Virus record (IMG/VR): IMGVR_UViG_3300044740_000023
Coordinates: 21,806 to 85,805 of that record
DNA length: 64,000 nt
Strand: one strand, 5' to 3'
DNA from: a virus
Lineage: Duplodnaviria; Caudoviricetes
Positions 1 through 64,000 of this stretch are shown here, piece by piece (the first letter of the stretch is position 1; each line of letters opens with the position of its first letter). Position numbers and translations under genes: made by a program. The notes below the pieces were generated by a model. That model saw only the letters and a program-made list of their open reading frames with translations, was not told the DNA's origin and searched no databases.

Positions 1-1
1 C

Positions 2-733
2 ATCCGCTTCAAGCGCTCCAAGCGTGTCGTCGGAGGTAACGACGAAATCGTGGACGTGCGGTTGGGCGACGACCTGCGGCGCACGCTGCCCAACGAGCTA
101 TCGCAGCTTGCGGCAGGCGGCGCGGCTGCGGACGACTTCTACTCGCGCTTCGTGAGCAAAGAGGTCATGGAGTACCAGACCGTAGGCGAAGAGCACGCCG
201 GTCGCGGCCCGATTCTCATGGTCCTCGACGGCTCCGGCTCGATGCACGGCGACCGCAACGTGTGGGCGCGAGCCGTGGCGATGTGTCTGCTGCACATCGC
301 GCGACTGGAGCGGCGCGACTTCGCGCTGGTCGAGTTCTCTGGCGGGCACCAGACCGAAGAGTGGCACTTCAAGGCCACCGACCCGATGCCCGGTCAGCGC
401 GTGCTCGACATGGCATCGCACTTCTTCGGAGGCGGCACCGTGCCGCTCCTCGGCATCGAGCGTGCGAAGAAGATCATGGCCGAAGCGCCCGCGTTCAACA
501 AGGCGGACATCGTGCTCGTTGGCGATGGTGAATCCGGCTTCGGTCCCGAAGATGAGCGACTACGCTCAGAGCTTACGTCGATGGGCGTGCGCATCTTCGG
601 AATCTGCGTCGGCGGCTCGTGGGACTACATCACGAAATACTGCGAGCCAGACGGACATGTCGTGGACGTTCACGACTTCAACCTACAAGACCCAAGCGCG
701 GCGACCGCCGAGCTTGCGACCCACATCACTTGA
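2..733 (+). CDS. von Willebrand factor A (vWA/MIDAS) domain protein, 5'-truncated by the window
   Basis: MIDAS motif LDGSGSM, downstream GGGT and VGDG; frame is open back to base 2 (IRFKRSKRVVGGNDEIVDV). Confidence 0.85.
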   Translation: MRFKRSKRVVGGNDEIVDVRLGDDLRRTLPNELSQLAAGGAAADDFYSRFVSKEVMEYQTVGEEHAGRGPILMVLDGSGSMHGDRNVWARAVAMCLLHIARLERRDFALVEFSGGHQTEEWHFKATDPMPGQRVLDMASHFFGGGTVPLLGIERAKKIMAEAPAFNKADIVLVGDGESGFGPEDERLRSELTSMGVRIFGICVGGSWDYITKYCEPDGHVVDVHDFNLQDPSAATAELATHIT

Positions 734-853
734 ACGTGTGTGTGCGTTCATCGGGCGGCTGGAGGCACGGTCCTCGCGGCGACCGCCGAGCTTGCGACCC
801 ACATCACTTGAACGTGTGTGTGCGTTCATCGGGCGGCTGGAGGCACGGTCCTC
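698..853 (+). repeat. Perfect 78-bp direct tandem duplication (698-775, 776-853)
   Basis: GCGGCGACCGCCGAG...GGCACGGTCCTC occurs twice back-to-back and includes the vWA stop codon. Confidence 0.95.
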
Positions 854-862
854 CAGCCGCCC
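831..862 (+). terminator. GC-rich hairpin (13-bp stem, 6-nt loop), possible terminator or RNA processing site
   Basis: GGGCGGCTGGAGG-CACGGT-CCTCCAGCCGCCC; no U-tract. Confidence 0.55.
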
Positions 863-890
863 ATAACAGGACTCAAGTCAAGGAAAGGAC

Positions 891-1898
891 ATGACGACTC
901 ACACTCCCGGCCCGCTCACGGACATGGTTGCCGTCAGCGGCAAGTCCGGCGTCAAGCCGTTGGGCTACATCGTGTGGTTCAGCGTGCCCGACAAGCCGGT
1001 ACGACTCACGCATCTCAAGAAGTGTTGGGCGCTTGTCGGTGGACTGGACCCGAAAGTCCTTCCGCCCGATCCGCGCCCGCTGTACCTCTTCAAGCGTGCG
1101 ATGCGCGCTCAGGAGGGCAAGATTCGCAACGACGACGGCACGGTCACGGAGACCGACGTGAAGCCGATCAGCGAGGACCACGACATCTGCGACTACCAGA
1201 TCAGTCGCGTGACTCGTGACACGGCGAAACGTCAGGTGGACTACCCGAAGGCGATGCGCGTCACGTTCGACAAGCACAACGTCAACGACCCGCTCACGTT
1301 CTCCCCGTTCAAGGAAACTCCGCTGTCCGACATCCTGCCGATGCAGGAGAGCATCGAACAGTATTACGAGCAGAACGGCAAGATGATCGACGGGCGCAAA
1401 GTGCGCACGATGGTCCGCGAGTTCATCCGCGACGACGACAACCGCGCCGACCAGAAGGACGGCACGACCGGGCTGAGCGGCGAGAACCTGCGAGGCAAGG
1501 GCGGCGGCGTGTACTTCGTGCTGGAGAAGTACAAGGACAAGCTCGACGGTCTGGCGGAAGCGCTGCACGAGCTTCACCCGGATGGTTCGGCGTATCTCTA
1601 CATGGTCCCGCTGGCGGACGGCGCGAGCGAGCGCGAGCTTGTGCGGCGTCACCACGTCAACAACACCGTGAAAGAGATGCAGGAAGCGATGGCGGACGTT
1701 GGTGCGCTGCTGCGCGAAGATCGCAAGCAGGCCGTGCGCTCCGACCACGCGGCGTTCCATTGGCAGCGGTTGCAGGCGCTCCGCAGACGTGCTGCGGAGT
1801 ACAACGCGCTGCTGGAGGAGGAGCAGGAGGACGTGACTCAGATGTCCGCGATGCTGGAGAAACAGCTTCGCAAGCTCCCCGGCGCGGTGGCGGCATGA
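891..1898 (+). CDS. Phage protein, DUF6744-like, coiled-coil C-terminus
   Basis: SD AAGGAAAGGA; GENLRGKGGGVYFV motif recalled for this family; heptad-rich C-terminus. Confidence 0.45.
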   Translation: MTTHTPGPLTDMVAVSGKSGVKPLGYIVWFSVPDKPVRLTHLKKCWALVGGLDPKVLPPDPRPLYLFKRAMRAQEGKIRNDDGTVTETDVKPISEDHDICDYQISRVTRDTAKRQVDYPKAMRVTFDKHNVNDPLTFSPFKETPLSDILPMQESIEQYYEQNGKMIDGRKVRTMVREFIRDDDNRADQKDGTTGLSGENLRGKGGGVYFVLEKYKDKLDGLAEALHELHPDGSAYLYMVPLADGASERELVRRHHVNNTVKEMQEAMADVGALLREDRKQAVRSDHAAFHWQRLQALRRRAAEYNALLEEEQEDVTQMSAMLEKQLRKLPGAVAA

Positions 1899-2086
1899 GC
1901 CGTCGCCGCGTTGGATGGCAGGTCCCACGCACTCGTCCTATCGAGATTGAGTGCCCGCATTGCAAGGCCAAGCCGCTGCACCCATGCAAGACAGCGAGCG
2001 GCTGGCCCATTCGCGGCTACCACCAGAGGCGCAAGCACGAGGCCGCGTTCATCAACTACCTCGACGTAAAGGGAGGATTCCGCTGA
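1895..2086 (+). CDS. Small phage zinc-finger protein
   Basis: CPHCKAKPLHPC...GYH..R pattern; ATGA overlap with upstream stop. Confidence 0.6.
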   Translation: MSRRRVGWQVPRTRPIEIECPHCKAKPLHPCKTASGWPIRGYHQRRKHEAAFINYLDVKGGFR

Positions 2087-2532
2087 TGGCGGTACGAGTG
2101 AAGATCAGACGACTGAAGTTGCTGCAACTGCTGGAACAGGCCAAGCAGCGCAAAATCGCGGCACATGAGAAGCACATCGAGAAGTACAACGAGGCGCTCG
2201 CGAAAGCGCGCACAGAAATCGTCAAGGAGCTTCGCGCCAAGGCCGACGCAATCGAGGCTGGCGAGGATGTCTACCTTCGCAACGAATCGCGGGATAAGGA
2301 ACAACGCCCGCGCAAGGGACAGCGCTACGGCAGAACTGTCTACGTCAACATGCTCTGCTTCGACTCGAAGATCACGGTCCCGCGCAAGCCGGAACGCAAC
2401 GACAGCGAGATACACGAGATCGAGCGCTGCATCAAGCTGCTCGACGCGAGCGAAGAGGACACGATCACGGTCGGTGAGACCGACCTGCGCACCTACGGCA
2501 TCGGCTCCGCGCTCGCGCTGGAGGACGACTAG
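2086..2532 (+). CDS. Hypothetical protein (charged helical N-terminus)
   Basis: TGATG coupling at 2086; GGAGG upstream. Confidence 0.6.
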   Translation: MAVRVKIRRLKLLQLLEQAKQRKIAAHEKHIEKYNEALAKARTEIVKELRAKADAIEAGEDVYLRNESRDKEQRPRKGQRYGRTVYVNMLCFDSKITVPRKPERNDSEIHEIERCIKLLDASEEDTITVGETDLRTYGIGSALALEDD

Positions 2533-2736
2533 GTGCCGCGCAAAGCAGGCTACGTCTACGTCGAAGTCGATTGGGAGCTTGACGGCCACTCGATGCGAAG
2601 CGCAGGCGTGACACGGATCGTCGGCATTCCCATCGACGAGTTCAACGACAGGTTCAACGAGCCGCCCGAGGAGTGGGTCGCTGACTGGCTCAGCGACGAG
2701 CTTGGCTGGCTCGTCAAGGGATGGAGTTTCGCATGA
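2533..2736 (+). CDS. Hypothetical acidic protein
   Basis: Abuts upstream stop, overlaps next start. Confidence 0.5.
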   Translation: MPRKAGYVYVEVDWELDGHSMRSAGVTRIVGIPIDEFNDRFNEPPEEWVADWLSDELGWLVKGWSFA

Positions 2737-3785
2737 CCAGTACGTTCGCGGACATCGAGCGGTCGCTACGACAGCCGCCGCCGATGTCCGAAGCACCTAC
2801 GCTCGCGCCGCTCAATCTGGATGAGCGCAGCGGCAACGAGCTTCGCCCGGCGACCTTCGATGAGATGGTCGGGCAGACACGACTCAAGTCGCTTCTACAG
2901 CGCGTGGTCTCGGTCGCCAAGACGACCGGCAAACCGCTCGACCACATGCTGCTTGTCGGCAGCGCTGGCACCGGCAAGACCACCTTCGCGCTCGTGATCG
3001 CGCATGAACTCGGGACGCGCGTGTTCATGCTCAAAGCGCCCGTCGCGTTCAACATGTTCGAGGCGCTGGCGCAGGCGGCGCGACCCGGCGACGTGTGCGT
3101 GATCGACGAGATTCATCTCCAATGTTCTGGTGATCGTCGCGGACTCACCCAAGCTGCGGACCCCGAGGTTTTCTACCACGTCCTTGAGGACAAGCGACTC
3201 ATGGCCGAGAGCACGATGATCCCATTCCCCGACGTGACCTTCATCGGCTGCACAACTGACGCCGGACTCCTGCCAGAGCCGTTTCTGGACAGGTTCCCGC
3301 TCCAGCCGCAGCTTGACGAGTACACCGACGAGGAGATGGCGGTGCTGGCGAAGGCGAATGCCCGCTGGCTCGACATGCAGATCGACGACAGCGCGGCGCT
3401 GGTGTTCGCGCGCGCGAGTAGAGATGTGCCACGGCAGATCAACACCTACGTCCGCAACGCCCGGTCGCTCAACGTCGGCAGCATCGACGAGTGGGTGGCG
3501 AAGGAGATCGTCTGCTCGCTGAACAGCACGACTCTCGACGGGCTAACACGGGACATGCAGTTGATGTTGAAGTTCCTGCTGGCGTGCCGACGCGAAGATG
3601 CGAAAGGCAACGTCCGCTACCAGAGCGGTGTGAACAGCATCGCTACGGCGCTCGGCAAGTCGCGCGACTCGAAGGCGGTCGCGCTCTACGTCGAGCCGTA
3701 TCTCATCAAGGCGGGCTACGTCATCGTCACGCACGGTGGCCGCGCGCTCACGGACAGAGGCAGAGAAAGGGCAGAACAGCTATGA
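2733..3785 (+). CDS. ruvB: RuvB-like Holliday junction branch-migration AAA+ ATPase
   Basis: LRPATFDEMVGQ, LDHMLLVGSAGTGKTT (Walker A), DEIH (Walker B), TFIGCTT, DRF, C-terminal EPYLIKAG...GRALT; all hallmark RuvB blocks. Confidence 0.92.
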   Translation: MTSTFADIERSLRQPPPMSEAPTLAPLNLDERSGNELRPATFDEMVGQTRLKSLLQRVVSVAKTTGKPLDHMLLVGSAGTGKTTFALVIAHELGTRVFMLKAPVAFNMFEALAQAARPGDVCVIDEIHLQCSGDRRGLTQAADPEVFYHVLEDKRLMAESTMIPFPDVTFIGCTTDAGLLPEPFLDRFPLQPQLDEYTDEEMAVLAKANARWLDMQIDDSAALVFARASRDVPRQINTYVRNARSLNVGSIDEWVAKEIVCSLNSTTLDGLTRDMQLMLKFLLACRREDAKGNVRYQSGVNSIATALGKSRDSKAVALYVEPYLIKAGYVIVTHGGRALTDRGRERAEQL

Positions 3786-4018
3786 AGAGGCTACGCGAGC
3801 AGTTTCGCGCCGACGAGGACGCGCTTGAGAGCGCGGTCGCGATGGTCACGAATGACCTAAACGCCGTCATCAGCGACGACGACGTGCAGGGCACCTACGA
3901 GTCGCTGGAGAGCCTCACCAAGTCACTCAGCACGCTCGACGACAACGTGACGCAGTTCATGGAGAACGCGGAGCGCGCGCTGGAGGAGGCCGAAGCGAAG
4001 GCGGACGCGCGGACATGA
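3782..4018 (+). CDS. Hypothetical acidic coiled-coil protein
   Basis: ATGA coupling; AGAAAGG upstream. Confidence 0.55.
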   Translation: MKRLREQFRADEDALESAVAMVTNDLNAVISDDDVQGTYESLESLTKSLSTLDDNVTQFMENAERALEEAEAKADART

Positions 4019-4212
4019 AGCTCAACATGAAGGCCACGTTCACCGTCGAGGTGCCCGACGAGGCGCAGAGCGCGCAGGTGCTCGAAGCCGTGCGCGACAC
4101 GCTCACCGGCTTGCCGTTCACGACGATACGCAAGTCGGTCGGCGCGCGAAGCCACGACCTGAGCGACTCGTCGGTGATCCACGTTGGATTCGTACAGATA
4201 GGAACGACATGA
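4015..4212 (+). CDS. Hypothetical protein
   Basis: ATGA overlaps at both ends. Confidence 0.5.
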   Translation: MKLNMKATFTVEVPDEAQSAQVLEAVRDTLTGLPFTTIRKSVGARSHDLSDSSVIHVGFVQIGTT

Positions 4213-4415
4213 GCCGCACGAGGATTCACAACAGCATCGCCAACGGCACCGCGCGCTACGCGGTGATCCGCGAGAGCGACGGCACCTATTCCGTCGTTGA
4301 CAAGCAGAAGGACGGCGGGCCGGATCGCTACTGCTTTCGCGGCTCACGCACGAGCGCATGGCGTGAAGCCGCACAACTGGAGGAGGAACACCGTGAAGCG
4401 ACGCGGACTGTTTGA
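4209..4415 (+). CDS. Hypothetical protein
   Basis: ATGA coupling to upstream gene. Confidence 0.45.
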   Translation: MSRTRIHNSIANGTARYAVIRESDGTYSVVDKQKDGGPDRYCFRGSRTSAWREAAQLEEEHREATRTV

Positions 4416-5025
4416 CGAACTCGGCGCGGTACTCGGCACACCGCAGGACCGCCAGAAGGACGTGCTCACGAAAGCACTTGAGTTGCGCCGTCAGGCGTGG
4501 TTCGAGGCGCACGGCGACCGCTTCTACTACCGAGGCGGCGCGGACCTGCTGCTCCAGCACGGACGCTTCTACAGCGGTCGCGAGTGCCCCGACAAGTACG
4601 CGCATCTGAAAGGCGAGCCGTCGATGTGCTTCTACAACGCGCTGGCCGCGTGTGAAGCGTGCCCGGAGCTTCGCTACTGCGAGGGCGTATACGCCATCGG
4701 TCAGGGTCACTACACGCCGCATGCGTGGTGCCTCGACCCGGACGGCGAGCTTGTCGAGGTCACGTTGCCGACCGATGCGCAGAGCATCGCGATGGGCCTC
4801 GAATACACGACCGGACAGCGCGTCCTCAAACTCGACTTTTGGGGCTATTGGGGCGCGGTGTTCAACACGGAGTACGTGCAGGCGGTGAAGAACTTTCAGG
4901 ACGACTGCCTGCCGGTGCTGGACCGCCCGACTCAGGACGGGTGGGAGGAGAACTGCGCCGAGTGGCGCGAGGACTGGCACGTCTTGCGCGTGCCCTACGA
5001 CGAGAACAGGAGGACGATGGAATGA
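4393..5025 (+). CDS. Hypothetical protein with putative Cys-His-Asp (papain/transglutaminase-like) motif
   Basis: SD AGGAGGA before GTG; CFYNA...YCEG...PHAWCLD. Confidence 0.5.
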   Translation: MKRRGLFDELGAVLGTPQDRQKDVLTKALELRRQAWFEAHGDRFYYRGGADLLLQHGRFYSGRECPDKYAHLKGEPSMCFYNALAACEACPELRYCEGVYAIGQGHYTPHAWCLDPDGELVEVTLPTDAQSIAMGLEYTTGQRVLKLDFWGYWGAVFNTEYVQAVKNFQDDCLPVLDRPTQDGWEENCAEWREDWHVLRVPYDENRRTME

Positions 5026-5243
5026 TGGCGCGACTGCGCGGGCGCGCGTCACCGTGGCCGAACGGCGTCACCGTCGCGCAGCTACGCGAGTACCAAGGGC
5101 GCGTGCGCGCGATGGACGAGGCGGGCTTGGCCGACGAGCTTGAGCGCGTCGGTGCGCTGGACCCTGCGCTGCGCCATTGTCTGATCGGCGTGGTGCAGGA
5201 GCGGCTCATGCTGCTCGCGCGCGTGCGGGAGGTTCTGACGTGA
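5022..5243 (+). CDS. Hypothetical protein
   Basis: ATGA coupling; AGGAGG upstream. Confidence 0.5.
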   Translation: MMARLRGRASPWPNGVTVAQLREYQGRVRAMDEAGLADELERVGALDPALRHCLIGVVQERLMLLARVREVLT

Positions 5244-5572
5244 GGGTGCCAACGCCTGCCGTACCTAAGTGCGATTTTTGTTCGTCACGCCCGGTGACGT
5301 GGGACTTCCCATGCCGCGACTTCAGTATGTCCGTGAGCGAGCCGCTGACCGGCACGTTCAACAGCCACGAAGGATGGGCCGCGTGCGCGGCGTGCGCGGC
5401 GCTCGTCAGGAAGGGCGACAGAGAGGCGCTGGCCCGCAGATCGGTGAAGAGGTATCGCAAGCTCTACCCGCACGCGATCCCGCTGACGCTGCGCGAGGTC
5501 CGGCGTCTGCACGACACATTCTGGTCAAACCGCGAAGGAGAGGGGAAACCGTGGGACGGGACGCCCGGATGA
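5240..5572 (+). CDS. Zinc-binding hypothetical protein
   Basis: CDFC...WAACAAC; GTGA coupling; GGAGG upstream. Confidence 0.6.
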   Translation: MRVPTPAVPKCDFCSSRPVTWDFPCRDFSMSVSEPLTGTFNSHEGWAACAACAALVRKGDREALARRSVKRYRKLYPHAIPLTLREVRRLHDTFWSNREGEGKPWDGTPG

Positions 5573-5910
5573 AGCGCGAGCCATGCCCGACGTGCCCGTG
5601 GCGCGTGGACAAGCACGCCGACACGATCCCCGGCTTCAGCCTGGAGATGGCCGAGAACCTCGTCACGACCTGCTCGGGCGAGTTGGGCGCGCCGATGTTC
5701 GCGTGCCACCAGAGCAAGCCCGACAAAGAGATCGTCTGTCTCGGCTGGCTCGTCAACTACGGATGGGACTCGCTGACCGTGCGCCTCAACCTCGCAGCGG
5801 AAAAGCTGACGCCCGAGGACTTGGAGCGCGGCGAGGACTGGCCCGAGTTGCACGACACGTTCGAGGAAGTGATCGAGAAGCTCAGAGAGGACATGGATGC
5901 CACAACTTGA
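5569..5910 (+). CDS. DUF6283-like Cys/His-rich protein
   Basis: PCPTCPWR...FACHQS...CLGWL pattern; ATGA coupling. Confidence 0.55.
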   Translation: MKREPCPTCPWRVDKHADTIPGFSLEMAENLVTTCSGELGAPMFACHQSKPDKEIVCLGWLVNYGWDSLTVRLNLAAEKLTPEDLERGEDWPELHDTFEEVIEKLREDMDATT

Positions 5911-6358
5911 ATCAGGGCAACAGCCCGAGGAGGGGGTCCGTGCAGATTTTTCCTCAGAGGCTCCGACCCGCGAGGGCGATGAAACCCTGGCGGCGGTGGA
6001 CCGGCTTGAGGAGCTTGCAGAGAGCGCCGTCGCGAAGGTGCGCAGCGGCGAGACCAACAAACGCCGAGGCTTCACGATCACGAAGTTCGGCAAGCACCCG
6101 GACGGCTACTACCACGCGCGCGTCACACCGAGCGGCGGGGCGACCGTCTATGTGTTCTGCAAGTACGGCTCGTGGATGGCACCCGGCTCGATCAAGGGCA
6201 AAGCGGTGCTGAAGGAGGTTGTCCACAAAGAAGTGCTGGAAGAGCTTGCGCGCATGGCGCGGGCCGCACGTAGAAAGGAGGGGAGATCGAATGGAGACAC
6301 CGATACAGGTGAAGGGTCCGACGAAGGACCTGATGCTGACGGTGAGGATGCTCGTTGA
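5897..6358 (+). CDS. Hypothetical protein
   Basis: AGAGAGGA upstream; in series with neighbours. Confidence 0.5.
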   Translation: MPQLESGQQPEEGVRADFSSEAPTREGDETLAAVDRLEELAESAVAKVRSGETNKRRGFTITKFGKHPDGYYHARVTPSGGATVYVFCKYGSWMAPGSIKGKAVLKEVVHKEVLEELARMARAARRKEGRSNGDTDTGEGSDEGPDADGEDAR

Positions 6359-6464
6359 CTTGTACGGCGAGGAGGAATGCGAAGGCGCGCTCGAACGAGT
6401 GGCCGGACTCAAGCCAGAGCAAGTGCGCGCGGCGATGCAGCAGTACCACGCGAGCGACAACTAA
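6291..6464 (+). CDS. Small hypothetical protein
   Basis: SD GGAGGGAG before ATG at 6291. Confidence 0.45.
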   Translation: METPIQVKGPTKDLMLTVRMLVDLYGEEECEGALERVAGLKPEQVRAAMQQYHASDN

Positions 6465-6523
6465 CCCTCCACCAGTACATGACCGTGTGGTACGATGCCA
6501 CACATGAACACGGAAGGAGCCAC

Positions 6524-6955
6524 ATGGCTAAGAAACCGATGACGGAGCGCCAGAAGGAGATCAAGCGTCTACTCGACGGCGGCGCGGAGGTAGGCGAGAT
6601 CGCTGAGCTTCTGCACACCAGCGCGCAGGCCATTCACAACCAGATGTCACGCATGCGCGCGGCGGGGTATCTCCCGAAGGCCAAACGCGGAGGTCGGCGC
6701 GTCGCGGCGAGCGCGAGCGCGAGCGCGCCGACGCGCGATGTCGCCATTCCGCCGCCCGAGGTCGCAGCGCGGGCCGCGAGCAACGGCAGCCGCACGGTCG
6801 AGGAGCACTTGGCGACCGAGCTAAACGGCGTCATCACGCGGCTCGACGAGATCAGCAACGAGACAGCAGCACTCGCGGAGGAGGACGGGCGACTTCAGTC
6901 GCGGCGCGAGCGGCTGGAGGCCGCAACGAAAGCGCTGGCGGGCACCGCAGCGTAG
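6524..6955 (+). CDS. Helix-turn-helix DNA-binding protein with C-terminal coiled coil
   Basis: MTERQKEIKRLLDGGAEVGEIAELLHTSAQAIHNQMSRM (LuxR/sigma region 4-type HTH); SD AAGGAG. Confidence 0.7.
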   Translation: MAKKPMTERQKEIKRLLDGGAEVGEIAELLHTSAQAIHNQMSRMRAAGYLPKAKRGGRRVAASASASAPTRDVAIPPPEVAARAASNGSRTVEEHLATELNGVITRLDEISNETAALAEEDGRLQSRRERLEAATKALAGTAA

Positions 6956-6964
6956 AGGACGACT

Positions 6965-7000
6965 CGTGTGCGGGGCGTGACCAAGAGCGCCCCGCACACG
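6965..7000 (+). terminator. GC-rich hairpin (13-bp stem, 10-nt loop) just upstream of the recombinase SD
   Basis: CGTGTGCGGGGCG-TGACCAAGAG-CGCCCCGCACACG. Confidence 0.55.
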
Positions 7001-7012
7001 CGAAAGGATGGC

Positions 7013-8017
7013 ATGGACAACGGCAGCCTAATGGCGCGTTTCGAGCAAGAGCACATCGACCGACACAGCATCAGCAGTCAGCGGCGTCGCGTGACGCTGC
7101 AAACCCTCAAAGGACTGGCCGAGCGACTGGAAGGTCGCACGCTCGCAGAGCTAACGCCGTCCGACATCATGGCTTGGCAGGCCGCAGAGTTGAAGCGCGG
7201 TCTCGCACCCAACACGCTGCGCAACCGCGAAAGCATGGTGCGCGCGTTCCTGACTTGGGCACTCCAGGCTGGCGTCATCACGTTCGAGCAGTCAGCACGA
7301 CTCAAGTCGGTTCAACCGGCGCGGGGAACGCGCGTCAAAAAACCGCCGAAGCCCTACAAGCGCACCGAGGTCATTCGCCTGCGCGAGCAGATCGCGGAGA
7401 AGTACCCGGTCGCGCCCGTGAGGGGCCGTGGCTCGCTCGTCGTGCGCCGCTGGCTGGAAGGGCGCGCGAAGTACAGCGCCGTCGTGAAGCGTCACGCGCG
7501 GCGGCTCCAGCTTGAGGCGCAGGTATCGCTCGCGCTGGAGGAGGGGCTGCGCTTGCACGAGATACACCACCTGACGCTCGACGGGCTGTCGCCCGAGAAC
7601 GCGGCTGTAGTTGTGCAGACGGCGAAGCAGAAGCCCGGCGAGGTCCGGTATCGGGAAGTGCCGTGGACTGCCCACTCGCGCGCGCGCGTGAAAGAGTGGC
7701 TGGAGTTCCGGCGTCAGCTACCCGTCAAGCACGCCTCGCCGTGGCTCGCGCTCACGTCGGCAGACCCGCTCGCACCGCAGAGCTATGAATGGCTGCGCAA
7801 GTGCTTGCGTCCGTATTGCTGGCACCGGCTGCGTCACACCTTCGCTACGGAGCGCCTGCGCGCGGGCATGACGCTGGAGAAGGTGCAGGTGATGATGGGC
7901 CACGCACACCTTGAGCAGACGCTCGCCTACACGGAGATCGTCGGCTCCGATGTCACAACTCAAGCTGAGCGGTCAGAGAGCGAGTTCGCTCGCCTGATCG
8001 GACTGGAGGCAGCATGA
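7013..8017 (+). CDS. Tyrosine recombinase (XerC/integrase family)
   Basis: Catalytic set R (GLRLHEI), HxxR (HRLRHTFAT), H (MGH), Y (TLAY); SAM-like N-terminal NTLRNRESMVRAFLTW. Confidence 0.93.
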   Translation: MDNGSLMARFEQEHIDRHSISSQRRRVTLQTLKGLAERLEGRTLAELTPSDIMAWQAAELKRGLAPNTLRNRESMVRAFLTWALQAGVITFEQSARLKSVQPARGTRVKKPPKPYKRTEVIRLREQIAEKYPVAPVRGRGSLVVRRWLEGRAKYSAVVKRHARRLQLEAQVSLALEEGLRLHEIHHLTLDGLSPENAAVVVQTAKQKPGEVRYREVPWTAHSRARVKEWLEFRRQLPVKHASPWLALTSADPLAPQSYEWLRKCLRPYCWHRLRHTFATERLRAGMTLEKVQVMMGHAHLEQTLAYTEIVGSDVTTQAERSESEFARLIGLEAA

Positions 8018-8184
8018 ACACCGAGATGAAGGCACCGCCGTCGTGTCCGACGTGCGGGAAGGGGATGCACTACCACGGCGGCACCATCGGTTTCGTGTGC
8101 TGCGAGTGGAAGCTGCTCTATCGAGCGGGCGGTTGGTTCGACGCCAACGGCAAGCCCTTGTCCGACCGACGCCTGAAGGCGTGA
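8014..8184 (+). CDS. Small Cys-rich protein (56 aa, below the ORF-track cut-off)
   Basis: ATGA coupling; MNTEMKAPPSCPTCGKGMHY...CCEW. Confidence 0.35.
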   Translation: MNTEMKAPPSCPTCGKGMHYHGGTIGFVCCEWKLLYRAGGWFDANGKPLSDRRLKA

Positions 8185-8285
8185 CGCAAGTCGCGCGGTG
8201 CCGGTGCAGTACATGTCAGAAACACCTACCCACAACCCGACTAGGGGAGAGCAATGAAGCATCGTGAGCGAAAGGATGCCGCGAA

Positions 8286-9331
8286 ATGAAGGCAGCAGAT
8301 GTAAGAGAGGCGATCAAGCACAAGACCGCCGTCGCAATCGGTCGCGGCTTCGTCCGTGGCGAAGTGCCGACTACCTTGCGACAGGCCATCGTGCTGAAGA
8401 TCGACGGGCGCAAAGCGCGAGTCCGCTACGTGGACAACGGCACGCTTGGCAACGTCAACATTCGGGACATCTACAACGTCTGGCAGGAGTCCTACAAGAC
8501 CCGCGCGCCGGTACAGCCGAAGCCCGAAGGTCCGCAGGAGACTGAGGTCCGAAAGATTCCGCTTGGCGACATCTTTATCCCGTACTCGGATGAGTTGTTC
8601 GGCGGGAAACTCGGCTACCAGCGCAAGCGCACCGAAGAGGAAGCGATGAAGCTGGCGCTGAACCCGGACGTACACCGTTGGGAGTTCCCGCACGTCAGCG
8701 ACCGCACAACTACAGATGAGCCGTTGGGTCCGAATGGTGAGCGGTACGCGCTGCTCGACGGCGTGGCGCGCTACCACGCGCATGAGCTTCTTCTGCGCAA
8801 GGTGATGCGCTGCGAGGTTCACATCGGGCTGAGCCACGAGGCCGAGGCGAAGCTCTGCCACGATCTCTGGCGTGGGCGCAAACCGCACTCGTCGGGGCAG
8901 TCGTTTCAGGAGATGCTCGTCGCGGGCGATGCGATGCACGTCGCCATCGACAAGATTCTCAAAGGCGGCGGCTACCGGATCGGCGGCACGCGAAAAAGTC
9001 ACTCGGCTGTCCGCAGGCGGTCATCCGCGTGTACCTGCTCGATGAAAGCGGCGAGCACCTGCAAGCCGCACTCTGGCTGGCCGAACCGCTCGTCGAGGAG
9101 CGCAAACTGAAGGCTCCGATCTTGGAGGGACTTGCGTTGTTCCACAAAGAGTACGGGACTTCGGTCAACATGATGGCGTTCCGGCAGAAGCTCGCCAAAA
9201 CGTCCGTCACGGTCCTCGAAAAAGCGATGAGCCGTGCTGTTAGCTCTGGCAGTCAGGCCGATGAAGTCCGTACCGAGTGCATCAAGATATGGAACAAAGG
9301 CAAACGCGCCGAGGCGCGGCTCGCTGCGTAG
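8286..9331 (+). pseudogene. ParB/Srx-like (DUF6551-like) protein split by a -1 frame break near 8991-8998
   Basis: ORF 8286-9110 has YALLDGVARYHA and EAKL motifs; the -1 frame from CGA AAA AG reads KSLGCPQAVIRVYLLD... through ORF 9029-9331. Confidence 0.6.
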
Positions 9332-9333
9332 GA

Positions 9334-10224
9334 ATGGGCCGTCACCGTCGTAACCGACAGAAGCTACGTCACAAGCTGGAGGATCGCATTGGCGAAGAAC
9401 AGTTCGCGGACATCGTTCAGAGCGCAACTCAAGGCGAGTTGAAACACCCCGCGATGGTCGCCAACAGTCCGCAGCGCATACGGCGCATCGCGCGTGGGTG
9501 CGGGTATTCGCCCGCCGACGTTCGGCTCGCGTTCAAGGCACTCGCGTCGGCCTATCACGGCAAGGCGACGGGGTTCACCGAGCAGAGGTTCCGCGACATG
9601 AAGCGGGAGTTCAGCGAGGAGGAGCGCGAAGAGTTCGCGCGGCGCAAGCGGCACGCCGAATGGGACAAGAGATGGCACGAGGACGAGGAGGGCAGGCACC
9701 ACCGCGTCGAGGAACGACTGGCAGTCGCGCTCGCCAAGGAGGGGCCGTTCAACGATCTCGTCAACGAAGCGCTCGCGCTCGACATGGAGGACGAGGAGCG
9801 CATCGAATACCTGTACGAGCTACTGGAGGAGGATGGGCGCGAGAACATGGCGGTCGGCGTCCTCTACTTCGGCTACGGCCCGGAGTTTGAGGCGGCGCAG
9901 GAGCGTGAGCTTACCTTCGAGGAGGCGTGCGAGATGATCGACACGTTCGACGCGGAGGCAAAGGCCGACATGATCCAATGGGGCATCATCGTTTGCCTCA
10001 ACCGTGAACGTGGCAAAAAAGCCATCCAGCAGCGGCGCGAAGAAGGTCAGGAGGACCCCGACATCGTTGGTCGCCATCTCATGCGCATGCGCAACGGAAA
10101 GCCCGAGCGCGGCGAGGTCATCGCGCAGACGGCAACCGAGATTCTCGTCAAGTTCGAGGGCGCGGAGGAGGCCGAGCTATTCACCGCTGACAGCGTGATC
10201 GCAGAGATAGGAGCGAGAGATTGA
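9334..10224 (+). CDS. Hypothetical highly charged protein
   Basis: ATG 2 nt after upstream stop; ~296-aa ORF. Confidence 0.6.
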   Translation: MGRHRRNRQKLRHKLEDRIGEEQFADIVQSATQGELKHPAMVANSPQRIRRIARGCGYSPADVRLAFKALASAYHGKATGFTEQRFRDMKREFSEEEREEFARRKRHAEWDKRWHEDEEGRHHRVEERLAVALAKEGPFNDLVNEALALDMEDEERIEYLYELLEEDGRENMAVGVLYFGYGPEFEAAQERELTFEEACEMIDTFDAEAKADMIQWGIIVCLNRERGKKAIQQRREEGQEDPDIVGRHLMRMRNGKPERGEVIAQTATEILVKFEGAEEAELFTADSVIAEIGARD

Positions 10225-10547
10225 AGTCCTGGCAACGACTACAGAAAGGCGTGTTCAACCCGGTCGAGCAAGAGCGTGCGCGGCAACTGACCGCGAGCAT
10301 CGGCGCAGAGTGGGTGCCCGACGACGAGGTATGGCTCAACGACGAGTCGCGACTTGTCGATCAGGCAGACCAGACGCACTTGTGGTGCATGCCCGAGGGC
10401 ATGACGCTGGAGATCGGCTTCCCCGACCGTGATGTCCGCACGAACGAGGAACGTCTTGCGGCGCTGCGCGCGACCGATCCTGCGCTCGTCGCCAAAGGTT
10501 CACAACGCGACTGGAGACCCGGCATCCCGACCGGACCACATGCCTAG
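10221..10547 (+). CDS. Hypothetical protein
   Basis: TTGA coupling; AGGAG upstream. Confidence 0.5.
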   Translation: MKSWQRLQKGVFNPVEQERARQLTASIGAEWVPDDEVWLNDESRLVDQADQTHLWCMPEGMTLEIGFPDRDVRTNEERLAALRATDPALVAKGSQRDWRPGIPTGPHA

Positions 10548-10800
10548 AAAACGATCAGTACGAGAACGAGCGGAACGGCGCGCGGCTGCCTACGAGATTC
10601 CTTACGAGGAGGCCGAGGCGTTCGAGCGCCGTGCCGCTGCGCGCAAAGCGGCGCAGGACAGGCTGGAGAAACAGAAGGCGCACATGGAGGCGCGCATCCG
10701 CAAGCGCGAGCGCGAAGCCGAACGTGAGATTCTGTACCCGAAGGGCAAGTCCGTGCGCGCGATCCCTACCGCGTTTGAGCGCAACAGAAGGAGGCACTAA
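10540..10800 (+). CDS. Basic hypothetical protein
   Basis: Arg/Lys/Glu-rich; ends AIPTAFERNRRRH. Confidence 0.5.
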   Translation: MPRKRSVRERAERRAAAYEIPYEEAEAFERRAAARKAAQDRLEKQKAHMEARIRKREREAEREILYPKGKSVRAIPTAFERNRRRH

Positions 10801-11057
10801 TGTCCGCCGACGAATACGTGACAACGGAGCCAGAGCCAGCGACGGTGATCTTCCGCCGCGCGAACGGCATCCCCGAGTGGAAGTCGCTTACGCGGCGATT
10901 GCGACAGGAGCGGCGGGAGTTCGCCGGGGAGTTGGAGCAACTGGCCGAGCAGGGCGTGATCTGCCGGGGCCAGGGGTACGGGTCGTATCCGATTCCGGTG
11001 TTCTCGAAGGCTGCCAGTCCGCCAGCTTCTCACGGAGCTTCTTCACAGAAGCCGTGA
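10800..11057 (+). CDS. Hypothetical protein, last gene of the + arm
   Basis: TAATG coupling, SD AGGAGG; overlaps the 3' end of the sigma ORF on the opposite strand. Confidence 0.45.
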   Translation: MSADEYVTTEPEPATVIFRRANGIPEWKSLTRRLRQERREFAGELEQLAEQGVICRGQGYGSYPIPVFSKAASPPASHGASSQKP

Positions 11058-11547
11058 CTTGAGTCCGGCTGAGACCCATCAGTTCACCGATCTCCTGCTG
11101 ATCGAAGCCCGCGACTAACAGCGCGGCGATCTCCTGCTCGCCCTGCGTGACCGTCGAAGGGAACGTGAAGCGGTCGAGCACGGCTGCGAACGTCTGGTCA
11201 TCGCTCTCGGACAGGAAGGCGAGCATGAAGTGGTCCGTGGTGAAGTGCTCGCCGTCCGCGAACACCTGCCCGTAGGTCAGAGTCTCGATGTACCCGATGT
11301 GCCCGACGCGCGCGTAGCGCGTGGCAGCGTTGCGCTTGAGGTCCTTCACCAAGTTGGCGACGCACGAGTAGATGTACGCGCGTTCCGACATGCTTGACCG
11401 CGCCGGATCGAACACACGTTTGCTCTTGATGATCTTCAGCCGAAGCTCTTGCTGCATGTCCTCTGGCTCCAGCCCGACCATCGCCGCGAACATGTGGGAG
11501 GTCTTGAACACGAGACCTTCGTAGGCGGCGATCCCCAAGTCGTCCAT
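10888..11547 (-). CDS. Sigma-70 family (ECF-like) RNA polymerase sigma factor
   Basis: Region 2: EDMQQELRLKIIKSKRVFDPAR...AYIYSCVANLVKD; region 4 HTH: EQEIAALLVAGFDQQEIGELMGLSRTQVTASVKKLREKL. Confidence 0.85.
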   Translation of the reverse strand: MDDLGIAAYEGLVFKTSHMFAAMVGLEPEDMQQELRLKIIKSKRVFDPARSSMSERAYIYSCVANLVKDLKRNAATRYARVGHIGYIETLTYGQVFADGEHFTTDHFMLAFLSESDDQTFAAVLDRFTFPSTVTQGEQEIAALLVAGFDQQEIGELMGLSRTQVTASVKKLREKLADWQPSRTPESDTTRTPGPGRSRPARPVAPTPRRTPAAPVAIAA

Positions 11548-11570
11548 CTGCGCGGCAGGGTAGCACGACG

Positions 11571-12050
11571 CTACGACTGAAGTTGCGGCGCGGGCGTGAG
11601 TGCTGTCTGCGGAACGAAAAAGGCGGGCCGACCACCAGCAGGGTCTTTCCACCAGTCGGGGTTCTTTGCGCGTGCGCCGGATATGCAGCCGCAGACCTCG
11701 TACTCGAAGTCGCCGTCGATGTGAACCAGCACGAACTTCCAGTCGTCGGGGTCCTCGGGATGCACGATGAGGTTGTGCCATGTCTGCGAGCGCGAGCGGA
11801 CCTCAGTCGCCCGTCCGATGTCGGCGGGCTTCGGATGCAGCGAGCGGTAGTAGCACCCCGTCCACGGCAGGCGGTACACAATCGCCGCCGCAAGCTCGCC
11901 GCCCGCAGCCGCTATGTGCATCGCCTCGGGGTCCTGCTCGTCGTAGCCGTAGCGATCTGGCCGACCGTTCTCCAGCGCGCTCTTCTGCCGCGCGCGACCG
12001 ACAGCTTCCGCGAGGGCTACCTCATGGGGTCTCAGAATCACCCTCGACAA
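11571..12050 (-). CDS. Phage protein, possible PD-(D/E)XK-like nuclease fold
   Basis: GELAAA...ADIG...EVRS...LIVH...FVLV...CGCI...FFVPQ pattern typical of a common phage family. Confidence 0.4.
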   Translation of the reverse strand: MSRVILRPHEVALAEAVGRARQKSALENGRPDRYGYDEQDPEAMHIAAAGGELAAAIVYRLPWTGCYYRSLHPKPADIGRATEVRSRSQTWHNLIVHPEDPDDWKFVLVHIDGDFEYEVCGCISGARAKNPDWWKDPAGGRPAFFVPQTALTPAPQLQS

Positions 12051-12312
12051 CGGGCGTCACCCACGTCCCAAGCTCCGATGACCACTCCGCGCCCTTCGGC
12101 CCGACTACGTTCAGGGCAACGGGCGGCGGCGGGTGCTGCCATACCTCCAGCAGAATCCTGCCGCCCTGCGCGAGCGACGCAAGCTCGCCCGCGTCTAGCT
12201 CCCACACCGAGCACACCGCGTCGTCCTCGGACACGTATGCGGGCAGAGGCTTGATGCCCTCCTCGACACTCGTGAACTCGATGACGGTCTCGTCAGTCTT
12301 GATCGGTTTCAC
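12022..12312 (-). CDS. Hypothetical phage protein
   Basis: CSVWELDAGELASLAQGGRILLEVWQHPPPPV motif; probable GTG start at 12312. Confidence 0.5.
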   Translation of the reverse strand: MKPIKTDETVIEFTSVEEGIKPLPAYVSEDDAVCSVWELDAGELASLAQGGRILLEVWQHPPPPVALNVVGPKGAEWSSELGTWVTPVVEGDSETP

Positions 12313-12679
12313 CGCGCTGATCCTCCAGTCCAAGCGCGAACTCCAGTCGCGCCACTCGCGCCTCCAGGTCTTTGATGCGCTGCTCGCGCCCGCTGCCACC
12401 CTTGCGCGAGAGCGTGTAGCTGATCCCATGCTCGCCGCCGTCGTACTGCTCGACGTGCAGGTCAAGCTCCTCGCCCACCGGCAGTTCTTCAAACGACCGC
12501 AGCTTTGCGTTGACCGGATCACCGTTCAGACGCTCAGCCTCGATGTCGTAGATCGTGTAGCTGTGGCCGTTCGGGTGTTTGCCCCGGTAGCCGACATAGC
12601 AGTCGGTTATGCGCAGCCTCGTTTCGTGACGAGGCCGCGCACCCCCTTTTTGATCTCCTGTTGCCACGACTGAAGTCAC
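12293..12679 (-). CDS. Hypothetical protein, possible OB-fold
   Basis: Alternating beta-strand pattern followed by a short coiled coil. Confidence 0.4.
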   Translation of the reverse strand: MTSVVATGDQKGGARPRHETRLRITDCYVGYRGKHPNGHSYTIYDIEAERLNGDPVNAKLRSFEELPVGEELDLHVEQYDGGEHGISYTLSRKGGSGREQRIKDLEARVARLEFALGLEDQRGETDQD

Positions 12680-12701
12680 GCCAAGGTTCTTTGAAGAACC
12701 C

Positions 12702-13544
12702 TCAGCGAATCTTCAACCGGACCTTCGGCTGGTTTTCGACCTCTGGCTCGATGTGGCGCAGACGGAAGTAGTTGGCCGCGACCGCAACGATGTCGCACCC
12801 GTCCTCCGGTTCACCGAGCGCGCGAAAGCCGACGCGGAGCGCCTCTTCCTGCCCGCGCACGACGCACATGCGCTGCTTCTTGGCACCTTTCGTGCCAGCG
12901 GCGACGATGCGGCCCTTGCTGTCCTCGTACCAATGAACCTCGCGCCAGAGACCATCCTCGCCGTCCGGCGTGAAGATCAGGTACGGGCGCTTGATCGTTT
13001 CGCCCTTCTCGTTGCGCTGCTCGCCCGGCTCAGCAGCCTTGCCAGCGTCGCCCTCCGGGGCCGAAGATGAGCCAGCCTCCGCGCCGCTCTCCGATGAAGT
13101 GGACTCGTGGCCCGCTCCCGTAGGGTCCTCAGCGCCAGCCGCCTCCCCACGCTCCTCGCTGGATGCCTCGCTTGCGTTTGCGGCGGTCGCCCCATCCGCC
13201 GTCGCCGTAGGGTCGCCTTCGCCCTCGCCTTTCTCGCCGCCGTCAGTCGCAGTCGCACCAGGGGCAGGGGCGTCCTGTCCCGTGGGGGCATCCGACTGCG
13301 GGGGGCCACCGTTCCCGGCCTCGGTAGGAGGGACTTGAGTCGCGCCATCGGCACCCTCGCCAGGCTCGACTCGCTCGCCCTCCTTGTTGACGATGGGCGG
13401 CTCGCCCTCGGCGGCGATGCCCGCTGCGTGCGCCTCCTCCTCAGCGAACGGGTCCTCGCCCTGCTCGAACTCCTCCTCGCTGCCCGCGAACGGGTCATCG
13501 ACTGGCGACTCCACGCCACCACCGAACGGGTCTCCTGACTCCAT
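12702..13544 (-). CDS. Protein with long acidic disordered N-terminus (3 DPF motifs) and compact C-terminal domain
   Basis: MESGDPF...DDPF...EDPF; E/G/A-rich linker; SD AAAGGAG. Confidence 0.6.
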   Translation of the reverse strand: MESGDPFGGGVESPVDDPFAGSEEEFEQGEDPFAEEEAHAAGIAAEGEPPIVNKEGERVEPGEGADGATQVPPTEAGNGGPPQSDAPTGQDAPAPGATATDGGEKGEGEGDPTATADGATAANASEASSEERGEAAGAEDPTGAGHESTSSESGAEAGSSSAPEGDAGKAAEPGEQRNEKGETIKRPYLIFTPDGEDGLWREVHWYEDSKGRIVAAGTKGAKKQRMCVVRGQEEALRVGFRALGEPEDGCDIVAVAANYFRLRHIEPEVENQPKVRLKIR

Positions 13545-13554
13545 GATGCTCCTT

Positions 13555-14925
13555 TCAACGTGCCCGCATTTCCATGTTCGCGGGATCGAGTGTGAAATGA
13601 CCGACGCCTTCCTGCGTGTGGCGACACTTCACCCACAGCATCTCTGCGTCGGTGGGCTTTAGCCCTAACGACAGTTGTTCCTCTTCGCTTGCGTTCTTCT
13701 CCGGTTTGTGCAGCATCCCGATCAGGTCTGCGTTCGCCGCGATCTGACCGGAACCACGAAGGTCTGCCATCCTCGGAACCGGGTTGCCTTCCGACGCCCG
13801 TCCCATCTTCAGCGTGTGCGCGAGACACATCACCGCGACGTTGAGGTCCTTGGCGATGCTCTCCTTGAGGAAGCGCACCTTTACCTCGTCGCGGTCGTTC
13901 GCATCTTTGATCGGCTTGTCAGGGTCGATCTGTCGGAAGTGGTCGATGACAACGAAACCGACGTTGTGGCGTCGGATCGCCTCGACGATGAGCGCGCGCA
14001 GTTGTGAGAGCCGGAAGTTGCTGGCGTAGTTGAACAGCAGCGGCAGCCCGTCCCTCGCCTTCCATTCGCGCAGCAGCAGGTTGTACTCGGCCTGCGTCAC
14101 CTGTCCCTCGCGCAAGCGCATGCCGTCGATGCCGGTGAGTGACTGCGCCAGTCGCGTCGAGGAAGGTACGAGACCCATCTCCATCGACACGATTAGAGTT
14201 GCGATGCGGTGCTCCTCGGCCTTCTTCATCTGCCTCGCCGCGAAGCCCTCGGCGCACTTCCACCCCACTATCGACTTGCCCGCGCCGGGAGGACCAGCGA
14301 TGAAGCACAACTCGGTCGGCGCGATGCCCTTGGTGAAGTCGTCGATGAACGGGAACCCGGTGTAGACGGCAAGCTCGATGCCCTTTTCGCGCGCGAGGCG
14401 CTGGCGCTGGAGGTAGCGCGCGTAGTCCCTGCCGGTGTCCATCCACGAGAACAACTCGGCGCGGCGTGCGGTGCCGCTCGTGATCGCCAGGGCGTCGGTG
14501 CTCATCGTCGCCGCTACCTGCTCTGGCGTCAGTTGTCCTTGCACGAGTGACGCTGTTGCCGTATCTATAACCGCGAGCAGTTGACGCCCGCTGCTCAGCT
14601 TCTTCACGATTCCGGCGTGGTCCGTCACGTTTGCGGACATGTCCCGCAGAGATATGCGGTGCAGCAGTTCCCCGGCGACAAGCTCGGGCTTCACGTCCCA
14701 TGACTCGGCCAGGGTCGTGCGCAGGCGCTCCGCGATGGACAGCGGCTCGACCGGCTGATCGGCGTAGTAGCTCTCGACGGCTGCTTCGTAGAGCGCGCGT
14801 GCGTCGGCTCTGAGGAAGTCGGATGCCTCAAGTTGAGTCCCGACAACCTCCGCGATCATCTCCGGGTGGTGCAGCAAGCTCGCCGCCACGCTCCACTCGG
14901 CCTCGGGGTTCGCGAGTTCCGTCAC
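13555..14925 (-). CDS. dnaB: Replicative DNA helicase, DnaB family
   Basis: N-terminal NPEAEWSVAASLL; Walker A AGPPGAGKS; SMEM; IDHF; DLRGSGQIAANAD. Confidence 0.95.
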   Translation of the reverse strand: MTELANPEAEWSVAASLLHHPEMIAEVVGTQLEASDFLRADARALYEAAVESYYADQPVEPLSIAERLRTTLAESWDVKPELVAGELLHRISLRDMSANVTDHAGIVKKLSSGRQLLAVIDTATASLVQGQLTPEQVAATMSTDALAITSGTARRAELFSWMDTGRDYARYLQRQRLAREKGIELAVYTGFPFIDDFTKGIAPTELCFIAGPPGAGKSIVGWKCAEGFAARQMKKAEEHRIATLIVSMEMGLVPSSTRLAQSLTGIDGMRLREGQVTQAEYNLLLREWKARDGLPLLFNYASNFRLSQLRALIVEAIRRHNVGFVVIDHFRQIDPDKPIKDANDRDEVKVRFLKESIAKDLNVAVMCLAHTLKMGRASEGNPVPRMADLRGSGQIAANADLIGMLHKPEKNASEEEQLSLGLKPTDAEMLWVKCRHTQEGVGHFTLDPANMEMRAR

Positions 14926-15152
14926 TCTGCGAACGGATAGTCCGGGCGCGACGACACATCTGCCGCCGTCACGGGCTGTCTCTTGGGCTTCCCTGCGGAC
15001 TTTGCCTGCCGCCTCCGGTCAGGCTTATTCTCGTAGTAGGTCTCCAGCACCGTCGTCGCGAGGTCCTCGTCGCTGACGGTGTGCATCAGGTAGCGGTCTT
15101 GGTGTACGGCCTTTGCCGCAGCTTTCAACGCGCCATCATGCAGACGTGTCAA
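14922..15152 (-). CDS. Hypothetical protein
   Basis: GTGA coupling to dnaB. Confidence 0.45.
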   Translation of the reverse strand: MTRLHDGALKAAAKAVHQDRYLMHTVSDEDLATTVLETYYENKPDRRRQAKSAGKPKRQPVTAADVSSRPDYPFAE

Positions 15153-15894
15153 GTTCCACCTCGCTCACGGTAAGAGTGCGCCAGCGCAGGATGCCGTTGT
15201 CGCCTACCTCGCAGACAAGTCTCAGGTGCTCCCGAAACCATGCTGCCGCTAACTCTCCGCGCTGCTTCCAACTCTCATCTCCAGGGTTGCGTAGCCAAGT
15301 CTCTAAGTGACGTTGACGCTCTCGCACACTAGGCCGTGCGTCGGACGGAAGCGTGCGGATGGCAGCGTCGATTGTTGACTCAACTGAAGTCGCGACATCC
15401 TGTTCGACGAAGAACGAGATGCGGCTGGCAAGGTCGCCGGTGCCACGGAAGGTTCCGAAGATGTCCGTGAACTCTGTCGAACCTGCCTTGGTCTCGCGGT
15501 ATCTCTGCGCGCCTTTGAGCGCACGTACCAGTACCGCGATGTCAGGCTCCTCCTTGAGCGCGCGCTCCGCTGCGCGCATTCTGCTAGGGCTGTACGTCGC
15601 CTTCTTGCCGAAGATGCGCGCCCACTCGTCTATAAGCGTGCGACGCTCGTCGAGTCCTGGCAGCGTTTCGGGTTTCCCCCCGGACCCCCCATCCCTCTGC
15701 AAGTCCTCTTCTTGTCGGCCTTGCGGTGCGCTGTGAGCCGAAGCAAGAGGCGAAGCCTCTCCCCTACCCCCCGTACCCCCCACGCTATCAGGAATGTCAA
15801 TGGTGAGTGAAACGAGCTTCCCCCAAATTGCGCCGTTTCTGTCAACGAGGATGCCGTCCGATGTGACCTTCAGTCGCTTCTTCATGGGCAGCAC
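15136..15894 (-). CDS. Putative phage replication initiator/organiser
   Basis: Upstream of dnaB; low-complexity linker then helical domain (LIDEWARIFG...RALKE...RALKG). Confidence 0.4.
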   Translation of the reverse strand: MLPMKKRLKVTSDGILVDRNGAIWGKLVSLTIDIPDSVGGTGGRGEASPLASAHSAPQGRQEEDLQRDGGSGGKPETLPGLDERRTLIDEWARIFGKKATYSPSRMRAAERALKEEPDIAVLVRALKGAQRYRETKAGSTEFTDIFGTFRGTGDLASRISFFVEQDVATSVESTIDAAIRTLPSDARPSVRERQRHLETWLRNPGDESWKQRGELAAAWFREHLRLVCEVGDNGILRWRTLTVSEVELDTSA

Positions 15895-16191
15895 CTATAG
15901 CGACAGAACCCGAGTTCGGGCAACCGCCGTTCCCGCAATCACCAGGAGACTGATGCTCGCGCGCGCTCCGTCGCTTCGTAAATACCGGACGCCGGGTCGG
16001 TCGGCACCTTCTGGACCCACCCGCGAGCGATCAGCGGGCGCAGCCGGTTGAACATCGAGAGCGCCCGCGAGCGCCCGCTGTCGCTGTCCGAGAGCCACGT
16101 CCGCATCGGCCATTGGAACGAAAGCTCGTAGGCCGTCAGGCGCTCGCGGATGAGCGCGTACACGATGTCGTACTGGTACGGGTAGAGCGGC

Positions 16192-16443
16192 TCAGGGGCG
16201 CTCGACGCGCTTGACGCTGGCGGCAATCTCGGCAGCCTCCTCGGGCACGGCGATCTCCGCGATGACCTGCCGCGCGCGGTCGAACATCGCGTCGGGGATG
16301 TCGAGGTCCAGCGCGAAGCTCACGGTCGGCAGCGCTTCGCGGTTCGAGTCGTAGAGCGGCTCGTCGGTGGAGCGCACGGTCGCCGCGACTTTCGTTTTGC
16401 GGTTGCGCCCGCGCGCGACGCGCACGTAGGTCCTGACTTTCAT
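16192..16443 (-). CDS. Hypothetical protein
   Basis: ATGA coupling. Confidence 0.5.
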   Translation of the reverse strand: MKVRTYVRVARGRNRKTKVAATVRSTDEPLYDSNREALPTVSFALDLDIPDAMFDRARQVIAEIAVPEEAAEIAASVKRVERP

Positions 16444-16637
16444 CGTTCCGACGCCCGGCGCACCTCGGTACGCGCTTCCTTCTCCAGCCGCTCCGCGTGG
16501 ACGGTCGCGGTGATGGACTGTTCGCGTAGCTCCTTCGCCTTCGCGAGCGCCTCGCGCGCCTTGTGTAGCCGCTGCATGGCTTCGTGCTCGCTCAACTCGC
16601 CGTGCGTCCCTCGCAGGACTAGCCTCGGCATGGTCAT
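16440..16637 (-). CDS. Hypothetical coiled-coil protein
   Basis: ATGA coupling; AAAGGAGG upstream. Confidence 0.55.
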   Translation of the reverse strand: MTMPRLVLRGTHGELSEHEAMQRLHKAREALAKAKELREQSITATVHAERLEKEARTEVRRASER

Positions 16638-17791
16638 CCTCCTTTGGTCGGGACTACGGACGTGCTGGACACTCGCCGAAGCTCCAGGCTCCGGGCGAGG
16701 TCAAGCTCGCTCTTTCCGGCGATCTTCTCGACCGCCGTCTTGGACATCGTGATGGCCTCGTAGAACGAGTCTCCGAGCCGCTCGTGCAGGGCTTGGAGCG
16801 CCTGCGGTGGCAGGTAGCTCAGCTTGCGCTCAGAGACCCGCCAGCCGAGCCTCTCGCGCTCCTCTGAGGGCATCTGCTCGATCACTTCCTTGATGGCCTT
16901 CTCAGCGGCCTCCAGGTGCTTGCGCGTCTGCACGATCACGGGCAGGTCGTCGCGGATCAGCGCCTCCATCTCGTCGCCCTCGTCACCGAGCTTGATCCGT
17001 GTCTTGCGGCCCTCTTTCGTCTGCGGCGCGATCACGGCCAGCTTCATCCGCCACACCTTCGCCGCGCGCGTGGTCTCCGGGCAGGCGATAACCAGCGGGC
17101 AGTAGGCGCACCAGTCGTTCTGCTTCGGTTCGAGGTCCTCGTCGGCCAGCGCCGCCTTGATCGTTTCGATCAGCCACACCTTCATCTGCGCGCGCTGCAC
17201 TTCGTTCTTCGAGGTCAGCAGATTCCCGAACCTAAGTTGCTCGTAGCTCTGGAGCAAGCTCACGCACTCCGGGTAAAGCTCATGGATGCCGAAGTTGTAC
17301 GCCCACATCTGCGGATCGCGGTCCACATCTGCCTGACTCTTCGGCCACTTGCTGCTCTTGTAGTCGCGGTGGTAAAACGAGGTCGGGTCATCCGTGCGGC
17401 GGTAGAGCGCGTCGAGTTTGAAGCGGAAGTAGAACCATTCGCCGTCGATCTGGAAGAGCGGCACGCGCACGTCGGCCTCGGCGGTGACGAGTTCGTAGCC
17501 GAGCGGCGTGTCACCCCGGTACTTGCTGAGGTCGTCGCGCAGCAGCGCGAGGTCGTCGGGAAGGAGGTGAGCGGCGTAGGTCGGCCAGACTTGAGTCACG
17601 GCGTCCTGGTCGGTGGCCCCTTCCTCGACGGCGTGGATGGCGTCGTGGATCGCGCTGCCGTAGGCGTTCTTCCAGTCGGTTTCGCCGGGCACATGCCCTT
17701 CGTGGCGCTGCATGCCGTGGGCGAAGCGCATCGGGCACTCGCGCCAGTTGAGGAGGTCGGAGATGCCGATGCTGTTGCCGGGAAGCTTCAC
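16634..17791 (-). CDS. RecB-family / Cas4-like PD-(D/E)XK exonuclease
   Basis: ISDLLNWRECP...GSAIH, KLDAL, DYKS, QMWAY, CAYCPLVIAC (four-Cys Fe-S-type signature); GTG start with GGGAG SD. Confidence 0.85.
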   Translation of the reverse strand: MKLPGNSIGISDLLNWRECPMRFAHGMQRHEGHVPGETDWKNAYGSAIHDAIHAVEEGATDQDAVTQVWPTYAAHLLPDDLALLRDDLSKYRGDTPLGYELVTAEADVRVPLFQIDGEWFYFRFKLDALYRRTDDPTSFYHRDYKSSKWPKSQADVDRDPQMWAYNFGIHELYPECVSLLQSYEQLRFGNLLTSKNEVQRAQMKVWLIETIKAALADEDLEPKQNDWCAYCPLVIACPETTRAAKVWRMKLAVIAPQTKEGRKTRIKLGDEGDEMEALIRDDLPVIVQTRKHLEAAEKAIKEVIEQMPSEERERLGWRVSERKLSYLPPQALQALHERLGDSFYEAITMSKTAVEKIAGKSELDLARSLELRRVSSTSVVPTKGG

Positions 17792-18522
17792 CGCACTCCC
17801 ACCGAGACCTTGCTTCGCGATTTCGGACTCGCGAGCCAGCAGTCCCGACAGAGCACCGCGCCGCGTCGCTTCAACTCCCGACCGCAGTCGTGGCATTTCG
17901 GTTTCGGCGTCGAAGCAGCTTTGCGGGCGCGGCTGATCTTTTCGCGCGTGCTCTGCGATTTCGCGGCGCATGGCTTCGAGCAGAACCGCTGACGGCGGCT
18001 CTCTTTGTAGTACGCCTTCCCACACTCGTCGCAATGCGCCTCCATCCGGCAGCCCCTAGAGCAGAACCGTGGCGGCTTCTGACTTGGGTAGGCATGGAAC
18101 CGAAAGTCGGCCCCGCACCGCTCGCAGGCGGCTTCCGATAGCGCATCCTCGCCCCGACGCATCGTAGATTTGGAGTCGTCGCGCAGCGAAATGACCGTGC
18201 GCGGACGCTCCCCGTCGAACTCCAGTCGAGCCACGATGCTCGTGACCTGTGAGTCGTCGAGCCACGCGATACCGTTCGCTGCGTCGAGCACCTGCTTGAC
18301 GAGGTTGTCGAGGTCGATGCGCTGCCGGTTGCTGCGATAAAAGATCAGCCCGACCTGCACATTCCCTCGAAACGCTCTCCCGCCAATCGCGCGGCGGATT
18401 TCCCAACCGAGAAGTTCTGCGTTCTCGCGCTGCGCCTTCGGCGTGTACGCGCCCCGACTCGTGACCCGAGGTCGTGCCTTTGAACATGGCTGCCCCTCCA
18501 CCGTGAGATCGACTCGTCGCAT
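17788..18522 (-). CDS. rusA: RusA-family Holliday junction resolvase with C-terminal zinc-finger repeats
   Basis: KARPRV...YTP, DLDNLVKQVLDAANG...DDSQV; followed by two CxxC...CSxxC units and a CxxC...CxxC unit. Confidence 0.88.
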   Translation of the reverse strand: MRRVDLTVEGQPCSKARPRVTSRGAYTPKAQRENAELLGWEIRRAIGGRAFRGNVQVGLIFYRSNRQRIDLDNLVKQVLDAANGIAWLDDSQVTSIVARLEFDGERPRTVISLRDDSKSTMRRGEDALSEAACERCGADFRFHAYPSQKPPRFCSRGCRMEAHCDECGKAYYKESRRQRFCSKPCAAKSQSTREKISRARKAASTPKPKCHDCGRELKRRGAVLCRDCWLASPKSRSKVSVGVR

Positions 18523-18530
18523 TCGTGTCG

Positions 18531-19532
18531 TCAGGAGGCGACATCATCCGTGTTGCCCTGACTTGAGTCCCCCGAAGAGGGCTGCACCTCAGCGAGCGCG
18601 GTCTCCAGCCTGCGGATCATGCCGCGCCGCACCTCCAGCGGCGCGTCGTCGGGCTTGCTCCAGCCGCCCTCCTTGCTGCGCTCGGTCCACCACGCCGAGA
18701 ACTTCGACCACGCCTCGGGGTCGCGTGCCTGGAGTTCCCCGGCGAGCATCGGCAGGCGCTCGCGCACCTGCTCAGCCGTTTCCTGCCCCTGTGCGGCCTC
18801 GGGAAGCTCGATGGGAGCCTCCTCTGCGGTGCCGCGCAGTTCCGCCATGTCCTCAAACGTGGCGACACCCGTGCCGACGATGAGGATGCCCGCCATGCCG
18901 AGGGCACGACCGATGGCCCCGGTCTCGGCCTTCGCCAGCGCGTTCACGTCGCTCGTCGTCGCCAGAACTTGCTTCGTGGCAACGCCTTCACGAGAAGGGC
19001 GCGGGCGCTCCTCGGTCCAGTCCTTCTTGCCGTCAGGTAGCTGGACTTCGTGGCCGGTGCTGGAGTGCCACGCCTCGGTCTCGTACAGCGCGACGCGCAT
19101 GGTGCAGCAGAGGAAGCGCACAAAGTTCTGACCCTCGCCCCGAACGACATGCCAGAAGAACCCCGCAGGCATGTTCGCGTTGTAGAACGGGGAATCCTTA
19201 TCGTCGATCTGCGGCACGGAGACCGGCTCGATGACGGCCACCTTGTCGGTGAGAGCGGCTAGCTTGCGGAAGTAGACGATGCGCGTGTCCACTCGAACGT
19301 AGGGCGTGTACGTCATCTCGTACACATCTTCAGTCCCTATGCGCCCGTTGCGTTCGACCTGCTTTTTCACCTTCTCGGATGCCGGGATTATCGTCACGCC
19401 ATTGACGAAATCCTCATGCTGCATCCCCTCGTCGAGCGGAACGGTTCTAAACCACTCCGCAACTTCCTCGCTCGATGGCCGGTGAAACCGCCATCTCCCT
19501 CCCTCGCGCACCGGGCTATTTGGTATCGACAT
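18531..19532 (-). CDS. Putative single-strand annealing recombinase (Rad52/Sak-like)
   Basis: NALAKAETGAIGRALGMAGI...ATFEDM motif; near the exonuclease; SD GGAGG. Confidence 0.55.
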   Translation of the reverse strand: MSIPNSPVREGGRWRFHRPSSEEVAEWFRTVPLDEGMQHEDFVNGVTIIPASEKVKKQVERNGRIGTEDVYEMTYTPYVRVDTRIVYFRKLAALTDKVAVIEPVSVPQIDDKDSPFYNANMPAGFFWHVVRGEGQNFVRFLCCTMRVALYETEAWHSSTGHEVQLPDGKKDWTEERPRPSREGVATKQVLATTSDVNALAKAETGAIGRALGMAGILIVGTGVATFEDMAELRGTAEEAPIELPEAAQGQETAEQVRERLPMLAGELQARDPEAWSKFSAWWTERSKEGGWSKPDDAPLEVRRGMIRRLETALAEVQPSSGDSSQGNTDDVAS

Positions 19533-19905
19533 GGACCCTCCGATAGTGCTCAATGCCGTGGTGCTTGGCACATAGCCAGCGAACGGCAAGCGGTTTGCTG
19601 TAGTCGTCGTGGTGCGCCTCGATGCGCCCTTCGCATCCCACGCCCACTTCACACGGCCCTCGCCTTAGCGTGCCATCCGCCAGCGCATGCTTGACCGCTT
19701 TTCGCGCTCGCACCTTCTGATCGGTCGGCTGAATATGACCGCGCGCTCGTTTGCGCGCCACTCTCTTGCGCAAGCGATCTTCAATTCGCCGCCGATGCTT
19801 GTTGCGGTCATGGAACGCTGCGTCCTTACACCGCTTCGAGCAGTAGCGTTGTGGCTCACCGCTGCTACGCGGCGTGAACGGTTCTCCGCAAAGTGCGCAG
19901 TTCAT
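19516..19905 (-). CDS. HNH-type endonuclease with N-terminal zinc finger
   Basis: CALC...YCSKRC; IEAHHDDYSKPLAVRWLCAKHH. Confidence 0.75.
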   Translation of the reverse strand: MNCALCGEPFTPRSSGEPQRYCSKRCKDAAFHDRNKHRRRIEDRLRKRVARKRARGHIQPTDQKVRARKAVKHALADGTLRRGPCEVGVGCEGRIEAHHDDYSKPLAVRWLCAKHHGIEHYRRVHVDTK

Positions 19906-20044
19906 AATCTCCAGGGGGTCGATGTGTGGACTGAATCTACATCTGGCCTCGGACGTAAAAGAGGCGCGCCGCAACTCCCCGCGCGACGCGCCCCGGCCCC
20001 CTGGATGAGAGGCGCAATTAGCGTAACTTGCGTCGCGGCGTCAC

Positions 20045-20368
20045 ATGCCGTCCGACCCATGTGTAGACTCCCTCCACATGGAGAACGAGAACGGAGCGCG
20101 TCAGCACGAGAGCGACGAGTCGGTCGCGATGCGGGCGATGCAACCAGAGCCAGAGCAGCAACCCGCGCTGCCGATGCGCGAGGAATACCCGACGTTCGGC
20201 GTGAGCATCGCGGACACCGAGGACGGCGGTCGCGCGCTCATCATTCAGGTGCCCTACCCGCGCAAGACGATGATCCTGCCATTCACCGCCGAGAACGCCG
20301 TGGCGGTCGGCCAGAAGCTCAGCGCCCCGCGCGTGGTAGTCGCAGATCGCGTGCCTCCGACCGGCTGA
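20045..20368 (+). CDS. Hypothetical protein (divergent + strand island)
   Basis: Only plausible ORF in the gap; TGATG coupling to the next gene. Confidence 0.5.
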   Translation: MPSDPCVDSLHMENENGARQHESDESVAMRAMQPEPEQQPALPMREEYPTFGVSIADTEDGGRALIIQVPYPRKTMILPFTAENAVAVGQKLSAPRVVVADRVPPTG

Positions 20369-20574
20369 TGTTCACGCCTGAGCAGATCGCAGCCGGGACG
20401 ACGGCACTCGGATTACCGTTGACGCTGGAGTATTCGGTGCCGTGCATGGACGGGCAGTCGGCGTGCCGCAAGATATTCGGGAGCGACCGGAGTCAGGCCG
20501 AAGCCTGCGCGAAGAACGAGCGTAGTCTCGTCGAGGTCCGCCTGACGACGGGCTGGATCAAGCTCCCCGATTAG
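20368..20574 (+). CDS. Small hypothetical protein
   Basis: ATG at 20368 overlaps upstream TGA; converges on the tail operon end. Confidence 0.4.
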   Translation: MFTPEQIAAGTTALGLPLTLEYSVPCMDGQSACRKIFGSDRSQAEACAKNERSLVEVRLTTGWIKLPD

Positions 20575-22163
20575 ACGCCGTTGGGGATGGTCGCGCGGGC
20601 ACCGGGACCAACGCCCTGTTCGCCCAAGCCCAACGGCCATCCGGTGCGCGTCAGGTCGATGGTGTCGCCCGAGTGGACACCGATCTGACGGCGCTGATAG
20701 TAGGGCACGATGGTCGCCTGAGCATGCGCCAGTACCGAGTGGTATCCGACCGAGTTCCATGAGCCTTCGATGCTCGCCGCTGCGACCTGCGCAGGTGTCC
20801 ACAGCAGGCTCGTCGCGATGTTCGGGTTTTCCCCGCCGCTCAAGTACGTCGGCCCTTTGTAGAGCGCTTCGGGCGGTTTCAGAAAGCCAGTAATGCTCGG
20901 TTCTTCACCGGGCGATTTGAGTTCACCTTTTTCATTGTAGGCAGTCGGAAGGCTGACGGCAGTAACGGTCTGCGGCCCCAATTTGTCGTTGCAACCGAGA
21001 GGGCATTTGTGGAAGTTGTCACAATACGGACTTGGCGCTTCGGGTTCGTGATTCAGGAGTCCTTGCCCAAATTCGATCCCGCTACCGTAGACCCAAATGA
21101 CGATTGCGCACCAGTCCGGTTGGGGCAGGCACGTCCCGAGTAGACCGGCGAGGGCCAGCGAGATGCCGAAGCCTGCGGACGTACCGTCAAACGCTTCGCC
21201 GTAAGGTAGTAGGCATTCCTCAAAACCTGTCGGTTCGTGGCAGACGATCACGGGCGGCGAACCTTCCGCTTTTGCGTTCCCATCGACCGCGCATGTGATG
21301 GTCGCACCCGTGAAGATGTCCTCTTTCGACACCGTGCCGCGCTGATGCACAGGCCCCGTTCCGCGACGCATCCGGTTGAACCACTTGAGCGGCGGGGTCT
21401 GCGTGACGGGCTTGATGTCGGGGTCAACATCGACAATCACCGCAGTCGGTTCTTTGTGGCCGGGTTCGTGGCCGAGTGCTTCGCCCGCGCGCAGCACACC
21501 GCCGACATGGAGGGTCGTCGCATCGCTGCCGCGCGGTGTGGCCGGACACGTATTTTCGGGCAGGGTGTTGGTGAGTTCGTTCACGTTGTCCGCCGTTGCC
21601 GTCACATGTCCCGCCAGATGCAGGCGAGTGCCGTGGACTGCGTATTCAGAATCGACATCGGCAAACGCGGGGAGGAGGAATCCGCCCATCGCGGCATATC
21701 CGGGCGCATCTTCTTCTTCCACGAGCAGCCAGCGCGCGTTGCCGAGGACGAGCGCGAGTCGAAACGGCTGCGTGTACTGCGGTTCTTTTTTCCAGCCTTC
21801 ACCTTCAGGGGTCTCGCTGTACCATTCTGCTTCAGGAGGCGGGGCGTTGACGGACGCCGGGACTGGAGTCGTGAGAACAAGCGTGCCGTCTGCTTTCATC
21901 GTGGCGTTGAAGTGCTCCGCGATCTCCAGCGCCGTGTTGCAGGCGTCCGTGGTGCCGTTCGGCTGAATGGGGAACGTGAGCGAGGTATCTTTCGCGGGTC
22001 GATACGCCGGGGGCAACAGGGTCAGGATCGTCGTGGTCGCGCTAGGCGCCACCGAATAGATTTCGCCGGTCAGGTAGACGTAGCCCTTGTGCTGATAGGC
22101 GTACACATTGTTGCCGGGTTCGTCCTTCCAACCCGTGTGCAGGTAGGGCGCGAGTGCGATCAT
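20571..22163 (-). CDS. Minor tail / adsorption protein (paralog B)
   Basis: GYVYLTG...LPPAYRP fibre-type module; ATGA coupling; last gene of the tail operon. Confidence 0.6.
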   Translation of the reverse strand: MIALAPYLHTGWKDEPGNNVYAYQHKGYVYLTGEIYSVAPSATTTILTLLPPAYRPAKDTSLTFPIQPNGTTDACNTALEIAEHFNATMKADGTLVLTTPVPASVNAPPPEAEWYSETPEGEGWKKEPQYTQPFRLALVLGNARWLLVEEEDAPGYAAMGGFLLPAFADVDSEYAVHGTRLHLAGHVTATADNVNELTNTLPENTCPATPRGSDATTLHVGGVLRAGEALGHEPGHKEPTAVIVDVDPDIKPVTQTPPLKWFNRMRRGTGPVHQRGTVSKEDIFTGATITCAVDGNAKAEGSPPVIVCHEPTGFEECLLPYGEAFDGTSAGFGISLALAGLLGTCLPQPDWCAIVIWVYGSGIEFGQGLLNHEPEAPSPYCDNFHKCPLGCNDKLGPQTVTAVSLPTAYNEKGELKSPGEEPSITGFLKPPEALYKGPTYLSGGENPNIATSLLWTPAQVAAASIEGSWNSVGYHSVLAHAQATIVPYYQRRQIGVHSGDTIDLTRTGWPLGLGEQGVGPGARATIPNGV

Positions 22164-23854
22164 CGGTTGCGCTCCGGTAGTCGCACCATGCCGCGCGTAC
22201 CGCTGCCGATCAGCGTGGCGGCACCTTCCTGACGTAGTTCGACGCCCTGCCAGCCGCAGTTCGTGAGGTCGAGCACGTCGCCTTTGTGCATCCCGTACTG
22301 ACGCTTCTCGTAGTAGGGGAAGATGATCGCTTGGTAGCCGACTCGCGCAAGCCATGTGCGGAATTTGCCGAAGGTGATCTGAACGGTGGCCGATTCGCCG
22401 CCCTTCCAGAGCAGCGAAGCCACGCACCCGTCGCGCAGGCCGATACCCGGTGAGCCTTTGTAGTGCGAGGCGGGCGGTTTGAGGTAGCCCTTCGGGAAGA
22501 GTCCTTTGCCCGCGCCTTCGCCCTGTTCCAATGGCACGACTGGAGTCACGCCATCTTCAAGCACCCATGATGGCGTTATGACTCCCTGCATGTTGCGCGA
22601 CCAGTTTTCGACAACTTCGCATCCACAATTTTCGGGATAGCCGCCTTTGTGCTGCGTTTCCGCGTTCTGCGGATCGGGGCCGTTCGGCACAGCCACGTCC
22701 TGCTGCGCTTCGAGCGTGAGCTTGACAAGGAACCAGTCGGGCGCAGGGTTGACGAGCGAAAAGAGTTCGGACACATCGAAGAAAAGGTCCGGCAATGTGC
22801 CGTTCTGCGTGTTACACATGAACGACGCTTTGCTATGAGGCGGTTCGGGATCTTCACAATGAAATTCGGTTTTGACGGTGCTGCCGACTGCCGTCCGATA
22901 CGCCTTGCGACCGAACCCCGAAATCTCTCCGGGGTAGAAACCCGCGCTCTTGGGAGAGGTGTAGTTGCTGTCTCCTTCGCTCACCTGCCCGGCGTGATCC
23001 GCAAGCGGCGGCGAATCTCCTGCCGGGTGCATCACGTCGGAGGGAAGCCAGAGGTTGTAGTGTTTTGTGACTTCGTTGAACGAGTAGGTGACAGGCCAGC
23101 CGTCGAAGGTCGCGAAGTCGCTTCCGCCGTGACCAACACCGAGGCCAGTCTCCTCTTCACCCGTCGTCGGGAACGAGTCGAGCATGGTGAGCACACCGGG
23201 ACTGTCCAATGCCGCAACTAAAGCCCCGGCAAGATGCACTCGTTGTGGCTGCTCTTCGACCGGCCACGGCCAGGGTTCGTGCGCGCCGTGCATCGACCAT
23301 TCCGAACCGCTGTCGGTGAAGTCCGCGTGCAGATAGCTGCCAAGCGGAGCGAGAGTCGGCGCGAAGTCGTCGGTGTATTTGATCGCCCCTACGGGCCAGC
23401 GGCAGTTGCCGAGGTTGATCGTCAGCGCATACGGATGCGTGAAGAGCGCGAGCGGCGCTTCCCCGTGTTCGGTGTAGTGGTAGTACGTGCCGCTGGAGGG
23501 CGTCGTCGTGAGCAGCGACGGGAACGTGTCGAGCGTGATCGTGCCGCTCGGGTCCACGGTGGCGGTGTACGTGCGCGGCAGGCGCAGCGCGCCGACCGAG
23601 TAGTCGTCCGTGCTGGTGGGATCGCAGGCGACCGTGATTTTGACGGGTGCGCTCGGGCGCGCCTCGGCAGGCAGGCCCGTCAGCAGGACCGGACTGGTGG
23701 GCACCGTGCCGGGCGGTTCCGTGCCGACGCGCCCGACCAGATAGCAGTAGCCCCGGTGCAGGTAGTAGACGATGGCTGAGGAGTTGAACGGCGCGTTCCA
23801 GCCGGGCTGGACGGTGCCAGCGCTTTGCGTTACGCCTCCCGCGAGGATCGGCAT
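22160..23854 (-). CDS. Minor tail / adsorption protein (paralog A)
   Basis: GYCYLVG...GLPAEARP module; shares ordered motifs with 20571-22163. Confidence 0.6.
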   Translation of the reverse strand: MPILAGGVTQSAGTVQPGWNAPFNSSAIVYYLHRGYCYLVGRVGTEPPGTVPTSPVLLTGLPAEARPSAPVKITVACDPTSTDDYSVGALRLPRTYTATVDPSGTITLDTFPSLLTTTPSSGTYYHYTEHGEAPLALFTHPYALTINLGNCRWPVGAIKYTDDFAPTLAPLGSYLHADFTDSGSEWSMHGAHEPWPWPVEEQPQRVHLAGALVAALDSPGVLTMLDSFPTTGEEETGLGVGHGGSDFATFDGWPVTYSFNEVTKHYNLWLPSDVMHPAGDSPPLADHAGQVSEGDSNYTSPKSAGFYPGEISGFGRKAYRTAVGSTVKTEFHCEDPEPPHSKASFMCNTQNGTLPDLFFDVSELFSLVNPAPDWFLVKLTLEAQQDVAVPNGPDPQNAETQHKGGYPENCGCEVVENWSRNMQGVITPSWVLEDGVTPVVPLEQGEGAGKGLFPKGYLKPPASHYKGSPGIGLRDGCVASLLWKGGESATVQITFGKFRTWLARVGYQAIIFPYYEKRQYGMHKGDVLDLTNCGWQGVELRQEGAATLIGSGTRGMVRLPERNR

Positions 23855-24492
23855 TACTGGAGCGGCCTAAATACCACGCCGCGCGTCAGGCCCGGCGTGT
23901 GCGACTGTGGTTCGAGTTCACCTTCGCCTTCTTCTTCGCCGGTCCAGATGGCAGTCGCGTTGACATCTTCGATTTCGCCAGGAAGGAGTTGCCACCCTTT
24001 CGTTTCGTCACACTTGCCTTTGGAGAAGGTTTCACCTTCGACCGTTACGGAATGCCATCCGCCTTTGAGCGGGTTTTCATTTCGTTTGAAGGTATCGACC
24101 ACGACGCCGCCGATGCTGAAGTTCACGACTTCCGGCCATGTGTGGCGGAAGGCTTCGATCCCCGCTTTGCCGGTGGTGTAGGTGGCGTCTGCGGCTTCAA
24201 GTGTGTGGCCTGCGAATTCGAGGATGACTTTGCCGCCTTCTACCTTCACTCGCATCGTATGTTTGCCTTCGGGCACCGGCAATTCTTCGCTGAAGCCGAT
24301 GTTCGTGTATTTCCATTCGGGGTCGATGCGGTAGAGGATGAGTTCCATGATTGGAGTTGCTTCAAATCGCGGCGTGATCTGGAGCAACGCGATGTAGCCG
24401 TGGCCTTTCAGCGGTTCAAAGCAGGTGAGCAACATCAACGCCTGTTCCTGTTCGGCGGGGTGCGGCATCAACACTTCGACCGCGACGTTCAT
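23854..24492 (-). CDS. Minor tail protein, lectin-like beta-sandwich
   Basis: HTMRVKVEGGKVILEF...GKAGI...NFSI pattern of concanavalin-like folds; tail operon position. Confidence 0.4.
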   Translation of the reverse strand: MNVAVEVLMPHPAEQEQALMLLTCFEPLKGHGYIALLQITPRFEATPIMELILYRIDPEWKYTNIGFSEELPVPEGKHTMRVKVEGGKVILEFAGHTLEAADATYTTGKAGIEAFRHTWPEVVNFSIGGVVVDTFKRNENPLKGGWHSVTVEGETFSKGKCDETKGWQLLPGEIEDVNATAIWTGEEEGEGELEPQSHTPGLTRGVVFRPLQ

Positions 24493-24959
24493 GGTTCGAC
24501 TTCCGGCGCTTCGGGTTCTGGCTCAGCTTCGATGAAGGAGCCGTAGCCCTGGAAGGTCAGGTGGGCCACGCCTTTGTACGCACCTTCCCCGATAGCGCCG
24601 ATGGCGACGACAGCGCCGACGATGGAGCCGTTGGTTTCGTCGTGCAGCCATTCTGTCACCGTCGCAAGAACGCCGACAGCCGGGTTCGTGTGCGAGCCGT
24701 AGGTGAAGTGCGGGTATTCGAGCGTCGAGTCGCGCGCGGACGGCGCAAAGTGCAGCGCGTAATCGAACTGGATCGTGACGGTGGCGAATACCGGCGTGGC
24801 TGCGGCGGTGCCCGAGATTTCGTACTGGAACTGGAGTTCGATCTCTCGCATCGCGTTCTTGGCGCGATTTGAGTCGCGGCCACGGATGGCCGTCGTGGTC
24901 CCAACTGCGACCTGATGCAGCACCCGCTGGACCGCTCCGATGGGGATGCCCTCAGCCAT
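24489..24959 (-). CDS. Minor tail protein
   Basis: Beta-rich; coupled in the tail operon. Confidence 0.45.
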   Translation of the reverse strand: MAEGIPIGAVQRVLHQVAVGTTTAIRGRDSNRAKNAMREIELQFQYEISGTAAATPVFATVTIQFDYALHFAPSARDSTLEYPHFTYGSHTNPAVGVLATVTEWLHDETNGSIVGAVVAIGAIGEGAYKGVAHLTFQGYGSFIEAEPEPEAPEVEP

Positions 24960-27291
24960 AGCCTTCCGTGCTCTGCGTGGCTTCACGCGGTTCGAGTTCG
25001 CCGCCCTTGCCGTTCGGCGGGGCTTCTTCGTTGATGATCGCCACGATTGCCGCCACGTCCGGCGTGTCGATCAGGGAGCCGACCAGCGTGGTCACGAACT
25101 TCCGGTTCTCGCCGTCGATGAACGTCGAGGCGCGCTCGCGCACGGAGAGGCGCGTGGCGAGGCCGGTGCCGAGGTCCATGAGCATGACGTGATCGTCGAT
25201 GTCCATGATCGCGGGCGCACCGGGGAATTCGACCGTGGCTTCACACTCCGCGATGGCTTGCTGGAGCGCGATGAAGAGCGCCGCGTTTTTGCAGAGGTCC
25301 ACCGTCGCAAGCTGCGGGTTTTTTTCGACCACCACCTTCTGCACGCCCGCGAGCCGCGAGTCGGCGTAGCGTGCGCCCGGCGTGCCAGCCCACGGCGGGA
25401 TCAGGTCATACATGACGAACTTGCCGCTGGTGATCGCGGCTGACATGTTGCCCGGCAGCGACTTCGTGATGCCGATGGCACGGATCAGGCTCGACAGCGG
25501 TTCAAGCGAGAGCTTCAGGTCGATGGCGGTGAGCATGGAGCGGTCGGTGATGACTGGCGGCGGGATGCCGGGGCGTGCGAGCGCCGCGCTGTTACCCCGC
25601 TGTGCCCAATCGACGTTGCCGTTCGCCTCGATCCCCGCTTCACGGAGTTCCTTTTCGGCTGTCGTGTCCGGTGACAGGACTCTAGTTTTCCTGAACGTCG
25701 GGATGCCGAGGCTTTCTTCACCGTTCACCGGCCCGCCCTGCGCGGGGTCCTGCGCGGGGTCCGCCAAGAAGAAGATGAAGCCGATACCTTCCGCGATTTC
25801 GCGGATAACGTCCATGTAGGACTTATCCTGAAAGCAGATGATGCGCTTGGGCAATCGAAAGCCGGTGAGCGGGATGTCCCATTCCTTGAAGCCTGCCCAT
25901 TGACAGAGGATGCGGATGACATCGGCAATATCTTCGGTGAGTACCCATTGGTCCTTGCCCGCGGCGGCTTCGGTCGCTTCGCGCAGACCGTGCAGTCCGT
26001 TCAGGCCCGCGCGGAACCCGCCTTCGGTCGCGTGCAGTTTGCGGAAGCTGATGCGCAGGATGCTGCCGTTGCCCACGCGATAGGCGACTGATGTGCCGGG
26101 GCCGGGGGAGTTGTCGAGCGGCGGACGCTGAAAGCCGGTGGGGAAGTTGGCGATGAAGCGCGTGTAGGACACACCACCGAGCACACCCGGCACGAGTTGT
26201 TCTTCTTTTTTGGTGATGTCCACCCATCCGTTTTTGTCGAGCCATTTGTTTTCGATGGTCATATCTTCGGCGGGCGCGCTCGTTTCCTTGCGCGTCGGAG
26301 CCAGACCACCTGTCAGTTTTGTTGGCCGGAGTGAGATATAGACATCGAGGCCCGCCCATTGCGCGAGCATCTCGCAGAAGTTGTACCGGCCCTCCGGTAG
26401 CCTGATCTCCACCCACTCGGTCTGTTCCGCGCTGCCGAGTAGGTTCGTCTGCCACCACGTTGCTTTGTTGAAGTCGGTGACAGCCGTGGCCGGATGTTTG
26501 CCGCTGCTATCTTCGTTCGATGCCGTGGCTTCGCCGCCCACGTCCGACTTCAGCGCGGCGTCGTCGGCGTCCACGAACACCACCGGGGTCGCGATCACCG
26601 GGTCCTTGCCAGCGCCGAAGAAGTGCGTGTCGGTGAATACGAGGCCGAAGTCGCGCGCCGTGATGACGATGCGGTCGGGTTTCGAGGTCGAGTCGATGTT
26701 TTCGATCAGGCCCGTGAACACCTTGACTAGATTCGTGCCGTAGCCCTGGTAAATGGTGATCTGCGCTGCCTCAGCGAATTTGCCTGCCCATTCGTTCGCG
26801 GCGAACGCTTCAGCGATTGCTTCGAGTTCTGCGAGCCACGTTCCCGCGAGCGCTTTCACGTTCGCCGGACCTTCGACCCTGCCGCGCAACGGAGCCATCG
26901 CGCCGCGCTCGCGAGCGTGATAGCCACCGCCGCGTTCGGGATAGAGAATGTTCTCTACCTCGATGGTGGCCGTGCCAACGCTGCCCTGCTGTTTTTCGAG
27001 CTTCTTTTCGTGCTTGGCTTCGAGCACGTTTGGCACGACGACGTAGCTCGACGTGGGCAGCCACAAGCCCTGCCAAGGCTTCGCGTAGTACGGATTTTTG
27101 CCGTTCAGCCCGACGCGCGCCTGACACGGGTAGTTAGCCTGATCCCACGTCTGATGGCCCGCGCCCATCGGCGCTTCGCCTTCGGCTTTGTTACCGACCG
27201 GGTTGTCCTGGTAGTAGTGAGTGAAGCGCCCGAGTCTGATCTTGACGACCTGTGTCGGAGTCGCCGGGCCGATGTACTGCGGGACGGGCAC
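24952..27291 (-). CDS. Tail tip/hub protein with inserted discoidin (F5/8-like) domain
   Basis: VFTGLIENI...ITARD hub-type motif; AVTDFNKATWWQT...EWVEIRL; near the tape measure gene. Confidence 0.6.
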   Translation of the reverse strand: MPVPQYIGPATPTQVVKIRLGRFTHYYQDNPVGNKAEGEAPMGAGHQTWDQANYPCQARVGLNGKNPYYAKPWQGLWLPTSSYVVVPNVLEAKHEKKLEKQQGSVGTATIEVENILYPERGGGYHARERGAMAPLRGRVEGPANVKALAGTWLAELEAIAEAFAANEWAGKFAEAAQITIYQGYGTNLVKVFTGLIENIDSTSKPDRIVITARDFGLVFTDTHFFGAGKDPVIATPVVFVDADDAALKSDVGGEATASNEDSSGKHPATAVTDFNKATWWQTNLLGSAEQTEWVEIRLPEGRYNFCEMLAQWAGLDVYISLRPTKLTGGLAPTRKETSAPAEDMTIENKWLDKNGWVDITKKEEQLVPGVLGGVSYTRFIANFPTGFQRPPLDNSPGPGTSVAYRVGNGSILRISFRKLHATEGGFRAGLNGLHGLREATEAAAGKDQWVLTEDIADVIRILCQWAGFKEWDIPLTGFRLPKRIICFQDKSYMDVIREIAEGIGFIFFLADPAQDPAQGGPVNGEESLGIPTFRKTRVLSPDTTAEKELREAGIEANGNVDWAQRGNSAALARPGIPPPVITDRSMLTAIDLKLSLEPLSSLIRAIGITKSLPGNMSAAITSGKFVMYDLIPPWAGTPGARYADSRLAGVQKVVVEKNPQLATVDLCKNAALFIALQQAIAECEATVEFPGAPAIMDIDDHVMLMDLGTGLATRLSVRERASTFIDGENRKFVTTLVGSLIDTPDVAAIVAIINEEAPPNGKGGELEPREATQSTEGYG

Positions 27292-27449
27292 TACAGTTCA
27301 CCGCTCCCCGATGCCTTCGCTTCGCCCCACCCGAGCATCGACTTGACCTTAGTCGCGCCATAGAACCATACGTCCGCGATGGTCAGCGGCTTTTCGGGCG
27401 AGGAGAGGAAGCCCTGACCTTCGGCCTTGGCGACACCTTCGCCGGTCAT
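27291..27449 (-). CDS. Small tail-operon ORF (52 aa)
   Basis: Fills the gap; its stop overlaps the GTG of the next gene. Confidence 0.35.
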   Translation of the reverse strand: MTGEGVAKAEGQGFLSSPEKPLTIADVWFYGATKVKSMLGWGEAKASGSGEL

Positions 27450-27464
27450 TTCTTTGACGGGCAT

Positions 27465-27857
27465 CTACGTGTCCGACATCCCGAACACGAGCGAGCCGAC
27501 GTTGAACTCGGGAATGATGCCAGCGGCGACGACCGTCAGCGGGATCACGCCCGAGCACACGATCAGCCCTTTGCCCGTTTCGCTGGACGTGCAGAGCGCC
27601 CATCCGATCACGTTCGACGTGCCTGCCGTGCATTCGGGGAAGGACTTGAGCACGTTGTTGTGCCGTTTGTTTTCGGCGGCGGCAGACCATTGCGTTTTTT
27701 TCTGTTCGATCCGCGCGTAGCCGGTGTAGGTCGGCTCGACGATTGTGGCCCCCGTGTCCGAGCCTTTCACCGCAACTGTAGTCAGGGCAAGCCAGCCGTC
27801 GATGAGGAATTCTTCGAGGATCGTTTTCTTGCGTTCGTCGGAGAAGCCGGACATCAC
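27465..27857 (-). CDS. Virion structural protein (fibre-associated family)
   Basis: WLAL...E...GYARI...N...FP...G family pattern. Confidence 0.55.
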   Translation of the reverse strand: MMSGFSDERKKTILEEFLIDGWLALTTVAVKGSDTGATIVEPTYTGYARIEQKKTQWSAAAENKRHNNVLKSFPECTAGTSNVIGWALCTSSETGKGLIVCSGVIPLTVVAAGIIPEFNVGSLVFGMSDT

Positions 27858-28264
27858 ACCACCTCCAGAGTGATCGAGTATTGAAAGACGATGCTGCCGC
27901 CGCCTCTACCGACCATCCGGCCTGTCGAACGCTGCGGTGCGAACTGCGTGATGAGCACCTCGAAGAGCGTGCCGCTGATGTCCTGCCAGAAGATCGTGCG
28001 CGCGGGCGTGCCGATGCCCGCGCAGGCGTTGTAGAACGCTTCCATTTTTTCGATCTGCGTTTTCGTGGCCCACCCGTGCAGTTTGTAGACCGTGGGCTGT
28101 GGCGCACCCTGCTGGCGCACGAAGCCGACGCCGCTCGTGAGCGCCGTGCGTTCAAAGTTCTCCGTTTTTTCCTGCGGCTCTTCCGTTTCGTGGCTGATGT
28201 CCCATTCGTAGAGCGCGCCACCGTTGATGAGACCGGCTTTGTCTTGGAATCCGTCGCGTGCCAT
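27854..28264 (-). CDS. Distal-tail-like protein
   Basis: Directly follows the tape measure; size and beta pattern fit. Confidence 0.45.
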   Translation of the reverse strand: MARDGFQDKAGLINGGALYEWDISHETEEPQEKTENFERTALTSGVGFVRQQGAPQPTVYKLHGWATKTQIEKMEAFYNACAGIGTPARTIFWQDISGTLFEVLITQFAPQRSTGRMVGRGGGSIVFQYSITLEVV

Positions 28265-31200
28265 TACCGTGTCAACCCCGCGTTCCGTAGTTGGGCGGCG
28301 GTGAGGGAGCCGAACACACGCTCCATTTCTGCCGCGAAGCGTCCCGGCTCCGAGCCGGTCACGTTGACGCGAATCGAGTTGTGCTGATGCAGGACCGGGT
28401 GCGGCACCGAGGACGGCGAGAACTGCGTGAGGCCCGGTGCGCTCCTCGGGCGTCGGCGCGTGAGCGTGAGCGCGTCGTAGAGCGTCGGAGCCTGCGTGAC
28501 CGCGCCCACGGCGAACGAGCGGTTAGCGTCCTCCTCGTAGCCGTAGATGTTCTGCTCGATGTCACGGCGCTGCTGCGGCGTGAGTTTGTAGCGCCGCGAT
28601 TCGCGGAGGATTTTCTGTTCGCGTTCGACGGCCTGTACGTTGGTGATGCGTCCGGTGCCGAGCAGGAACTTGGTTTCGTTCTGCGCTTCCTGTCGCTCTT
28701 CTTCGGCCTGCTTGATGCGCAGGTTGTTGATCTGCGCCTGAGCCTTCTCTTTTTCTTCCGGCCCCTTCGCGAATTTCAATTCGCGCTCTGCGCCACGGAG
28801 TTCGATACCGATGCGCCTGAGCGGGATGTTGGTGAACGAGGCCGCGAGTTCGGTCTGCGTGCGGATGCGCTGCTTGAAGGCTTCGCGCAACTGGTTTTCG
28901 GACTCGACGAGGAGTAGCTGAGCCTGCGCCTGTTCGACCGGGTTGCGAGCGATGGCGAGCAGCGCCTCCGCTGTCCGTTTCGCGGCCTGCGCCTGCGCCA
29001 CGGCGTTGCCCGGTAGACGGGCCTGTTCGATCTGCCCGCGAAGCTGGACGGTCTGCTCTTCCTGCGAATGTGCGACTTCGCTGTAGGCACGACTCGCTTC
29101 CGCCGCCGACGCCTGGAACTGGAGTTTTTCGATAGGCGAGTAGCGACGGCTCGCCTGCACCGCTGCGGACACACGCGCCGCTTCACGCGCACGGACAGCG
29201 GCGAGTTCGACCGGGTTGTTTGCCCCGACTTGAGCTTCGGCAAGTTTGCCGCGCGCCTGGACGAGTTCGACCTGTTCGCGTTCGGCCTTGACCTCGTTTT
29301 CCTGTTTGCTCGTGCGCGCCGATTCGAGTTGCTTCAACGCGGCGGCGTGTTCCTCGGAGTATGGACTCTTCGAGTGGAGTTCTTTCAGCGCCGTTTTTTC
29401 TTCCCTGCGCAACTGCTTGTTCTCTTCTGCACGCTGCGCCGCAGGGCTACCGGCAAGCTCTGCCACTTTCCGTCCGGTGGTGAGTTTGCCTTCTTCAAAT
29501 TCGGCTTCGATGGTGGCGCGCGCGGAGGCGCGAGCGGCTTCCTGAAAGACCGTCTGGATGTGGCCCGCCGCCTGCCCGATCCCTTCGATCTCCTTCTTGA
29601 ACCGCTCCGCGTTCTGTTCGATCTGCGCGAGATCACCCTGAAGGCGCGCGCGCTTGTCCGACGAGGCGGCGTGCGCGATTTCCTGCTTGACCTTCGCCTT
29701 CGCCGCTTCCTGCTGAGCGAGTCCTTCCTTGGCTGTCTGGAGCGGCGCTTCGACGCCCGATTCGTAGTATTCACTCAATTCGCTGCGCAGCGTGTTGAAC
29801 GCCGAGCGGCGCTCCCTGTTATTCGTCGCAGCGGCGAGCCGCTGTTTGAACCGTTCCTGAGACACCGTGCCGATGTCGCTGAGACCCGTCTGCAAACGGC
29901 TCGCGTATTCTTCGAGTTTCTGCGGTTCGAGAGTCGAGCGCTCGATGGAGCCGCCGAGGTATTGCGCGATTTCATTCAGGGCATTCCGGCCCGCGCGCGT
30001 CCCGCCGTAGAGCTTGGCTGCGGCGTCGAGGCGCTTGATCCGTTCTTGCAGGAGTTTGCTGCCTTCGGACCCGCGTCCGGTTTCACCTGCCTCCGCTTCG
30101 TATTCAGCCCTGACAGTTTCCGCCGAGACCGCCGCGTTGAGCCTGCGTTCCTCAGCGGCGGCACCGGGCGCGCCCGGCCTGATGGTGGGCAGCCTGCCGT
30201 GCGCTTCGAGTTTCGCGAACGTCCGGGCACGGAGTTCGTCTGACGCGATGATGCGCGCGTTAGCTTCGTCCTGACTGATGCCCTTTTCAACCCGCTCGCG
30301 TTCCTTCCCGGCGTCGAAGCCGAAGAGTCCTGCCACCTGACTGATGCCCGGCGCTTCGAGAATCCCAAGGCCGATGTTGGTGATACCGCCAAGCACCCCG
30401 CCGTAGCGGTAGTCGAGGTTTGTCGGCTTCGCTTTCGCCGCGAGGTATGCGGCGGCACCGCCCACGAAGGCACCGGGGAGACCAAACGCGAGGCCACCCG
30501 CTGCGGCCCCGAGGCCGATCTGCGATGACGCGCCTTCCAGTTTTTTGCCGAAGCTGCCGCCAAACGCTTCACCGATGACGTTGGCGGCGATGGCTCCGAA
30601 GAACGCCGTGTTGAATGCGCCGAGTAGCTTGCCGCCGTAGCCCTGGAAGCGCGCGCTCAGTTTGCTGCGTAGCTCCCCAACTTGAGTCGCGATCAGACCC
30701 TCGCTGGAGAGGGGTGAACCGAACTGCGAGAGAAGTGTGGCTCCGTAGATGCTGTTGACCCGCGCTGCCGCCCTGCTCGCGAGGCCCGCGCTCGCGAGGC
30801 CCACGTCAGCGGATGCCGCGACCTTAGCCATGCCCTGCCGCTGCACCAGGATGAGTTTCTCGTTGCCCTCCGCGACGGCGTTGGTGAAGCGCGCCTCGGC
30901 TGCCGTCGCCTCCTGCGCCCCACCCTCGGTGAAGATGAGCGGCCCGCCGCCCTCCTTCAGCCGTTCATAGCGGCCCTTGTTGCGGAGGGCTTCTTTCTCA
31001 GCCTTGTCGTAGGCTTCGATGGACGCCTGACGGTTCTTCTCCAGGTCCGCTCTGTCGGCGGCAACTTCGCGCGCCTTTGGCGTGAGACCGAACCGCTCCT
31101 CGATGTTCGCACTCGGGCCGTATTTGCGTTCGTGCTCTTTCAGCGCTTCGTCGCTGAGTTCGACACCTTCCGCACGGCGCGCCACGGTCTCCGCGAGGCC

Positions 31201-33507
31201 CGCCTGACGCTGGCGGATGCGGTTGAGGTATTCGCGGTTTAGCTCGCGCTCGATGAGCGTCTGCCGTGCCGACTGCGCGCCGAGCAGCCCCGCGTAAGGA
31301 CTGTCAGCGAAGAAGGCGCGGGCCGTGAGCGCCGGGCCGGTGCGCGCGAAACGCGAGAAGGCCGCGAGACCGCCCAATGCCAAGACTGGAGTTGTGGCAC
31401 CACTCGGCAGCGAGGAGAAGATGGAGCCGATGCGCTCGAACGGGCCGAGCGCCGCACCGATCTGCCGACCGGCGAAGGTGATCGTCGAGGCGATGGCTTT
31501 GATCGCGGTGATAAAGCCGCCCTCACCGATCTGGCTGCCGACCGCTTCAAACTCGATGCCGATTTTTTTGATCTGCTCGTTGACCTGACCGAGCTTCTTT
31601 TCAAGGTCTCGCGCTGCGGAGCCTTCCGACTTCGCAAGCTGTTCTTTCACTTCCTCCGGTAGTGCTGTCTGTCCGGCGCGGTAGAGCGGCAGGAAGTAGC
31701 GGAGGCCGAGCGCCGAGCCGCCGCCTGCCGCTTTCGCGAGCGCCTGTAGTTGCTGGTTTGAGAGATTCGGTGCAAGCTCCTGCACTTCGCGGTTGAAGCG
31801 CCCGACGTGTGTGAGCACATCGGCGGGCCGGAAGCCGAATTCGCGCAGCGTGCTCTCGGCTTCGGGACGGCGCAGGTTGGCAGGCTCGCGGATGAGCGCG
31901 GTCGCCGGGTTGCCACCACCTGTACCACCACCGCCACCTGTCGTGCGGTAAAGCTGGATGATCTGTTCGTTGAGTTCGGTCGCGGTGCCACCGGCAGCCG
32001 CGAACGACGACGCCGCACGCCCGATGGCGGGGAGTGTCTGCTGGAGGCGAGCGTTGAACTTGAGTTGCCCGACATCGAGTTCGTTGAAGGTTTTGGCGAT
32101 CCCTGACGGTCCCTCTTTGAACGACACGTTGAGCGCCGCGAAGGTCTTGACCGCATCCTGAATCGGTACTTCGTCGAGCTTCTGCGCGAGCAGCGCCGTG
32201 CGCGCCACTTCTTTCGACGCCTGCTGTGTCGGGAACGCGCGCGCGGCGTAGAACTGCGCCGACGCCGCCTCGCTGATCGGGACGTTGATTTCGGTCGCCA
32301 GTTTGCGGAAGCCGGACGCCGCCGCCGCTTTGTTCACACCCTCCAGCGAGCGTTCGAGTTGTGACACACCGCTCTGTGTCTCGATGGCACCCTGACCGAA
32401 CTTCTTGAGCGCCTCGTATGCGCCATAGACGAGACCGCCCGCGACAGCCCACCCCGCGAACTTGCCGATGGTCTGCACCATCGAGTTGCCGAACTCGCGC
32501 ATCGTGACTTCGCCGCGCGCGAGCGCCGAGATGAACTCCGTGGAGAGCGCGCCGTGACGGGTGAGCGCGTTGGCGCTTTCGCCGTAGATGCCGACCGAGC
32601 GCTGGAAGATGCCGTTGACGCGCTGCTGCACGTCGCCCTGCGCCGCGATCTCCGCGTTGAGCGACGCGATCTTCGCGCGCGTATCCGCCTCGGCACCCGA
32701 GAGCGTGCCTGCCGGGACCACCTCGGGACCGAGCGGGTTGCCCGCTTTGTCGTAGCGCTGGAAGCGCGTCACGCGCTCCGTGCCGCCCGGCAGGAGGCCC
32801 GCGTACTCAGGCTGCGCGAGCGTGCTGGCCGTGTACTGCGGGAGGAGCCGCTGCTGGCGGTAGAACTCGCTGACGGCCTGTTCGCGCGCGGCTGCGCCGG
32901 GACCGTAGGTGCCCGCCTCGCGCGCGAGTTTCGAGCTTTCGCTGTACTGCGGAATCAGGATCGGCGCGCGGTTGAACCGCTCCACCTCAGCGGCGCGCCT
33001 AGCCGCTTCGCGCGCTTCGATGGCTCCCCGGTCGAGGATGACCGGCGCAGCCGCCGCGCGCGTCGATGCACGCTCGATGGCCTGCTCCAGTTTCGCCGCA
33101 GCCGCCGCCGACGCTGCGCCGACATCGAGAGTGCCGAAGCCCGCCGAGGACGCGCCGTACTCGACCCGGCGAGCGCCACCTGCGGCTGCGGCAGCACCGG
33201 CCCCCTCCGCACCCGCGAGACCGGCGACCCCGGCGCGCTCGCGCCACGCAGCGGTGTTGGCGGCGAGAGCAGATGTCTCGGCCTGGAGCCTCGCCGTGAG
33301 CGAGGAAATCTCCGCGACCTGCTTCTGCATTGCAGCGACCGACTCAAGTCGTGCCGTCGTGTTCGCCTGAATGCTCTTGGTGTTCAGCCCTTCCGTGGCC
33401 GTCAGCGTTTTGAAGCTCTTGTCAAGCTCCCCGATCTGCGCGGCAGTCTTGGCGAGCGCCTCGGACGCCTGTGCCTGTGCGCTGCCGTATTTGGGATCGC
33501 GTGGCAT
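28264..33507 (-). CDS. Tail tape measure protein (1747 aa)
   Basis: Ala/Gly/Glu-rich helical ORF with hydrophobic glycine-rich stretches, directly after the tail chaperone pair. Confidence 0.92.
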   Translation of the reverse strand: MPRDPKYGSAQAQASEALAKTAAQIGELDKSFKTLTATEGLNTKSIQANTTARLESVAAMQKQVAEISSLTARLQAETSALAANTAAWRERAGVAGLAGAEGAGAAAAAGGARRVEYGASSAGFGTLDVGAASAAAAAKLEQAIERASTRAAAAPVILDRGAIEAREAARRAAEVERFNRAPILIPQYSESSKLAREAGTYGPGAAAREQAVSEFYRQQRLLPQYTASTLAQPEYAGLLPGGTERVTRFQRYDKAGNPLGPEVVPAGTLSGAEADTRAKIASLNAEIAAQGDVQQRVNGIFQRSVGIYGESANALTRHGALSTEFISALARGEVTMREFGNSMVQTIGKFAGWAVAGGLVYGAYEALKKFGQGAIETQSGVSQLERSLEGVNKAAAASGFRKLATEINVPISEAASAQFYAARAFPTQQASKEVARTALLAQKLDEVPIQDAVKTFAALNVSFKEGPSGIAKTFNELDVGQLKFNARLQQTLPAIGRAASSFAAAGGTATELNEQIIQLYRTTGGGGGTGGGNPATALIREPANLRRPEAESTLREFGFRPADVLTHVGRFNREVQELAPNLSNQQLQALAKAAGGGSALGLRYFLPLYRAGQTALPEEVKEQLAKSEGSAARDLEKKLGQVNEQIKKIGIEFEAVGSQIGEGGFITAIKAIASTITFAGRQIGAALGPFERIGSIFSSLPSGATTPVLALGGLAAFSRFARTGPALTARAFFADSPYAGLLGAQSARQTLIERELNREYLNRIRQRQAGLAETVARRAEGVELSDEALKEHERKYGPSANIEERFGLTPKAREVAADRADLEKNRQASIEAYDKAEKEALRNKGRYERLKEGGGPLIFTEGGAQEATAAEARFTNAVAEGNEKLILVQRQGMAKVAASADVGLASAGLASRAAARVNSIYGATLLSQFGSPLSSEGLIATQVGELRSKLSARFQGYGGKLLGAFNTAFFGAIAANVIGEAFGGSFGKKLEGASSQIGLGAAAGGLAFGLPGAFVGGAAAYLAAKAKPTNLDYRYGGVLGGITNIGLGILEAPGISQVAGLFGFDAGKERERVEKGISQDEANARIIASDELRARTFAKLEAHGRLPTIRPGAPGAAAEERRLNAAVSAETVRAEYEAEAGETGRGSEGSKLLQERIKRLDAAAKLYGGTRAGRNALNEIAQYLGGSIERSTLEPQKLEEYASRLQTGLSDIGTVSQERFKQRLAAATNNRERRSAFNTLRSELSEYYESGVEAPLQTAKEGLAQQEAAKAKVKQEIAHAASSDKRARLQGDLAQIEQNAERFKKEIEGIGQAAGHIQTVFQEAARASARATIEAEFEEGKLTTGRKVAELAGSPAAQRAEENKQLRREEKTALKELHSKSPYSEEHAAALKQLESARTSKQENEVKAEREQVELVQARGKLAEAQVGANNPVELAAVRAREAARVSAAVQASRRYSPIEKLQFQASAAEASRAYSEVAHSQEEQTVQLRGQIEQARLPGNAVAQAQAAKRTAEALLAIARNPVEQAQAQLLLVESENQLREAFKQRIRTQTELAASFTNIPLRRIGIELRGAERELKFAKGPEEKEKAQAQINNLRIKQAEEERQEAQNETKFLLGTGRITNVQAVEREQKILRESRRYKLTPQQRRDIEQNIYGYEEDANRSFAVGAVTQAPTLYDALTLTRRRPRSAPGLTQFSPSSVPHPVLHQHNSIRVNVTGSEPGRFAAEMERVFGSLTAAQLRNAGLTR

Positions 33508-33510
33508 GGC

Positions 33511-33846
33511 CTATTTGTCGAACCCGATGAGCAGCCTGTCGCGGAGTGCGTTCTTCATCATCGGCCCCGAGGACTCGTCGCCGCCCTTGCCTTCCATTTC
33601 CGCCTTGCGCATCGCCTTCACGTCAGCCCACCACTCCTCCATCGCATCGCTGTTGAGCCAGATGCGCTTAGGCGGGCGCTCCTTCTCGGGTAGCTCCTCG
33701 AACGACAGGAACCCAAGCGCCGCCATGATCGCGTTGTGGACGGTGTACGGAAGGTCATACGCTCGTTCGATGCCGTGCGGATACAGGGATGAGATGTCAC
33801 CGAGGTCACGAGCGAGGCGAACAACGCTCAGCCACCTCTCATCCAA
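33511..33846 (-). CDS. Tail assembly chaperone, frameshift-extension (T) segment
   Basis: In the -1 frame relative to 33849-34703, reached via G GGA AAC. Confidence 0.8.
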   Translation of the reverse strand: MDERWLSVVRLARDLGDISSLYPHGIERAYDLPYTVHNAIMAALGFLSFEELPEKERPPKRIWLNSDAMEEWWADVKAMRKAEMEGKGGDESSGPMMKNALRDRLLIGFDK

Positions 33847-33848
33847 GA

Positions 33849-34703
33849 TCAGTTTCCCGAGGCATCACCCCGGTTTAGCCGCGACTCAAGTTCGTCCAAC
33901 GCCTCGTCGAGTGCCCGAATCACCTCGGGCGGCGCGGCCTTCATGTCGTCCATCTTCGGCCAGTAGCGGAACGACGCGACTCCACCGGGGCACTTGCGCG
34001 TGCAGATGAAGCCCATCCAGGTGTAGTAGGTGGTGCTGCGCATCTGCTCCGCTTCGTGCTCGATACGATGCTCGCGCAGCGCCTCGCGGAACGGCTCGTC
34101 AGCGAGCGTGCGCAGCCCCGCGCGGATGTTCTCCCGTTCGGCGCTGATCCGCGCTTCGAGGGTCTCGTCGTACTCGGCCACGAGCTTCGTGAGGGTGTCG
34201 AAGTCGTCGCTCCGCTGGTCCTCGGGGAGCGCTTGCTGGCGGACTAGCTCCTCGCGGTGCTGGCCGATGTCCGCGAACTCCTCCTGCTCGCGTACCTCCG
34301 TGATGAGGTCCATGATCTTCTTGCGCAGCTTGTCCTCTGCGATCAGAACGACGTAGCCCTCGCGATCCTCGCGCATCGCTTCGTCGAGTTCGGACTCCAA
34401 GATCGCGTAGGCGTCGGTCTCGGGGTCGCGGAAGGCCATCTTGCGCCGCGCCGCCGCAGCCCGGCCCTTCTCCACGATGTCGTTGTGCTGGAGCGTGTTC
34501 GGCAGGCAGAGCCATGCGTGGAAGTGCTGCGGGTCCTTGCACTCGCCGTCCTCGCGGTGCTCGCACTCCCGCGCGCCCTCTCCGACGTGGACGTAGGTGC
34601 TGTACTCGAAGAGATGGGCGCTCGTCCGTGTCGCCTCTGCGCCGCCCTCAGCGGGCGCGCCGTTCTGTTCGGCCTGCTCCGGTGCCACCGTTGATGCCTC
34701 CAT
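33849..34703 (-). CDS. Tail assembly chaperone (G)
   Basis: Ends in the slippery heptamer; precedes the tape measure; SD AGGGAGG. Confidence 0.75.
   Translation of the reverse strand: MEASTVAPEQAEQNGAPAEGGAEATRTSAHLFEYSTYVHVGEGARECEHREDGECKDPQHFHAWLCLPNTLQHNDIVEKGRAAAARRKMAFRDPETDAYAILESELDEAMREDREGYVVLIAEDKLRKKIMDLITEVREQEEFADIGQHREELVRQQALPEDQRSDDFDTLTKLVAEYDETLEARISAERENIRAGLRTLADEPFREALREHRIEHEAEQMRSTTYYTWMGFICTRKCPGGVASFRYWPKMDDMKAAPPEVIRALDEALDELESRLNRGDASGN
33852..33858 (-). other. Programmed -1 ribosomal frameshift site G GGA AAC
   Basis: TCG GGA AAC TGA in the zero frame; -1 frame reads GGG AAA CTG ATC TTG GAT GAG into the next ORF; canonical X XXY YYZ. Confidence 0.85.
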
Positions 34704-34760
34704 TTTCGTACCTCCCTAGTGGTGTTGCCGTGACGTAAGTTAGCTCATCGGGCCGACGAC

Positions 34761-36230
34761 TCAGTTGACCCGCACGATGTCGAGGAAGATGTCGTAGCCG
34801 GTCTCGTTGTTTTCTTCGCCGCCTGGCGCGCCGAGTAGCTGGTATTCGAGCTTGATCTTGGTCCCGGCTTTGATGCGCCATATCCACGAGTCCGTGGGGT
34901 CGGGGTTGACTTCCCTGCCGAGGTACACAGACGAGTAGATCGTGTCGCCCGCGTCGATGCCGCCCGCCGTAGTGCTTGGGCGCAGCCATACCGCCTCTGC
35001 GTGTTTGGCGTTGCTCATCCCCCACCGCAGGCGCAGCATGTAAGTGCCCGCCGTTTTGACTTCAATCTCTTCTTCGTTCGGCAGCGCGAGGTCCGTGCCT
35101 GCGCCCCCGGCAGCGCCCGGTGTTTTCTTCCACTTCAGCGGATTGAGTTTCCCGTTGTTTTTGAACGTCGCCGGTTCCGCGTTGGTGGCGTTGTATTCGA
35201 GATGCAGACGACTGTCGGGCACCGTGCCCGCCGCGCCCGTTTCGCCTTTTTCGCCTGTTTCGCCTTTTTCCCCGCGTTCGCCTTTTTCACCGCTACCGCC
35301 GACCGCTTCGAGCGGGGCCGTGCGGATTTCGTGATTGCCGCAGGTGATGTAGATAGTCGGGCCAACGATGAGCGCGTTGAGAGCGCCCTGTTCGACGGGA
35401 AGGTAATTTGCGTCGGGGAACTCGGGATCGGTATGCACGCGCCCGACACCTTCACCATCCGTCCAGTACAGATCGTGCCCGTGTACCGCCATGTGCCGCA
35501 CGGCTTCCGGCACGCGCAGCCAGTAGGGGTCGTTGCCACCTTCGACGATGTGCCGCCCGATGTAAAAGCGTTCTTCTTCGTTTTCGACATATCTCCAGCC
35601 GTAATAGACATACGGCCCGGCAGCGGCGATACCTGCCGTGTTTCGCGAAAGCGGCACCATGCGTGCTTCATGGCCGCTTCCGTCCACCTTGATGCGCCCG
35701 ATCCATTCGTAGTAGTTGGGGCCTTCTTCACCTTCCCACACGAAGTACAGCCATTCACCGCTAACCGCGATGTCATGCATTTCACCCTTTTCGGTGAAGG
35801 CCGCGTGCTGCCATTCGGGTTGCGCTTCACTCCCGTTGATATTCGCGCGCCCGAGCCAGAGTGTCCCTTCGCTCCACGGCGCGTTCCACGACCAGAAGAG
35901 GAGCCATTCGCCTTCGTCGGGCGTGTAACAGGCGAGGCCCACGACGTTGCGCCCCGGCGCAGCCAAGAGCCAATGGGCTTCGCGCGTGCCGTTGCCGATA
36001 TTGACCCGTTCGATGTATTCGCCGTTGGCGAGGTAGAGATATGTGCCGTCTGTGGCAGCCTGCCCCGCATTCGACGTGCCTGTGACGAACTGCCGAGTGG
36101 GACCAGGCACCGGGTCGCCAAGCAGCGCGGCGACAGCCTCGTCGTCCTCGATGCCGAGCACCGCCGCGATCAGGTCGAAGTCGAAGCCCCTGTTCGCGAG
36201 GGTCTGCGCACGCTCAACGAGCGTGGGCAT
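34761..36230 (-). CDS. Tail fibre-like protein: beta-propeller + collagen Gly-X-Y + C-terminal globular domain
   Basis: Blade repeats (DGTYLYLAN, SGEWLYFV, GPYVYY, GHDLYWTD); GEKGERGEKGETGEKGETGAAG. Confidence 0.7.
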   Translation of the reverse strand: MPTLVERAQTLANRGFDFDLIAAVLGIEDDEAVAALLGDPVPGPTRQFVTGTSNAGQAATDGTYLYLANGEYIERVNIGNGTREAHWLLAAPGRNVVGLACYTPDEGEWLLFWSWNAPWSEGTLWLGRANINGSEAQPEWQHAAFTEKGEMHDIAVSGEWLYFVWEGEEGPNYYEWIGRIKVDGSGHEARMVPLSRNTAGIAAAGPYVYYGWRYVENEEERFYIGRHIVEGGNDPYWLRVPEAVRHMAVHGHDLYWTDGEGVGRVHTDPEFPDANYLPVEQGALNALIVGPTIYITCGNHEIRTAPLEAVGGSGEKGERGEKGETGEKGETGAAGTVPDSRLHLEYNATNAEPATFKNNGKLNPLKWKKTPGAAGGAGTDLALPNEEEIEVKTAGTYMLRLRWGMSNAKHAEAVWLRPSTTAGGIDAGDTIYSSVYLGREVNPDPTDSWIWRIKAGTKIKLEYQLLGAPGGEENNETGYDIFLDIVRVN

Positions 36231-36236
36231 GAGCGC

Positions 36237-36725
36237 CTACGAGGAGGACGGGTAGATCGCGCCCGGCGCGTAGGGAGCCGGGTAGTGCGTGGCCGCGACT
36301 TCCGGCAGCGCGCCCGTGCGCCCGCCTGACGCCTGTCCGCCCGGACCCGGCGCGTAGCCAGCTTCATCTCCGAGCGGCTCGATGGGCGGCGAGGCCACGG
36401 ACGGAAGCGCCGCCGTATTGCCCGCCTGCGCCTCGCCGCCGCCAAGACCGGCTGCGGCGGGCACTTGGCTCGTCACGCCGGGAGAGGAGCCGACCGACGC
36501 CGCCACCGTGGGCGGTGCGGTGGTCGCGCTCTGGCTCGTGCCACCGGCCTGACCGGGCGACGGACCCTCAAGTTCCGAGTGGCCCTCGGTGGCTACTGAT
36601 GGAGGAGCTTCAGTTGCGCTCTGATCGGTCCCACCAGCGGGACCGGGACCAGGACCCTCGATTTCGGAGTGGCCCTCGCCCGCTGCCTCTGTGGGGTACG
36701 GCCCGGTGTAGCCAGATGCCTCCAT
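36237..36725 (-). CDS. Low-complexity P/A/G/S/T/E-rich protein with internal repeats
   Basis: Two ~30-aa EGHSE.EGP.PG.AGGT.QSAT.APP.VA units; SD AGGAGG. Confidence 0.55.
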   Translation of the reverse strand: MEASGYTGPYPTEAAGEGHSEIEGPGPGPAGGTDQSATEAPPSVATEGHSELEGPSPGQAGGTSQSATTAPPTVAASVGSSPGVTSQVPAAAGLGGGEAQAGNTAALPSVASPPIEPLGDEAGYAPGPGGQASGGRTGALPEVAATHYPAPYAPGAIYPSSS

Positions 36726-36734
36726 CGTTGCCTC

Positions 36735-37160
36735 CTATGCCGTCTGCTGGACTTCGGGACCGGGTGAGATGGTTTCGGCAGCGGGTGCCGCCGCGTCGGA
36801 GCGCGCGGGCGGGCTGCCCGCGTAGGTGTGCTGCGAGATCAGCGCGAAGGTTTTGGTGAAGCCCGAGTTCTGGAGCACGTAGGTCGCCTCACCTACGGGT
36901 GCCCAATGCACGAAGTCCGTATCTTCGTGCGGCGTGTTGCCTTTGTTGCCGGACGCCTGCGAGCGGTAGATGATCCCTTCATCTTCGACGTATGCGCCCT
37001 TGGCATACGTGCTACCCGCGCTGTAGGCGGCGATGGGACCGACGAGGGGCGGACCCGGCTGGAATGCGAGGTCCGCCAGAGCCTCGTTGAGAGCTTCCTC
37101 TTTTTCCGCCTCTTCAGCGAGAGGGATGGTCGCGATGACCGTGCCGGTACCTCCGGGCAT
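36735..37160 (-). CDS. Virion protein with carbohydrate-binding (CBM5/12-like) module
   Basis: AYSAGSTYAKGAYVEDEGIIYRS...GNTP...W. Confidence 0.55.
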   Translation of the reverse strand: MPGGTGTVIATIPLAEEAEKEEALNEALADLAFQPGPPLVGPIAAYSAGSTYAKGAYVEDEGIIYRSQASGNKGNTPHEDTDFVHWAPVGEATYVLQNSGFTKTFALISQHTYAGSPPARSDAAAPAAETISPGPEVQQTA

Positions 37161-37163
37161 GGC

Positions 37164-38453
37164 CTATTCGCCCTTCACCTCTTCAAACGTGCCGGTCTGC
37201 GACTCCCATGACAGCGGCAGCGAGAGCACCTGGAGCACTTTCGCGAACGTGCCGGGAATCTGGAGCAGCGCGTCTTTCACCCGGATCGACTTCAGGACGA
37301 CAGTCGGTTCTTTCGGGTTGTAAATCTTCGCTTCGAGCGGCTGCGGGTTTTCGTTGAGGTAGCCAAACACCTCTTTGCGGCTGACACCCGTGAGCGTTTC
37401 GAGCGCCTGATACAGCGCCTCCTTTTCCTTCGGCTCGATCTGAATGGTGCCGTTGCAGTCGATGCCCGTTTCGTTGTAGCCGATGGGGTCGAATTCGCCC
37501 ATCTCGCGCTGCACTTCGCCCGAGTGCGTGGCGTTGAGGTCGAAGCTCTGAATGCCGTGGAGCTTGACCTTTCCTTCGCCTTCTCCGACGAGGATTTCGA
37601 TGTTGCGGCCACGGACGGCAGCCGGGGTGACAGTCGTGGAAGCGTGCGCCGCTTCGTTGATTTCTTTTTTGACCGCCGCGAAGTAAATCCACTTGATGAC
37701 CGCACCTTCGGCGGGGGGCACGGTGAATTTGATTTTGACTTTGGCGGGCGCTTTGCCCGGTTCTTTCGTGCCTTCCTCTTTGTAGTCCACACCCGGCTGC
37801 TGAATGACGCCGTTGACGAGGACTCCGAGGATCGCCTTGTAGGTCGTGCCACCTGCCCCGCCGATGCGGTAGACGCGGCAGACCTGTCCCGTTTCAAACG
37901 TCGCGGTCGCGCCGTTGCCGGTAGCGGTCTCCTCGATGGGGTACGCGCCCATCGCTGCTTTCGATTCCGCGTTTTCGGCTTCGTCGGCCATGTAGTACGT
38001 GCCGCCGTTGAGCGTGACCGTCTGCTCAGCGTTCGCGGTGACGCCGAATTTGTATGACAGCGCGGTCGGGTAGTACATCGGGACGACGACGCCGGACGTG
38101 ATGTGGGTGTGTTCCCCGGTGGGGTCCTGCGCCCACGGGCACGCGAGGTTGATGAACTGGCAGTTGCGCCAGTCGTATTTCGTGCCGTTCGGGTCGGCGT
38201 GGGCCGGGCCTTCGTTGCCGCCCATCGCGCCGACTTTGCCGGTCAGCATCGCCATCATGTCGCAGGACACGTCCCACGAGGTCATCTGGAAGCTGAAGTT
38301 CGCCTCGGTGAGAATCTTCCCCACAACGAGGTCGTTGCCGGTCTCACGGATGGTCTCGGTCGGGATGCGCGGGTTCTGGAGACCCGAGTCCTGAAGGCGG
38401 TCTATGACGTTGAGGCCACCGACTGTGATGATATGCCCGGCAGGAATGCTCAT
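37164..38453 (-). CDS. Major tail (tube) protein
   Basis: Position after neck genes and before the chaperones; duplicated tube-like motifs (IRETGN / QREMGE); late-promoter-like motif upstream. Confidence 0.6.
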   Translation of the reverse strand: MSIPAGHIITVGGLNVIDRLQDSGLQNPRIPTETIRETGNDLVVGKILTEANFSFQMTSWDVSCDMMAMLTGKVGAMGGNEGPAHADPNGTKYDWRNCQFINLACPWAQDPTGEHTHITSGVVVPMYYPTALSYKFGVTANAEQTVTLNGGTYYMADEAENAESKAAMGAYPIEETATGNGATATFETGQVCRVYRIGGAGGTTYKAILGVLVNGVIQQPGVDYKEEGTKEPGKAPAKVKIKFTVPPAEGAVIKWIYFAAVKKEINEAAHASTTVTPAAVRGRNIEILVGEGEGKVKLHGIQSFDLNATHSGEVQREMGEFDPIGYNETGIDCNGTIQIEPKEKEALYQALETLTGVSRKEVFGYLNENPQPLEAKIYNPKEPTVVLKSIRVKDALLQIPGTFAKVLQVLSLPLSWESQTGTFEEVKGE

Positions 38454-38791
38454 GTGGTCTCAGTCGCCTCCGTATCGTTGAACGCAAATCGCTCCGCGAG
38501 ATCGGTGGAGAGGTCTCCTACCTGATCGCCGGGCTGCACCTTCAGCGCCCGGATGCCCTCGTAGGCCAACCCGTTGATCTTCTCGCGGCAAGTGCTCTTG
38601 AACGTGTCGATTGCCTTCTCGTGTCCGGGCGGAATGAGCGGCTCAATCACCTTCTCGAACTCCCCGAGGAGGGTGAGCATGGCCGACCTGCGCCGCCGAT
38701 GTATTGCGGCCTCTGGACCGCTGTCGTCTTGGCCTAATATACGCGGCTGACCACCGTTTTGCGCGACTTGAGTCGTGGCGCGGGCGCTCAC
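38450..38791 (-). CDS. Hypothetical protein (alternative start 38680)
   Basis: ATGA coupling; contains both recurrent motifs near its 5' end. Confidence 0.45.
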   Translation of the reverse strand: MSARATTQVAQNGGQPRILGQDDSGPEAAIHRRRRSAMLTLLGEFEKVIEPLIPPGHEKAIDTFKSTCREKINGLAYEGIRALKVQPGDQVGDLSTDLAERFAFNDTEATETT

Positions 38792-39456
38792 GGGAGACCT
38801 TCCCCGTACACGATCTGAGCGGTCTGCACCTCGACTTCAAACGCCCGCCGCACGGCGTCCAACTCGCCCTTCCAGAACGCCTCGATGTCGGGGATCGAGT
38901 CTTTGACGAACTCCCGCGCTTCGATGGGATTGCGGATGCGCCCGCTGCCGCGATCTTCGCCCTTGCCGCGCGGCTCGAACACCGGATGCTGGCGGAATTC
39001 TTCGCCCTCGGGGTGCGATTCGCCGGGCATGAACACGCCGTAGAGGATGCGCCCGACGTGCCCCGAGTAGCCAAGCTCCTGCGTCCACCACCACTCGACC
39101 TTGCTGTCGAGCAGACTCTCGTTGGCGATGCCGATGGACCCCCACCCGATGTCCGCCGACAGGTCCACCGGCAGGACGCCGCACTCCAGGTAGTCCTCAA
39201 GGCGCGGCCCGCCTGCACCGTGGCTGTCAGGGCGCACGCGGCTGTTGCGCTCGTGTTCAACGAGGACATGCGTGCCGTGAGCGACGACAGACACGGCCAT
39301 CGCCTTTAGCTCAAGCTCCAGCGTGCGCATCGCATCTGCGACACGCTGCGCGCCAGGAATGTCGCCCGCCAGTAGCAGACGTTGCTCGATGGCCTTGCAT
39401 TCCGACTGCGCTCTCGGGATACCTCTGACGAAGCAGTAGAAGGCGTAGTTGTCCAT
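38788..39456 (-). CDS. Tail completion / neck protein
   Basis: Position; WWWTQELG...G pattern resembles HK97-gp10-like proteins. Confidence 0.45.
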   Translation of the reverse strand: MDNYAFYCFVRGIPRAQSECKAIEQRLLLAGDIPGAQRVADAMRTLELELKAMAVSVVAHGTHVLVEHERNSRVRPDSHGAGGPRLEDYLECGVLPVDLSADIGWGSIGIANESLLDSKVEWWWTQELGYSGHVGRILYGVFMPGESHPEGEEFRQHPVFEPRGKGEDRGSGRIRNPIEAREFVKDSIPDIEAFWKGELDAVRRAFEVEVQTAQIVYGEGLP

Positions 39457-39951
39457 CTAGGGCACGAAGTAGTCCGTGAGGGTGATCGTCGTCGTCCACA
39501 CGTATTGGTCCCACGGGCGCGGACTCTGATTTACCTCATGGCGCACTTGTGCCTTGTCTACGCGCAGACTGTCGATCTGCGGATTACCTTCCTGTCCGAA
39601 ATCGAGCAGAGGTATTTCTGCCTGTCCCGCCCGGAACACATGCTTGATCGCGTGCGCGAGCTTGCGCCCGAAGCGCGGCTCCGTGGCGAACGTCCAGACG
39701 ATGAGGGTGTGGACGTACTCGGTCAGGTCGCTGCCCATCTCGATGAGTTTGCCGCCATCGTCGATGTTGAAGCCGAACGCGACCGTCGTCATCTCAAGCT
39801 CCTGCGCACGTTCCTCGGGCGTCGGGAACGCTTCGCGCAGGCGAACGTCCTGCCCGCCGCCCGACAGCACGAAGCCGTATGTCGGCAGGTCCGAGTTGAG
39901 CAGCGCGAGCGCGCTGAGTTCGACAAGCTCCTCGCGCAACAGCGTGGTCAT
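39457..39951 (-). CDS. Tail terminator-like protein
   Basis: Size, beta pattern and position between head closure and tail tube genes. Confidence 0.45.
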   Translation of the reverse strand: MTTLLREELVELSALALLNSDLPTYGFVLSGGGQDVRLREAFPTPEERAQELEMTTVAFGFNIDDGGKLIEMGSDLTEYVHTLIVWTFATEPRFGRKLAHAIKHVFRAGQAEIPLLDFGQEGNPQIDSLRVDKAQVRHEVNQSPRPWDQYVWTTTITLTDYFVP

Positions 39952-40382
39952 AGCTGCTCCCCGTAGACGAGTTGCCGGTACACCTGTCCGCCGAGGCTGA
40001 ATGGCTTGGCCTCACGGATGGAGTAGTCGAGTCCGTTGACGTGCATCTCCTTCGCCGTTTCGACATCTTCGTAATCGCTCTGAGCGATGTCGAGGATGAT
40101 GTCCATGCCCGATACCTCACCGAGCGCCACGACATCGGTGTCACTCTGCGGACGCAGCGGCGAGCCTTGCTTGAGGATCACGAGACACGTCTTGGTCACT
40201 TCGGTCCATGCCGCGTTTTCCTGCTTCACCGTGGCGTCGTAGGGCAGGCCGGTGATCGGGTTGATCTTCGTGCCTTCCGGCCATGTCGGGGCAGTCGGCA
40301 CCTTGAAGATGACCGGCGCGCCGCCGACGACGCGGAGGTTCGCCTGTGCCTCGATGAACCCGGCTATGTCTATCGCAGCCAT
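39948..40382 (-). CDS. Head closure / head-tail adaptor protein
   Basis: Position; VNGLDYSIRE motif typical of stopper proteins. Confidence 0.5.
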   Translation of the reverse strand: MAAIDIAGFIEAQANLRVVGGAPVIFKVPTAPTWPEGTKINPITGLPYDATVKQENAAWTEVTKTCLVILKQGSPLRPQSDTDVVALGEVSGMDIILDIAQSDYEDVETAKEMHVNGLDYSIREAKPFSLGGQVYRQLVYGEQL

Positions 40383-40705
40383 GCGATCCCCCGCGCGGGC
40401 GTGCCGAAGCGGATGCGAAGTTCGTCCACGCTCAGGTGTTCGACCAGCGCCTCGGTCTCGTTGAGCGCTTCAGCACCGACATCTTCCGCCTGCACGGTGA
40501 CGGACGGATAGCGCCCGAGACCGTGCGGGATCAGCCAATGGCCGAGCGGGTCCTGCACGACGAAGTGATACCCGGCCTCGTCGAGACCGCTGGAGGTGAT
40601 GTCCGGTTGCGGAGGTGTTCCACCTCCAGCGAACGTAAGGGGTGACTTGAGTTCGCCCTTCGCGATCTCTGCCGGGGTGGGCGCGAGTGCGATTAGCTCT
40701 GTCAT
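40370..40705 (-). CDS. Small virion structural protein
   Basis: Q...W.IPHGLGRYPSVTV...LRIRF...G.A motif common in virion proteins; TGATG coupling. Confidence 0.55.
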   Translation of the reverse strand: MTELIALAPTPAEIAKGELKSPLTFAGGGTPPQPDITSSGLDEAGYHFVVQDPLGHWLIPHGLGRYPSVTVQAEDVGAEALNETEALVEHLSVDELRIRFGTPARGIAWLR

Positions 40706-41634
40706 CAGAACCCGGTCGGCGGGTACATGACGGGCACGACAGCCGCCTCCTGTCCACCGGGCAGGCCACCGGGCACGTTGACATCGAAGTAGCCAGCCCA
40801 CCACTCCAGCACGGCGACCGTCGCCTGATCGCGCACACGGATGTTGGAGGCGTAGCGGTCGAGCACCGGGATGTTGATGCGCAGGCCCGCGATGGCTTTG
40901 TCGCGCTCGTCGATCAGCGAGTTGAGGTAGTTGCGGATCAGGTTCGCGGACAGGCTCCACGTCCACTCCGTTCCCTCGTTCTTGATGCTTTCGCTGATCT
41001 TCATGTTGTTGAAAACGTGGAAGTAGTAGTTGAGCGCGACCTGTGCGGCGATGATCGCTGTCTCCCACTCGGTCAGCGGTGTGTCGGTGCGCCAGCGCGT
41101 CGGATAGCCGCCGAGCGGGTCGCGCTCCTTCACGAGCAGTTCGTGGTGGAAGAAGCTGCCGCTGAGCATCACGACATCGCCGCAGGCGTCCGCGATCATC
41201 GCGTACAGTTCCGCGTCGGTCAGCGGCGGTCGCTTGTTCGCGTTGCCCCACGGACCTTCCACCTTGCGTCGCGCGCGCGGGACGAGCACGTACAGATCGG
41301 TGAGGTCGGGTGGCGTGCCATCCCACCGTTCCGATTCGACTTCGAGCTTGCCCTGGCTGACAGCGGTGCCCGCCTTGAGCCATTCCCAATGCCAGAGGCC
41401 GGTGACTTTCGGGACGTAGTTGGCGTGGTAGTGCCCCGTCGAGTCGTGGTGGATTTCTCCACCTTCGAGCGTGTGTTGTTTGATTTCCGCTGAGTCGGTC
41501 AGTTTCGGCTCGACGAGGCGCAGCTTCAGTTCTTCGACATCTTCCGGCGCGCCCGTGTCCGGGTTGGTCATCACCGTGCGGAACGTCGCCGTGCTGCCCG
41601 TCGTGACGGTGGGGATGGGGTCCTCAGCGCTCAT
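40705..41634 (-). CDS. Head-tail connector / neck protein with N-terminal Ig-like domain
   Basis: N-terminal ...STGHYHANYVPKVTGLWHWEW; helical C-terminus (WTWSLS...IRNYL..LI.ER). Confidence 0.5.
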   Translation of the reverse strand: MSAEDPIPTVTTGSTATFRTVMTNPDTGAPEDVEELKLRLVEPKLTDSAEIKQHTLEGGEIHHDSTGHYHANYVPKVTGLWHWEWLKAGTAVSQGKLEVESERWDGTPPDLTDLYVLVPRARRKVEGPWGNANKRPPLTDAELYAMIADACGDVVMLSGSFFHHELLVKERDPLGGYPTRWRTDTPLTEWETAIIAAQVALNYYFHVFNNMKISESIKNEGTEWTWSLSANLIRNYLNSLIDERDKAIAGLRINIPVLDRYASNIRVRDQATVAVLEWWAGYFDVNVPGGLPGGQEAAVVPVMYPPTGF

Positions 41635-44306
41635 TCGACCGTGCTTTCTGCGTGGATGGCGGGGCCGACACTCGACTGCTCGTTCGACGTGATGGTCGTC
41701 GTGCCTACGATACTCGGCTCCGTGGATGATGTCACGACTTCATTCGCGGCATCAGAGGTCGCTGTGATGGCGGGGCCGACTGTGGAGGTGAGATGCCCCG
41801 GCGTGTACGGGTGGTGGACGACGGTCGTTTCGACTTCGGCTTCCTGCGTCTGGCTGACGACGCCCACGCGCAGCACACGCTTGACGAGGACCGCGCTGGA
41901 GGTGTCGGAGAGCGAGAACGTCCGTGCGAAGCGACGCACGAGCGTCGGCGTTGAGGAGCCGGTGGCGCTCAGCACGCGCACCGCCGAGCGCGTGAAGCTG
42001 ACGGCCTGCGCCTGCGTGAGCGCCATGACGCGCAGAACCGCGCGCGTGTAGCTGACGCTCTGGCTCTGAGAGACCGAGAGCGAGCGCGTGATGCGCTCGA
42101 CGACGCTCGCGCTCTGCGTCTGTTCGGCGCTGAGTTCTTTGGTGTGTTCGTGGTGTTCGACTTTCGCCGTCTGTTCGGCTGTCTGTTCCTGGCTGGCCGA
42201 CAGCGAACGCCGCACCTTGAGCGTCATCGTCAGCGCGCCCGACTGCGAGAGCGCGAAGATGCGTGAGACCGCCTTGCTCGACGAGAGCGACTGGCTCTGG
42301 CTCGCTTCGAGGCCGTGCAGGACGCCCGCCGCCATGCTGATCGACTGGCCCTGTTCGAGCGCAAAGCTGCGGCTGAAGGACCGCACGAACGACGGCGAGG
42401 TTTCCTGCGAGACCGTCAGGAAACGTATAAGCGCGTTTGTACGCGAGACCGTCTGACCCTGCGAAATCGCGAGGATTCTCGTCGAGGTCAGGGTCAGTTC
42501 ACACGACTGAAGTTGCGTTGTCGAGAGGGTTCGAGCCTGCGATCTCTGAACCGAGACTGTGCTCGAATCGCTCGCGGTCAGGATGCGCGTGACGGTCTTG
42601 AGCGGCGCGGAAATCGTCTGGCTCTGCGAGAGCGTCGAGAAGATACGGGAGACCCGCAGTTCGACCGTGGGCGTCTGCGACTGCGACACGCTCAGCGTGC
42701 GCACGAGCAGGCCGTGCGTCATCGTCACGGTCTGGCTCTGTTCGGCGCTCAGTATCCGCTTGGGCGTGAGCGGCTCCGTGATCGACTGGCTCTGCGAGAT
42801 CGACGGCATGAGCCGTGTGACGGTTATCGGCATCGTCGGCGTCTGCGACTGCGTGAGTTCGAGGATGCGTTTGAGGCTCTTCAGCGGCGCAGAGATCGAC
42901 TGGCTCTGAGAGAGGGTCAGGACGCGCGCCGTTTTCTTTACGGGCGCGGAGATGGTCGATTCCTGCGTGAGCGCGAGCACGCGCTTGGGCGTCTTTTCGA
43001 CCGTGATCGTCTGCGACTGGCTCACCGTCAACGTGTGTTCGTGCAGGAATGTCCAGCCGGTGTTGCCGCCGAGGTTGCGCCCGTTGATGTCGCGGAAGGT
43101 GCCGCCGCCTTCGCCCGTGGAATCTTCGAGTTCGACGGCGGTGAGTTCGATGGTTTTCGCCGCGCCGAGTTTCAGTTTCCAGGCTTTGCCCGCGAGCGAG
43201 GATGTGATCTTGACCTTTTCGGCTTCGGTCGCGTTGGTCGTGAATTCGCCCGTGATCGTCGTGGTCGAGGATTTTTCAAATTTCGTCACTTTGGCCTGCG
43301 AGCCGCGCGTGTTGACGCGCAGGTTCGTGAAGGTGTTGCTGCCCTGCATTTCCGTGGACTGCCCCGCGAGGATGACCGTCGAGTAGGTCTTGCCGCCACC
43401 GTGGAATTTCTTGGCCGTTTCGGTGTTGTCCGTGAGTTCGATGGTGGACGTGCCCGCTTCGATGGTCGTGCCTTCGACCACCGACCACGCTTCCCCGGTG
43501 CCGTTGCAGATGATTTTGCTCGCGCCGAGTTTGCCGGTGGTGGAGGTGGCGAAGCCGAATTTCCCGCAGGTGACTTCCTGGCCGTTCGTGTCGATGGTCC
43601 CGCCTGAGACCGTGATGTTCTTAGAGCCGTTGTTGATGGCCGACACGAACTTGGTCGTGCCGCCTGCGCCGATCACTTTGATGGCGATGCCGAGTTCGAT
43701 GGCGATGTTGACTTCTGCCGTGCCAGCCGTGTTCGCAAATTCCAATTCGACCGTCGCGCCCGTCGTGAGTTTCGCTTCCGCGCCGAGCGTAAAGTTGCCG
43801 AACACTTTGACGACGCAGGAGCCTTTCGGGTTGAAGGTGTTTTTGTAGTTCGCACCCTTGACTTCTTTGCATTCGACAGTCGTGGCAGTCGAGACTTCGA
43901 GTTTGCCGCTTGTCGAGAGGAGTTCGACCACATCTTCTTTGCCGGGCACTTTCGTCGCCGCCTGAAATTTCCCGCCGACTTCTTCTTCCCACGTCGAAGT
44001 CGCGGACCACAAGCCACCGCCTTCCTTGACCTTGAAGTTCGTACCCGCGCCACCGGCCATCATCGGCATGAACGCGACCCGCCATGAGCCGAGCTTCCAG
44101 CGCCATATCTTCGGACGCCGGTAGCGCCTGCGCCAGAACGGGATCGGGATGATCTCGATGCTCCGAACGATGGTGCGCGCGGACTTGCCGCCCACCACGA
44201 TCACGAGGTTGAACAGCACCGGGCGCTGCGCCGCGCGCATGCGCTCACGCACGCCGCGTGGTAGCAGGCTACTGAGTAGCACGCTACGGAGTAGCAGCCA
44301 GATCAC
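41631..44306 (-). CDS. Large virion protein: beta-helix-like N-domain + about 21 tandem 19-20-aa SQSQ repeats
   Basis: GGGLWSATSTW start of the beta-rich domain; R.L..SQSQT.S repeats over ~41830-43036. Confidence 0.7.
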   Translation of the reverse strand: MIWLLLRSVLLSSLLPRGVRERMRAAQRPVLFNLVIVVGGKSARTIVRSIEIIPIPFWRRRYRRPKIWRWKLGSWRVAFMPMMAGGAGTNFKVKEGGGLWSATSTWEEEVGGKFQAATKVPGKEDVVELLSTSGKLEVSTATTVECKEVKGANYKNTFNPKGSCVVKVFGNFTLGAEAKLTTGATVELEFANTAGTAEVNIAIELGIAIKVIGAGGTTKFVSAINNGSKNITVSGGTIDTNGQEVTCGKFGFATSTTGKLGASKIICNGTGEAWSVVEGTTIEAGTSTIELTDNTETAKKFHGGGKTYSTVILAGQSTEMQGSNTFTNLRVNTRGSQAKVTKFEKSSTTTITGEFTTNATEAEKVKITSSLAGKAWKLKLGAAKTIELTAVELEDSTGEGGGTFRDINGRNLGGNTGWTFLHEHTLTVSQSQTITVEKTPKRVLALTQESTISAPVKKTARVLTLSQSQSISAPLKSLKRILELTQSQTPTMPITVTRLMPSISQSQSITEPLTPKRILSAEQSQTVTMTHGLLVRTLSVSQSQTPTVELRVSRIFSTLSQSQTISAPLKTVTRILTASDSSTVSVQRSQARTLSTTQLQSCELTLTSTRILAISQGQTVSRTNALIRFLTVSQETSPSFVRSFSRSFALEQGQSISMAAGVLHGLEASQSQSLSSSKAVSRIFALSQSGALTMTLKVRRSLSASQEQTAEQTAKVEHHEHTKELSAEQTQSASVVERITRSLSVSQSQSVSYTRAVLRVMALTQAQAVSFTRSAVRVLSATGSSTPTLVRRFARTFSLSDTSSAVLVKRVLRVGVVSQTQEAEVETTVVHHPYTPGHLTSTVGPAITATSDAANEVVTSSTEPSIVGTTTITSNEQSSVGPAIHAESTVE

Positions 44307-44473
44307 CGCAGCGCCTCGTCGATGATGTCCAGCAACTCCTTGCCCTTCTCGACCAACAGAGCGATGAGGGGCCGCGCGAGCCGAAGCGCGCGCCGCGTCC
44401 GTTGAAGCGTGACTAGAGCAGCGTCTAGCTCTGGAATCGGTGTCGGGCGGCGACCAAATGCCAAGCCAATCAC
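44303..44473 (-). CDS. Small helical protein (56 aa)
   Basis: GTGA overlaps at both ends. Confidence 0.4.
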   Translation of the reverse strand: MIGLAFGRRPTPIPELDAALVTLQRTRRALRLARPLIALLVEKGKELLDIIDEALR

Positions 44474-44628
44474 CGCACCACCCGAAGCCTTCGCTCGCCC
44501 TCGCGCACGTAGAGATACGCCTGGACTTGAGTCAGGCGATGATCGTCGCAGAGCTTCTTGAAGCCTCCCCGCCCCTTTATCGGGGCACTACAGCGGAGGC
44601 AGTCCTTGAGGCGATTGGGAAGGGGCAC
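44470..44628 (-). CDS. Small CxxC...CxxH protein (52 aa)
   Basis: GAGGA SD before GTG; CLRC...CDDH. Confidence 0.4.
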   Translation of the reverse strand: MPLPNRLKDCLRCSAPIKGRGGFKKLCDDHRLTQVQAYLYVREGERRLRVVR

Positions 44629-44651
44629 ACATTCCTCACCATGATAGTGAG

Positions 44652-45119
44652 CTACGCCTGCTTGACCTTCCACTTATACGTTATGGAGTCGCCGTTGTTC
44701 AGGTTGTCGGTGTTGTGCGTGGCCGACACGAACATGTTGCCCGACGTTGACGCATCGAAAGTCCCGGCCTCGTCAACGGCGCGTTCCGCCGTCGCCGTGA
44801 TCGTGCCTTCCACCTGATACGTGTCTTTCGGGTTCGTCGTTTCGACGGTGGACTCGGTGCCCGTGGTGCGGGTCTCTTTTTCGTTGGTGAGACCCGTGTC
44901 CGAGGCGGCGGCGGTGCGGCCCGCGCCTTCGTGCGCGCCCACGCCGAGCGCGAGGAACTTGGGCGACGTGGTGTACGTTTCCGGCGACGTGCGCAGGCGG
45001 TCAGCGAACATGGCTTTGCCTTTGTTCGTGACGACGGTGGCGACACCGAACGCCCACCGGATGAGGTCTTTGAGCGTCGGCAGCGGACGCGGGCGGGTGA
45101 GTGCAACTGCGTCGTTCAT
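44652..45119 (-). CDS. Virion structural protein
   Basis: VVTN.G...LALG...D..L...EAG.FDA..SGNM...GDSI.Y.W family pattern. Confidence 0.6.
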   Translation of the reverse strand: MNDAVALTRPRPLPTLKDLIRWAFGVATVVTNKGKAMFADRLRTSPETYTTSPKFLALGVGAHEGAGRTAAASDTGLTNEKETRTTGTESTVETTNPKDTYQVEGTITATAERAVDEAGTFDASTSGNMFVSATHNTDNLNNGDSITYKWKVKQA

Positions 45120-45454
45120 GCCGATGCCTCCTGGCTCTGCTCAGCGGTGAGTACCTGCTCGTGCTGCTCCCCTGCGGGCATCGGCTCAACCGGTGGCTCG
45201 TCCTTCCACGTCGATGTGCCGTCGCCGTTGTCGTGGAGGTACTGGAGCTTCACCTCGCAGTCGGGGAACTCTTCCTTGGCGGCGGCGAGCAGTACCTCGG
45301 CCACCTTGTCACGAGGCGTGGTCTCACCCGTGAGCGGGTTGACGAAATCTTCGATGCGCCCCTGACGGAAGGCAGAGATGCTCTCGGGAGCCTCGACCGT
45401 GCTGCCGTCGTCAAGCGTCTGTGTGTGAGCCGGGTGGACAACTGCTACGCGCAT
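45116..45454 (-). CDS. Hypothetical protein
   Basis: ATGA coupling. Confidence 0.5.
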   Translation of the reverse strand: MRVAVVHPAHTQTLDDGSTVEAPESISAFRQGRIEDFVNPLTGETTPRDKVAEVLLAAAKEEFPDCEVKLQYLHDNGDGTSTWKDEPPVEPMPAGEQHEQVLTAEQSQEASA

Positions 45455-45772
45455 GGCCTCGCCCTTCCTATCTCGGGGTGTCGCAGCCGGTACAGAAGCC
45501 GCCTGATCGGGTTGCGGTGCCAGTACGCCACGACCTTCATCTCGTCACCCGGACGGGGCTTGCCGTCCGCGCGCGTGATGGAGCGTTCGAGCACGATCTC
45601 CTGCGGCTGGTTCACGACCGCCCCACTTCTAACACCGGGTAGGTCACACCCCACTCGCAGAGTTCGTTGGGACCACACGAGGCCGTCTTGCGCCGCTGAC
45701 GGCGCGGACGTTTGACTTCGCGCCGCGTGCTGACGAAGTAGCCGTCGCCGGTCGTGAGCTTGCGAGGACCCA

Positions 45773-46690
45773 TCAGTCGCCGGTCTCCTCATCGGGCGCG
45801 ACTTGAGTCGGGGCGTCCGGGGAGCCGACCTCCTCGTTGGCCGCGTACTCACCCTCGGGCGCTTCGTTGGCGGGCGTCTGCGCAGCGCCGGTCTCCTCGC
45901 CGGTCGGCGTCACGCCTGCGGTCTCCTCGCCAGCGATGGCGCTTTCGCTCGTGCTGCCGTCGCCGCTGCCTTTGAACGCCTGCGAGCCGGGAGTCGAGCT
46001 TTCGACCGTGGCCGTGCCTGCAATCGCGCCGCCCTCGGGCGCGGGAGGCTCGCCCTGAAGCGGCGCACCGGCAGCCTGATCGGTGCCACCGAGCGCACCC
46101 GGCTGTGGAGCCTCGGTGCGCTCAGGGTTGTCCACCCACGACTGCCGGTCGTCCTCGGGAGAGGGTGCCTCGTGCTCTGGCGGGGCACCCGGACGAGTGT
46201 GAGATGGCGGCACGGCAGCGGTGGACGACGGGACTAGAGTCGGCGCAACGCTCGTCGTTGGGATCGGCCTGTCCGTTCCCTGCGCGAGCGCGGCGTCGGC
46301 TGTCGCCCGATCCGCTGCCTCTTTGCTCTCAGTCTGCGGCGCGTTGGCCGTGCCCGGCACGTAGCGCGCGTGTTCGTCAGCGATCTCGGGCGAATCCTCG
46401 ACCAGCACCAGCGGGATCATCGGGTGCATCTCGTGCGCCCCGGTCTCGCTGTTGACGAACTCGAACTGCTGCTCGACGAACGGGTTGTCCTTCGCCTGCG
46501 CAGGCGCGCGCGCGGTCAGGACGGCCTCATCATCGGAGAGGTAGACGGTCCCGTAGGGCGCGACGCTCACGCCCTCCTGCGCGCCGAGATGGTTGAGTTT
46601 GACGACGCCAAGCCAGCCCGCCGTCTGGTTCTTGTACGGCTTCTTGGCGACCTCTGCCCTACCTGCCTCGGCTGCTGACGGAACTCCCAT
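45773..46690 (-). CDS. Post-capsid protein with compact N-domain and long acidic disordered tail
   Basis: Directly follows the capsid gene; SD AGGTAGGAAG. Confidence 0.55.
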   Translation of the reverse strand: MGVPSAAEAGRAEVAKKPYKNQTAGWLGVVKLNHLGAQEGVSVAPYGTVYLSDDEAVLTARAPAQAKDNPFVEQQFEFVNSETGAHEMHPMIPLVLVEDSPEIADEHARYVPGTANAPQTESKEAADRATADAALAQGTDRPIPTTSVAPTLVPSSTAAVPPSHTRPGAPPEHEAPSPEDDRQSWVDNPERTEAPQPGALGGTDQAAGAPLQGEPPAPEGGAIAGTATVESSTPGSQAFKGSGDGSTSESAIAGEETAGVTPTGEETGAAQTPANEAPEGEYAANEEVGSPDAPTQVAPDEETGD

Positions 46691-46717
46691 GCTTCCTACC
46701 TCCCTATTCGCCTGTGT

Positions 46718-46750
46718 GTCCGCCCATGCACCCTACGGTGGACGGCGGAC
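46718..46750 (-). terminator. Imperfect hairpin after the capsid gene
   Basis: GTCCGCC...GGCGGAC arms in the intergenic gap. Confidence 0.4.
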
Positions 46751-46752
46751 GC

Positions 46753-47691
46753 TTAGGTGAATACGAGGCGACCGAGCCGACCGCGACCGATGCCGTAGAG
46801 GAGCATGCCCGCATCCCGCGCTGTCTCCCAACGCACGTAGAAGCCAGGACGCTGAAGCTGCTGCACCTTCGGCTGGTCGCCGTAGTACGTCAGACGCCCG
46901 CAGTTTTGGCCGATGACCCAAATCTCGTTCACCGGCAGCACGAGGTTGCCAGCGAAGTTCTCGAAGTTCTCGACCTCGACGATGGGGTAGCCCTTGTAGA
47001 GACCCACCTGCCCGGCGTCGAAGATGCGCTCAGCGACGTAGTAGCCGAACTGGACGCCGACGTTGGACAGGATGCGGACTGCGTTGCGCGCGCCGAGCAG
47101 CGTGACTTTGCCTTTCGAGCGCTGCGCCACGAAGTCGATCACCGGGTCGATGTTCGCCGCCGTGAGCGTGGCCGCAGGCGCGGTCGCGTAGGTCGCACCG
47201 GCCTGGATGCCCGCCTGGATGAGTTCCACGAGGCGGAACACCGGAAGCTGACGGAGCTTCTCCTCGGCCTGAGACTGGAGCCGCTGGTAGCTGTTCCAGA
47301 ATTCGAGCGCGATCTCGTCGCGGTGCAGGTCGATGGCAGCGGCCATCTCTTCCCTCGGCATCTGCGTTCTTTCGTAACGCAGCACGTCGGAGAGAATCTG
47401 ACCGCCCTTGCCCTGCCAGTAGGCGTTCAGACCGCGCAGGTCCTCGTCCACCCACTCGACCTCACCGAGTCCGACTTTCGTCACGTCGATGACGCGCGGG
47501 AGGATGTCGTCGGCCATCGTGTCCGACCACGCGATCTCGAACAACTGGAACGCAAGCTCCTCCAGGTCGGACGGGTGGCGCATGAAATGCGCGCCGAGCA
47601 TTTCGTTGCTCTCGCGCATCATCACGTCGCGACGGTCCTCGTCCTCGCAGGCCGCGACCTCTGCCAGTACGCGCTCGACTAGGGCGTCCAT
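46753..47691 (-). CDS. Major capsid protein (HK97-fold predicted)
   Basis: 312 aa after scaffold and decoration genes; SD GAAGGGAG; typical G...G.P..E..N and D.G motifs. Confidence 0.75.
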   Translation of the reverse strand: MDALVERVLAEVAACEDEDRRDVMMRESNEMLGAHFMRHPSDLEELAFQLFEIAWSDTMADDILPRVIDVTKVGLGEVEWVDEDLRGLNAYWQGKGGQILSDVLRYERTQMPREEMAAAIDLHRDEIALEFWNSYQRLQSQAEEKLRQLPVFRLVELIQAGIQAGATYATAPAATLTAANIDPVIDFVAQRSKGKVTLLGARNAVRILSNVGVQFGYYVAERIFDAGQVGLYKGYPIVEVENFENFAGNLVLPVNEIWVIGQNCGRLTYYGDQPKVQQLQRPGFYVRWETARDAGMLLYGIGRGRLGRLVFT

Positions 47692-47721
47692 TTGATCGTC
47701 AACTCCCTTCTCGGCTCGCGC

Positions 47722-48348
47722 CTACTGGTTGCTCCGCAGGAAGCGGACTGTGAGGATGGCTTCGTTTTCCGTCCCGTAGTAACGGGGCGGGGCCTGTACG
47801 ATGAAGATGCCCGTGCCAGCGACGGTGTTTGCGTCACCGACCTTCTGCCACGCGCCTTCACCGGCAGTCTTGAGTGCGGGGCGCGCACCTTTCGGGTTCC
47901 ACCCGATGATGTCGCCCTCTTTGTATCCCGCTTTCGGGACGACGAGCGTGAGGTGAAGGACGCCCGTGTGGACCGTGCGGACCCAATCGCCCGATGCAAT
48001 CGGGAGATTTACGATCTCGTTGGGTCCAAGCGCAGGGTTATACTGCGAGCCGGGGTTCAGGTCCGGCACCATGATCTGTCGCAGCGCGACCGCGAGCGAC
48101 CCCTGGTAGACGTGCGTGGCGTCCGAGTTCGCTTCGGCGGTCGCGATCTCCACCGTGTCGCCTTCGGCCACGACTGCGACCGAGCCGACCGAGCCGACGA
48201 GCGTCGGCTTGACGAGCGAGCCGGGAACGATCACGCCCGAGGCGCGCTTGTTCGACCAGACCTCACCCGGCGAGGCGACATCGGCGTTCGGGAGCTTGCC
48301 GGTTCCGGTAAGCGGGTATGCGCCGACTTGAGTTAGGGCTGAAGGCAT
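47722..48348 (-). CDS. Capsid decoration / auxiliary head protein
   Basis: Beta-rich 208-aa ORF between scaffold and capsid; SD AGAGGAG. Confidence 0.55.
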   Translation of the reverse strand: MPSALTQVGAYPLTGTGKLPNADVASPGEVWSNKRASGVIVPGSLVKPTLVGSVGSVAVVAEGDTVEIATAEANSDATHVYQGSLAVALRQIMVPDLNPGSQYNPALGPNEIVNLPIASGDWVRTVHTGVLHLTLVVPKAGYKEGDIIGWNPKGARPALKTAGEGAWQKVGDANTVAGTGIFIVQAPPRYYGTENEAILTVRFLRSNQ

Positions 48349-48387
48349 GTTGGATCAGGCTCCTCTCGTTGTCCGTGGGCCTCTGCC

Positions 48388-49701
48388 CTACTTGGTGGCC
48401 TCGGCCTTTGGCCGCTGCGGTTTCAGCGCCCGCGCGAGCGAGCGGGCGGCGTTGCTGCCGTTGCCGTTCGCCGTTGCCGGTGCCGTGACACCCCGCTGGT
48501 TGAAGCTCGCAAGCTCCTCCGGGGTGAAGCTCTCTCCGAATGACGAGGCGGTCTCGCTGCCCTCGCCGCCGCCGCCGTTCTCGTTCCCGCTCGCGGCACC
48601 TGCGGCCTCGTCACGCTTGGTTTTGGTCAACTCCTCGACCTCGGCCAGTCGGGAGTTCCAGTCCTCGTCGGACAGCGTGCCCGCCTGCTCCTGAAGGTTG
48701 GCCTTCGTGACCTCCCCGAGCTTGGCGACGAAGCCCGCGCCGAGCGCTGAGAAGCGCTTGTCGCGAAGGGCGGTCGTCTGCGCGCTCGACTTCAACTCGT
48801 CGCGCTCTTTCTCGGCAGCCTCGCGCGCCGTCTTTTCGGCGGCAGCCTCGCCCTCGGCCTTCTCGACCTTGGCGGTCAGGTCGCGGACCTCTGACGCCTT
48901 CTCGTCGGCGTCTTTGCGCGCGTCGTTGCGCTCCTGACGGAGAGTTGCAAGCTCTGACTCCTCGATCTGTACCAGACCCATTTTCGGTGGCTCCTCTCGG
49001 GGCTTGTAATTCCCGTCGATATGCGCTCGTTCGTGGAACTCTGCGATCTCGTCTTGAAAGTGATCGAGGTGCGCCTCTGTGTAAGCGCCCCTCCCACCCC
49101 GCGAGCCGAAGATCAACCCGGTTCCGGTGAAGCAGACATCGCCTAATATACGCGCGACGTGTCTGTCTCGTAGGTGCTCACACCAATTCGCCTGCTCCCT
49201 ACCTTCCGACAGCTTCACGTAGGACTGTCCGCACTCTGAGCAGGAGTACCAGGGAGCTTTGCACTCCATGCTCTGCATCATCGTGCCAGCCTTGATGTTG
49301 GCCTCGGCCTCCTCCCACACCGGGCCGAATCGGTGACGCCAGATCGCGAGGATTGTCTCCAAGCGTGAGCGATCTGCCTCGATCAGCTTGCAGTCGGCAA
49401 TCGTCCCGACAGCCGTGCGCGGATCGTGCATAACTGTCACGGGCATCAGCATCGGTGTCAGCGCCTTCAGCGCGATCTCCTCGCTGAGCCACATGTGGCC
49501 GTTGAGGTTGGCCTTGCCGCTCTCGACGTACCGGCCCTGAAGCCAGCCGATGTGCTCGTTCGGAGCCATGCTCTTGACAGTCGAGGCGAAGGCGAACTCC
49601 TCGACCTGCTGCGCCGAGGGCGTCAAGAGCGTGATCGGCGTCGTGATGTAGAGCCGGTCGCCCCGCTCGAACACATGCGCGCGTGAGAGCAGGTCGGTCA
49701 C
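48388..49701 (-). CDS. Prohead protease / scaffold fusion
   Basis: N-terminal NLNG...P....H..SME...FTGTG domain; C-terminal coiled coil and low-complexity tail. Confidence 0.7.
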   Translation of the reverse strand: MTDLLSRAHVFERGDRLYITTPITLLTPSAQQVEEFAFASTVKSMAPNEHIGWLQGRYVESGKANLNGHMWLSEEIALKALTPMLMPVTVMHDPRTAVGTIADCKLIEADRSRLETILAIWRHRFGPVWEEAEANIKAGTMMQSMECKAPWYSCSECGQSYVKLSEGREQANWCEHLRDRHVARILGDVCFTGTGLIFGSRGGRGAYTEAHLDHFQDEIAEFHERAHIDGNYKPREEPPKMGLVQIEESELATLRQERNDARKDADEKASEVRDLTAKVEKAEGEAAAEKTAREAAEKERDELKSSAQTTALRDKRFSALGAGFVAKLGEVTKANLQEQAGTLSDEDWNSRLAEVEELTKTKRDEAAGAASGNENGGGGEGSETASSFGESFTPEELASFNQRGVTAPATANGNGSNAARSLARALKPQRPKAEATK

Positions 49702-50018
49702 TTGCCACCCATGTTGTGCTTAACGCCGAGTTCGCGCGCGCGCTTCTTGATGAGCGCGGTCGCGGCGCTCACGTTGCCGTGGCCGGACTTGGCGAGCGTT
49801 TCGGCGTTGCGCAGGTCGCCCTCGTTCTCGATGGGGTAGGACCCGTCAGCGAGCGCCTTGCCTTCTTTCGCAAGCTGTTTGCGCTTGGCGTCGGGGATGT
49901 TGCGCGCCCACTCTTCCGCCGCGCGCACTTCCGCGAAGCGATCTGCCATCTCCCCGAGGCGCTGCGCGACGTACTGGTCGCGGTAGGCGTACACGACGCC
50001 TAATATACGCGGACTCAA
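49698..50018 (-). CDS. DUF6582-like small head-region protein (alternative start 49949)
   Basis: RKQLAKEGKALADGSYPIENEGDLRNA...IKKRARELG motif. Confidence 0.6.
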   Translation of the reverse strand: MSPRILGVVYAYRDQYVAQRLGEMADRFAEVRAAEEWARNIPDAKRKQLAKEGKALADGSYPIENEGDLRNAETLAKSGHGNVSAATALIKKRARELGVKHNMGGK

Positions 50019-52105
50019 GTCGCGTTGTCAGGGGCGGGGTCCTCGATCAGCGGCTCGCTGACGAAGCCCCACCGCAGCACCATGTCGTTCGCGCGATTCA
50101 AGTCGTACTGCGGTTCGGAGAAGCGCAGCGCCTTGGCGACGATGGCCTCATCCCCGAGTCGCGTACCGACAACCATGCGCAGGCCGTCGTCCAGCTTGAC
50201 CATGTGCAGCGCCGACACGTTGACGCCGACGTTGACCGGCACGATGATCGAGCGCCCGTTGCGCAGCGGTGCGCCGCCCTCGATGGCCTCGCGCTCGATC
50301 TCGGTGACGTAGCCGAGCGCGGCCTCGCCCTCGATCTCCGCGAGGATCGCGTAGGTGGTCTCACCGAAGTAGCTCACGTCGTCGCCCTCGACGATGGCCT
50401 TGACGGTCTCGCCCGAGTTGCGCTGGATCACGCGGCGCGGGCGGAAGTTGTCGCGGCCCTGGCCGGGGCTGTCCTTGCCGCGCCCGTTGTTCGAGGACGT
50501 GCCTTTCGGACGGCCTTCGTTGTTGTCCTGCGGTTCGCCGTCGTTGGAGAACGGGACGCTCGCGGGCATCAGGATGTCGTCGTCGCCGCGCGCAAGCTCG
50601 CGCTCGCGCTCCGCAAGCGCCGCGTCGTAGTCGTAGCCGAGCGCCTCGACCAGCCAGCGCCGGGGCACGTCGCCTCGGTCGCGGGCGTTGAGCAGGTTCG
50701 ACCAGAAGTCCTTGGCACCCGCGAGGACGATCTTCGCGCCCCATATCGACGGCGCGCCCTCGGTGAAGGTCGAGCGGTTGCGGTTCGCCGTTTCGTCGTA
50801 GAACGTCGCCTGCGCGTGGCGGATCATCTTCGCGCGGTCGCCGCCGACCACGCGCGCGAGCAGTTCCATCTCGTTGAGCGCGCCCTGGTTGCCCGCGTCG
50901 CTCGTGACCTGCTCGTTCTGTCGGAGCAGGCCCATGCTGATCTTGCGCCCGACCATCCGGCGCTTCGCCGGGTCGAGCATGTTGGTCAGGTCCGGCGAGA
51001 TGATTTCGATGGTCAGCCGGTGATCCCCGACCATGACGCCCGAGCGCGAGGCGTGCGTGACCTGTCCGACGAGGTTGTCGATCTCGGGCTGCTGCGCCGG
51101 GAGGTTGTCCGTGCCCTTCTTGGCGACGACGATGTAGCTCGCGCCGCCTTGCAGGAAGGCGTAGTCGAGCAGGTTGAGCAGGCGCTTGGCCTCAAGCAGC
51201 GCGAAGTTGCGCGTCAGCGGCGGGCGCGCGTAGGGCTGCGCGCCCTTGGGCATCGAGGAACGGTGGACCATGCGCTTGTTGAGCAGGTAGACCGTTTTGC
51301 CGCGCGTGTTGGGATCGCTGTCGGTGTACGGGATTTCCTTGCGCCCGACGAACAGCGCGGCCATGACCGGCTCTTCCATCGCCATGATCGCGCGCGTGCG
51401 CCCCGGCGTCTTGGGCGAGAGGAATGCGTCGAGCCAGCGTTTGATGTTGATGTCGTCGCTGTGAAAGGCGAGTTCGCCCTCGTTCAAGATGTCGTTGGTG
51501 ATGACGCGGATGTTCTCGGCGGGGAGCACGCCGACGTGCGGCACCTGTAGCTGAGCCTGCACCGGCTCCTTGCTCTTCAGCGGGAAATACTGCATCCGCT
51601 GCCGCGTGAAGAGCGTGATCGTCGTGACGCTGCCCGCGATCAGGAACTCGCGGTACATCTCTTCCATCACCGACACGAGGTCCATCGCGGTCGGCGCGGT
51701 CATCTGGTTGAAGAACTCCAGCGTCTTTTCGTCGCGGTGCTGGTTCTGGAGACCTTCCCCGAACGCGACGGCGTTGCAGAGACCGAGCGTCCCGGCCACG
51801 TCGTCGTCGGTGTCCGCGAGCGCGCGCGCAAGCTCGATCTCTTGGATCACGTTGCCCGGCGTTTTGAACGGCTGCCGCGCGAGCATCGAGGTCTGCACGT
51901 TCGAGTACATCTGGAACGTGTTGGGACGCGCCAACTGGAGTCCCGCGTACTCGACCCACTTGTCCTCGATCACCTGTCGCACCTCGCTGTCAGACAGGTC
52001 GGTGCGGTTGTCGATGATCGCGGACACCGGCTGCGAGCCGGGACCGAGGTACTGCGCGCGCTGAGGCGGCTGCGCGACGGGCGGAAAGATCGGCTCCTCG
52101 CTCAT
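50015..52105 (-). CDS. Portal protein
   Basis: 696 aa between terminase and protease; helical clip/stem pattern. Confidence 0.75.
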   Translation of the reverse strand: MSEEPIFPPVAQPPQRAQYLGPGSQPVSAIIDNRTDLSDSEVRQVIEDKWVEYAGLQLARPNTFQMYSNVQTSMLARQPFKTPGNVIQEIELARALADTDDDVAGTLGLCNAVAFGEGLQNQHRDEKTLEFFNQMTAPTAMDLVSVMEEMYREFLIAGSVTTITLFTRQRMQYFPLKSKEPVQAQLQVPHVGVLPAENIRVITNDILNEGELAFHSDDINIKRWLDAFLSPKTPGRTRAIMAMEEPVMAALFVGRKEIPYTDSDPNTRGKTVYLLNKRMVHRSSMPKGAQPYARPPLTRNFALLEAKRLLNLLDYAFLQGGASYIVVAKKGTDNLPAQQPEIDNLVGQVTHASRSGVMVGDHRLTIEIISPDLTNMLDPAKRRMVGRKISMGLLRQNEQVTSDAGNQGALNEMELLARVVGGDRAKMIRHAQATFYDETANRNRSTFTEGAPSIWGAKIVLAGAKDFWSNLLNARDRGDVPRRWLVEALGYDYDAALAERERELARGDDDILMPASVPFSNDGEPQDNNEGRPKGTSSNNGRGKDSPGQGRDNFRPRRVIQRNSGETVKAIVEGDDVSYFGETTYAILAEIEGEAALGYVTEIEREAIEGGAPLRNGRSIIVPVNVGVNVSALHMVKLDDGLRMVVGTRLGDEAIVAKALRFSEPQYDLNRANDMVLRWGFVSEPLIEDPAPDNAT

Positions 52106-52166
52106 CCTCGCCTAATATACGCTGACGCCAGGACTAAAATTGCGCTAAAGCGGGTAGAAACTCGGC

Positions 52167-52334
52167 ATGGCACTCGCAATAGCAGTCCTCATAGTCGGAA
52201 TCTGGATGATCTGGTCCTCGCAGGAAGCCGTTTCATCCGGTGTGCAGTTGGTACTCGGCCTCGCGGTCGGCATCCTCGCGCTCGCGGAGATGTGGCCGTG
52301 GATTCAGGCACGGACGCGGCGGGGTGCCCCGTGA
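52167..52334 (+). CDS. Small two-TM membrane protein (55 aa), counter-oriented
   Basis: MALAIAVLIVGIWMIWSS...LVLGLAVGILALAEMWPW; GTGA coupling to the next gene. Confidence 0.55.
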   Translation: MALAIAVLIVGIWMIWSSQEAVSSGVQLVLGLAVGILALAEMWPWIQARTRRGAP

Positions 52335-52468
52335 TCGCGATACTTGCACTCATCGTGCTGCTCGCGCTGCTTGGCGGCGGCTTCGCGGTCCACTTCCTGT
52401 GGTTCATCCTGGTGGCACTCGTCGTCATCGCCCTCCTCGCGGCGCTGACAGGCCGCACGCTCTGGTAG
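52331..52468 (+). CDS. Small hydrophobic membrane protein (45 aa), counter-oriented
   Basis: MIAILALIVLLALLGGGFAVHFLWFILVALVVIALLAALTGRTLW. Confidence 0.6.
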   Translation: MIAILALIVLLALLGGGFAVHFLWFILVALVVIALLAALTGRTLW

Positions 52469-52882
52469 CTACGAGCCTGAGAGCATCGAGTACGCGCGCG
52501 AGCAAATGCGCTCGTCGCGCTCAAGGCGAGCGATCTGGTCGTCGATGCTCTCGGCCAGTCGCTTCGCCTCGCGCCCGGCGTCGTACTGCGCCGGGGCGAC
52601 CTTGATCTTCGCGCGCTGGATGTCCGCCGCCGTCCATCGCGCGCGCGGCTTGCCAGCCATCGCGATCTCCCATCCGGCGAGCTTCTCCCATGAGTCCGCG
52701 AGGCTCGCACGCAGCATCCGCAGCCAATGGCGCGCCTCCACGAGCTTGCCGTTCACGACGGCGCTCGCGAGCATGTGATCTTCCAGTAGCTCCACGCGCG
52801 CGCGCCCGCGCGTGTCGGCGGTCACGGGGAAGCGCAGCGCGAGCGCCTCGTCGAGCACGGCCCTGATGTCCTCCAGCGTCAC
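52469..52882 (-). CDS. Hypothetical helical protein
   Basis: GTG start coupled to the upstream micro-ORF. Confidence 0.5.
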   Translation of the reverse strand: MTLEDIRAVLDEALALRFPVTADTRGRARVELLEDHMLASAVVNGKLVEARHWLRMLRASLADSWEKLAGWEIAMAGKPRARWTAADIQRAKIKVAPAQYDAGREAKRLAESIDDQIARLERDERICSRAYSMLSGS

Positions 52883-52941
52883 CCGCTCATCCCGAGGATC
52901 AGCACGAAGAACAGCAAGCCCGCGACGACGTGGGCGATCAC
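52879..52941 (-). CDS. 20-aa hydrophobic micropeptide
   Basis: MIAHVVAGLLFFVLILGMSG; GTGA overlaps with both neighbours. Confidence 0.4.
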   Translation of the reverse strand: MIAHVVAGLLFFVLILGMSG

Positions 52942-54716
52942 ACCGGCAGCGCAGCGGGGTCGATGTGCATGCCGCCGCCGACACCCGGCGTCAGGTCCAC
53001 GGCGCGCTCCATGACCGGGTTGTGGTCCTGCACGATGGCGTCCTCGACTTCCTCGGACTTCGCGGCCATCGCCATCGCGCGCATCGAGTCGAGCATGTGG
53101 AAGGCGGACGGCTTCTTGCGGATGTGCGGCGATCCCATCGCGCGCACGCGCTGCTCTGTCTCGCCCTGCATGTCCTTCACGAGTCCCTGGTGAAACGGCA
53201 GCATGAGGTACGTCGAGTCAACCCAATTCCGCAGGTAGCGCGTGCTCGCTTCGATCATCGTCATCTCGGCCACGTAACGGATGCCGCCCGTCCACTTGTC
53301 ACGTTCCTCGCGCACGATGTTGCCGTACTGGTCGAACATCTTGTCGCCCTGCCTGCTCACGTAGCTCTCGTCCACGGCGACCGGCACCTTCGCGTTGAAG
53401 GTGTAACCGCGCATCACCTGTCGAAAGTGGTCCGGGCACACCTCGTCATCTTCCATCCCCTGAAGGATCGGCAGGCCGAGGCCGGTGATGTCCATGCCGA
53501 ACGTCTTGAGATGCGCGCCGTACTTCATGTCGATCCGGTAGCACACTTCGCGAATCTGTCGCTCGCGGAAGCGCCAGAGGTGCAGCATGCGGATCATCTT
53601 CAGCCGGTTGCGCTTCTCCTTGTCCTTCCCGACCGTGAACAACGTGATTACAGTCGGGTCGTTCACGAGGCCGATGTCCATGCCGCAGTAGACATCGCCG
53701 GGGAGATCGGGCAGGTCGAGCACGGCAGCGATGTCGCCCTCGGGACCGATGGTCTTGTCCACGTCCTCGACCATCAACTGCTGCTCCATGAACTCGACCG
53801 TGTTGTAGTGACTCTCGGCGTCCTGGTCGAGACAGGCCATCAGGCGGGCGGTAACGAAGAACTGCGAGAGCGCCGTGCCCGGCTCGCCAAGCACGTTGCG
53901 CCGGTAGTCGGGCGAGTGAACGCCGCCGTACATCGCGGCAGCGGCCTGCTTCTCGGCTTTGTTCCAGCCGGGGCGCATGATCGCGGTGATCTGCGTCACC
54001 TTGAACTCGCCTGACTCCGCGAGTCGTTCAAAGCGCCCGCCAGCCGCGCCCGAGTGGACACCGTACAGGTGGTAGGTGAAGTCGGGATTACCGTCGCGGT
54101 CGAAGCGATCCTTTTCGACGGTCTCGTGAACCTCGGTGAAGCCCTTGGGCGGGTAGTCCTGCGCCTCGTCGATCATCAGGTCTTGCTCGTGTGAACCCTT
54201 CACGCCGAGACCGGAGAGCTTCGGGATGCGCCCGAGAATGCGCGTGCCGTCCGCAAAGTCCACCTGGAACGGCTTGTGGGTGAACCCCGTCTTTTGCTGG
54301 TCCTGCTTGAGAAATTCGCGCGTGAGCCGAGTGCCGACGATGCGTTGCTCGATCTGCTGCGTGACACCCTCCAAGTGAATCAACTCGGGTGCCGTGACGA
54401 GCATGTCCATGCCCATGCGCCGGAAGGCGTGGCTGACCGCGCGCGCGCGGATGGATTCGGTCTTGCCGACAGCGCGTGCGCACGGGAATGCGGCGTAGCC
54501 GACAGGCGGGCGGAAGAGAGGGTATTGGTAATCTCTTACCCGATACGCGCCCGCATAGTCGTGGTTGGTGGGGTCCTCGAAGAGCAACTCCGCGCAGAAG
54601 ATCGGGTCGGCCAGCATCGCGAGGAGCAGGAAGTCATCGCTGTCCAGTCTCCATGTGCCTTCTATTACGTCGAACTTCTTGAGACCAGTAATGATCCCCA
54701 ATTCAGACTCGGCCAT
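52938..54716 (-). CDS. terL: Terminase large subunit
   Basis: Walker A ARAVGKT, Walker B LMIDEAQ, nuclease GMDIGLVND and HMLDSMR; SD AAGGAG. Confidence 0.92.
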   Translation of the reverse strand: MAESELGIITGLKKFDVIEGTWRLDSDDFLLLAMLADPIFCAELLFEDPTNHDYAGAYRVRDYQYPLFRPPVGYAAFPCARAVGKTESIRARAVSHAFRRMGMDMLVTAPELIHLEGVTQQIEQRIVGTRLTREFLKQDQQKTGFTHKPFQVDFADGTRILGRIPKLSGLGVKGSHEQDLMIDEAQDYPPKGFTEVHETVEKDRFDRDGNPDFTYHLYGVHSGAAGGRFERLAESGEFKVTQITAIMRPGWNKAEKQAAAAMYGGVHSPDYRRNVLGEPGTALSQFFVTARLMACLDQDAESHYNTVEFMEQQLMVEDVDKTIGPEGDIAAVLDLPDLPGDVYCGMDIGLVNDPTVITLFTVGKDKEKRNRLKMIRMLHLWRFRERQIREVCYRIDMKYGAHLKTFGMDITGLGLPILQGMEDDEVCPDHFRQVMRGYTFNAKVPVAVDESYVSRQGDKMFDQYGNIVREERDKWTGGIRYVAEMTMIEASTRYLRNWVDSTYLMLPFHQGLVKDMQGETEQRVRAMGSPHIRKKPSAFHMLDSMRAMAMAAKSEEVEDAIVQDHNPVMERAVDLTPGVGGGMHIDPAALPV

Positions 54717-55134
54717 GCCATCTCCTTAGTGACGCACGGCGACGATTCTCGGCTGGTGTCACGCACTCCAGATGCGTAACCTCGACGCACATCCGCTCAA
54801 AGCAGAGATGGTCGATCTCGTGACCGGGCGGCACCGGACCATGTAGTCGTTCCCAAGCGACTACATGCGCTTTCCGCTGACCGTTCGGCGTTTGCGTGCG
54901 ACCATACCCCTTGTCATCTGGCTTACCCTGCCAGATGAGACAGGGCGTCGCATAGCCACGCTGCTCCCGAATAGGGGCTGGCACCCGCTGTCGTCCTCGT
55001 CGCTCCGGTTCACCCACCGAGACACCGCGACGAATGTACCCACTACGTTTGCGACAACTCTCGCTGCACCACTTGCGCGGCGGTCCCGTTCGCGCACGCG
55101 GCAAGGTCGCATTGCATCCGTGGCATTCAGCCAT
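54703..55134 (-). CDS. HNH endonuclease with N-terminal zinc finger
   Basis: CHGC...WCSESC; CLIWQG...GYG...AH..AW...IDHLC...C.EVTHLECVT.AEN. Confidence 0.88.
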   Translation of the reverse strand: MAECHGCNATLPRARTGPPRKWCSESCRKRSGYIRRGVSVGEPERRGRQRVPAPIREQRGYATPCLIWQGKPDDKGYGRTQTPNGQRKAHVVAWERLHGPVPPGHEIDHLCFERMCVEVTHLECVTPAENRRRASLRRWHGRV

Positions 55135-55288
55135 CGAGGAGATACCACCTCCCATCCGCTTCCTTCTTCCACGTCCGGTCGCGCCAATGCGCGAGCACGA
55201 CCTTCGGGCCAAGCTCGCCCACGCGCAGCTTCATTTCCTCGCCGGACAGCGACTCGGGCAGATCATCCTGCAAATCCGCGTCAGTCAT
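55127..55288 (-). CDS. Small hypothetical protein
   Basis: Fills the gap in the operon. Confidence 0.4.
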   Translation of the reverse strand: MTDADLQDDLPESLSGEEMKLRVGELGPKVVLAHWRDRTWKKEADGRWYLLDG

Positions 55289-55766
55289 GCCGTGACTGTA
55301 GTCGTGCCATAGCCTGATCGACGACCTCCTGAAAGCCGCCATGCGAGCCGCCGCCGAGCATGTCGCGCAACTGCTCCAGCGCGCGCACCATCTCGGGATC
55401 GGAGTGCGTGATCGGCCCGCCGATTTCGACGGCGCGCCGCAGGTACTCAGCGCCCTTCTCGGGCGAGAGCAGCCCGCCCTCGGGCACGCAGCCGTGCTCG
55501 CACTCGAAGCCTTCGACCAGTCCGTACAGGCGGCAGAGCATCGGTCGCACCGAGTACACCGAGCAGCGGTTGTTGACGAGCATGTTGCAGGTGATCCCGT
55601 TGCAGCCGAGCGTGTGGCCGCTCGCCTCCTCCACACGCAGGCGCTCGCGCACGGACATCCCTATCGGGCCGCACGAGTCGAAGCACAGCCCCTTGCACGG
55701 CGAAGGCGGTAGCTCCGCGTACAGCGCATCGAGAGCAGCGTCAACTCTGCGTGGGTTGCGTGCCAT
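55281..55766 (-). CDS. YkgJ-family cysteine-cluster (Fe-S/Zn) protein
   Basis: CKGLCFDSCG...C.ML..NRCSVYSVRPMLCRLYG. Confidence 0.75.
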   Translation of the reverse strand: MARNPRRVDAALDALYAELPPSPCKGLCFDSCGPIGMSVRERLRVEEASGHTLGCNGITCNMLVNNRCSVYSVRPMLCRLYGLVEGFECEHGCVPEGGLLSPEKGAEYLRRAVEIGGPITHSDPEMVRALEQLRDMLGGGSHGGFQEVVDQAMARLQSRHD

Positions 55767-55944
55767 TCTTGATCTCCGCGTTGCACTTTACGCATCGCTC
55801 GCCGTCCGGTATGTCTCCGTCACGCAACTCGTCCACGTATGGCGCGGCGATCTCCAGGTCGATGCAGTTGGGGCAGATGTAGAGCGTGCCCATGTATCCG
55901 ATCACGGCGCGCTTACGCCGCTTGATGAGCAGCGGGTCATCCAT
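55741..55944 (-). CDS. Small zinc-ribbon protein
   Basis: CPNC...CVKC. Confidence 0.5.
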   Translation of the reverse strand: MDDPLLIKRRKRAVIGYMGTLYICPNCIDLEIAAPYVDELRDGDIPDGERCVKCNAEIKNGTQPTQS

Positions 55945-56017
55945 CGAGCCACAACAGACCGATGATGCAGAGACCGAGGATGCCCACGGCGATGTCGAGC
56001 GCGACCTTGAGGCTCAA
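55937..56017 (-). CDS. 26-aa single-TM micropeptide after the endolysin
   Basis: MSLKVALDIAVGILGLCIIGLLWLDG; TTGA overlap with the endolysin stop. Confidence 0.4.
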   Translation of the reverse strand: MSLKVALDIAVGILGLCIIGLLWLDG

Positions 56018-56706
56018 TGCACTCGCCCTCGCAGGATGTTGTACCGCTCCGCGCGGTGCTCGATGTTCCAGCCCTTCTGCACCTTTCGCGGCGGCTTGGT
56101 CTGGAGGATGCCGCGTTCGGCGGCGATCCAGATGGCCTGCCGCAGCCGCACGATCTGCGCGCGCGCGTTGGCGTAGTGGACCGGGTGAATCCAGCGTTCC
56201 TTGCTCCAGCGGTCGAATTCGTGGACGGCCACCTGCTCCTCGTGGGTAAGCACGCTGAGCGGCGAGCCTTCCGGCTTGAGGAACAGCGCGCGCTCCTGCT
56301 GACGCCGCCTCTGGAGTCCTTCCAACACGACGCCGCCCGCGTGGTCGTACCCGAGCATGTGGTCGGCGGCTTCGTGAAAGCGCTTCTCACGGAGCAGCCT
56401 GCCCATCGTGGTGCCCGCGTCGAGCACACCCGTTCCCAAATTCCAAATAAACGAACACAAGGCATCGAACTGATTTTGCGTGAACTCGACGCGACAATTC
56501 CTGATCGCATACTCATAGCGTGTTTCGACCAGATGCCTTAGTCGATTTTCACCTTCCTGCCGTGAGATACACGGAGAACGCGGCCCTATAGATTCCGTTT
56601 CTCCATATCCTCGGGTCCAAACGCCGCCGTACTTATCGAAGTACGGACACGACGACCATCCCTCAAAGCCCTCGATCAAGTGAAGTCCATTCTGACTAAT
56701 GTGCAT
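56014..56706 (-). CDS. Endolysin, GH24 phage lysozyme
   Basis: IEGFEG...YFD...WTRGYG (E/D/T triad), QNQFDALCSFIWNLG, GLQRRRQQERALF. Confidence 0.93.
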   Translation of the reverse strand: MHISQNGLHLIEGFEGWSSCPYFDKYGGVWTRGYGETESIGPRSPCISRQEGENRLRHLVETRYEYAIRNCRVEFTQNQFDALCSFIWNLGTGVLDAGTTMGRLLREKRFHEAADHMLGYDHAGGVVLEGLQRRRQQERALFLKPEGSPLSVLTHEEQVAVHEFDRWSKERWIHPVHYANARAQIVRLRQAIWIAAERGILQTKPPRKVQKGWNIEHRAERYNILRGRVH

Positions 56707-57368
56707 TAGAGCCTCCCTGTAAAGACCTTGGCCTTCTCGCGAGCGAACTGCTTGTCCACCTCTTCAAGCCGGTCGCATTCACTCCTCAGCCAGTCGAGAA
56801 TTGTCTTGGGTGTGATGTCGTGATACCTGCGGTCCTCGGCGTCAGCCGTGTAGAGCAGTCGCAGCCGCACACGAAGCTCGTTGACGACACGTTCGTATTC
56901 GAGCAGTCGTTGTGAGATGTGAACGCCAAGCGTGTGCGCGGCGCGCTTGAGATCGCGCACGTAGGAATCGACGGTGTGCTTGCCGCCTTTCTCGCGAGTC
57001 GCTTTGTCGATCCCGAGTTGCTTCTCCAACGCACGAAGCTCGCCGCTCGCGCGCATCATCGTCTGCTGGAAGGCGGCGAGTTCGGCGGCGTCGATTTCCA
57101 CGCGGCGGTAGCGGCCAGTCGGCACGTCGTTTTCGTCAACCTCTGGCTCCATGCCGTTGACCTGCATCTGGCAGCGGTAGATGATGACCTGCTGCTGGAG
57201 GAGCAACCCGAGCGTGACGAGATCGTTCTGCTTCATCAGCGCGTACTCGTCGGTGTACTTCTCCAGCGACTCGTTCCAGAACTGCACCTCGTCGGGCGTC
57301 TGAAGGTGGAGCGTGCCGCCTGCCGGGAGGCCGACTTCGAGTGTCGGCGTTACTTCGGTAGTTGACAT
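56706..57368 (-). CDS. Putative terminase small subunit
   Basis: Helical protein with RALEKQLGIDKATR, upstream of terL and next to an HNH gene; positional inference. Confidence 0.4.
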   Translation of the reverse strand: MSTTEVTPTLEVGLPAGGTLHLQTPDEVQFWNESLEKYTDEYALMKQNDLVTLGLLLQQQVIIYRCQMQVNGMEPEVDENDVPTGRYRRVEIDAAELAAFQQTMMRASGELRALEKQLGIDKATREKGGKHTVDSYVRDLKRAAHTLGVHISQRLLEYERVVNELRVRLRLLYTADAEDRRYHDITPKTILDWLRSECDRLEEVDKQFAREKAKVFTGRL

Positions 57369-57730
57369 CTCGGGCACCTCCCTTCGGCGTGCAGCGTGTA
57401 GCGCCGTTCGACGCCCGTGTAGTGCCGTTCGAGGTAGTTCTGCCCCGCCTCTTTGAGCACTTCCCACACGAAGCAGATGTTGTCGTCGGTCAACTCGCTC
57501 GTATCGACCTTCAGCGTGCAGGCGGTCTCCTCGGCGTGACAGCGGTCGCACAGCCGCAGCGCGTTGCGCGGGTCGTACAGCCGGTGGACGAGGCCGCGTT
57601 TCTTGAGCGTCTGTTTGGCGACGACGTGGTGGGCGTCGAACTCGCCGGGGTTGCCGCAGACGGCGCATACCCGCTGGAACTGCGCCTCAGCGCGGAAGCT
57701 GGCCGGGTTGCTGATCGAGGTAGTCGCCAT
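57350..57730 (-). CDS. HNH endonuclease (packaging-associated type)
   Basis: CAVCG...AHHVV...NALRLCDRCH. Confidence 0.8.
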   Translation of the reverse strand: MATTSISNPASFRAEAQFQRVCAVCGNPGEFDAHHVVAKQTLKKRGLVHRLYDPRNALRLCDRCHAEETACTLKVDTSELTDDNICFVWEVLKEAGQNYLERHYTGVERRYTLHAEGRCPRCQLPK

Positions 57731-58175
57731 AGAGTCTCGCGAGCAGCGCCTCGCCTAGTCGCGCTTTCGCGCTTTCAAGATACGGCTCCAGTCGGAACAC
57801 ATGCACGGTATCCATCGCCCGGTAGGGCCGGTGGGTGCGTTTCTTCCAATATGCGCGAAACTCGTCGTAGCTCGCGAAGCCCTCGCGCATCAGCGAGTGG
57901 TGGTTGCCCGCGATGTCGTGCAGGCGCTCGACGCGGTGCTCGACGAGGACCATCAGCGCCTCGCGCAGCGCCGCAGTCCTGGCCGGTGGGATCGCGTACA
58001 ACACGACTGGAGTCGGGGTGTCGATGACCGCAGCCAGCGCCCCCGAGGGCGGCGTGCGGAACTCCTGCTTGTGCCCGTGGACGAGCGCCGCCCAATCCGC
58101 GTAGGGCGCGCGCAGGAACAGCGTCCGCAGCGTGCGTTGTCTCGCGCTTGGAGGTCGCCTGCCGCCGTCGATCAT
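57687..58175 (-). CDS. Putative ASCH/PUA-like domain protein
   Basis: LFLRAPYADWAALVHGHKQEFR resembles the ASCH N-terminal G.K..E.R motif. Confidence 0.4.
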   Translation of the reverse strand: MIDGGRRPPSARQRTLRTLFLRAPYADWAALVHGHKQEFRTPPSGALAAVIDTPTPVVLYAIPPARTAALREALMVLVEHRVERLHDIAGNHHSLMREGFASYDEFRAYWKKRTHRPYRAMDTVHVFRLEPYLESAKARLGEALLARLYGDYLDQQPGQLPR

Positions 58176-58630
58176 CCGACAGCGGCAGCAACCAGCGCAT
58201 CCTCGCGCTCGCGCAGCTTCTCAGCCAGCGCGATGTACTCCTCGCTCAACTCTGCGACCGGCGCGAAGCGTCCGGCCAGCCAGAGGTAGGGCGCATGCTT
58301 GATCCGGCTGAGTTCTTGCCCGCGCTCCATCATGTGCCGCTGATCGACACCGAGGCGGCAGAGGCGGGTGAGGAGGTCGTCGGGATCGATGTGGCGCACA
58401 TCGCAGGTCAGGCAGTCGTGCCCCTCGTCCTTCAGGTCGCACGTCACGCCGCGTTCCCACAGCTTGCCCTCCATCACGAGCGACTGGCGCAAGCCTTCGG
58501 TGATCTCCTCCTCGGTGCCTCTCAAGTCCACGCGCAGTCCCGAGGAGAGGATCACGGTATCGAACGGGTCATCTGATCCGAGGTCTAGCTCTGCGAGCCG
58601 CCACTCGGCTTTGATCGACACTTCCCCCAC
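58172..58630 (-). CDS. Cys-containing hypothetical protein
   Basis: CDL...CLTC...LCRLG; ATGA coupling. Confidence 0.5.
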   Translation of the reverse strand: MGEVSIKAEWRLAELDLGSDDPFDTVILSSGLRVDLRGTEEEITEGLRQSLVMEGKLWERGVTCDLKDEGHDCLTCDVRHIDPDDLLTRLCRLGVDQRHMMERGQELSRIKHAPYLWLAGRFAPVAELSEEYIALAEKLREREDALVAAAVG

Positions 58631-58636
58631 CGTGGG

Positions 58637-59041
58637 CTATTCGCCCGAGGCGGCTCCCTGCCCGCCCTCGACGGTTGCATACCCGCTGGTATGCACCCCG
58701 AGGTGCTCAACAGCTTCGGTCGCGGCCTTTTGCGCGAGACCCTCCAGGTCCGCGAGGGTGGTGTGTAGGAACTCTGTCGCGCCCGGTACGGCGTTGGCTT
58801 TCGCGAGCATGCCTTCGACGCCCATTTCGACCTGCCTGCCGTGCAGCCACTTGTACGCGAGGCCAGCGGCGGCAGCGCCACCTGTCGCGAACAGCCCGAG
58901 GATTTCCGCTCCCCCGAGATGCACCCCGAGTCGTTCCGCAAGCCATGCGGAGGCATACCCCGACAGGGCGGTGGCGGCTGGACCGACGACGAACGCGACC
59001 ACGCGCTCGATGCTGATGAGACCGGGTGATTCGGAGTTCAT
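58637..59041 (-). CDS. Holin-like membrane protein
   Basis: Two N-terminal hydrophobic segments, hydrophilic C-terminus. Confidence 0.5.
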   Translation of the reverse strand: MNSESPGLISIERVVAFVVGPAATALSGYASAWLAERLGVHLGGAEILGLFATGGAAAAGLAYKWLHGRQVEMGVEGMLAKANAVPGATEFLHTTLADLEGLAQKAATEAVEHLGVHTSGYATVEGGQGAASGE

Positions 59042-59052
59042 CTCAAGACCTT

Positions 59053-59331
59053 TCAGACTCGGAGGGCGGCAGCCTCACGCTTGGCGGACAGAACGAGGCG
59101 CTCCAGACGCGCACGGTCCTGCGAGGCGCACCAGAGAGTACACCGGACACGGGACCGCAGACAAGCCTCGATTCGGAACCTCCCCGCATCGTCCGGGGAG
59201 ATCACGAGCGACCAATCCCCGTCCAGGTCGAAACGGAAGCGACCCTCGAAGCAGTAGTCGGCGTAGTCGGCGTCGAGAAGCTGCGCCGTGAAGCGCAGCG
59301 CACTCGCAAGTTCTCGCAGCGTGGGCTTCAT
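59053..59331 (-). CDS. Hypothetical protein with its own palindromic upstream element
   Basis: ATG directly after the GTGTTGA-N5-TCAACAC palindrome; ATGA coupling downstream. Confidence 0.5.
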   Translation of the reverse strand: MKPTLRELASALRFTAQLLDADYADYCFEGRFRFDLDGDWSLVISPDDAGRFRIEACLRSRVRCTLWCASQDRARLERLVLSAKREAAALRV

Positions 59332-59332
59332 A

Positions 59333-59351
59333 GTGTTGACATTATCAACAC
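59333..59351. promoter_or_regulatory. AT-rich palindromic operator/promoter GTGTTGA-CATTA-TCAACAC
   Basis: Perfect 7-bp inverted repeat; contains TTGACA (+) and GATAAT (-); GACTGAAGTC lies 10 nt away. Confidence 0.55.
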
Positions 59352-59369
59352 CTGATGACATGACTGAAG

Positions 59370-59729
59370 TCAGGCGGTCAGCGTAGCCGGGTCTCCACCG
59401 AGCCTGACGATCTCCGCGATGAGCCGCTCGACCCGCTGCTCCAGCGACGCGATCTTCCTCCCGTTGTCCTCGATGGTCTCGCGCAGTTGATCGTTCTCCT
59501 CCTTGCCATCCATGAGTTGCTGGCGCAACACCTGCATCGCGCCCTTCATGGCATTGATGGTCTCGGTCGCGGCGTGCGTCGAGATCGCTTCGATTTCCGC
59601 CTTCGCCTTCGCCTCGTCTGCGGGGCGCGGGTGACGCTTCGCCCACGCGCGCCACACAAAAGGGACGATGCCGCCACCCCCGACTATCGCGAGGAGGATC
59701 GCGGAAAGCGTTGCTGCGTCTATCTGCAT
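59370..59729 (-). CDS. Membrane-anchored coiled-coil protein (lysis-cassette type)
   Basis: N-terminal TM (LSAILLAIVGGGGIVPFVW) plus heptad C-terminus. Confidence 0.6.
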   Translation of the reverse strand: MQIDAATLSAILLAIVGGGGIVPFVWRAWAKRHPRPADEAKAKAEIEAISTHAATETINAMKGAMQVLRQQLMDGKEENDQLRETIEDNGRKIASLEQRVERLIAEIVRLGGDPATLTA

Positions 59730-59732
59730 GAC

Positions 59733-59948
59733 CTACCCCCGGTGAGGCGGGCCGACTAGCTCGTTGAGCGTCGCCTCAAACGTCCTGCGGGCGGTCTCTT
59801 TCGCGATCCGCAGATCGCGGTCTTTCTGGACCCGGGGAGGCACACGACGAATGTAGGCGACGAAGAAGCAGCCGAGGCCGATTCCGACGACAGCGGCTAG
59901 TGCGATGAGAAGTCCTGTCGCTGCGGAGATGGCGAGCACATCCAACAC
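59733..59948 (-). CDS. Single-TM membrane protein
   Basis: Hydrophobic residues 1-32, basic C-terminus. Confidence 0.55.
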   Translation of the reverse strand: MLDVLAISAATGLLIALAAVVGIGLGCFFVAYIRRVPPRVQKDRDLRIAKETARRTFEATLNELVGPPHRG

Positions 59949-59949
59949 C

Positions 59950-60585
59950 TCACTTGCTAACGAGGGTCCGGCAATCGAGTAGCGGGGTTGGTGCTACCGA
60001 TTTTTCAAGCTGATCGTATTCGGTCAACTTTGCGGGGAGTTCGTTGCCGATGACATGACCCTGCTTGTCCTTTACCACCGTGAACTGCCGCCAGAAACGT
60101 AGTTTCTGGTTCTCGATGGCGAAAAACGCTTCAAAAGCGCGCTTTTCGGCAGCGCTCTTCGGCTTGATCGTCTGACCGGGCAGCGCCTTCTTCGGCGTGA
60201 TCGCCTGCTGCAAGAAGTAGAGGATGATCTCCAAGTCGAAGGCCCGCGCGTTCCCCTGCGGGCGCGCGGTTCGAGCGACTTCGCAGTTGGACAGCGCGTT
60301 CTTGTGCGCGAGCGCGCGCGTGTCGTGCTGGCTTTCGGTGGAGAGGACGTAGGTGACGGGGATGCAGAGGGCGGCGACGACGACAGCCGTGACGATGGCC
60401 GTGGTGATGCGCTCATGGCGGAAGCGCTCTGTCAGGTCGGCGTCGCGGAGCTTTTCCCCGGTGTACTCGACTGCCTTGACGAAACCGACCGCGAGCGCCT
60501 TCCGGACCTCGTGCGGAAGCTCAATGCCCGCCTCCTCGAAGGCTGCGCCGAACGCCCGCTCAAGTTCAGCCTCTCCGTGGGGCAC
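59950..60585 (-). CDS. Membrane protein with extracellular Cys pair
   Basis: TM ITTAIVTAVVVAALCIPVTYVL; NCEVAR...LDC. Confidence 0.55.
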   Translation of the reverse strand: MPHGEAELERAFGAAFEEAGIELPHEVRKALAVGFVKAVEYTGEKLRDADLTERFRHERITTAIVTAVVVAALCIPVTYVLSTESQHDTRALAHKNALSNCEVARTARPQGNARAFDLEIILYFLQQAITPKKALPGQTIKPKSAAEKRAFEAFFAIENQKLRFWRQFTVVKDKQGHVIGNELPAKLTEYDQLEKSVAPTPLLDCRTLVSK

Positions 60586-60600
60586 CTCTCGAATGCTACC

Positions 60601-60984
60601 TCACGCCTCGACTGAAGTCGCGGCTTCCTCCGCTGGCGATTCCTTGGCCGTTGGCGTCGGGCTGTTGAAAGCCCACACGTTCTGGCCGTCGAAGAAGAAG
60701 TAGCGCTCGCAGTCGCACCCCTCGACCGGCTCGGGATGACAGGGCGTGATCGCGCCGAGGATCGGCACCGTGGGCATGTGCTTGCAAGGACAGGACACGT
60801 CCGCCACCTGATCGCCCTCGCTGTCGGTGTTGAGAATCCAGAACTGCGGCGGCACGAGCTTCGGCGGGACGTGTTCGGCCATCCAGAGCGCGAAGCCGAT
60901 GCCGTGGCCCATGCGCTTCATGTAGGTCTGCGGGCGACCTATCCGGTCCTCCTTGGGCATCAACTCGGGTATCTCCCGGCTCAC
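60601..60984 (-). CDS. Cys-rich hypothetical protein
   Basis: CPCKH...CH...CDCERYF; GTGA coupling. Confidence 0.5.
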   Translation of the reverse strand: MSREIPELMPKEDRIGRPQTYMKRMGHGIGFALWMAEHVPPKLVPPQFWILNTDSEGDQVADVSCPCKHMPTVPILGAITPCHPEPVEGCDCERYFFFDGQNVWAFNSPTPTAKESPAEEAATSVEA

Positions 60985-61184
60985 GCGAGCATCCCGCTCT
61001 TGTAGAGGTAGCTGCGGTCGAGGCCGAGGACGCGAGCGATGTCGGTCACGTTCATCTTGGCCGCGCGCGCGCGAGCGACAGCCTTCTCGGTGTCCTGTTT
61101 GAGCACTTCCTCGTCACGCGCAAGCTGCGCACGGCGGCGTGCGAGTTCGAGCAAATCTTCGTGCGCCTGTTCACGCGCGTTCAT
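60981..61184 (-). CDS. Small HTH DNA-binding protein
   Basis: AKMNVTDIARVLGLDRSYLYK. Confidence 0.7.
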   Translation of the reverse strand: MNAREQAHEDLLELARRRAQLARDEEVLKQDTEKAVARARAAKMNVTDIARVLGLDRSYLYKSGMLA

Positions 61185-61410
61185 CTGCCCTGCGACCGGC
61201 GTTGTGGCCGGGACAGTCGAACGAGTGGAGCGGCTGTCCTCCGCGCACGGCGCGCACGGCCCGCAGCGGGTTGTGCCCGACGATCACGTATGCAGGTCCC
61301 TCGGGGTTCGGCTCGACGGCGAGATCGAGCGCGACCGTCTTGTTGCCGTTATCGACCACCTGCGCAATGTCGATCTCAGCCCCGCAGTTGGGACACCTAC
61401 TCCTCGCCAT
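61171..61410 (-). CDS. Small zinc-binding phage protein
   Basis: CPNCGAEI...LD...G...H..DC; SD GAGGAAG. Confidence 0.6.
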   Translation of the reverse strand: MARSRCPNCGAEIDIAQVVDNGNKTVALDLAVEPNPEGPAYVIVGHNPLRAVRAVRGGQPLHSFDCPGHNAGRRADERA

Positions 61411-61678
61411 CTTCCTCTTCCGCCAGCGCCTCGATGATGTTGAGTTGGCCCTCCAGCGGTCGCGCACCCGTGCGCGGCGGGCGCAGCCACGTTCCGTCCA
61501 CGGCGCAGCCGGTCATCTCCTCGAACATCGCGACGACCTCCCACATGCGGTCGGTCGGCCCGCTCGCGCGCATCTTCAGCGGGCAGCCGTCGATGTCGCC
61601 CACCAAGAACACCTCCAGGCGGTCGTTCTTGAGGTGGCGATACCAGCTATCGGTGCGGCTGACGGTCCCTGCCTCCAT
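61397..61678 (-). CDS. Hypothetical protein
   Basis: In series; acidic tail. Confidence 0.4.
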   Translation of the reverse strand: MEAGTVSRTDSWYRHLKNDRLEVFLVGDIDGCPLKMRASGPTDRMWEVVAMFEEMTGCAVDGTWLRPPRTGARPLEGQLNIIEALAEEEDGEE

Positions 61679-61750
61679 GTGGACCGACTCTACAGATGCG
61701 AGAGGACGCCCTAGAGCGTCCTCCACGCAAAGTCCGTTGTCGGCCTGCGG

Positions 61751-62008
61751 CTACGTGGCGTCGCCGTCAGCGCCACCGGCAGAGCCGGGCACCTCAGCCT
61801 CGCCCTGCGCCGGGTTCGGCTGGTTGGGGTCGTTGGCCTGCTTCGTGGCCGGGTCCAGCGGGTCGCCCGAGAGCGTGCGCGGGTCCGGTGCCGACGATGG
61901 GCCGGGTTTGTTGGGGTTGTGCGCGGCGTCGAGCGGCTGCGAGCCGTCGTTGCCCACGATCACGTCCTCGGTTGCCTGACTCTCAGGCGCGTGCTGCGAA
62001 GCCTCCAT
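61751..62008 (-). CDS. Disordered acidic P/N/D-rich protein
   Basis: SD AAGGAGAG before ATG at 62008. Confidence 0.5.
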   Translation of the reverse strand: MEASQHAPESQATEDVIVGNDGSQPLDAAHNPNKPGPSSAPDPRTLSGDPLDPATKQANDPNQPNPAQGEAEVPGSAGGADGDAT

Positions 62009-62064
62009 GATCTCTCCTTCGTTGCGGTGTGTGGTTCTCAGCTTACCCGTTGACGCGACTGGAA

Positions 62065-62502
62065 TCACGTCGAGTGCATGCCCGTCGCCGTGACGACGTG
62101 CGTGTGCCCGCCGCCGCGCGGGTGATGCTCGTGGTGGAGCTTGCAGACCGGATGACCGTCGCGGGCGGGCGAGGGATGCCATGACAGTCGCTTCGGCAGC
62201 CAGCGCCGGTTGAAGTAGTGGCAGCCGTGGACATGGCATTGGTGGTGGTGGAAGTACGCCGCCGTGCCCGAGGCGACGATGAAGGCGGTCGTGATCCATT
62301 CGTTCACCGAGGAGCCTATGCCCGAGTACCAGTTGTAGCCCTTGCACCGCTCGATTTCGGCGGCGGTGCCGGTGCAGTTGCCAAGCGGATGCGCGCGCCA
62401 GCCGGTGAGCATCAGGTGGACGAGCAGGAGCAGCGCGAAGCCCGCCGCGAAGAGGACCGTGAAGAGGAACAGGAACCGCAGGAAGTGTCCGACAGCCTTC
62501 AC
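62065..62502 (-). CDS. Membrane protein with His/Cys-rich C-terminal domain
   Basis: N-terminal TM, GYNWYSGIGS, second TM, HHHQCHVHGCH...CKLHHEHHP. Confidence 0.6.
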   Translation of the reverse strand: MKAVGHFLRFLFLFTVLFAAGFALLLLVHLMLTGWRAHPLGNCTGTAAEIERCKGYNWYSGIGSSVNEWITTAFIVASGTAAYFHHHQCHVHGCHYFNRRWLPKRLSWHPSPARDGHPVCKLHHEHHPRGGGHTHVVTATGMHST

Positions 62503-62738
62503 TTGATCTGGAGTATCGCGACGATCACGGCGGCAATCGCGGCGAGCAGGCCGAGGGTCGAGGCGACGCCCTTGACGATCCCCGCGCGCGTCGTGGCGCG
62601 CGTGTTGTGGTCTTTGATTTCGCCGCGCGCCCAACCCATGAAGTCGTCCACCTGAGCGCGGCGTTTGATCTCGTTGCGCCACACGACTGCGGCGACGAGG
62701 CCGAGGATCGTCGCCATCCACTTTTCGCGTTCGCTCAC
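62499..62738 (-). CDS. Small protein with hydrophobic termini
   Basis: C-terminal TM LGLLAAIAAVIVAILQIK; GTGA coupling. Confidence 0.5.
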   Translation of the reverse strand: MSEREKWMATILGLVAAVVWRNEIKRRAQVDDFMGWARGEIKDHNTRATTRAGIVKGVASTLGLLAAIAAVIVAILQIK

Positions 62739-62748
62739 GCGCGCGAGC

Positions 62749-63210
62749 TTACGGCTGCGCGTGGACGGCTGTGCCTTTCGGTTCGGTCGGCTGCTGTTGG
62801 GCGCGCGGCGAAATCAAAGACCACAACGGCAGGGTGTCGCTGCGGATCACCTGCACGACGCGATTCGGAGATTCCTCGCGGTAATGCGGCAACTTGAGTT
62901 GCGCTGAGAGCCTGACCATGAAGTCGGGCGGGAGGACATCCTCAAGGCTCGGGTGCTGCTGCACCCACTCGAATATCTCGCGGAGCAGCGCGCCCTCCGC
63001 GCCGAGTTGGGCGGCGAGTTGCTCCAGCGTCGGCTCGTCGCCGTGCAGGGCGCTGCGAAGTCGCGACTCAAGATCGCCTATTCGCTCTCGGGCCGAATTG
63101 AGTTCGTCTACAAGCTCAGCGGCGCGCCGCACGATTGCAAGCGGCTCGATTTTGTGGACGGGACCGTGCTCGCCGCCCTCGCGCTTGAAGTATTCGGCCT
63201 CACTCGACAT
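62749..63210 (-). CDS. Hypothetical coiled-coil protein
   Basis: GGGAG SD; in series. Confidence 0.45.
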   Translation of the reverse strand: MSSEAEYFKREGGEHGPVHKIEPLAIVRRAAELVDELNSARERIGDLESRLRSALHGDEPTLEQLAAQLGAEGALLREIFEWVQQHPSLEDVLPPDFMVRLSAQLKLPHYREESPNRVVQVIRSDTLPLWSLISPRAQQQPTEPKGTAVHAQP

Positions 63211-63583
63211 CGACGGGCATCTCCCACTCTGGCTCCGAGTGAAGCTCCTCCCCGTCCTCGAATCGGATCACGCGCTTCTGGCAATGCTGCACCGTGCAGG
63301 GACACGGCTCGATCCCGACGATGCGCGCGCCGCCGTGCGCCCGCATGCCTACCTCCAGGTCGCTGACGCGCACGAGCCGCGAGGAGTCGAGCGCGCCGAG
63401 ATGCTCCTGCGCGTGCGCGAGCATCGAGAGGCGATGACCGACCTGCGCGCACGCCGCCGCCGCCATCTTGAACTCACCCCGGTCGAGGAAGCTCTTGCAT
63501 TCCGCGAGCCGCTGGTGCGCCGAGAGGACCATCTGCTGTCCGCCGCGCCGGATCGCATCGAGGGTCTCTGCCGCTGTCTCCAC
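63200..63583 (-). CDS. Hypothetical protein
   Basis: SD GGGAGG before GTG. Confidence 0.45.
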   Translation of the reverse strand: METAAETLDAIRRGGQQMVLSAHQRLAECKSFLDRGEFKMAAAACAQVGHRLSMLAHAQEHLGALDSSRLVRVSDLEVGMRAHGGARIVGIEPCPCTVQHCQKRVIRFEDGEELHSEPEWEMPVDVE

Positions 63584-63687
63584 CTTCTACCTCCCGTTGA
63601 CCACTTGGACCGATCTCGCGGACCATCGTGTACTGCCGACCTACACGAATGCTCTGTTCAACCTCACGCTTTGACAGCGAGCGTAGT

Positions 63688-63954
63688 TCATCCCGTGGAT
63701 GCCGCCGAGGTATTCGCATTTGGACTCCTTCCCGCTCGCCCCGCCGCGTGACGGTTGCGCTCCCAATGCCGCCGCACGGCGACATCGCTCACGCCAAGGG
63801 CCGCTCCGATGCGCGCCCAACTCCAATCGGCGCTGCGAGCATCGCGAAGATACCGCAGATACGCGCGCCGTGCCTCCTCTTGCGCGATCCCTGCCGCTGA
63901 TCGCGCGGCGAGCGCATGCTCCAAGCTCGCCTGCGCTGTCTGCTCAGCGGTCAT
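63688..63954 (-). CDS. HTH DNA-binding protein
   Basis: DWSWARIGAALGVSDVAVRRHW. Confidence 0.7.
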   Translation of the reverse strand: MTAEQTAQASLEHALAARSAAGIAQEEARRAYLRYLRDARSADWSWARIGAALGVSDVAVRRHWERNRHAAGRAGRSPNANTSAASTG

Positions 63955-64000
63955 GGTCGTGTGCGCCCCGGCTTGGAGGACGACTCAGCCGGGGCGCACA

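Follow-up and report, generated by a model that had tools for sequence, protein, structure and literature searches.

The nearest published case to the sites described here is the 17-bp dyad TGTTCGG-NNN-CCGAACA of the Cluster O mycobacteriophages, itself unexplained, which is present in 34 copies in Corndog and for which a dimeric binder was predicted, as it is here (Cresawn et al. 2015, PMC4351075). Cluster O and the present phage both have 70-86 kb high-GC siphovirus-type genomes in which a short inverted repeat of variable centre occurs more than 30 times, partly within genes and mostly away from promoters, and a closer relative of this phage (L091) encodes Ku, like Corndog. The repeats differ in sequence and in geometry, being 7-3-7 in Cluster O and 4-2-4 within a 26-bp dyad here, and no sequence relationship between this phage and Cluster O was detectable. 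Intragenic copies make up three quarters of the total here and about one third to 60% in Cluster O, depending on start-codon calls; the turnover, mutual spacing and deep-family dialects found in the present case were not reported for Cluster O.

The stoperators of the Cluster A mycobacteriophages (L5 gp71 type), the subject of PMC6550527 and PMC9283540, likewise comprise dozens of sites for one protein spread genome-wide, their sequence varies between lineages, and their orientation follows transcription, as in this phage. They are asymmetric 13-14-mers read by a monomer, mostly intergenic and orientation-dependent by definition, whereas the sites here form a dyad, are mostly intragenic and show no orientation bias in some relatives. 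A gp71-like repressor was not recognised in this phage.

In KorB/O_B of the IncP plasmid RK2 and in ParB-parS, a dispersed palindrome loads a protein that acts at a distance, and if each domain likewise had one site here, this would account for the mutual spacing. The O_B and parS palindromes run without interruption for 13-16 bp; RK2 carries 12 O_B sites against 40-100 sites here, and the ParB_N domain was not found in five motif-bearing genomes. Iterated words such as HIP1 of cyanobacteria, Chi and DNA uptake sequences are kept by selection on number and resemble the present sites in being written into genes by point changes, in the maintenance of density and not of position, and in having dialects. 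They are properties of cellular genomes, common to the cell and its phages, and Chi and uptake sequences are asymmetric; the present word, unlike them, is not in excess in any sampled bacterial genome.

The uncultured soil phage IMGVR_UViG_3300044740_000023 contains dozens of copies of one two-fold symmetric DNA word. The window analysed is a stretch of 64,000 nucleotides of this record, for which the initial annotation had listed 21 copies of GACTNNAGTC; every coordinate matched, as did the spacer tally (CA/TG in 12, GA/TC in four, GG in three, AG and GT in one each). Its estimate of about one copy by chance agreed with dinucleotide shuffles of the window (mean 1.2, maximum 4, 0/100 reaching 21). 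The whole 85.8-kb record holds 22 copies of GACTNNAGTC and 2 of the backwards control pattern. Enrichment is limited to spacer 2 in the inverted arrangement (22 copies, against 0-2 for the other spacers from 0 to 15 and other arrangements), and the half-words GACT and AGTC alone are not over-represented. The one-mismatch copies noted at 2110, 11575, 33883 and 40644 are present and all belong to RACTNNAGTY; the 10-mer first taken as the motif is merely the core of this wider word, which lies within a dyad of about 26 bp. RACTNNAGTY occurs 39 times in the window and 42 times in the genome, against 1.2 expected under a second-order Markov model, and the enrichment of the word is 15-35-fold. The sites are as follows (window coordinates, gene strand in brackets; G001 to G010 are related genomes):

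870..879, GACTCAAGTC, intergenic, 11 nt upstream of the DUF6744 gene start (891)
2111..2120, GACTGAAGTT, in ORF 1951-2532 (+)
2881..2890, GACTCAAGTC, in RuvB-like gene 2721-3785, R-L-K-S; other codons in orthologues
6891..6900, GACTTCAGTC, 3' end of wHTH ORF 6377-6955, 67 nt upstream of recombinase gene
7299..7308, GACTCAAGTC, tyrosine-recombinase gene, aa 111-114; position also occupied in G001 and G004
11056..11065, GACTTGAGTC, in sigma-like gene 10888-11781 (-)
11575..11584, GACTGAAGTT, in sigma-like gene 10888-11781 (-)
12339..12348, AACTCCAGTC, in gene 12293-12679 (-)
12668..12677, GACTGAAGTC, codons 1-4 of gene 12293-12679 (-)
13332..13341, GACTTGAGTC, gene 12702-13544 (-), T-Q-V
15382..15391, AACTGAAGTC, in ORF 15136-15894 (-)
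17588..17597, GACTTGAGTC, PD-(D/E)XK nuclease gene 16634-18034 (-)
18218..18227, AACTCCAGTC, small-ORF region between 18034 and 18531
18560..18569, GACTTGAGTC, 3' end of gene 18531-19652 (-)
21861..21870, GACTGGAGTC, in ORF 20571-22427 (-), or intergenic by other gene calls
22538..22547, GACTGGAGTC, gene 22160-23854 (-), T-P-V; best extended dyad of the window (11-bp arms)
24829..24838, AACTGGAGTT, gene 24489-24986 (-)
25678..25687, GACTCTAGTT, gene 24952-27291 (-)
27774..27783, AACTGTAGTC, gene 27465-27857 (-)
29117..29126, AACTGGAGTT, 1747-aa gene 28264-33507 (-)
30679..30688, AACTTGAGTC, same 1747-aa gene (-)
31384..31393, GACTGGAGTT, same 1747-aa gene (-)
32057..32066, AACTTGAGTT, same 1747-aa gene (-)
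33341..33350, GACTCAAGTC, same 1747-aa gene (-); one of two antisense CA copies
33883..33892, GACTCAAGTT, gene 33849-34703 (-)
38765..38774, GACTTGAGTC, 5' end of gene 38450-38791 (-), about 20 nt upstream of a copy of the 13-mer GCGTATATTAGGC
40644..40653, GACTTGAGTT, between genes 39948-40382 and 40705-41634
42505..42514, GACTGAAGTT, gene 41631-44306 (-)
44524..44533, GACTTGAGTC, intergenic
45800..45809, GACTTGAGTC, 3' end of gene 45773-46690 (-)
46232..46241, GACTAGAGTC, gene 45773-46690 (-)
48325..48334, GACTTGAGTT, gene 47722-48348 (-), aa 5-8; position also occupied in G003
50012..50021, GACTCAAGTC, stop/start junction of genes 50015-52105 and 49698-50018, 1 nt upstream of 13-mer GCGTATATTAGGC
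51933..51942, AACTGGAGTC, 696-aa gene 50015-52105 (-), aa 55-58; rare GGA codon (GGC/GGT in orthologues)
55294..55303, GACTGTAGTC, 3' end of gene 55281-55766 (-)
58005..58014, GACTGGAGTC, gene 57687-58175 (-), P-T-P-V; position also occupied in G001, G003 and G007
59362..59371, GACTGAAGTC, over the stop codon of gene 59370-59729 (-) and 8 nt further downstream
60610..60619, GACTGAAGTC, 3' end of gene 60601-60984 (-)
62891..62900, AACTTGAGTT, gene 62749-63210 (-)
8183..8192, GACGCAAGTC, hybrid core flanked by both outer A/T; perhaps a weaker member
37296..37305, GACGACAGTC, likewise a hybrid core flanked by both outer A/T; perhaps a weaker member

The hybrid core class of the last two lines is weakly enriched in this genome (15 against 10-11). 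Codon-preserving shuffles, proposed as a check with the first listing, gave 5.8±0.9 copies of GACTNNAGTC where 22 were seen and 12.1±1.5 of RACTNNAGTY where 42 were seen; since the 10 intergenic RACTNNAGTY copies are unchanged by this procedure, about 2 genic copies are expected against the 32 observed. An excess was also found in the relatives G005 (52 RACTNNAGTY) and G001 (27) and in L091 (8 copies in 17.5 kb against 0.54 expected). Extreme palindrome avoidance does distort oligonucleotide statistics in this genome. Nevertheless, it is scarcely credible that the sites are a non-functional by-product of composition, codons, restriction-site avoidance or a mobile repeat, or an RNA or ssDNA hairpin, and the controls largely refute such readings: the codon-preserving and Markov models fall short by a factor of more than 15, the remaining RAC-N4-GTY classes do not exceed expectation and have deficits too small for about 40 extra T..A copies, the sites are free of indels, and the same word with its outer A/T recurs among genomes with just 30-60% protein identity.

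The outer A/T, located 12 bp from the dyad centre, is present at 46-75% in T/A-dialect genomes and at 72-92% in the variant sites of G008 and G010, compared to 22-28% in motif-free genomes. An outer A..T pair in register was counted 57 times in G008 (4.5 expected), 42 in G010 (6.3) and 57 in G005 (6.3). A few sites (22538, 44524) can form stable hairpins, but most hairpins are weak, the predicted RNA structures ranging from -1.4 to -12 kcal/mol with 2 of 12 clearly better than shuffles; base-pair covariation was not found in the flanks, whose complementarity equals that of shuffled partners, and the motif sites gave no Rfam match. The two-fold symmetry of the site makes a dimeric reader of dsDNA, as already suggested in the initial annotation, the simplest reading of the sequence, and from the position of the outer A/T each half of such a reader would touch two patches about 8.5 bp apart.

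Inside genes, where 32 of the 42 copies (76%) are found, the motif is read in different frames, with R-L-K-S, T-Q-V and R-L-E-S all observed, and the use of rare codons, of all frames and of synonymous differences from orthologues bears out selection on DNA rather than on protein. The frame ACT|NNA|GTY, which requires two rare codons, accounts for 16 of the 32 genic copies and for 17 of 210 background CTNNAG, and 16 of 95 T-x-V tripeptides are spelled as the motif. At aa 54-57 of gene 57687-58175, ACT-CCA-GTY is kept in this phage and in the motif-bearing G001, G003 and G007, whereas the motif-free G002 spells the same P-T-P-V as ACA-CCC-GTC.

The motif was found in eight of 11 related metagenomic phages of about 80 kb, many relatives being complete genomes with terminal repeats. 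It occurs in dialects that differ at position ±2 (T/A, mixed or G/C): G008 contains 38 hybrid cores (11.9±2.4 expected) and 32 of the G..C form (13.2), G010 contains 40 of the G..C form (21.3±2.6), and none of the dialect forms was found in G002, G006 and G009. In the family tree the motif is present in both major clades, with motif-free genomes nested in each. The sites of G007 have almost exclusively CC/GG centres. Absence of palindromic centres (CG, GC, TA, AT) was considered as a property of the motif and rejected, because genome-wide avoidance of CTCGAG, CTGCAG and CTTAAG suffices to explain it. The word is specific to the phage family; its density in 304 bacterial genomes (301 Actinomycetota and three MAGs) does not exceed about 36 per Mb, compared to 490-770 per Mb for the phages. 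Shared site positions number 0-2 of 9-17 per relative, which indicates fast turnover, and orthologous segments are equal in length, so that sites arise by point or synonymous changes and not by insertions.

The copies are scattered evenly and never lie nearer to each other than about 200-600 bp (minimum gaps 329, 197 and 620 bp, P 0.0002-0.0024; CV of gaps within the window 0.67, P 0.006), and the gaps average about 1.3-1.8 kb in this phage and G005. They avoid one another rather than cluster at promoters, contrary to the operator network first proposed, and the arrangement does not look like classical promoter-by-promoter control. We favour, with moderate confidence, the view that the copies are docking sites for a putative two-fold symmetric dsDNA reader acting genome-wide. 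One sequence-specific reader would dock on dyads of about 26 bp with the core RAC(T/G)-NN-(A/C)GTY and an outer A/T; selection would maintain the number of sites and not particular positions, sites being created by point mutation, mostly synonymous, quickly replaced, and held at least about 0.2-0.6 kb apart across the conserved part of the genome. The lineage-specific dialects suggest that reader and sites evolve together. Such a one-site-per-domain process along the whole chromosome may load or nucleate a protein whose role is to silence, compact, protect or in some other way organise the phage DNA.

Even, non-clustered sites of this spacing, whose number matters and position does not, would also suit a per-segment signal, and a palindrome can be used from either direction. 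The sites might be recombination or replication signals for the recombination-dependent replication module of the phage (DnaB-type helicase, PD-(D/E)XK exonuclease, RuvB-like ATPase, tyrosine recombinase), serving as hot spots, entry or priming sites in the manner of a two-way Chi or of Okazaki-scale initiation, which we consider unlikely. The genes are universal in the phage family, a Xer-type recombinase with intact R..HxxR..Y occurs in every genome, and the 12-2-12 geometry with AAC/GAC at -5..-3 may resemble that of the crossover sites of small serine invertases (hix/gix). However, a serine recombinase (resolvase-domain) gene was not found in five motif-bearing genomes, and the three motif-free ones have the tyrosine recombinase, helicase and nuclease just as the others do. 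In the sites of tyrosine recombinases it is normally the arms that are conserved and the 6-8-bp centre that varies, the reverse of the motif; dozens of active sites in direct orientation would delete genome segments, and no primase was recognised.

None of the binders named in the initial annotation co-occurs with the motif among the relatives: the wHTH at 6377 was found in G002-G005 only, the HTH at 60981 in G001-G003 only, the HTH at 63688 as weak matches in G001 and G003 only, and the "ParB-like" ORF 8286-9110, which has no Pfam ParB match, in no relative. No gene of this phage has a presence pattern equal to the motif distribution; the closest, a MoxR-VWA-DUF6744 trio, is intact in the motif-free G002 too, and the DUF6744 model gave no informative fold match. 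A host-encoded reader would account equally well for this lack of a matching phage gene. Its sites would be amassed by the phage in order to exploit or titrate it (anti-defence decoy, protective coat) in hosts rich in restriction systems, a possibility slightly more doubtful than that of recombination signals. Motif-free G002 and G006 show the least avoidance of restriction-type palindromes (4/40 and 6/39, against 31/40 in this phage), and in 22-kb loci of further relatives every motif-dense locus is without GTCGAC; yet the correlation over 11 genomes is non-significant (Spearman rho 0.57, p 0.066) and is broken by G009, which lacks the motif and avoids 18/38; the dialects, and centre preferences that differ between genomes, point to a fast-evolving partner, and the sampled bacterial genomes lack the excess.

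The most conserved bases of the motif are no more than 5 bp from the dyad centre, a layout more characteristic of sites for nucleases, methyltransferases and recombinases than of those for helix-turn-helix repressors. A compact core of this kind occurs in type II enzyme sites, and this phage encodes an ATP-dependent ligase, HNH endonucleases and possibly a GIY-YIG domain protein (with a Pfam match that falls short of the curated cut-off). That the copies are targets of a sequence-specific modifying or nicking enzyme (T5-like or tf-like nicks, a methyltransferase site) is nonetheless very improbable: recognition alone explains neither the 15-35-fold enrichment nor the mutual spacing, nicking the palindrome on both strands would cut the genome apart, the IMG/VR relatives compared do not share the ligase, and no methyltransferase was recognised among the proteins searched.

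The docking of a genome-wide reader has finally to be weighed against a stoperator-type immunity network, in which a prophage repressor would block elongation in an orientation-dependent manner. The coding-strand bias noted earlier is real in this genome, where the sense strand carries GACTCAAGTC at 10 of the 12 CA copies (exceptions 33341 and 50012; the figure requires assignment of 11056 to the conserved minus-strand sigma-like gene) and the central dinucleotide is sense-oriented in 27 of the 32 copies within genes, where 18 would be expected (P ~5e-5). The bias is missing from G005 and G007, and in G001, G003 and G004 it is weak or fails to reach significance; orientation dependence, by which stoperators are defined, is thus not shared across the family. 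The phage encodes a tyrosine integrase and small HTH proteins, but the HTH candidates do not follow the motif, the site is symmetric and most copies are intragenic. An integrated copy was not found: the three bacterial-assembly matches are MAG contigs (6, 8 and 83 kb) with inconsistent taxa, which suggests mis-binned phage contigs, and the many complete relatives with terminal repeats also speak against such a network, which we regard as quite improbable. A site lies 1-20 nt upstream of two of the four copies of the putative promoter 13-mer. As a description of the full set, the statement that about half of the copies lie at gene starts, stops or junctions goes too far, although an approximately two-fold enrichment holds, 12 of 42 copies being within 35 nt of a gene end compared to 15% of random positions; a few sites beside gene starts or beside a putative late promoter may also regulate locally. 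Copies were found 41 nt upstream of the DUF6744 orthologue in G005 and 20 nt upstream of the orthologue of gene 12293-12679 in G003.

The palindrome GACTNNAGTC, a 10-mer with a 2-bp spacer, was found 21 times in the window, with exactly the coordinates and spacers listed in the initial annotation, whose prediction of about one chance copy also agreed with dinucleotide shuffles (mean 1.2, maximum 4). One further copy lies in the other 21.8 kb of the record of this phage, G000 (85,805 bp, 64.5% G+C, CheckV completeness estimate 98%). Only inverted repeats spaced by 2 bp were in excess, the control arrangements (other spacers of 0-15, everted and direct repeats) giving 0-3 copies each, and the tetramers GACT and AGTC occurred at the expected frequency. 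An unbiased scan of all gapped palindromes placed the GACTNNAGTC-type palindrome first by a wide margin and gave its core as ACT-NN-AGT (45 copies, 6.7 expected). Since 42 of these 45 copies carry R...Y flanks, RACTNNAGTY was taken as the working definition; it occurs 39 times in the window and 42 times in the genome, where a second-order Markov model expects 1.2. The codon-preserving shuffle proposed in the initial annotation, in which synonymous codons were permuted within each gene, left 12.1±1.5 copies; 10 of these are the untouched intergenic ones, so that about 2 genic copies are expected against 32 seen. The one-mismatch form RATTNNAGTY (core C to T) is also in excess in G000 (16 against 3.2) and in two related metagenomic phages, G001 (6 against 0.8) and G005 (5 against 0.2), and may represent decaying or tolerated sites. 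In a literature search the exact motif appeared solely as unrelated primers.

Alignment of the G000 sites showed a weaker two-fold symmetric conservation reaching 12-13 bp from the centre. Among the outer positions, those at ±12 from the dyad centre stand out most, with an A, which precedes the A of ACT by 8 nt, on one side and its mirror-image T on the other. The dyad symmetry holds at inner and outer positions, and conservation peaks at ±2-5. Pairing between the variable flanks was no commoner than when left and right flanks from different sites were combined, which indicates a sequence preference rather than a stem. When twelve sites were folded as RNA of the sense strand, energies ranged from -1.4 to -12 kcal/mol (median MFE about -5 to -6) and only two were clearly better than shuffles (z below -3), and a search of the window against Rfam gave no family match. 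A structured RNA or single-stranded DNA hairpin was rejected on these three grounds, and the element is best read, from its sequence, as a site of about 26 bp in duplex DNA. The palindromic centres CG, GC, TA and AT are missing among the sites because the G000 genome contains no CTCGAG, CTGCAG or CTTAAG at all; a non-palindromic centre was thus discarded as a property of the motif.

According to a GC3-based gene call, 32 of the 42 copies are genic, and all three frames are used. The frame ACT-NNA-GTY (Thr-x-Val), which needs two rare codons, holds 16 genic copies, against 17 of 210 background CTNNAG hexamers, and the motif encodes 16 of the proteome's 95 Thr-x-Val tripeptides. Across six genomes 50 of 162 copies lie within 35 nt of gene ends, about two-fold more than the 15% expected. 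The copies are evenly spread (coefficient of variation of gaps in the window 0.67, P 0.006), and the smallest gap in G000, 329 bp (P 0.0003), indicates mutual avoidance; the left 21.8 kb of this genome, composed mostly of small genes without homologues in the relatives, contains 3 of the 42 copies. The C of the central dinucleotide is on the sense strand in 27 of the 32 genic copies, whereas a frame-aware background gives 18 (P ~5e-5). This orientation bias is marginal in the relatives G001 and G004 and lacking in G005 (14/35) and G007 (4/10). A putative late promoter, the 13-mer GCGTATATTAGGC, occurs in four exact copies against 0.2 expected, and at two of the four a dyad site lies 1 or about 20 nt upstream.

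Exact copies of the 13-mer GCGTATATTAGGC (window coordinates)
38732-38744, minus strand, exact copy
49141-49153, minus strand, exact copy
49998-50010, minus strand, exact copy
52110-52122, minus strand, exact copy

No cultured phage was found to be related at the nucleotide level: megablast of 20 kb of G000 against GenBank phages gave no match, tblastn of the 696-aa protein encoded at 50015-52105 gave one remote match, and protein matches to GenBank phages were remote throughout. The same 696-aa protein has hundreds of relatives on metagenomic contigs of about 80 kb. An alignment-based scan of IMG/VR provided 36 loci (a single-protein scan gave none), and ten long records (G001-G010) were analysed over their full length. 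Although GACTNNAGTC itself is rare in the relatives, RACTNNAGTY is strongly enriched in several of them, with codon-shuffle support. The closer relative L091, whose DUF6744 protein shows 74% identity, contains 8 copies over 17.5 kb, where 0.54 would be expected.

Copies of RACTNNAGTY in related genomes
G005, 52 copies
G001, 27 copies
G003, 15 copies
G004, 14 copies
G007, 12 copies

The relatives differ in the base pair at ±2 from the dyad centre. The hybrid form RACGNNAGTY is also in excess in G005, G004, G007 and G008 (in the last 38 against 11.9±2.4), and the G..C form RACGNNCGTY in G008 (32 against 13.2±3.2) and G010 (40 against 21.3±2.6). The variant sites of G008 and G010 carry the outer A/T in 72-92% of cases, compared with 22-28% in the control genomes G002 and G009, and therefore belong to the same motif family. 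The outer A..T in register with AC-N4-GT was found 57 times in G008 (4.5 expected), 42 times in G010 (6.3) and 57 times in G005 (6.3). The centre in G007 is almost exclusively CC/GG. No excess of any form of the motif was detected in G002, G006 and G009, and a search of these motif-free genomes for a replacement palindrome or repeated word gave nothing comparable. In a tree built from three conserved proteins, each of the two major clades contains motif-bearing genomes with motif-free ones nested among them; the simplest history would be an old motif followed by several losses and dialect shifts. A 12-mer of G003 (L062-L065), TCGCCAGACTCC, present in 7-12 copies (e.g. at 13564, 16898 and 25423 of that genome), was dismissed as a dyad motif: read from the other strand it is GGAGTCTGGCGA with ATG after it, which marks it as a conserved leader with a ribosome-binding site in front of genes.

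Each genic G000 site was projected onto its orthologues. The orthologous segments are collinear and of equal length, usually with similar residues in common codons, and the differences are substitutions, which shows that sites arise by substitution and not by insertion; a mobile palindromic repeat (REP, MITE or RPE) was rejected for the same reason. Per relative, only 0-2 of 9-17 site positions are also motif copies. Three positions are shared, in the recombinase gene (7299), the gene at 57687-58175 (58005) and the gene at 47722-48348 (48325). At 58005 the Thr-Pro-Val peptide is written ACT-CCA-GTY in G000, G001, G003 and G007, whereas the motif-free G002 encodes it as ACA-CCC-GTC. A few sites recur close to the 5' ends of the same genes in relatives. 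Selection acts mainly on the possession of sites and not on their location.

Host-like counts, which the initial annotation had named as an observation against its proposal, were not encountered in the sampled bacteria, which may not include the host. RACTNNAGTY is not enriched in three bacterial assemblies (MAGs) holding contigs of the relatives. Across 301 evenly sampled Actinomycetota genomes its density does not rise above about 36 per Mb, whereas the phages have 490-770 per Mb, and in none of these genomes does it exceed about three times that of a control pattern; this set includes 11 unpublished genomes (G133, G014, G187, G239, G061, G252, G031, G161, G095, G281 and G101), used as aggregate counts only. 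The bins of the relatives conflict, one being Solirubrobacteraceae, one Actinomycetota and others Polyangia and Cellvibrionaceae; the source of G000 is a soil metagenome. Iterated words such as HIP1, Chi and DUS are in excess in the host chromosome; for the present word no excess was seen in these 301 genomes and three MAGs, with the same reservation about the host.

Restriction-type palindromes are almost completely avoided in G000: 31 of the 40 6-bp palindromes that could be assessed reach at most 10% of the expected count, and many interrupted palindromes are depleted as well. Examples, as seen/expected, are CTCGAG (0/63), GTCGAC (0/62), GCCGGC (0/56) and GGCGCC (1/68), together with the interrupted palindromes CCTNAGG (0/16), GGTNACC (0/17), GACNNNGTC (1/37) and GAANNNNTTC (0/19). 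The breadth of avoidance varies strongly among the relatives, from 4/40 in G002 to 31/40 in G000. An origin of the word as a by-product of restriction avoidance was rejected on comparison of motif classes. It is possible that the reader, as we call the hypothetical DNA-binding protein recognising the sites, is a host protein, since the two genomes that least avoid palindromes are both motif-free; however, the overall correlation between avoidance and motif is weak (rho 0.57, p 0.066) and G009 breaks the pattern. The motif-free G006 (L070-L073), with little palindrome avoidance, contains 41 copies of CGCCGGCG against 7.5 expected.

Pfam, PHROGs and NCBIfam were applied to about 80 ORFs, most of which gave no match; the recognisable genes are listed here.

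Recognisable genes of G000
ATP-dependent ligase, MoxR ATPase, VWA protein, DUF6744 protein and RuvB-like ATPase
Xer-type tyrosine recombinase with intact catalytic motifs (Phage_int_SAM_1 and Phage_integrase, HRLRH...Y), in all 11 genomes
Two sigma-like proteins, DnaB-type helicase and PD-(D/E)XK nuclease
HNH endonucleases, possible GIY-YIG protein (below the Pfam cut-off), lysozyme and small HTH proteins

The binders suggested in the initial annotation, HTH ORFs and a ParB-like ORF, do not track the motif across the relatives. The HTH ORFs 6377, 60981 and 63688 are each missing from some motif-bearing genome, bearing in mind that a fast-evolving protein could escape detection, and the ParB-like ORF (8286-9110) has neither a Pfam or NCBIfam match nor a homologue in the ten relatives. 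This ORF (plus strand, 274 aa) contains a segment, IPLGDIF...YALLDGVARYHA, that resembles by eye the ParB/Srx N-terminal motif. PDB sequence searches with ORFs 4297, 12702 and 18531 returned nothing usable. Phyletic profiling revealed no G000 gene that every motif-bearing genome has and every motif-free genome lacks. The MoxR-VWA-DUF6744 trio, whose genes are adjacent, comes closest, being present in 8/8 motif-bearing genomes, absent from G006 and G009 and intact in G002; since the exact one-sided probability is about 0.055 (hand calculation), the trio is regarded as no more than a lead. The DUF6744 model is confident (pLDDT 88); Foldseek against the PDB gave no match, and VIA-align gave generic three-helix bundles at the C-terminus alone.

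The closest described case is the 17-bp repeat of Cluster O mycobacteriophages, which has a 7-3-7 structure and 34 copies in Corndog, and for which a dimeric binding protein was predicted that would act in something other than transcription initiation (PMC4351075). In both cases a single short inverted repeat occurs genome-wide in more than 30 copies that are not tied to promoters; in contrast to Cluster O, the word here differs from TGTTCGGNNNCCGAACA, with no nucleotide match and only remote protein matches to any GenBank phage. The stoperator analogy of the initial annotation breaks down in three respects: the symmetry of the site, its location and the absence of any conserved rule of orientation. 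Cluster A stoperators are asymmetric 13-14-bp sites, oriented with transcription and bound by a phage-encoded repressor, whereas the present site is a dyad with which no HTH repressor candidate co-occurs; a stoperator-like orientation possibly survives solely as a local property of G000.

ParB and KorB, acting at parS and O_B, are ParB_N (CTPase) proteins encoded together with their sites; a six-frame search for ParB_N (PF02195) in G000, G001, G005, G008 and G010 did not find it. The hix/gix sites of serine invertases and resolvases are 26 bp long, with two 12-bp imperfect inverted arms and a 2-bp asymmetric centre. The geometry of our sites fits this description, their asymmetric centre being explained by the avoidance of CTCGAG, CTGCAG and CTTAAG, but the resolvase domain (PF00239) was absent from five motif-bearing genomes in a six-frame search in which control genomes were positive. 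Xer/dif sites have conserved 11-13-bp arms around a poorly conserved 6-8-bp centre and number one or few per replicon. The phage does encode a tyrosine recombinase with its catalytic residues; conservation here, however, lies at ±2-5, the sites number 40-100, and the recombinase is also found in motif-free genomes. The LexA (Cheo) box CGAAC-N4-GTTCG was rejected because ±6 is not G..C and G000 has mostly GAC, not GAAC; the A..T-flanked subset alone could fit. The resemblance to the HspR HAIR half-site (ACTCAAG) was dropped because the dyad centre varies.

Being many, evenly spaced, mutually exclusive at short range, independent of position, renewed against codon bias and drifting in dialect, the sites fit docking places for a symmetric reader of duplex DNA whose benefit would scale with chromosome coverage. 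They could serve as loading or nucleation points for a protein acting over a local domain, with a role in silencing, compaction, protection or recombination-dependent replication. Promoter operators cluster and keep their positions, whereas the present sites are spread out and position-independent; the pattern points to a genome-wide protein-DNA system distinct from such operators. It is tempting to speculate, although we consider it rather unlikely, that the sites belong to a kind of genome-tag system not described before. In this view a reader with an unknown fold, and perhaps with a connection to MoxR-VWA-DUF6744, would load at the evenly spaced 26-bp dyads and mark or shield the chromosome in restriction-rich hosts, reader and tag switching dialect together (T/A to G/C at ±2). 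Should a connection with restriction pressure or with the trio be borne out, phages would here have a novel mechanism of self-marking or protection.

Dispersed dyad repeats are on record from a few phage groups (Cluster O) and still lack an explanation. New here are the word, its geometry and the phage family, and selection, spacing and dialects are supported by stronger evidence. Quantitative evidence is added that copy number and spacing are under selection against codon bias, together with rapid turnover and dialect drift within a large family of soil phages, none of them cultured. The defined 26-bp probe and its natural dialect variants could be used for fishing out the reader.

A conserved gene row (G000 genome 17811-22538 and window 891-3785) comprises ligase, MoxR AAA+ ATPase, VWA, DUF6744 and RuvB-like ATPase; no ruvA was recognised. 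Its ATP-dependent DNA ligase occurs in G000 and L091 only. A Ku gene adjoins the ligase in L091, giving an NHEJ pair as in mycobacteriophage Corndog, and Ku was absent from G000, G001, G002, G005 and G008 when searched for. The possible GIY-YIG ORF (L079:16948-17310, equivalent to window 16948-17310) has a Pfam match below the curated cut-off. Two HNH endonuclease ORFs lie at window 54703-55212 and 57350-57730; the latter is conserved in nearly all relatives and adjoins the gene that bears the best-conserved dyad position.
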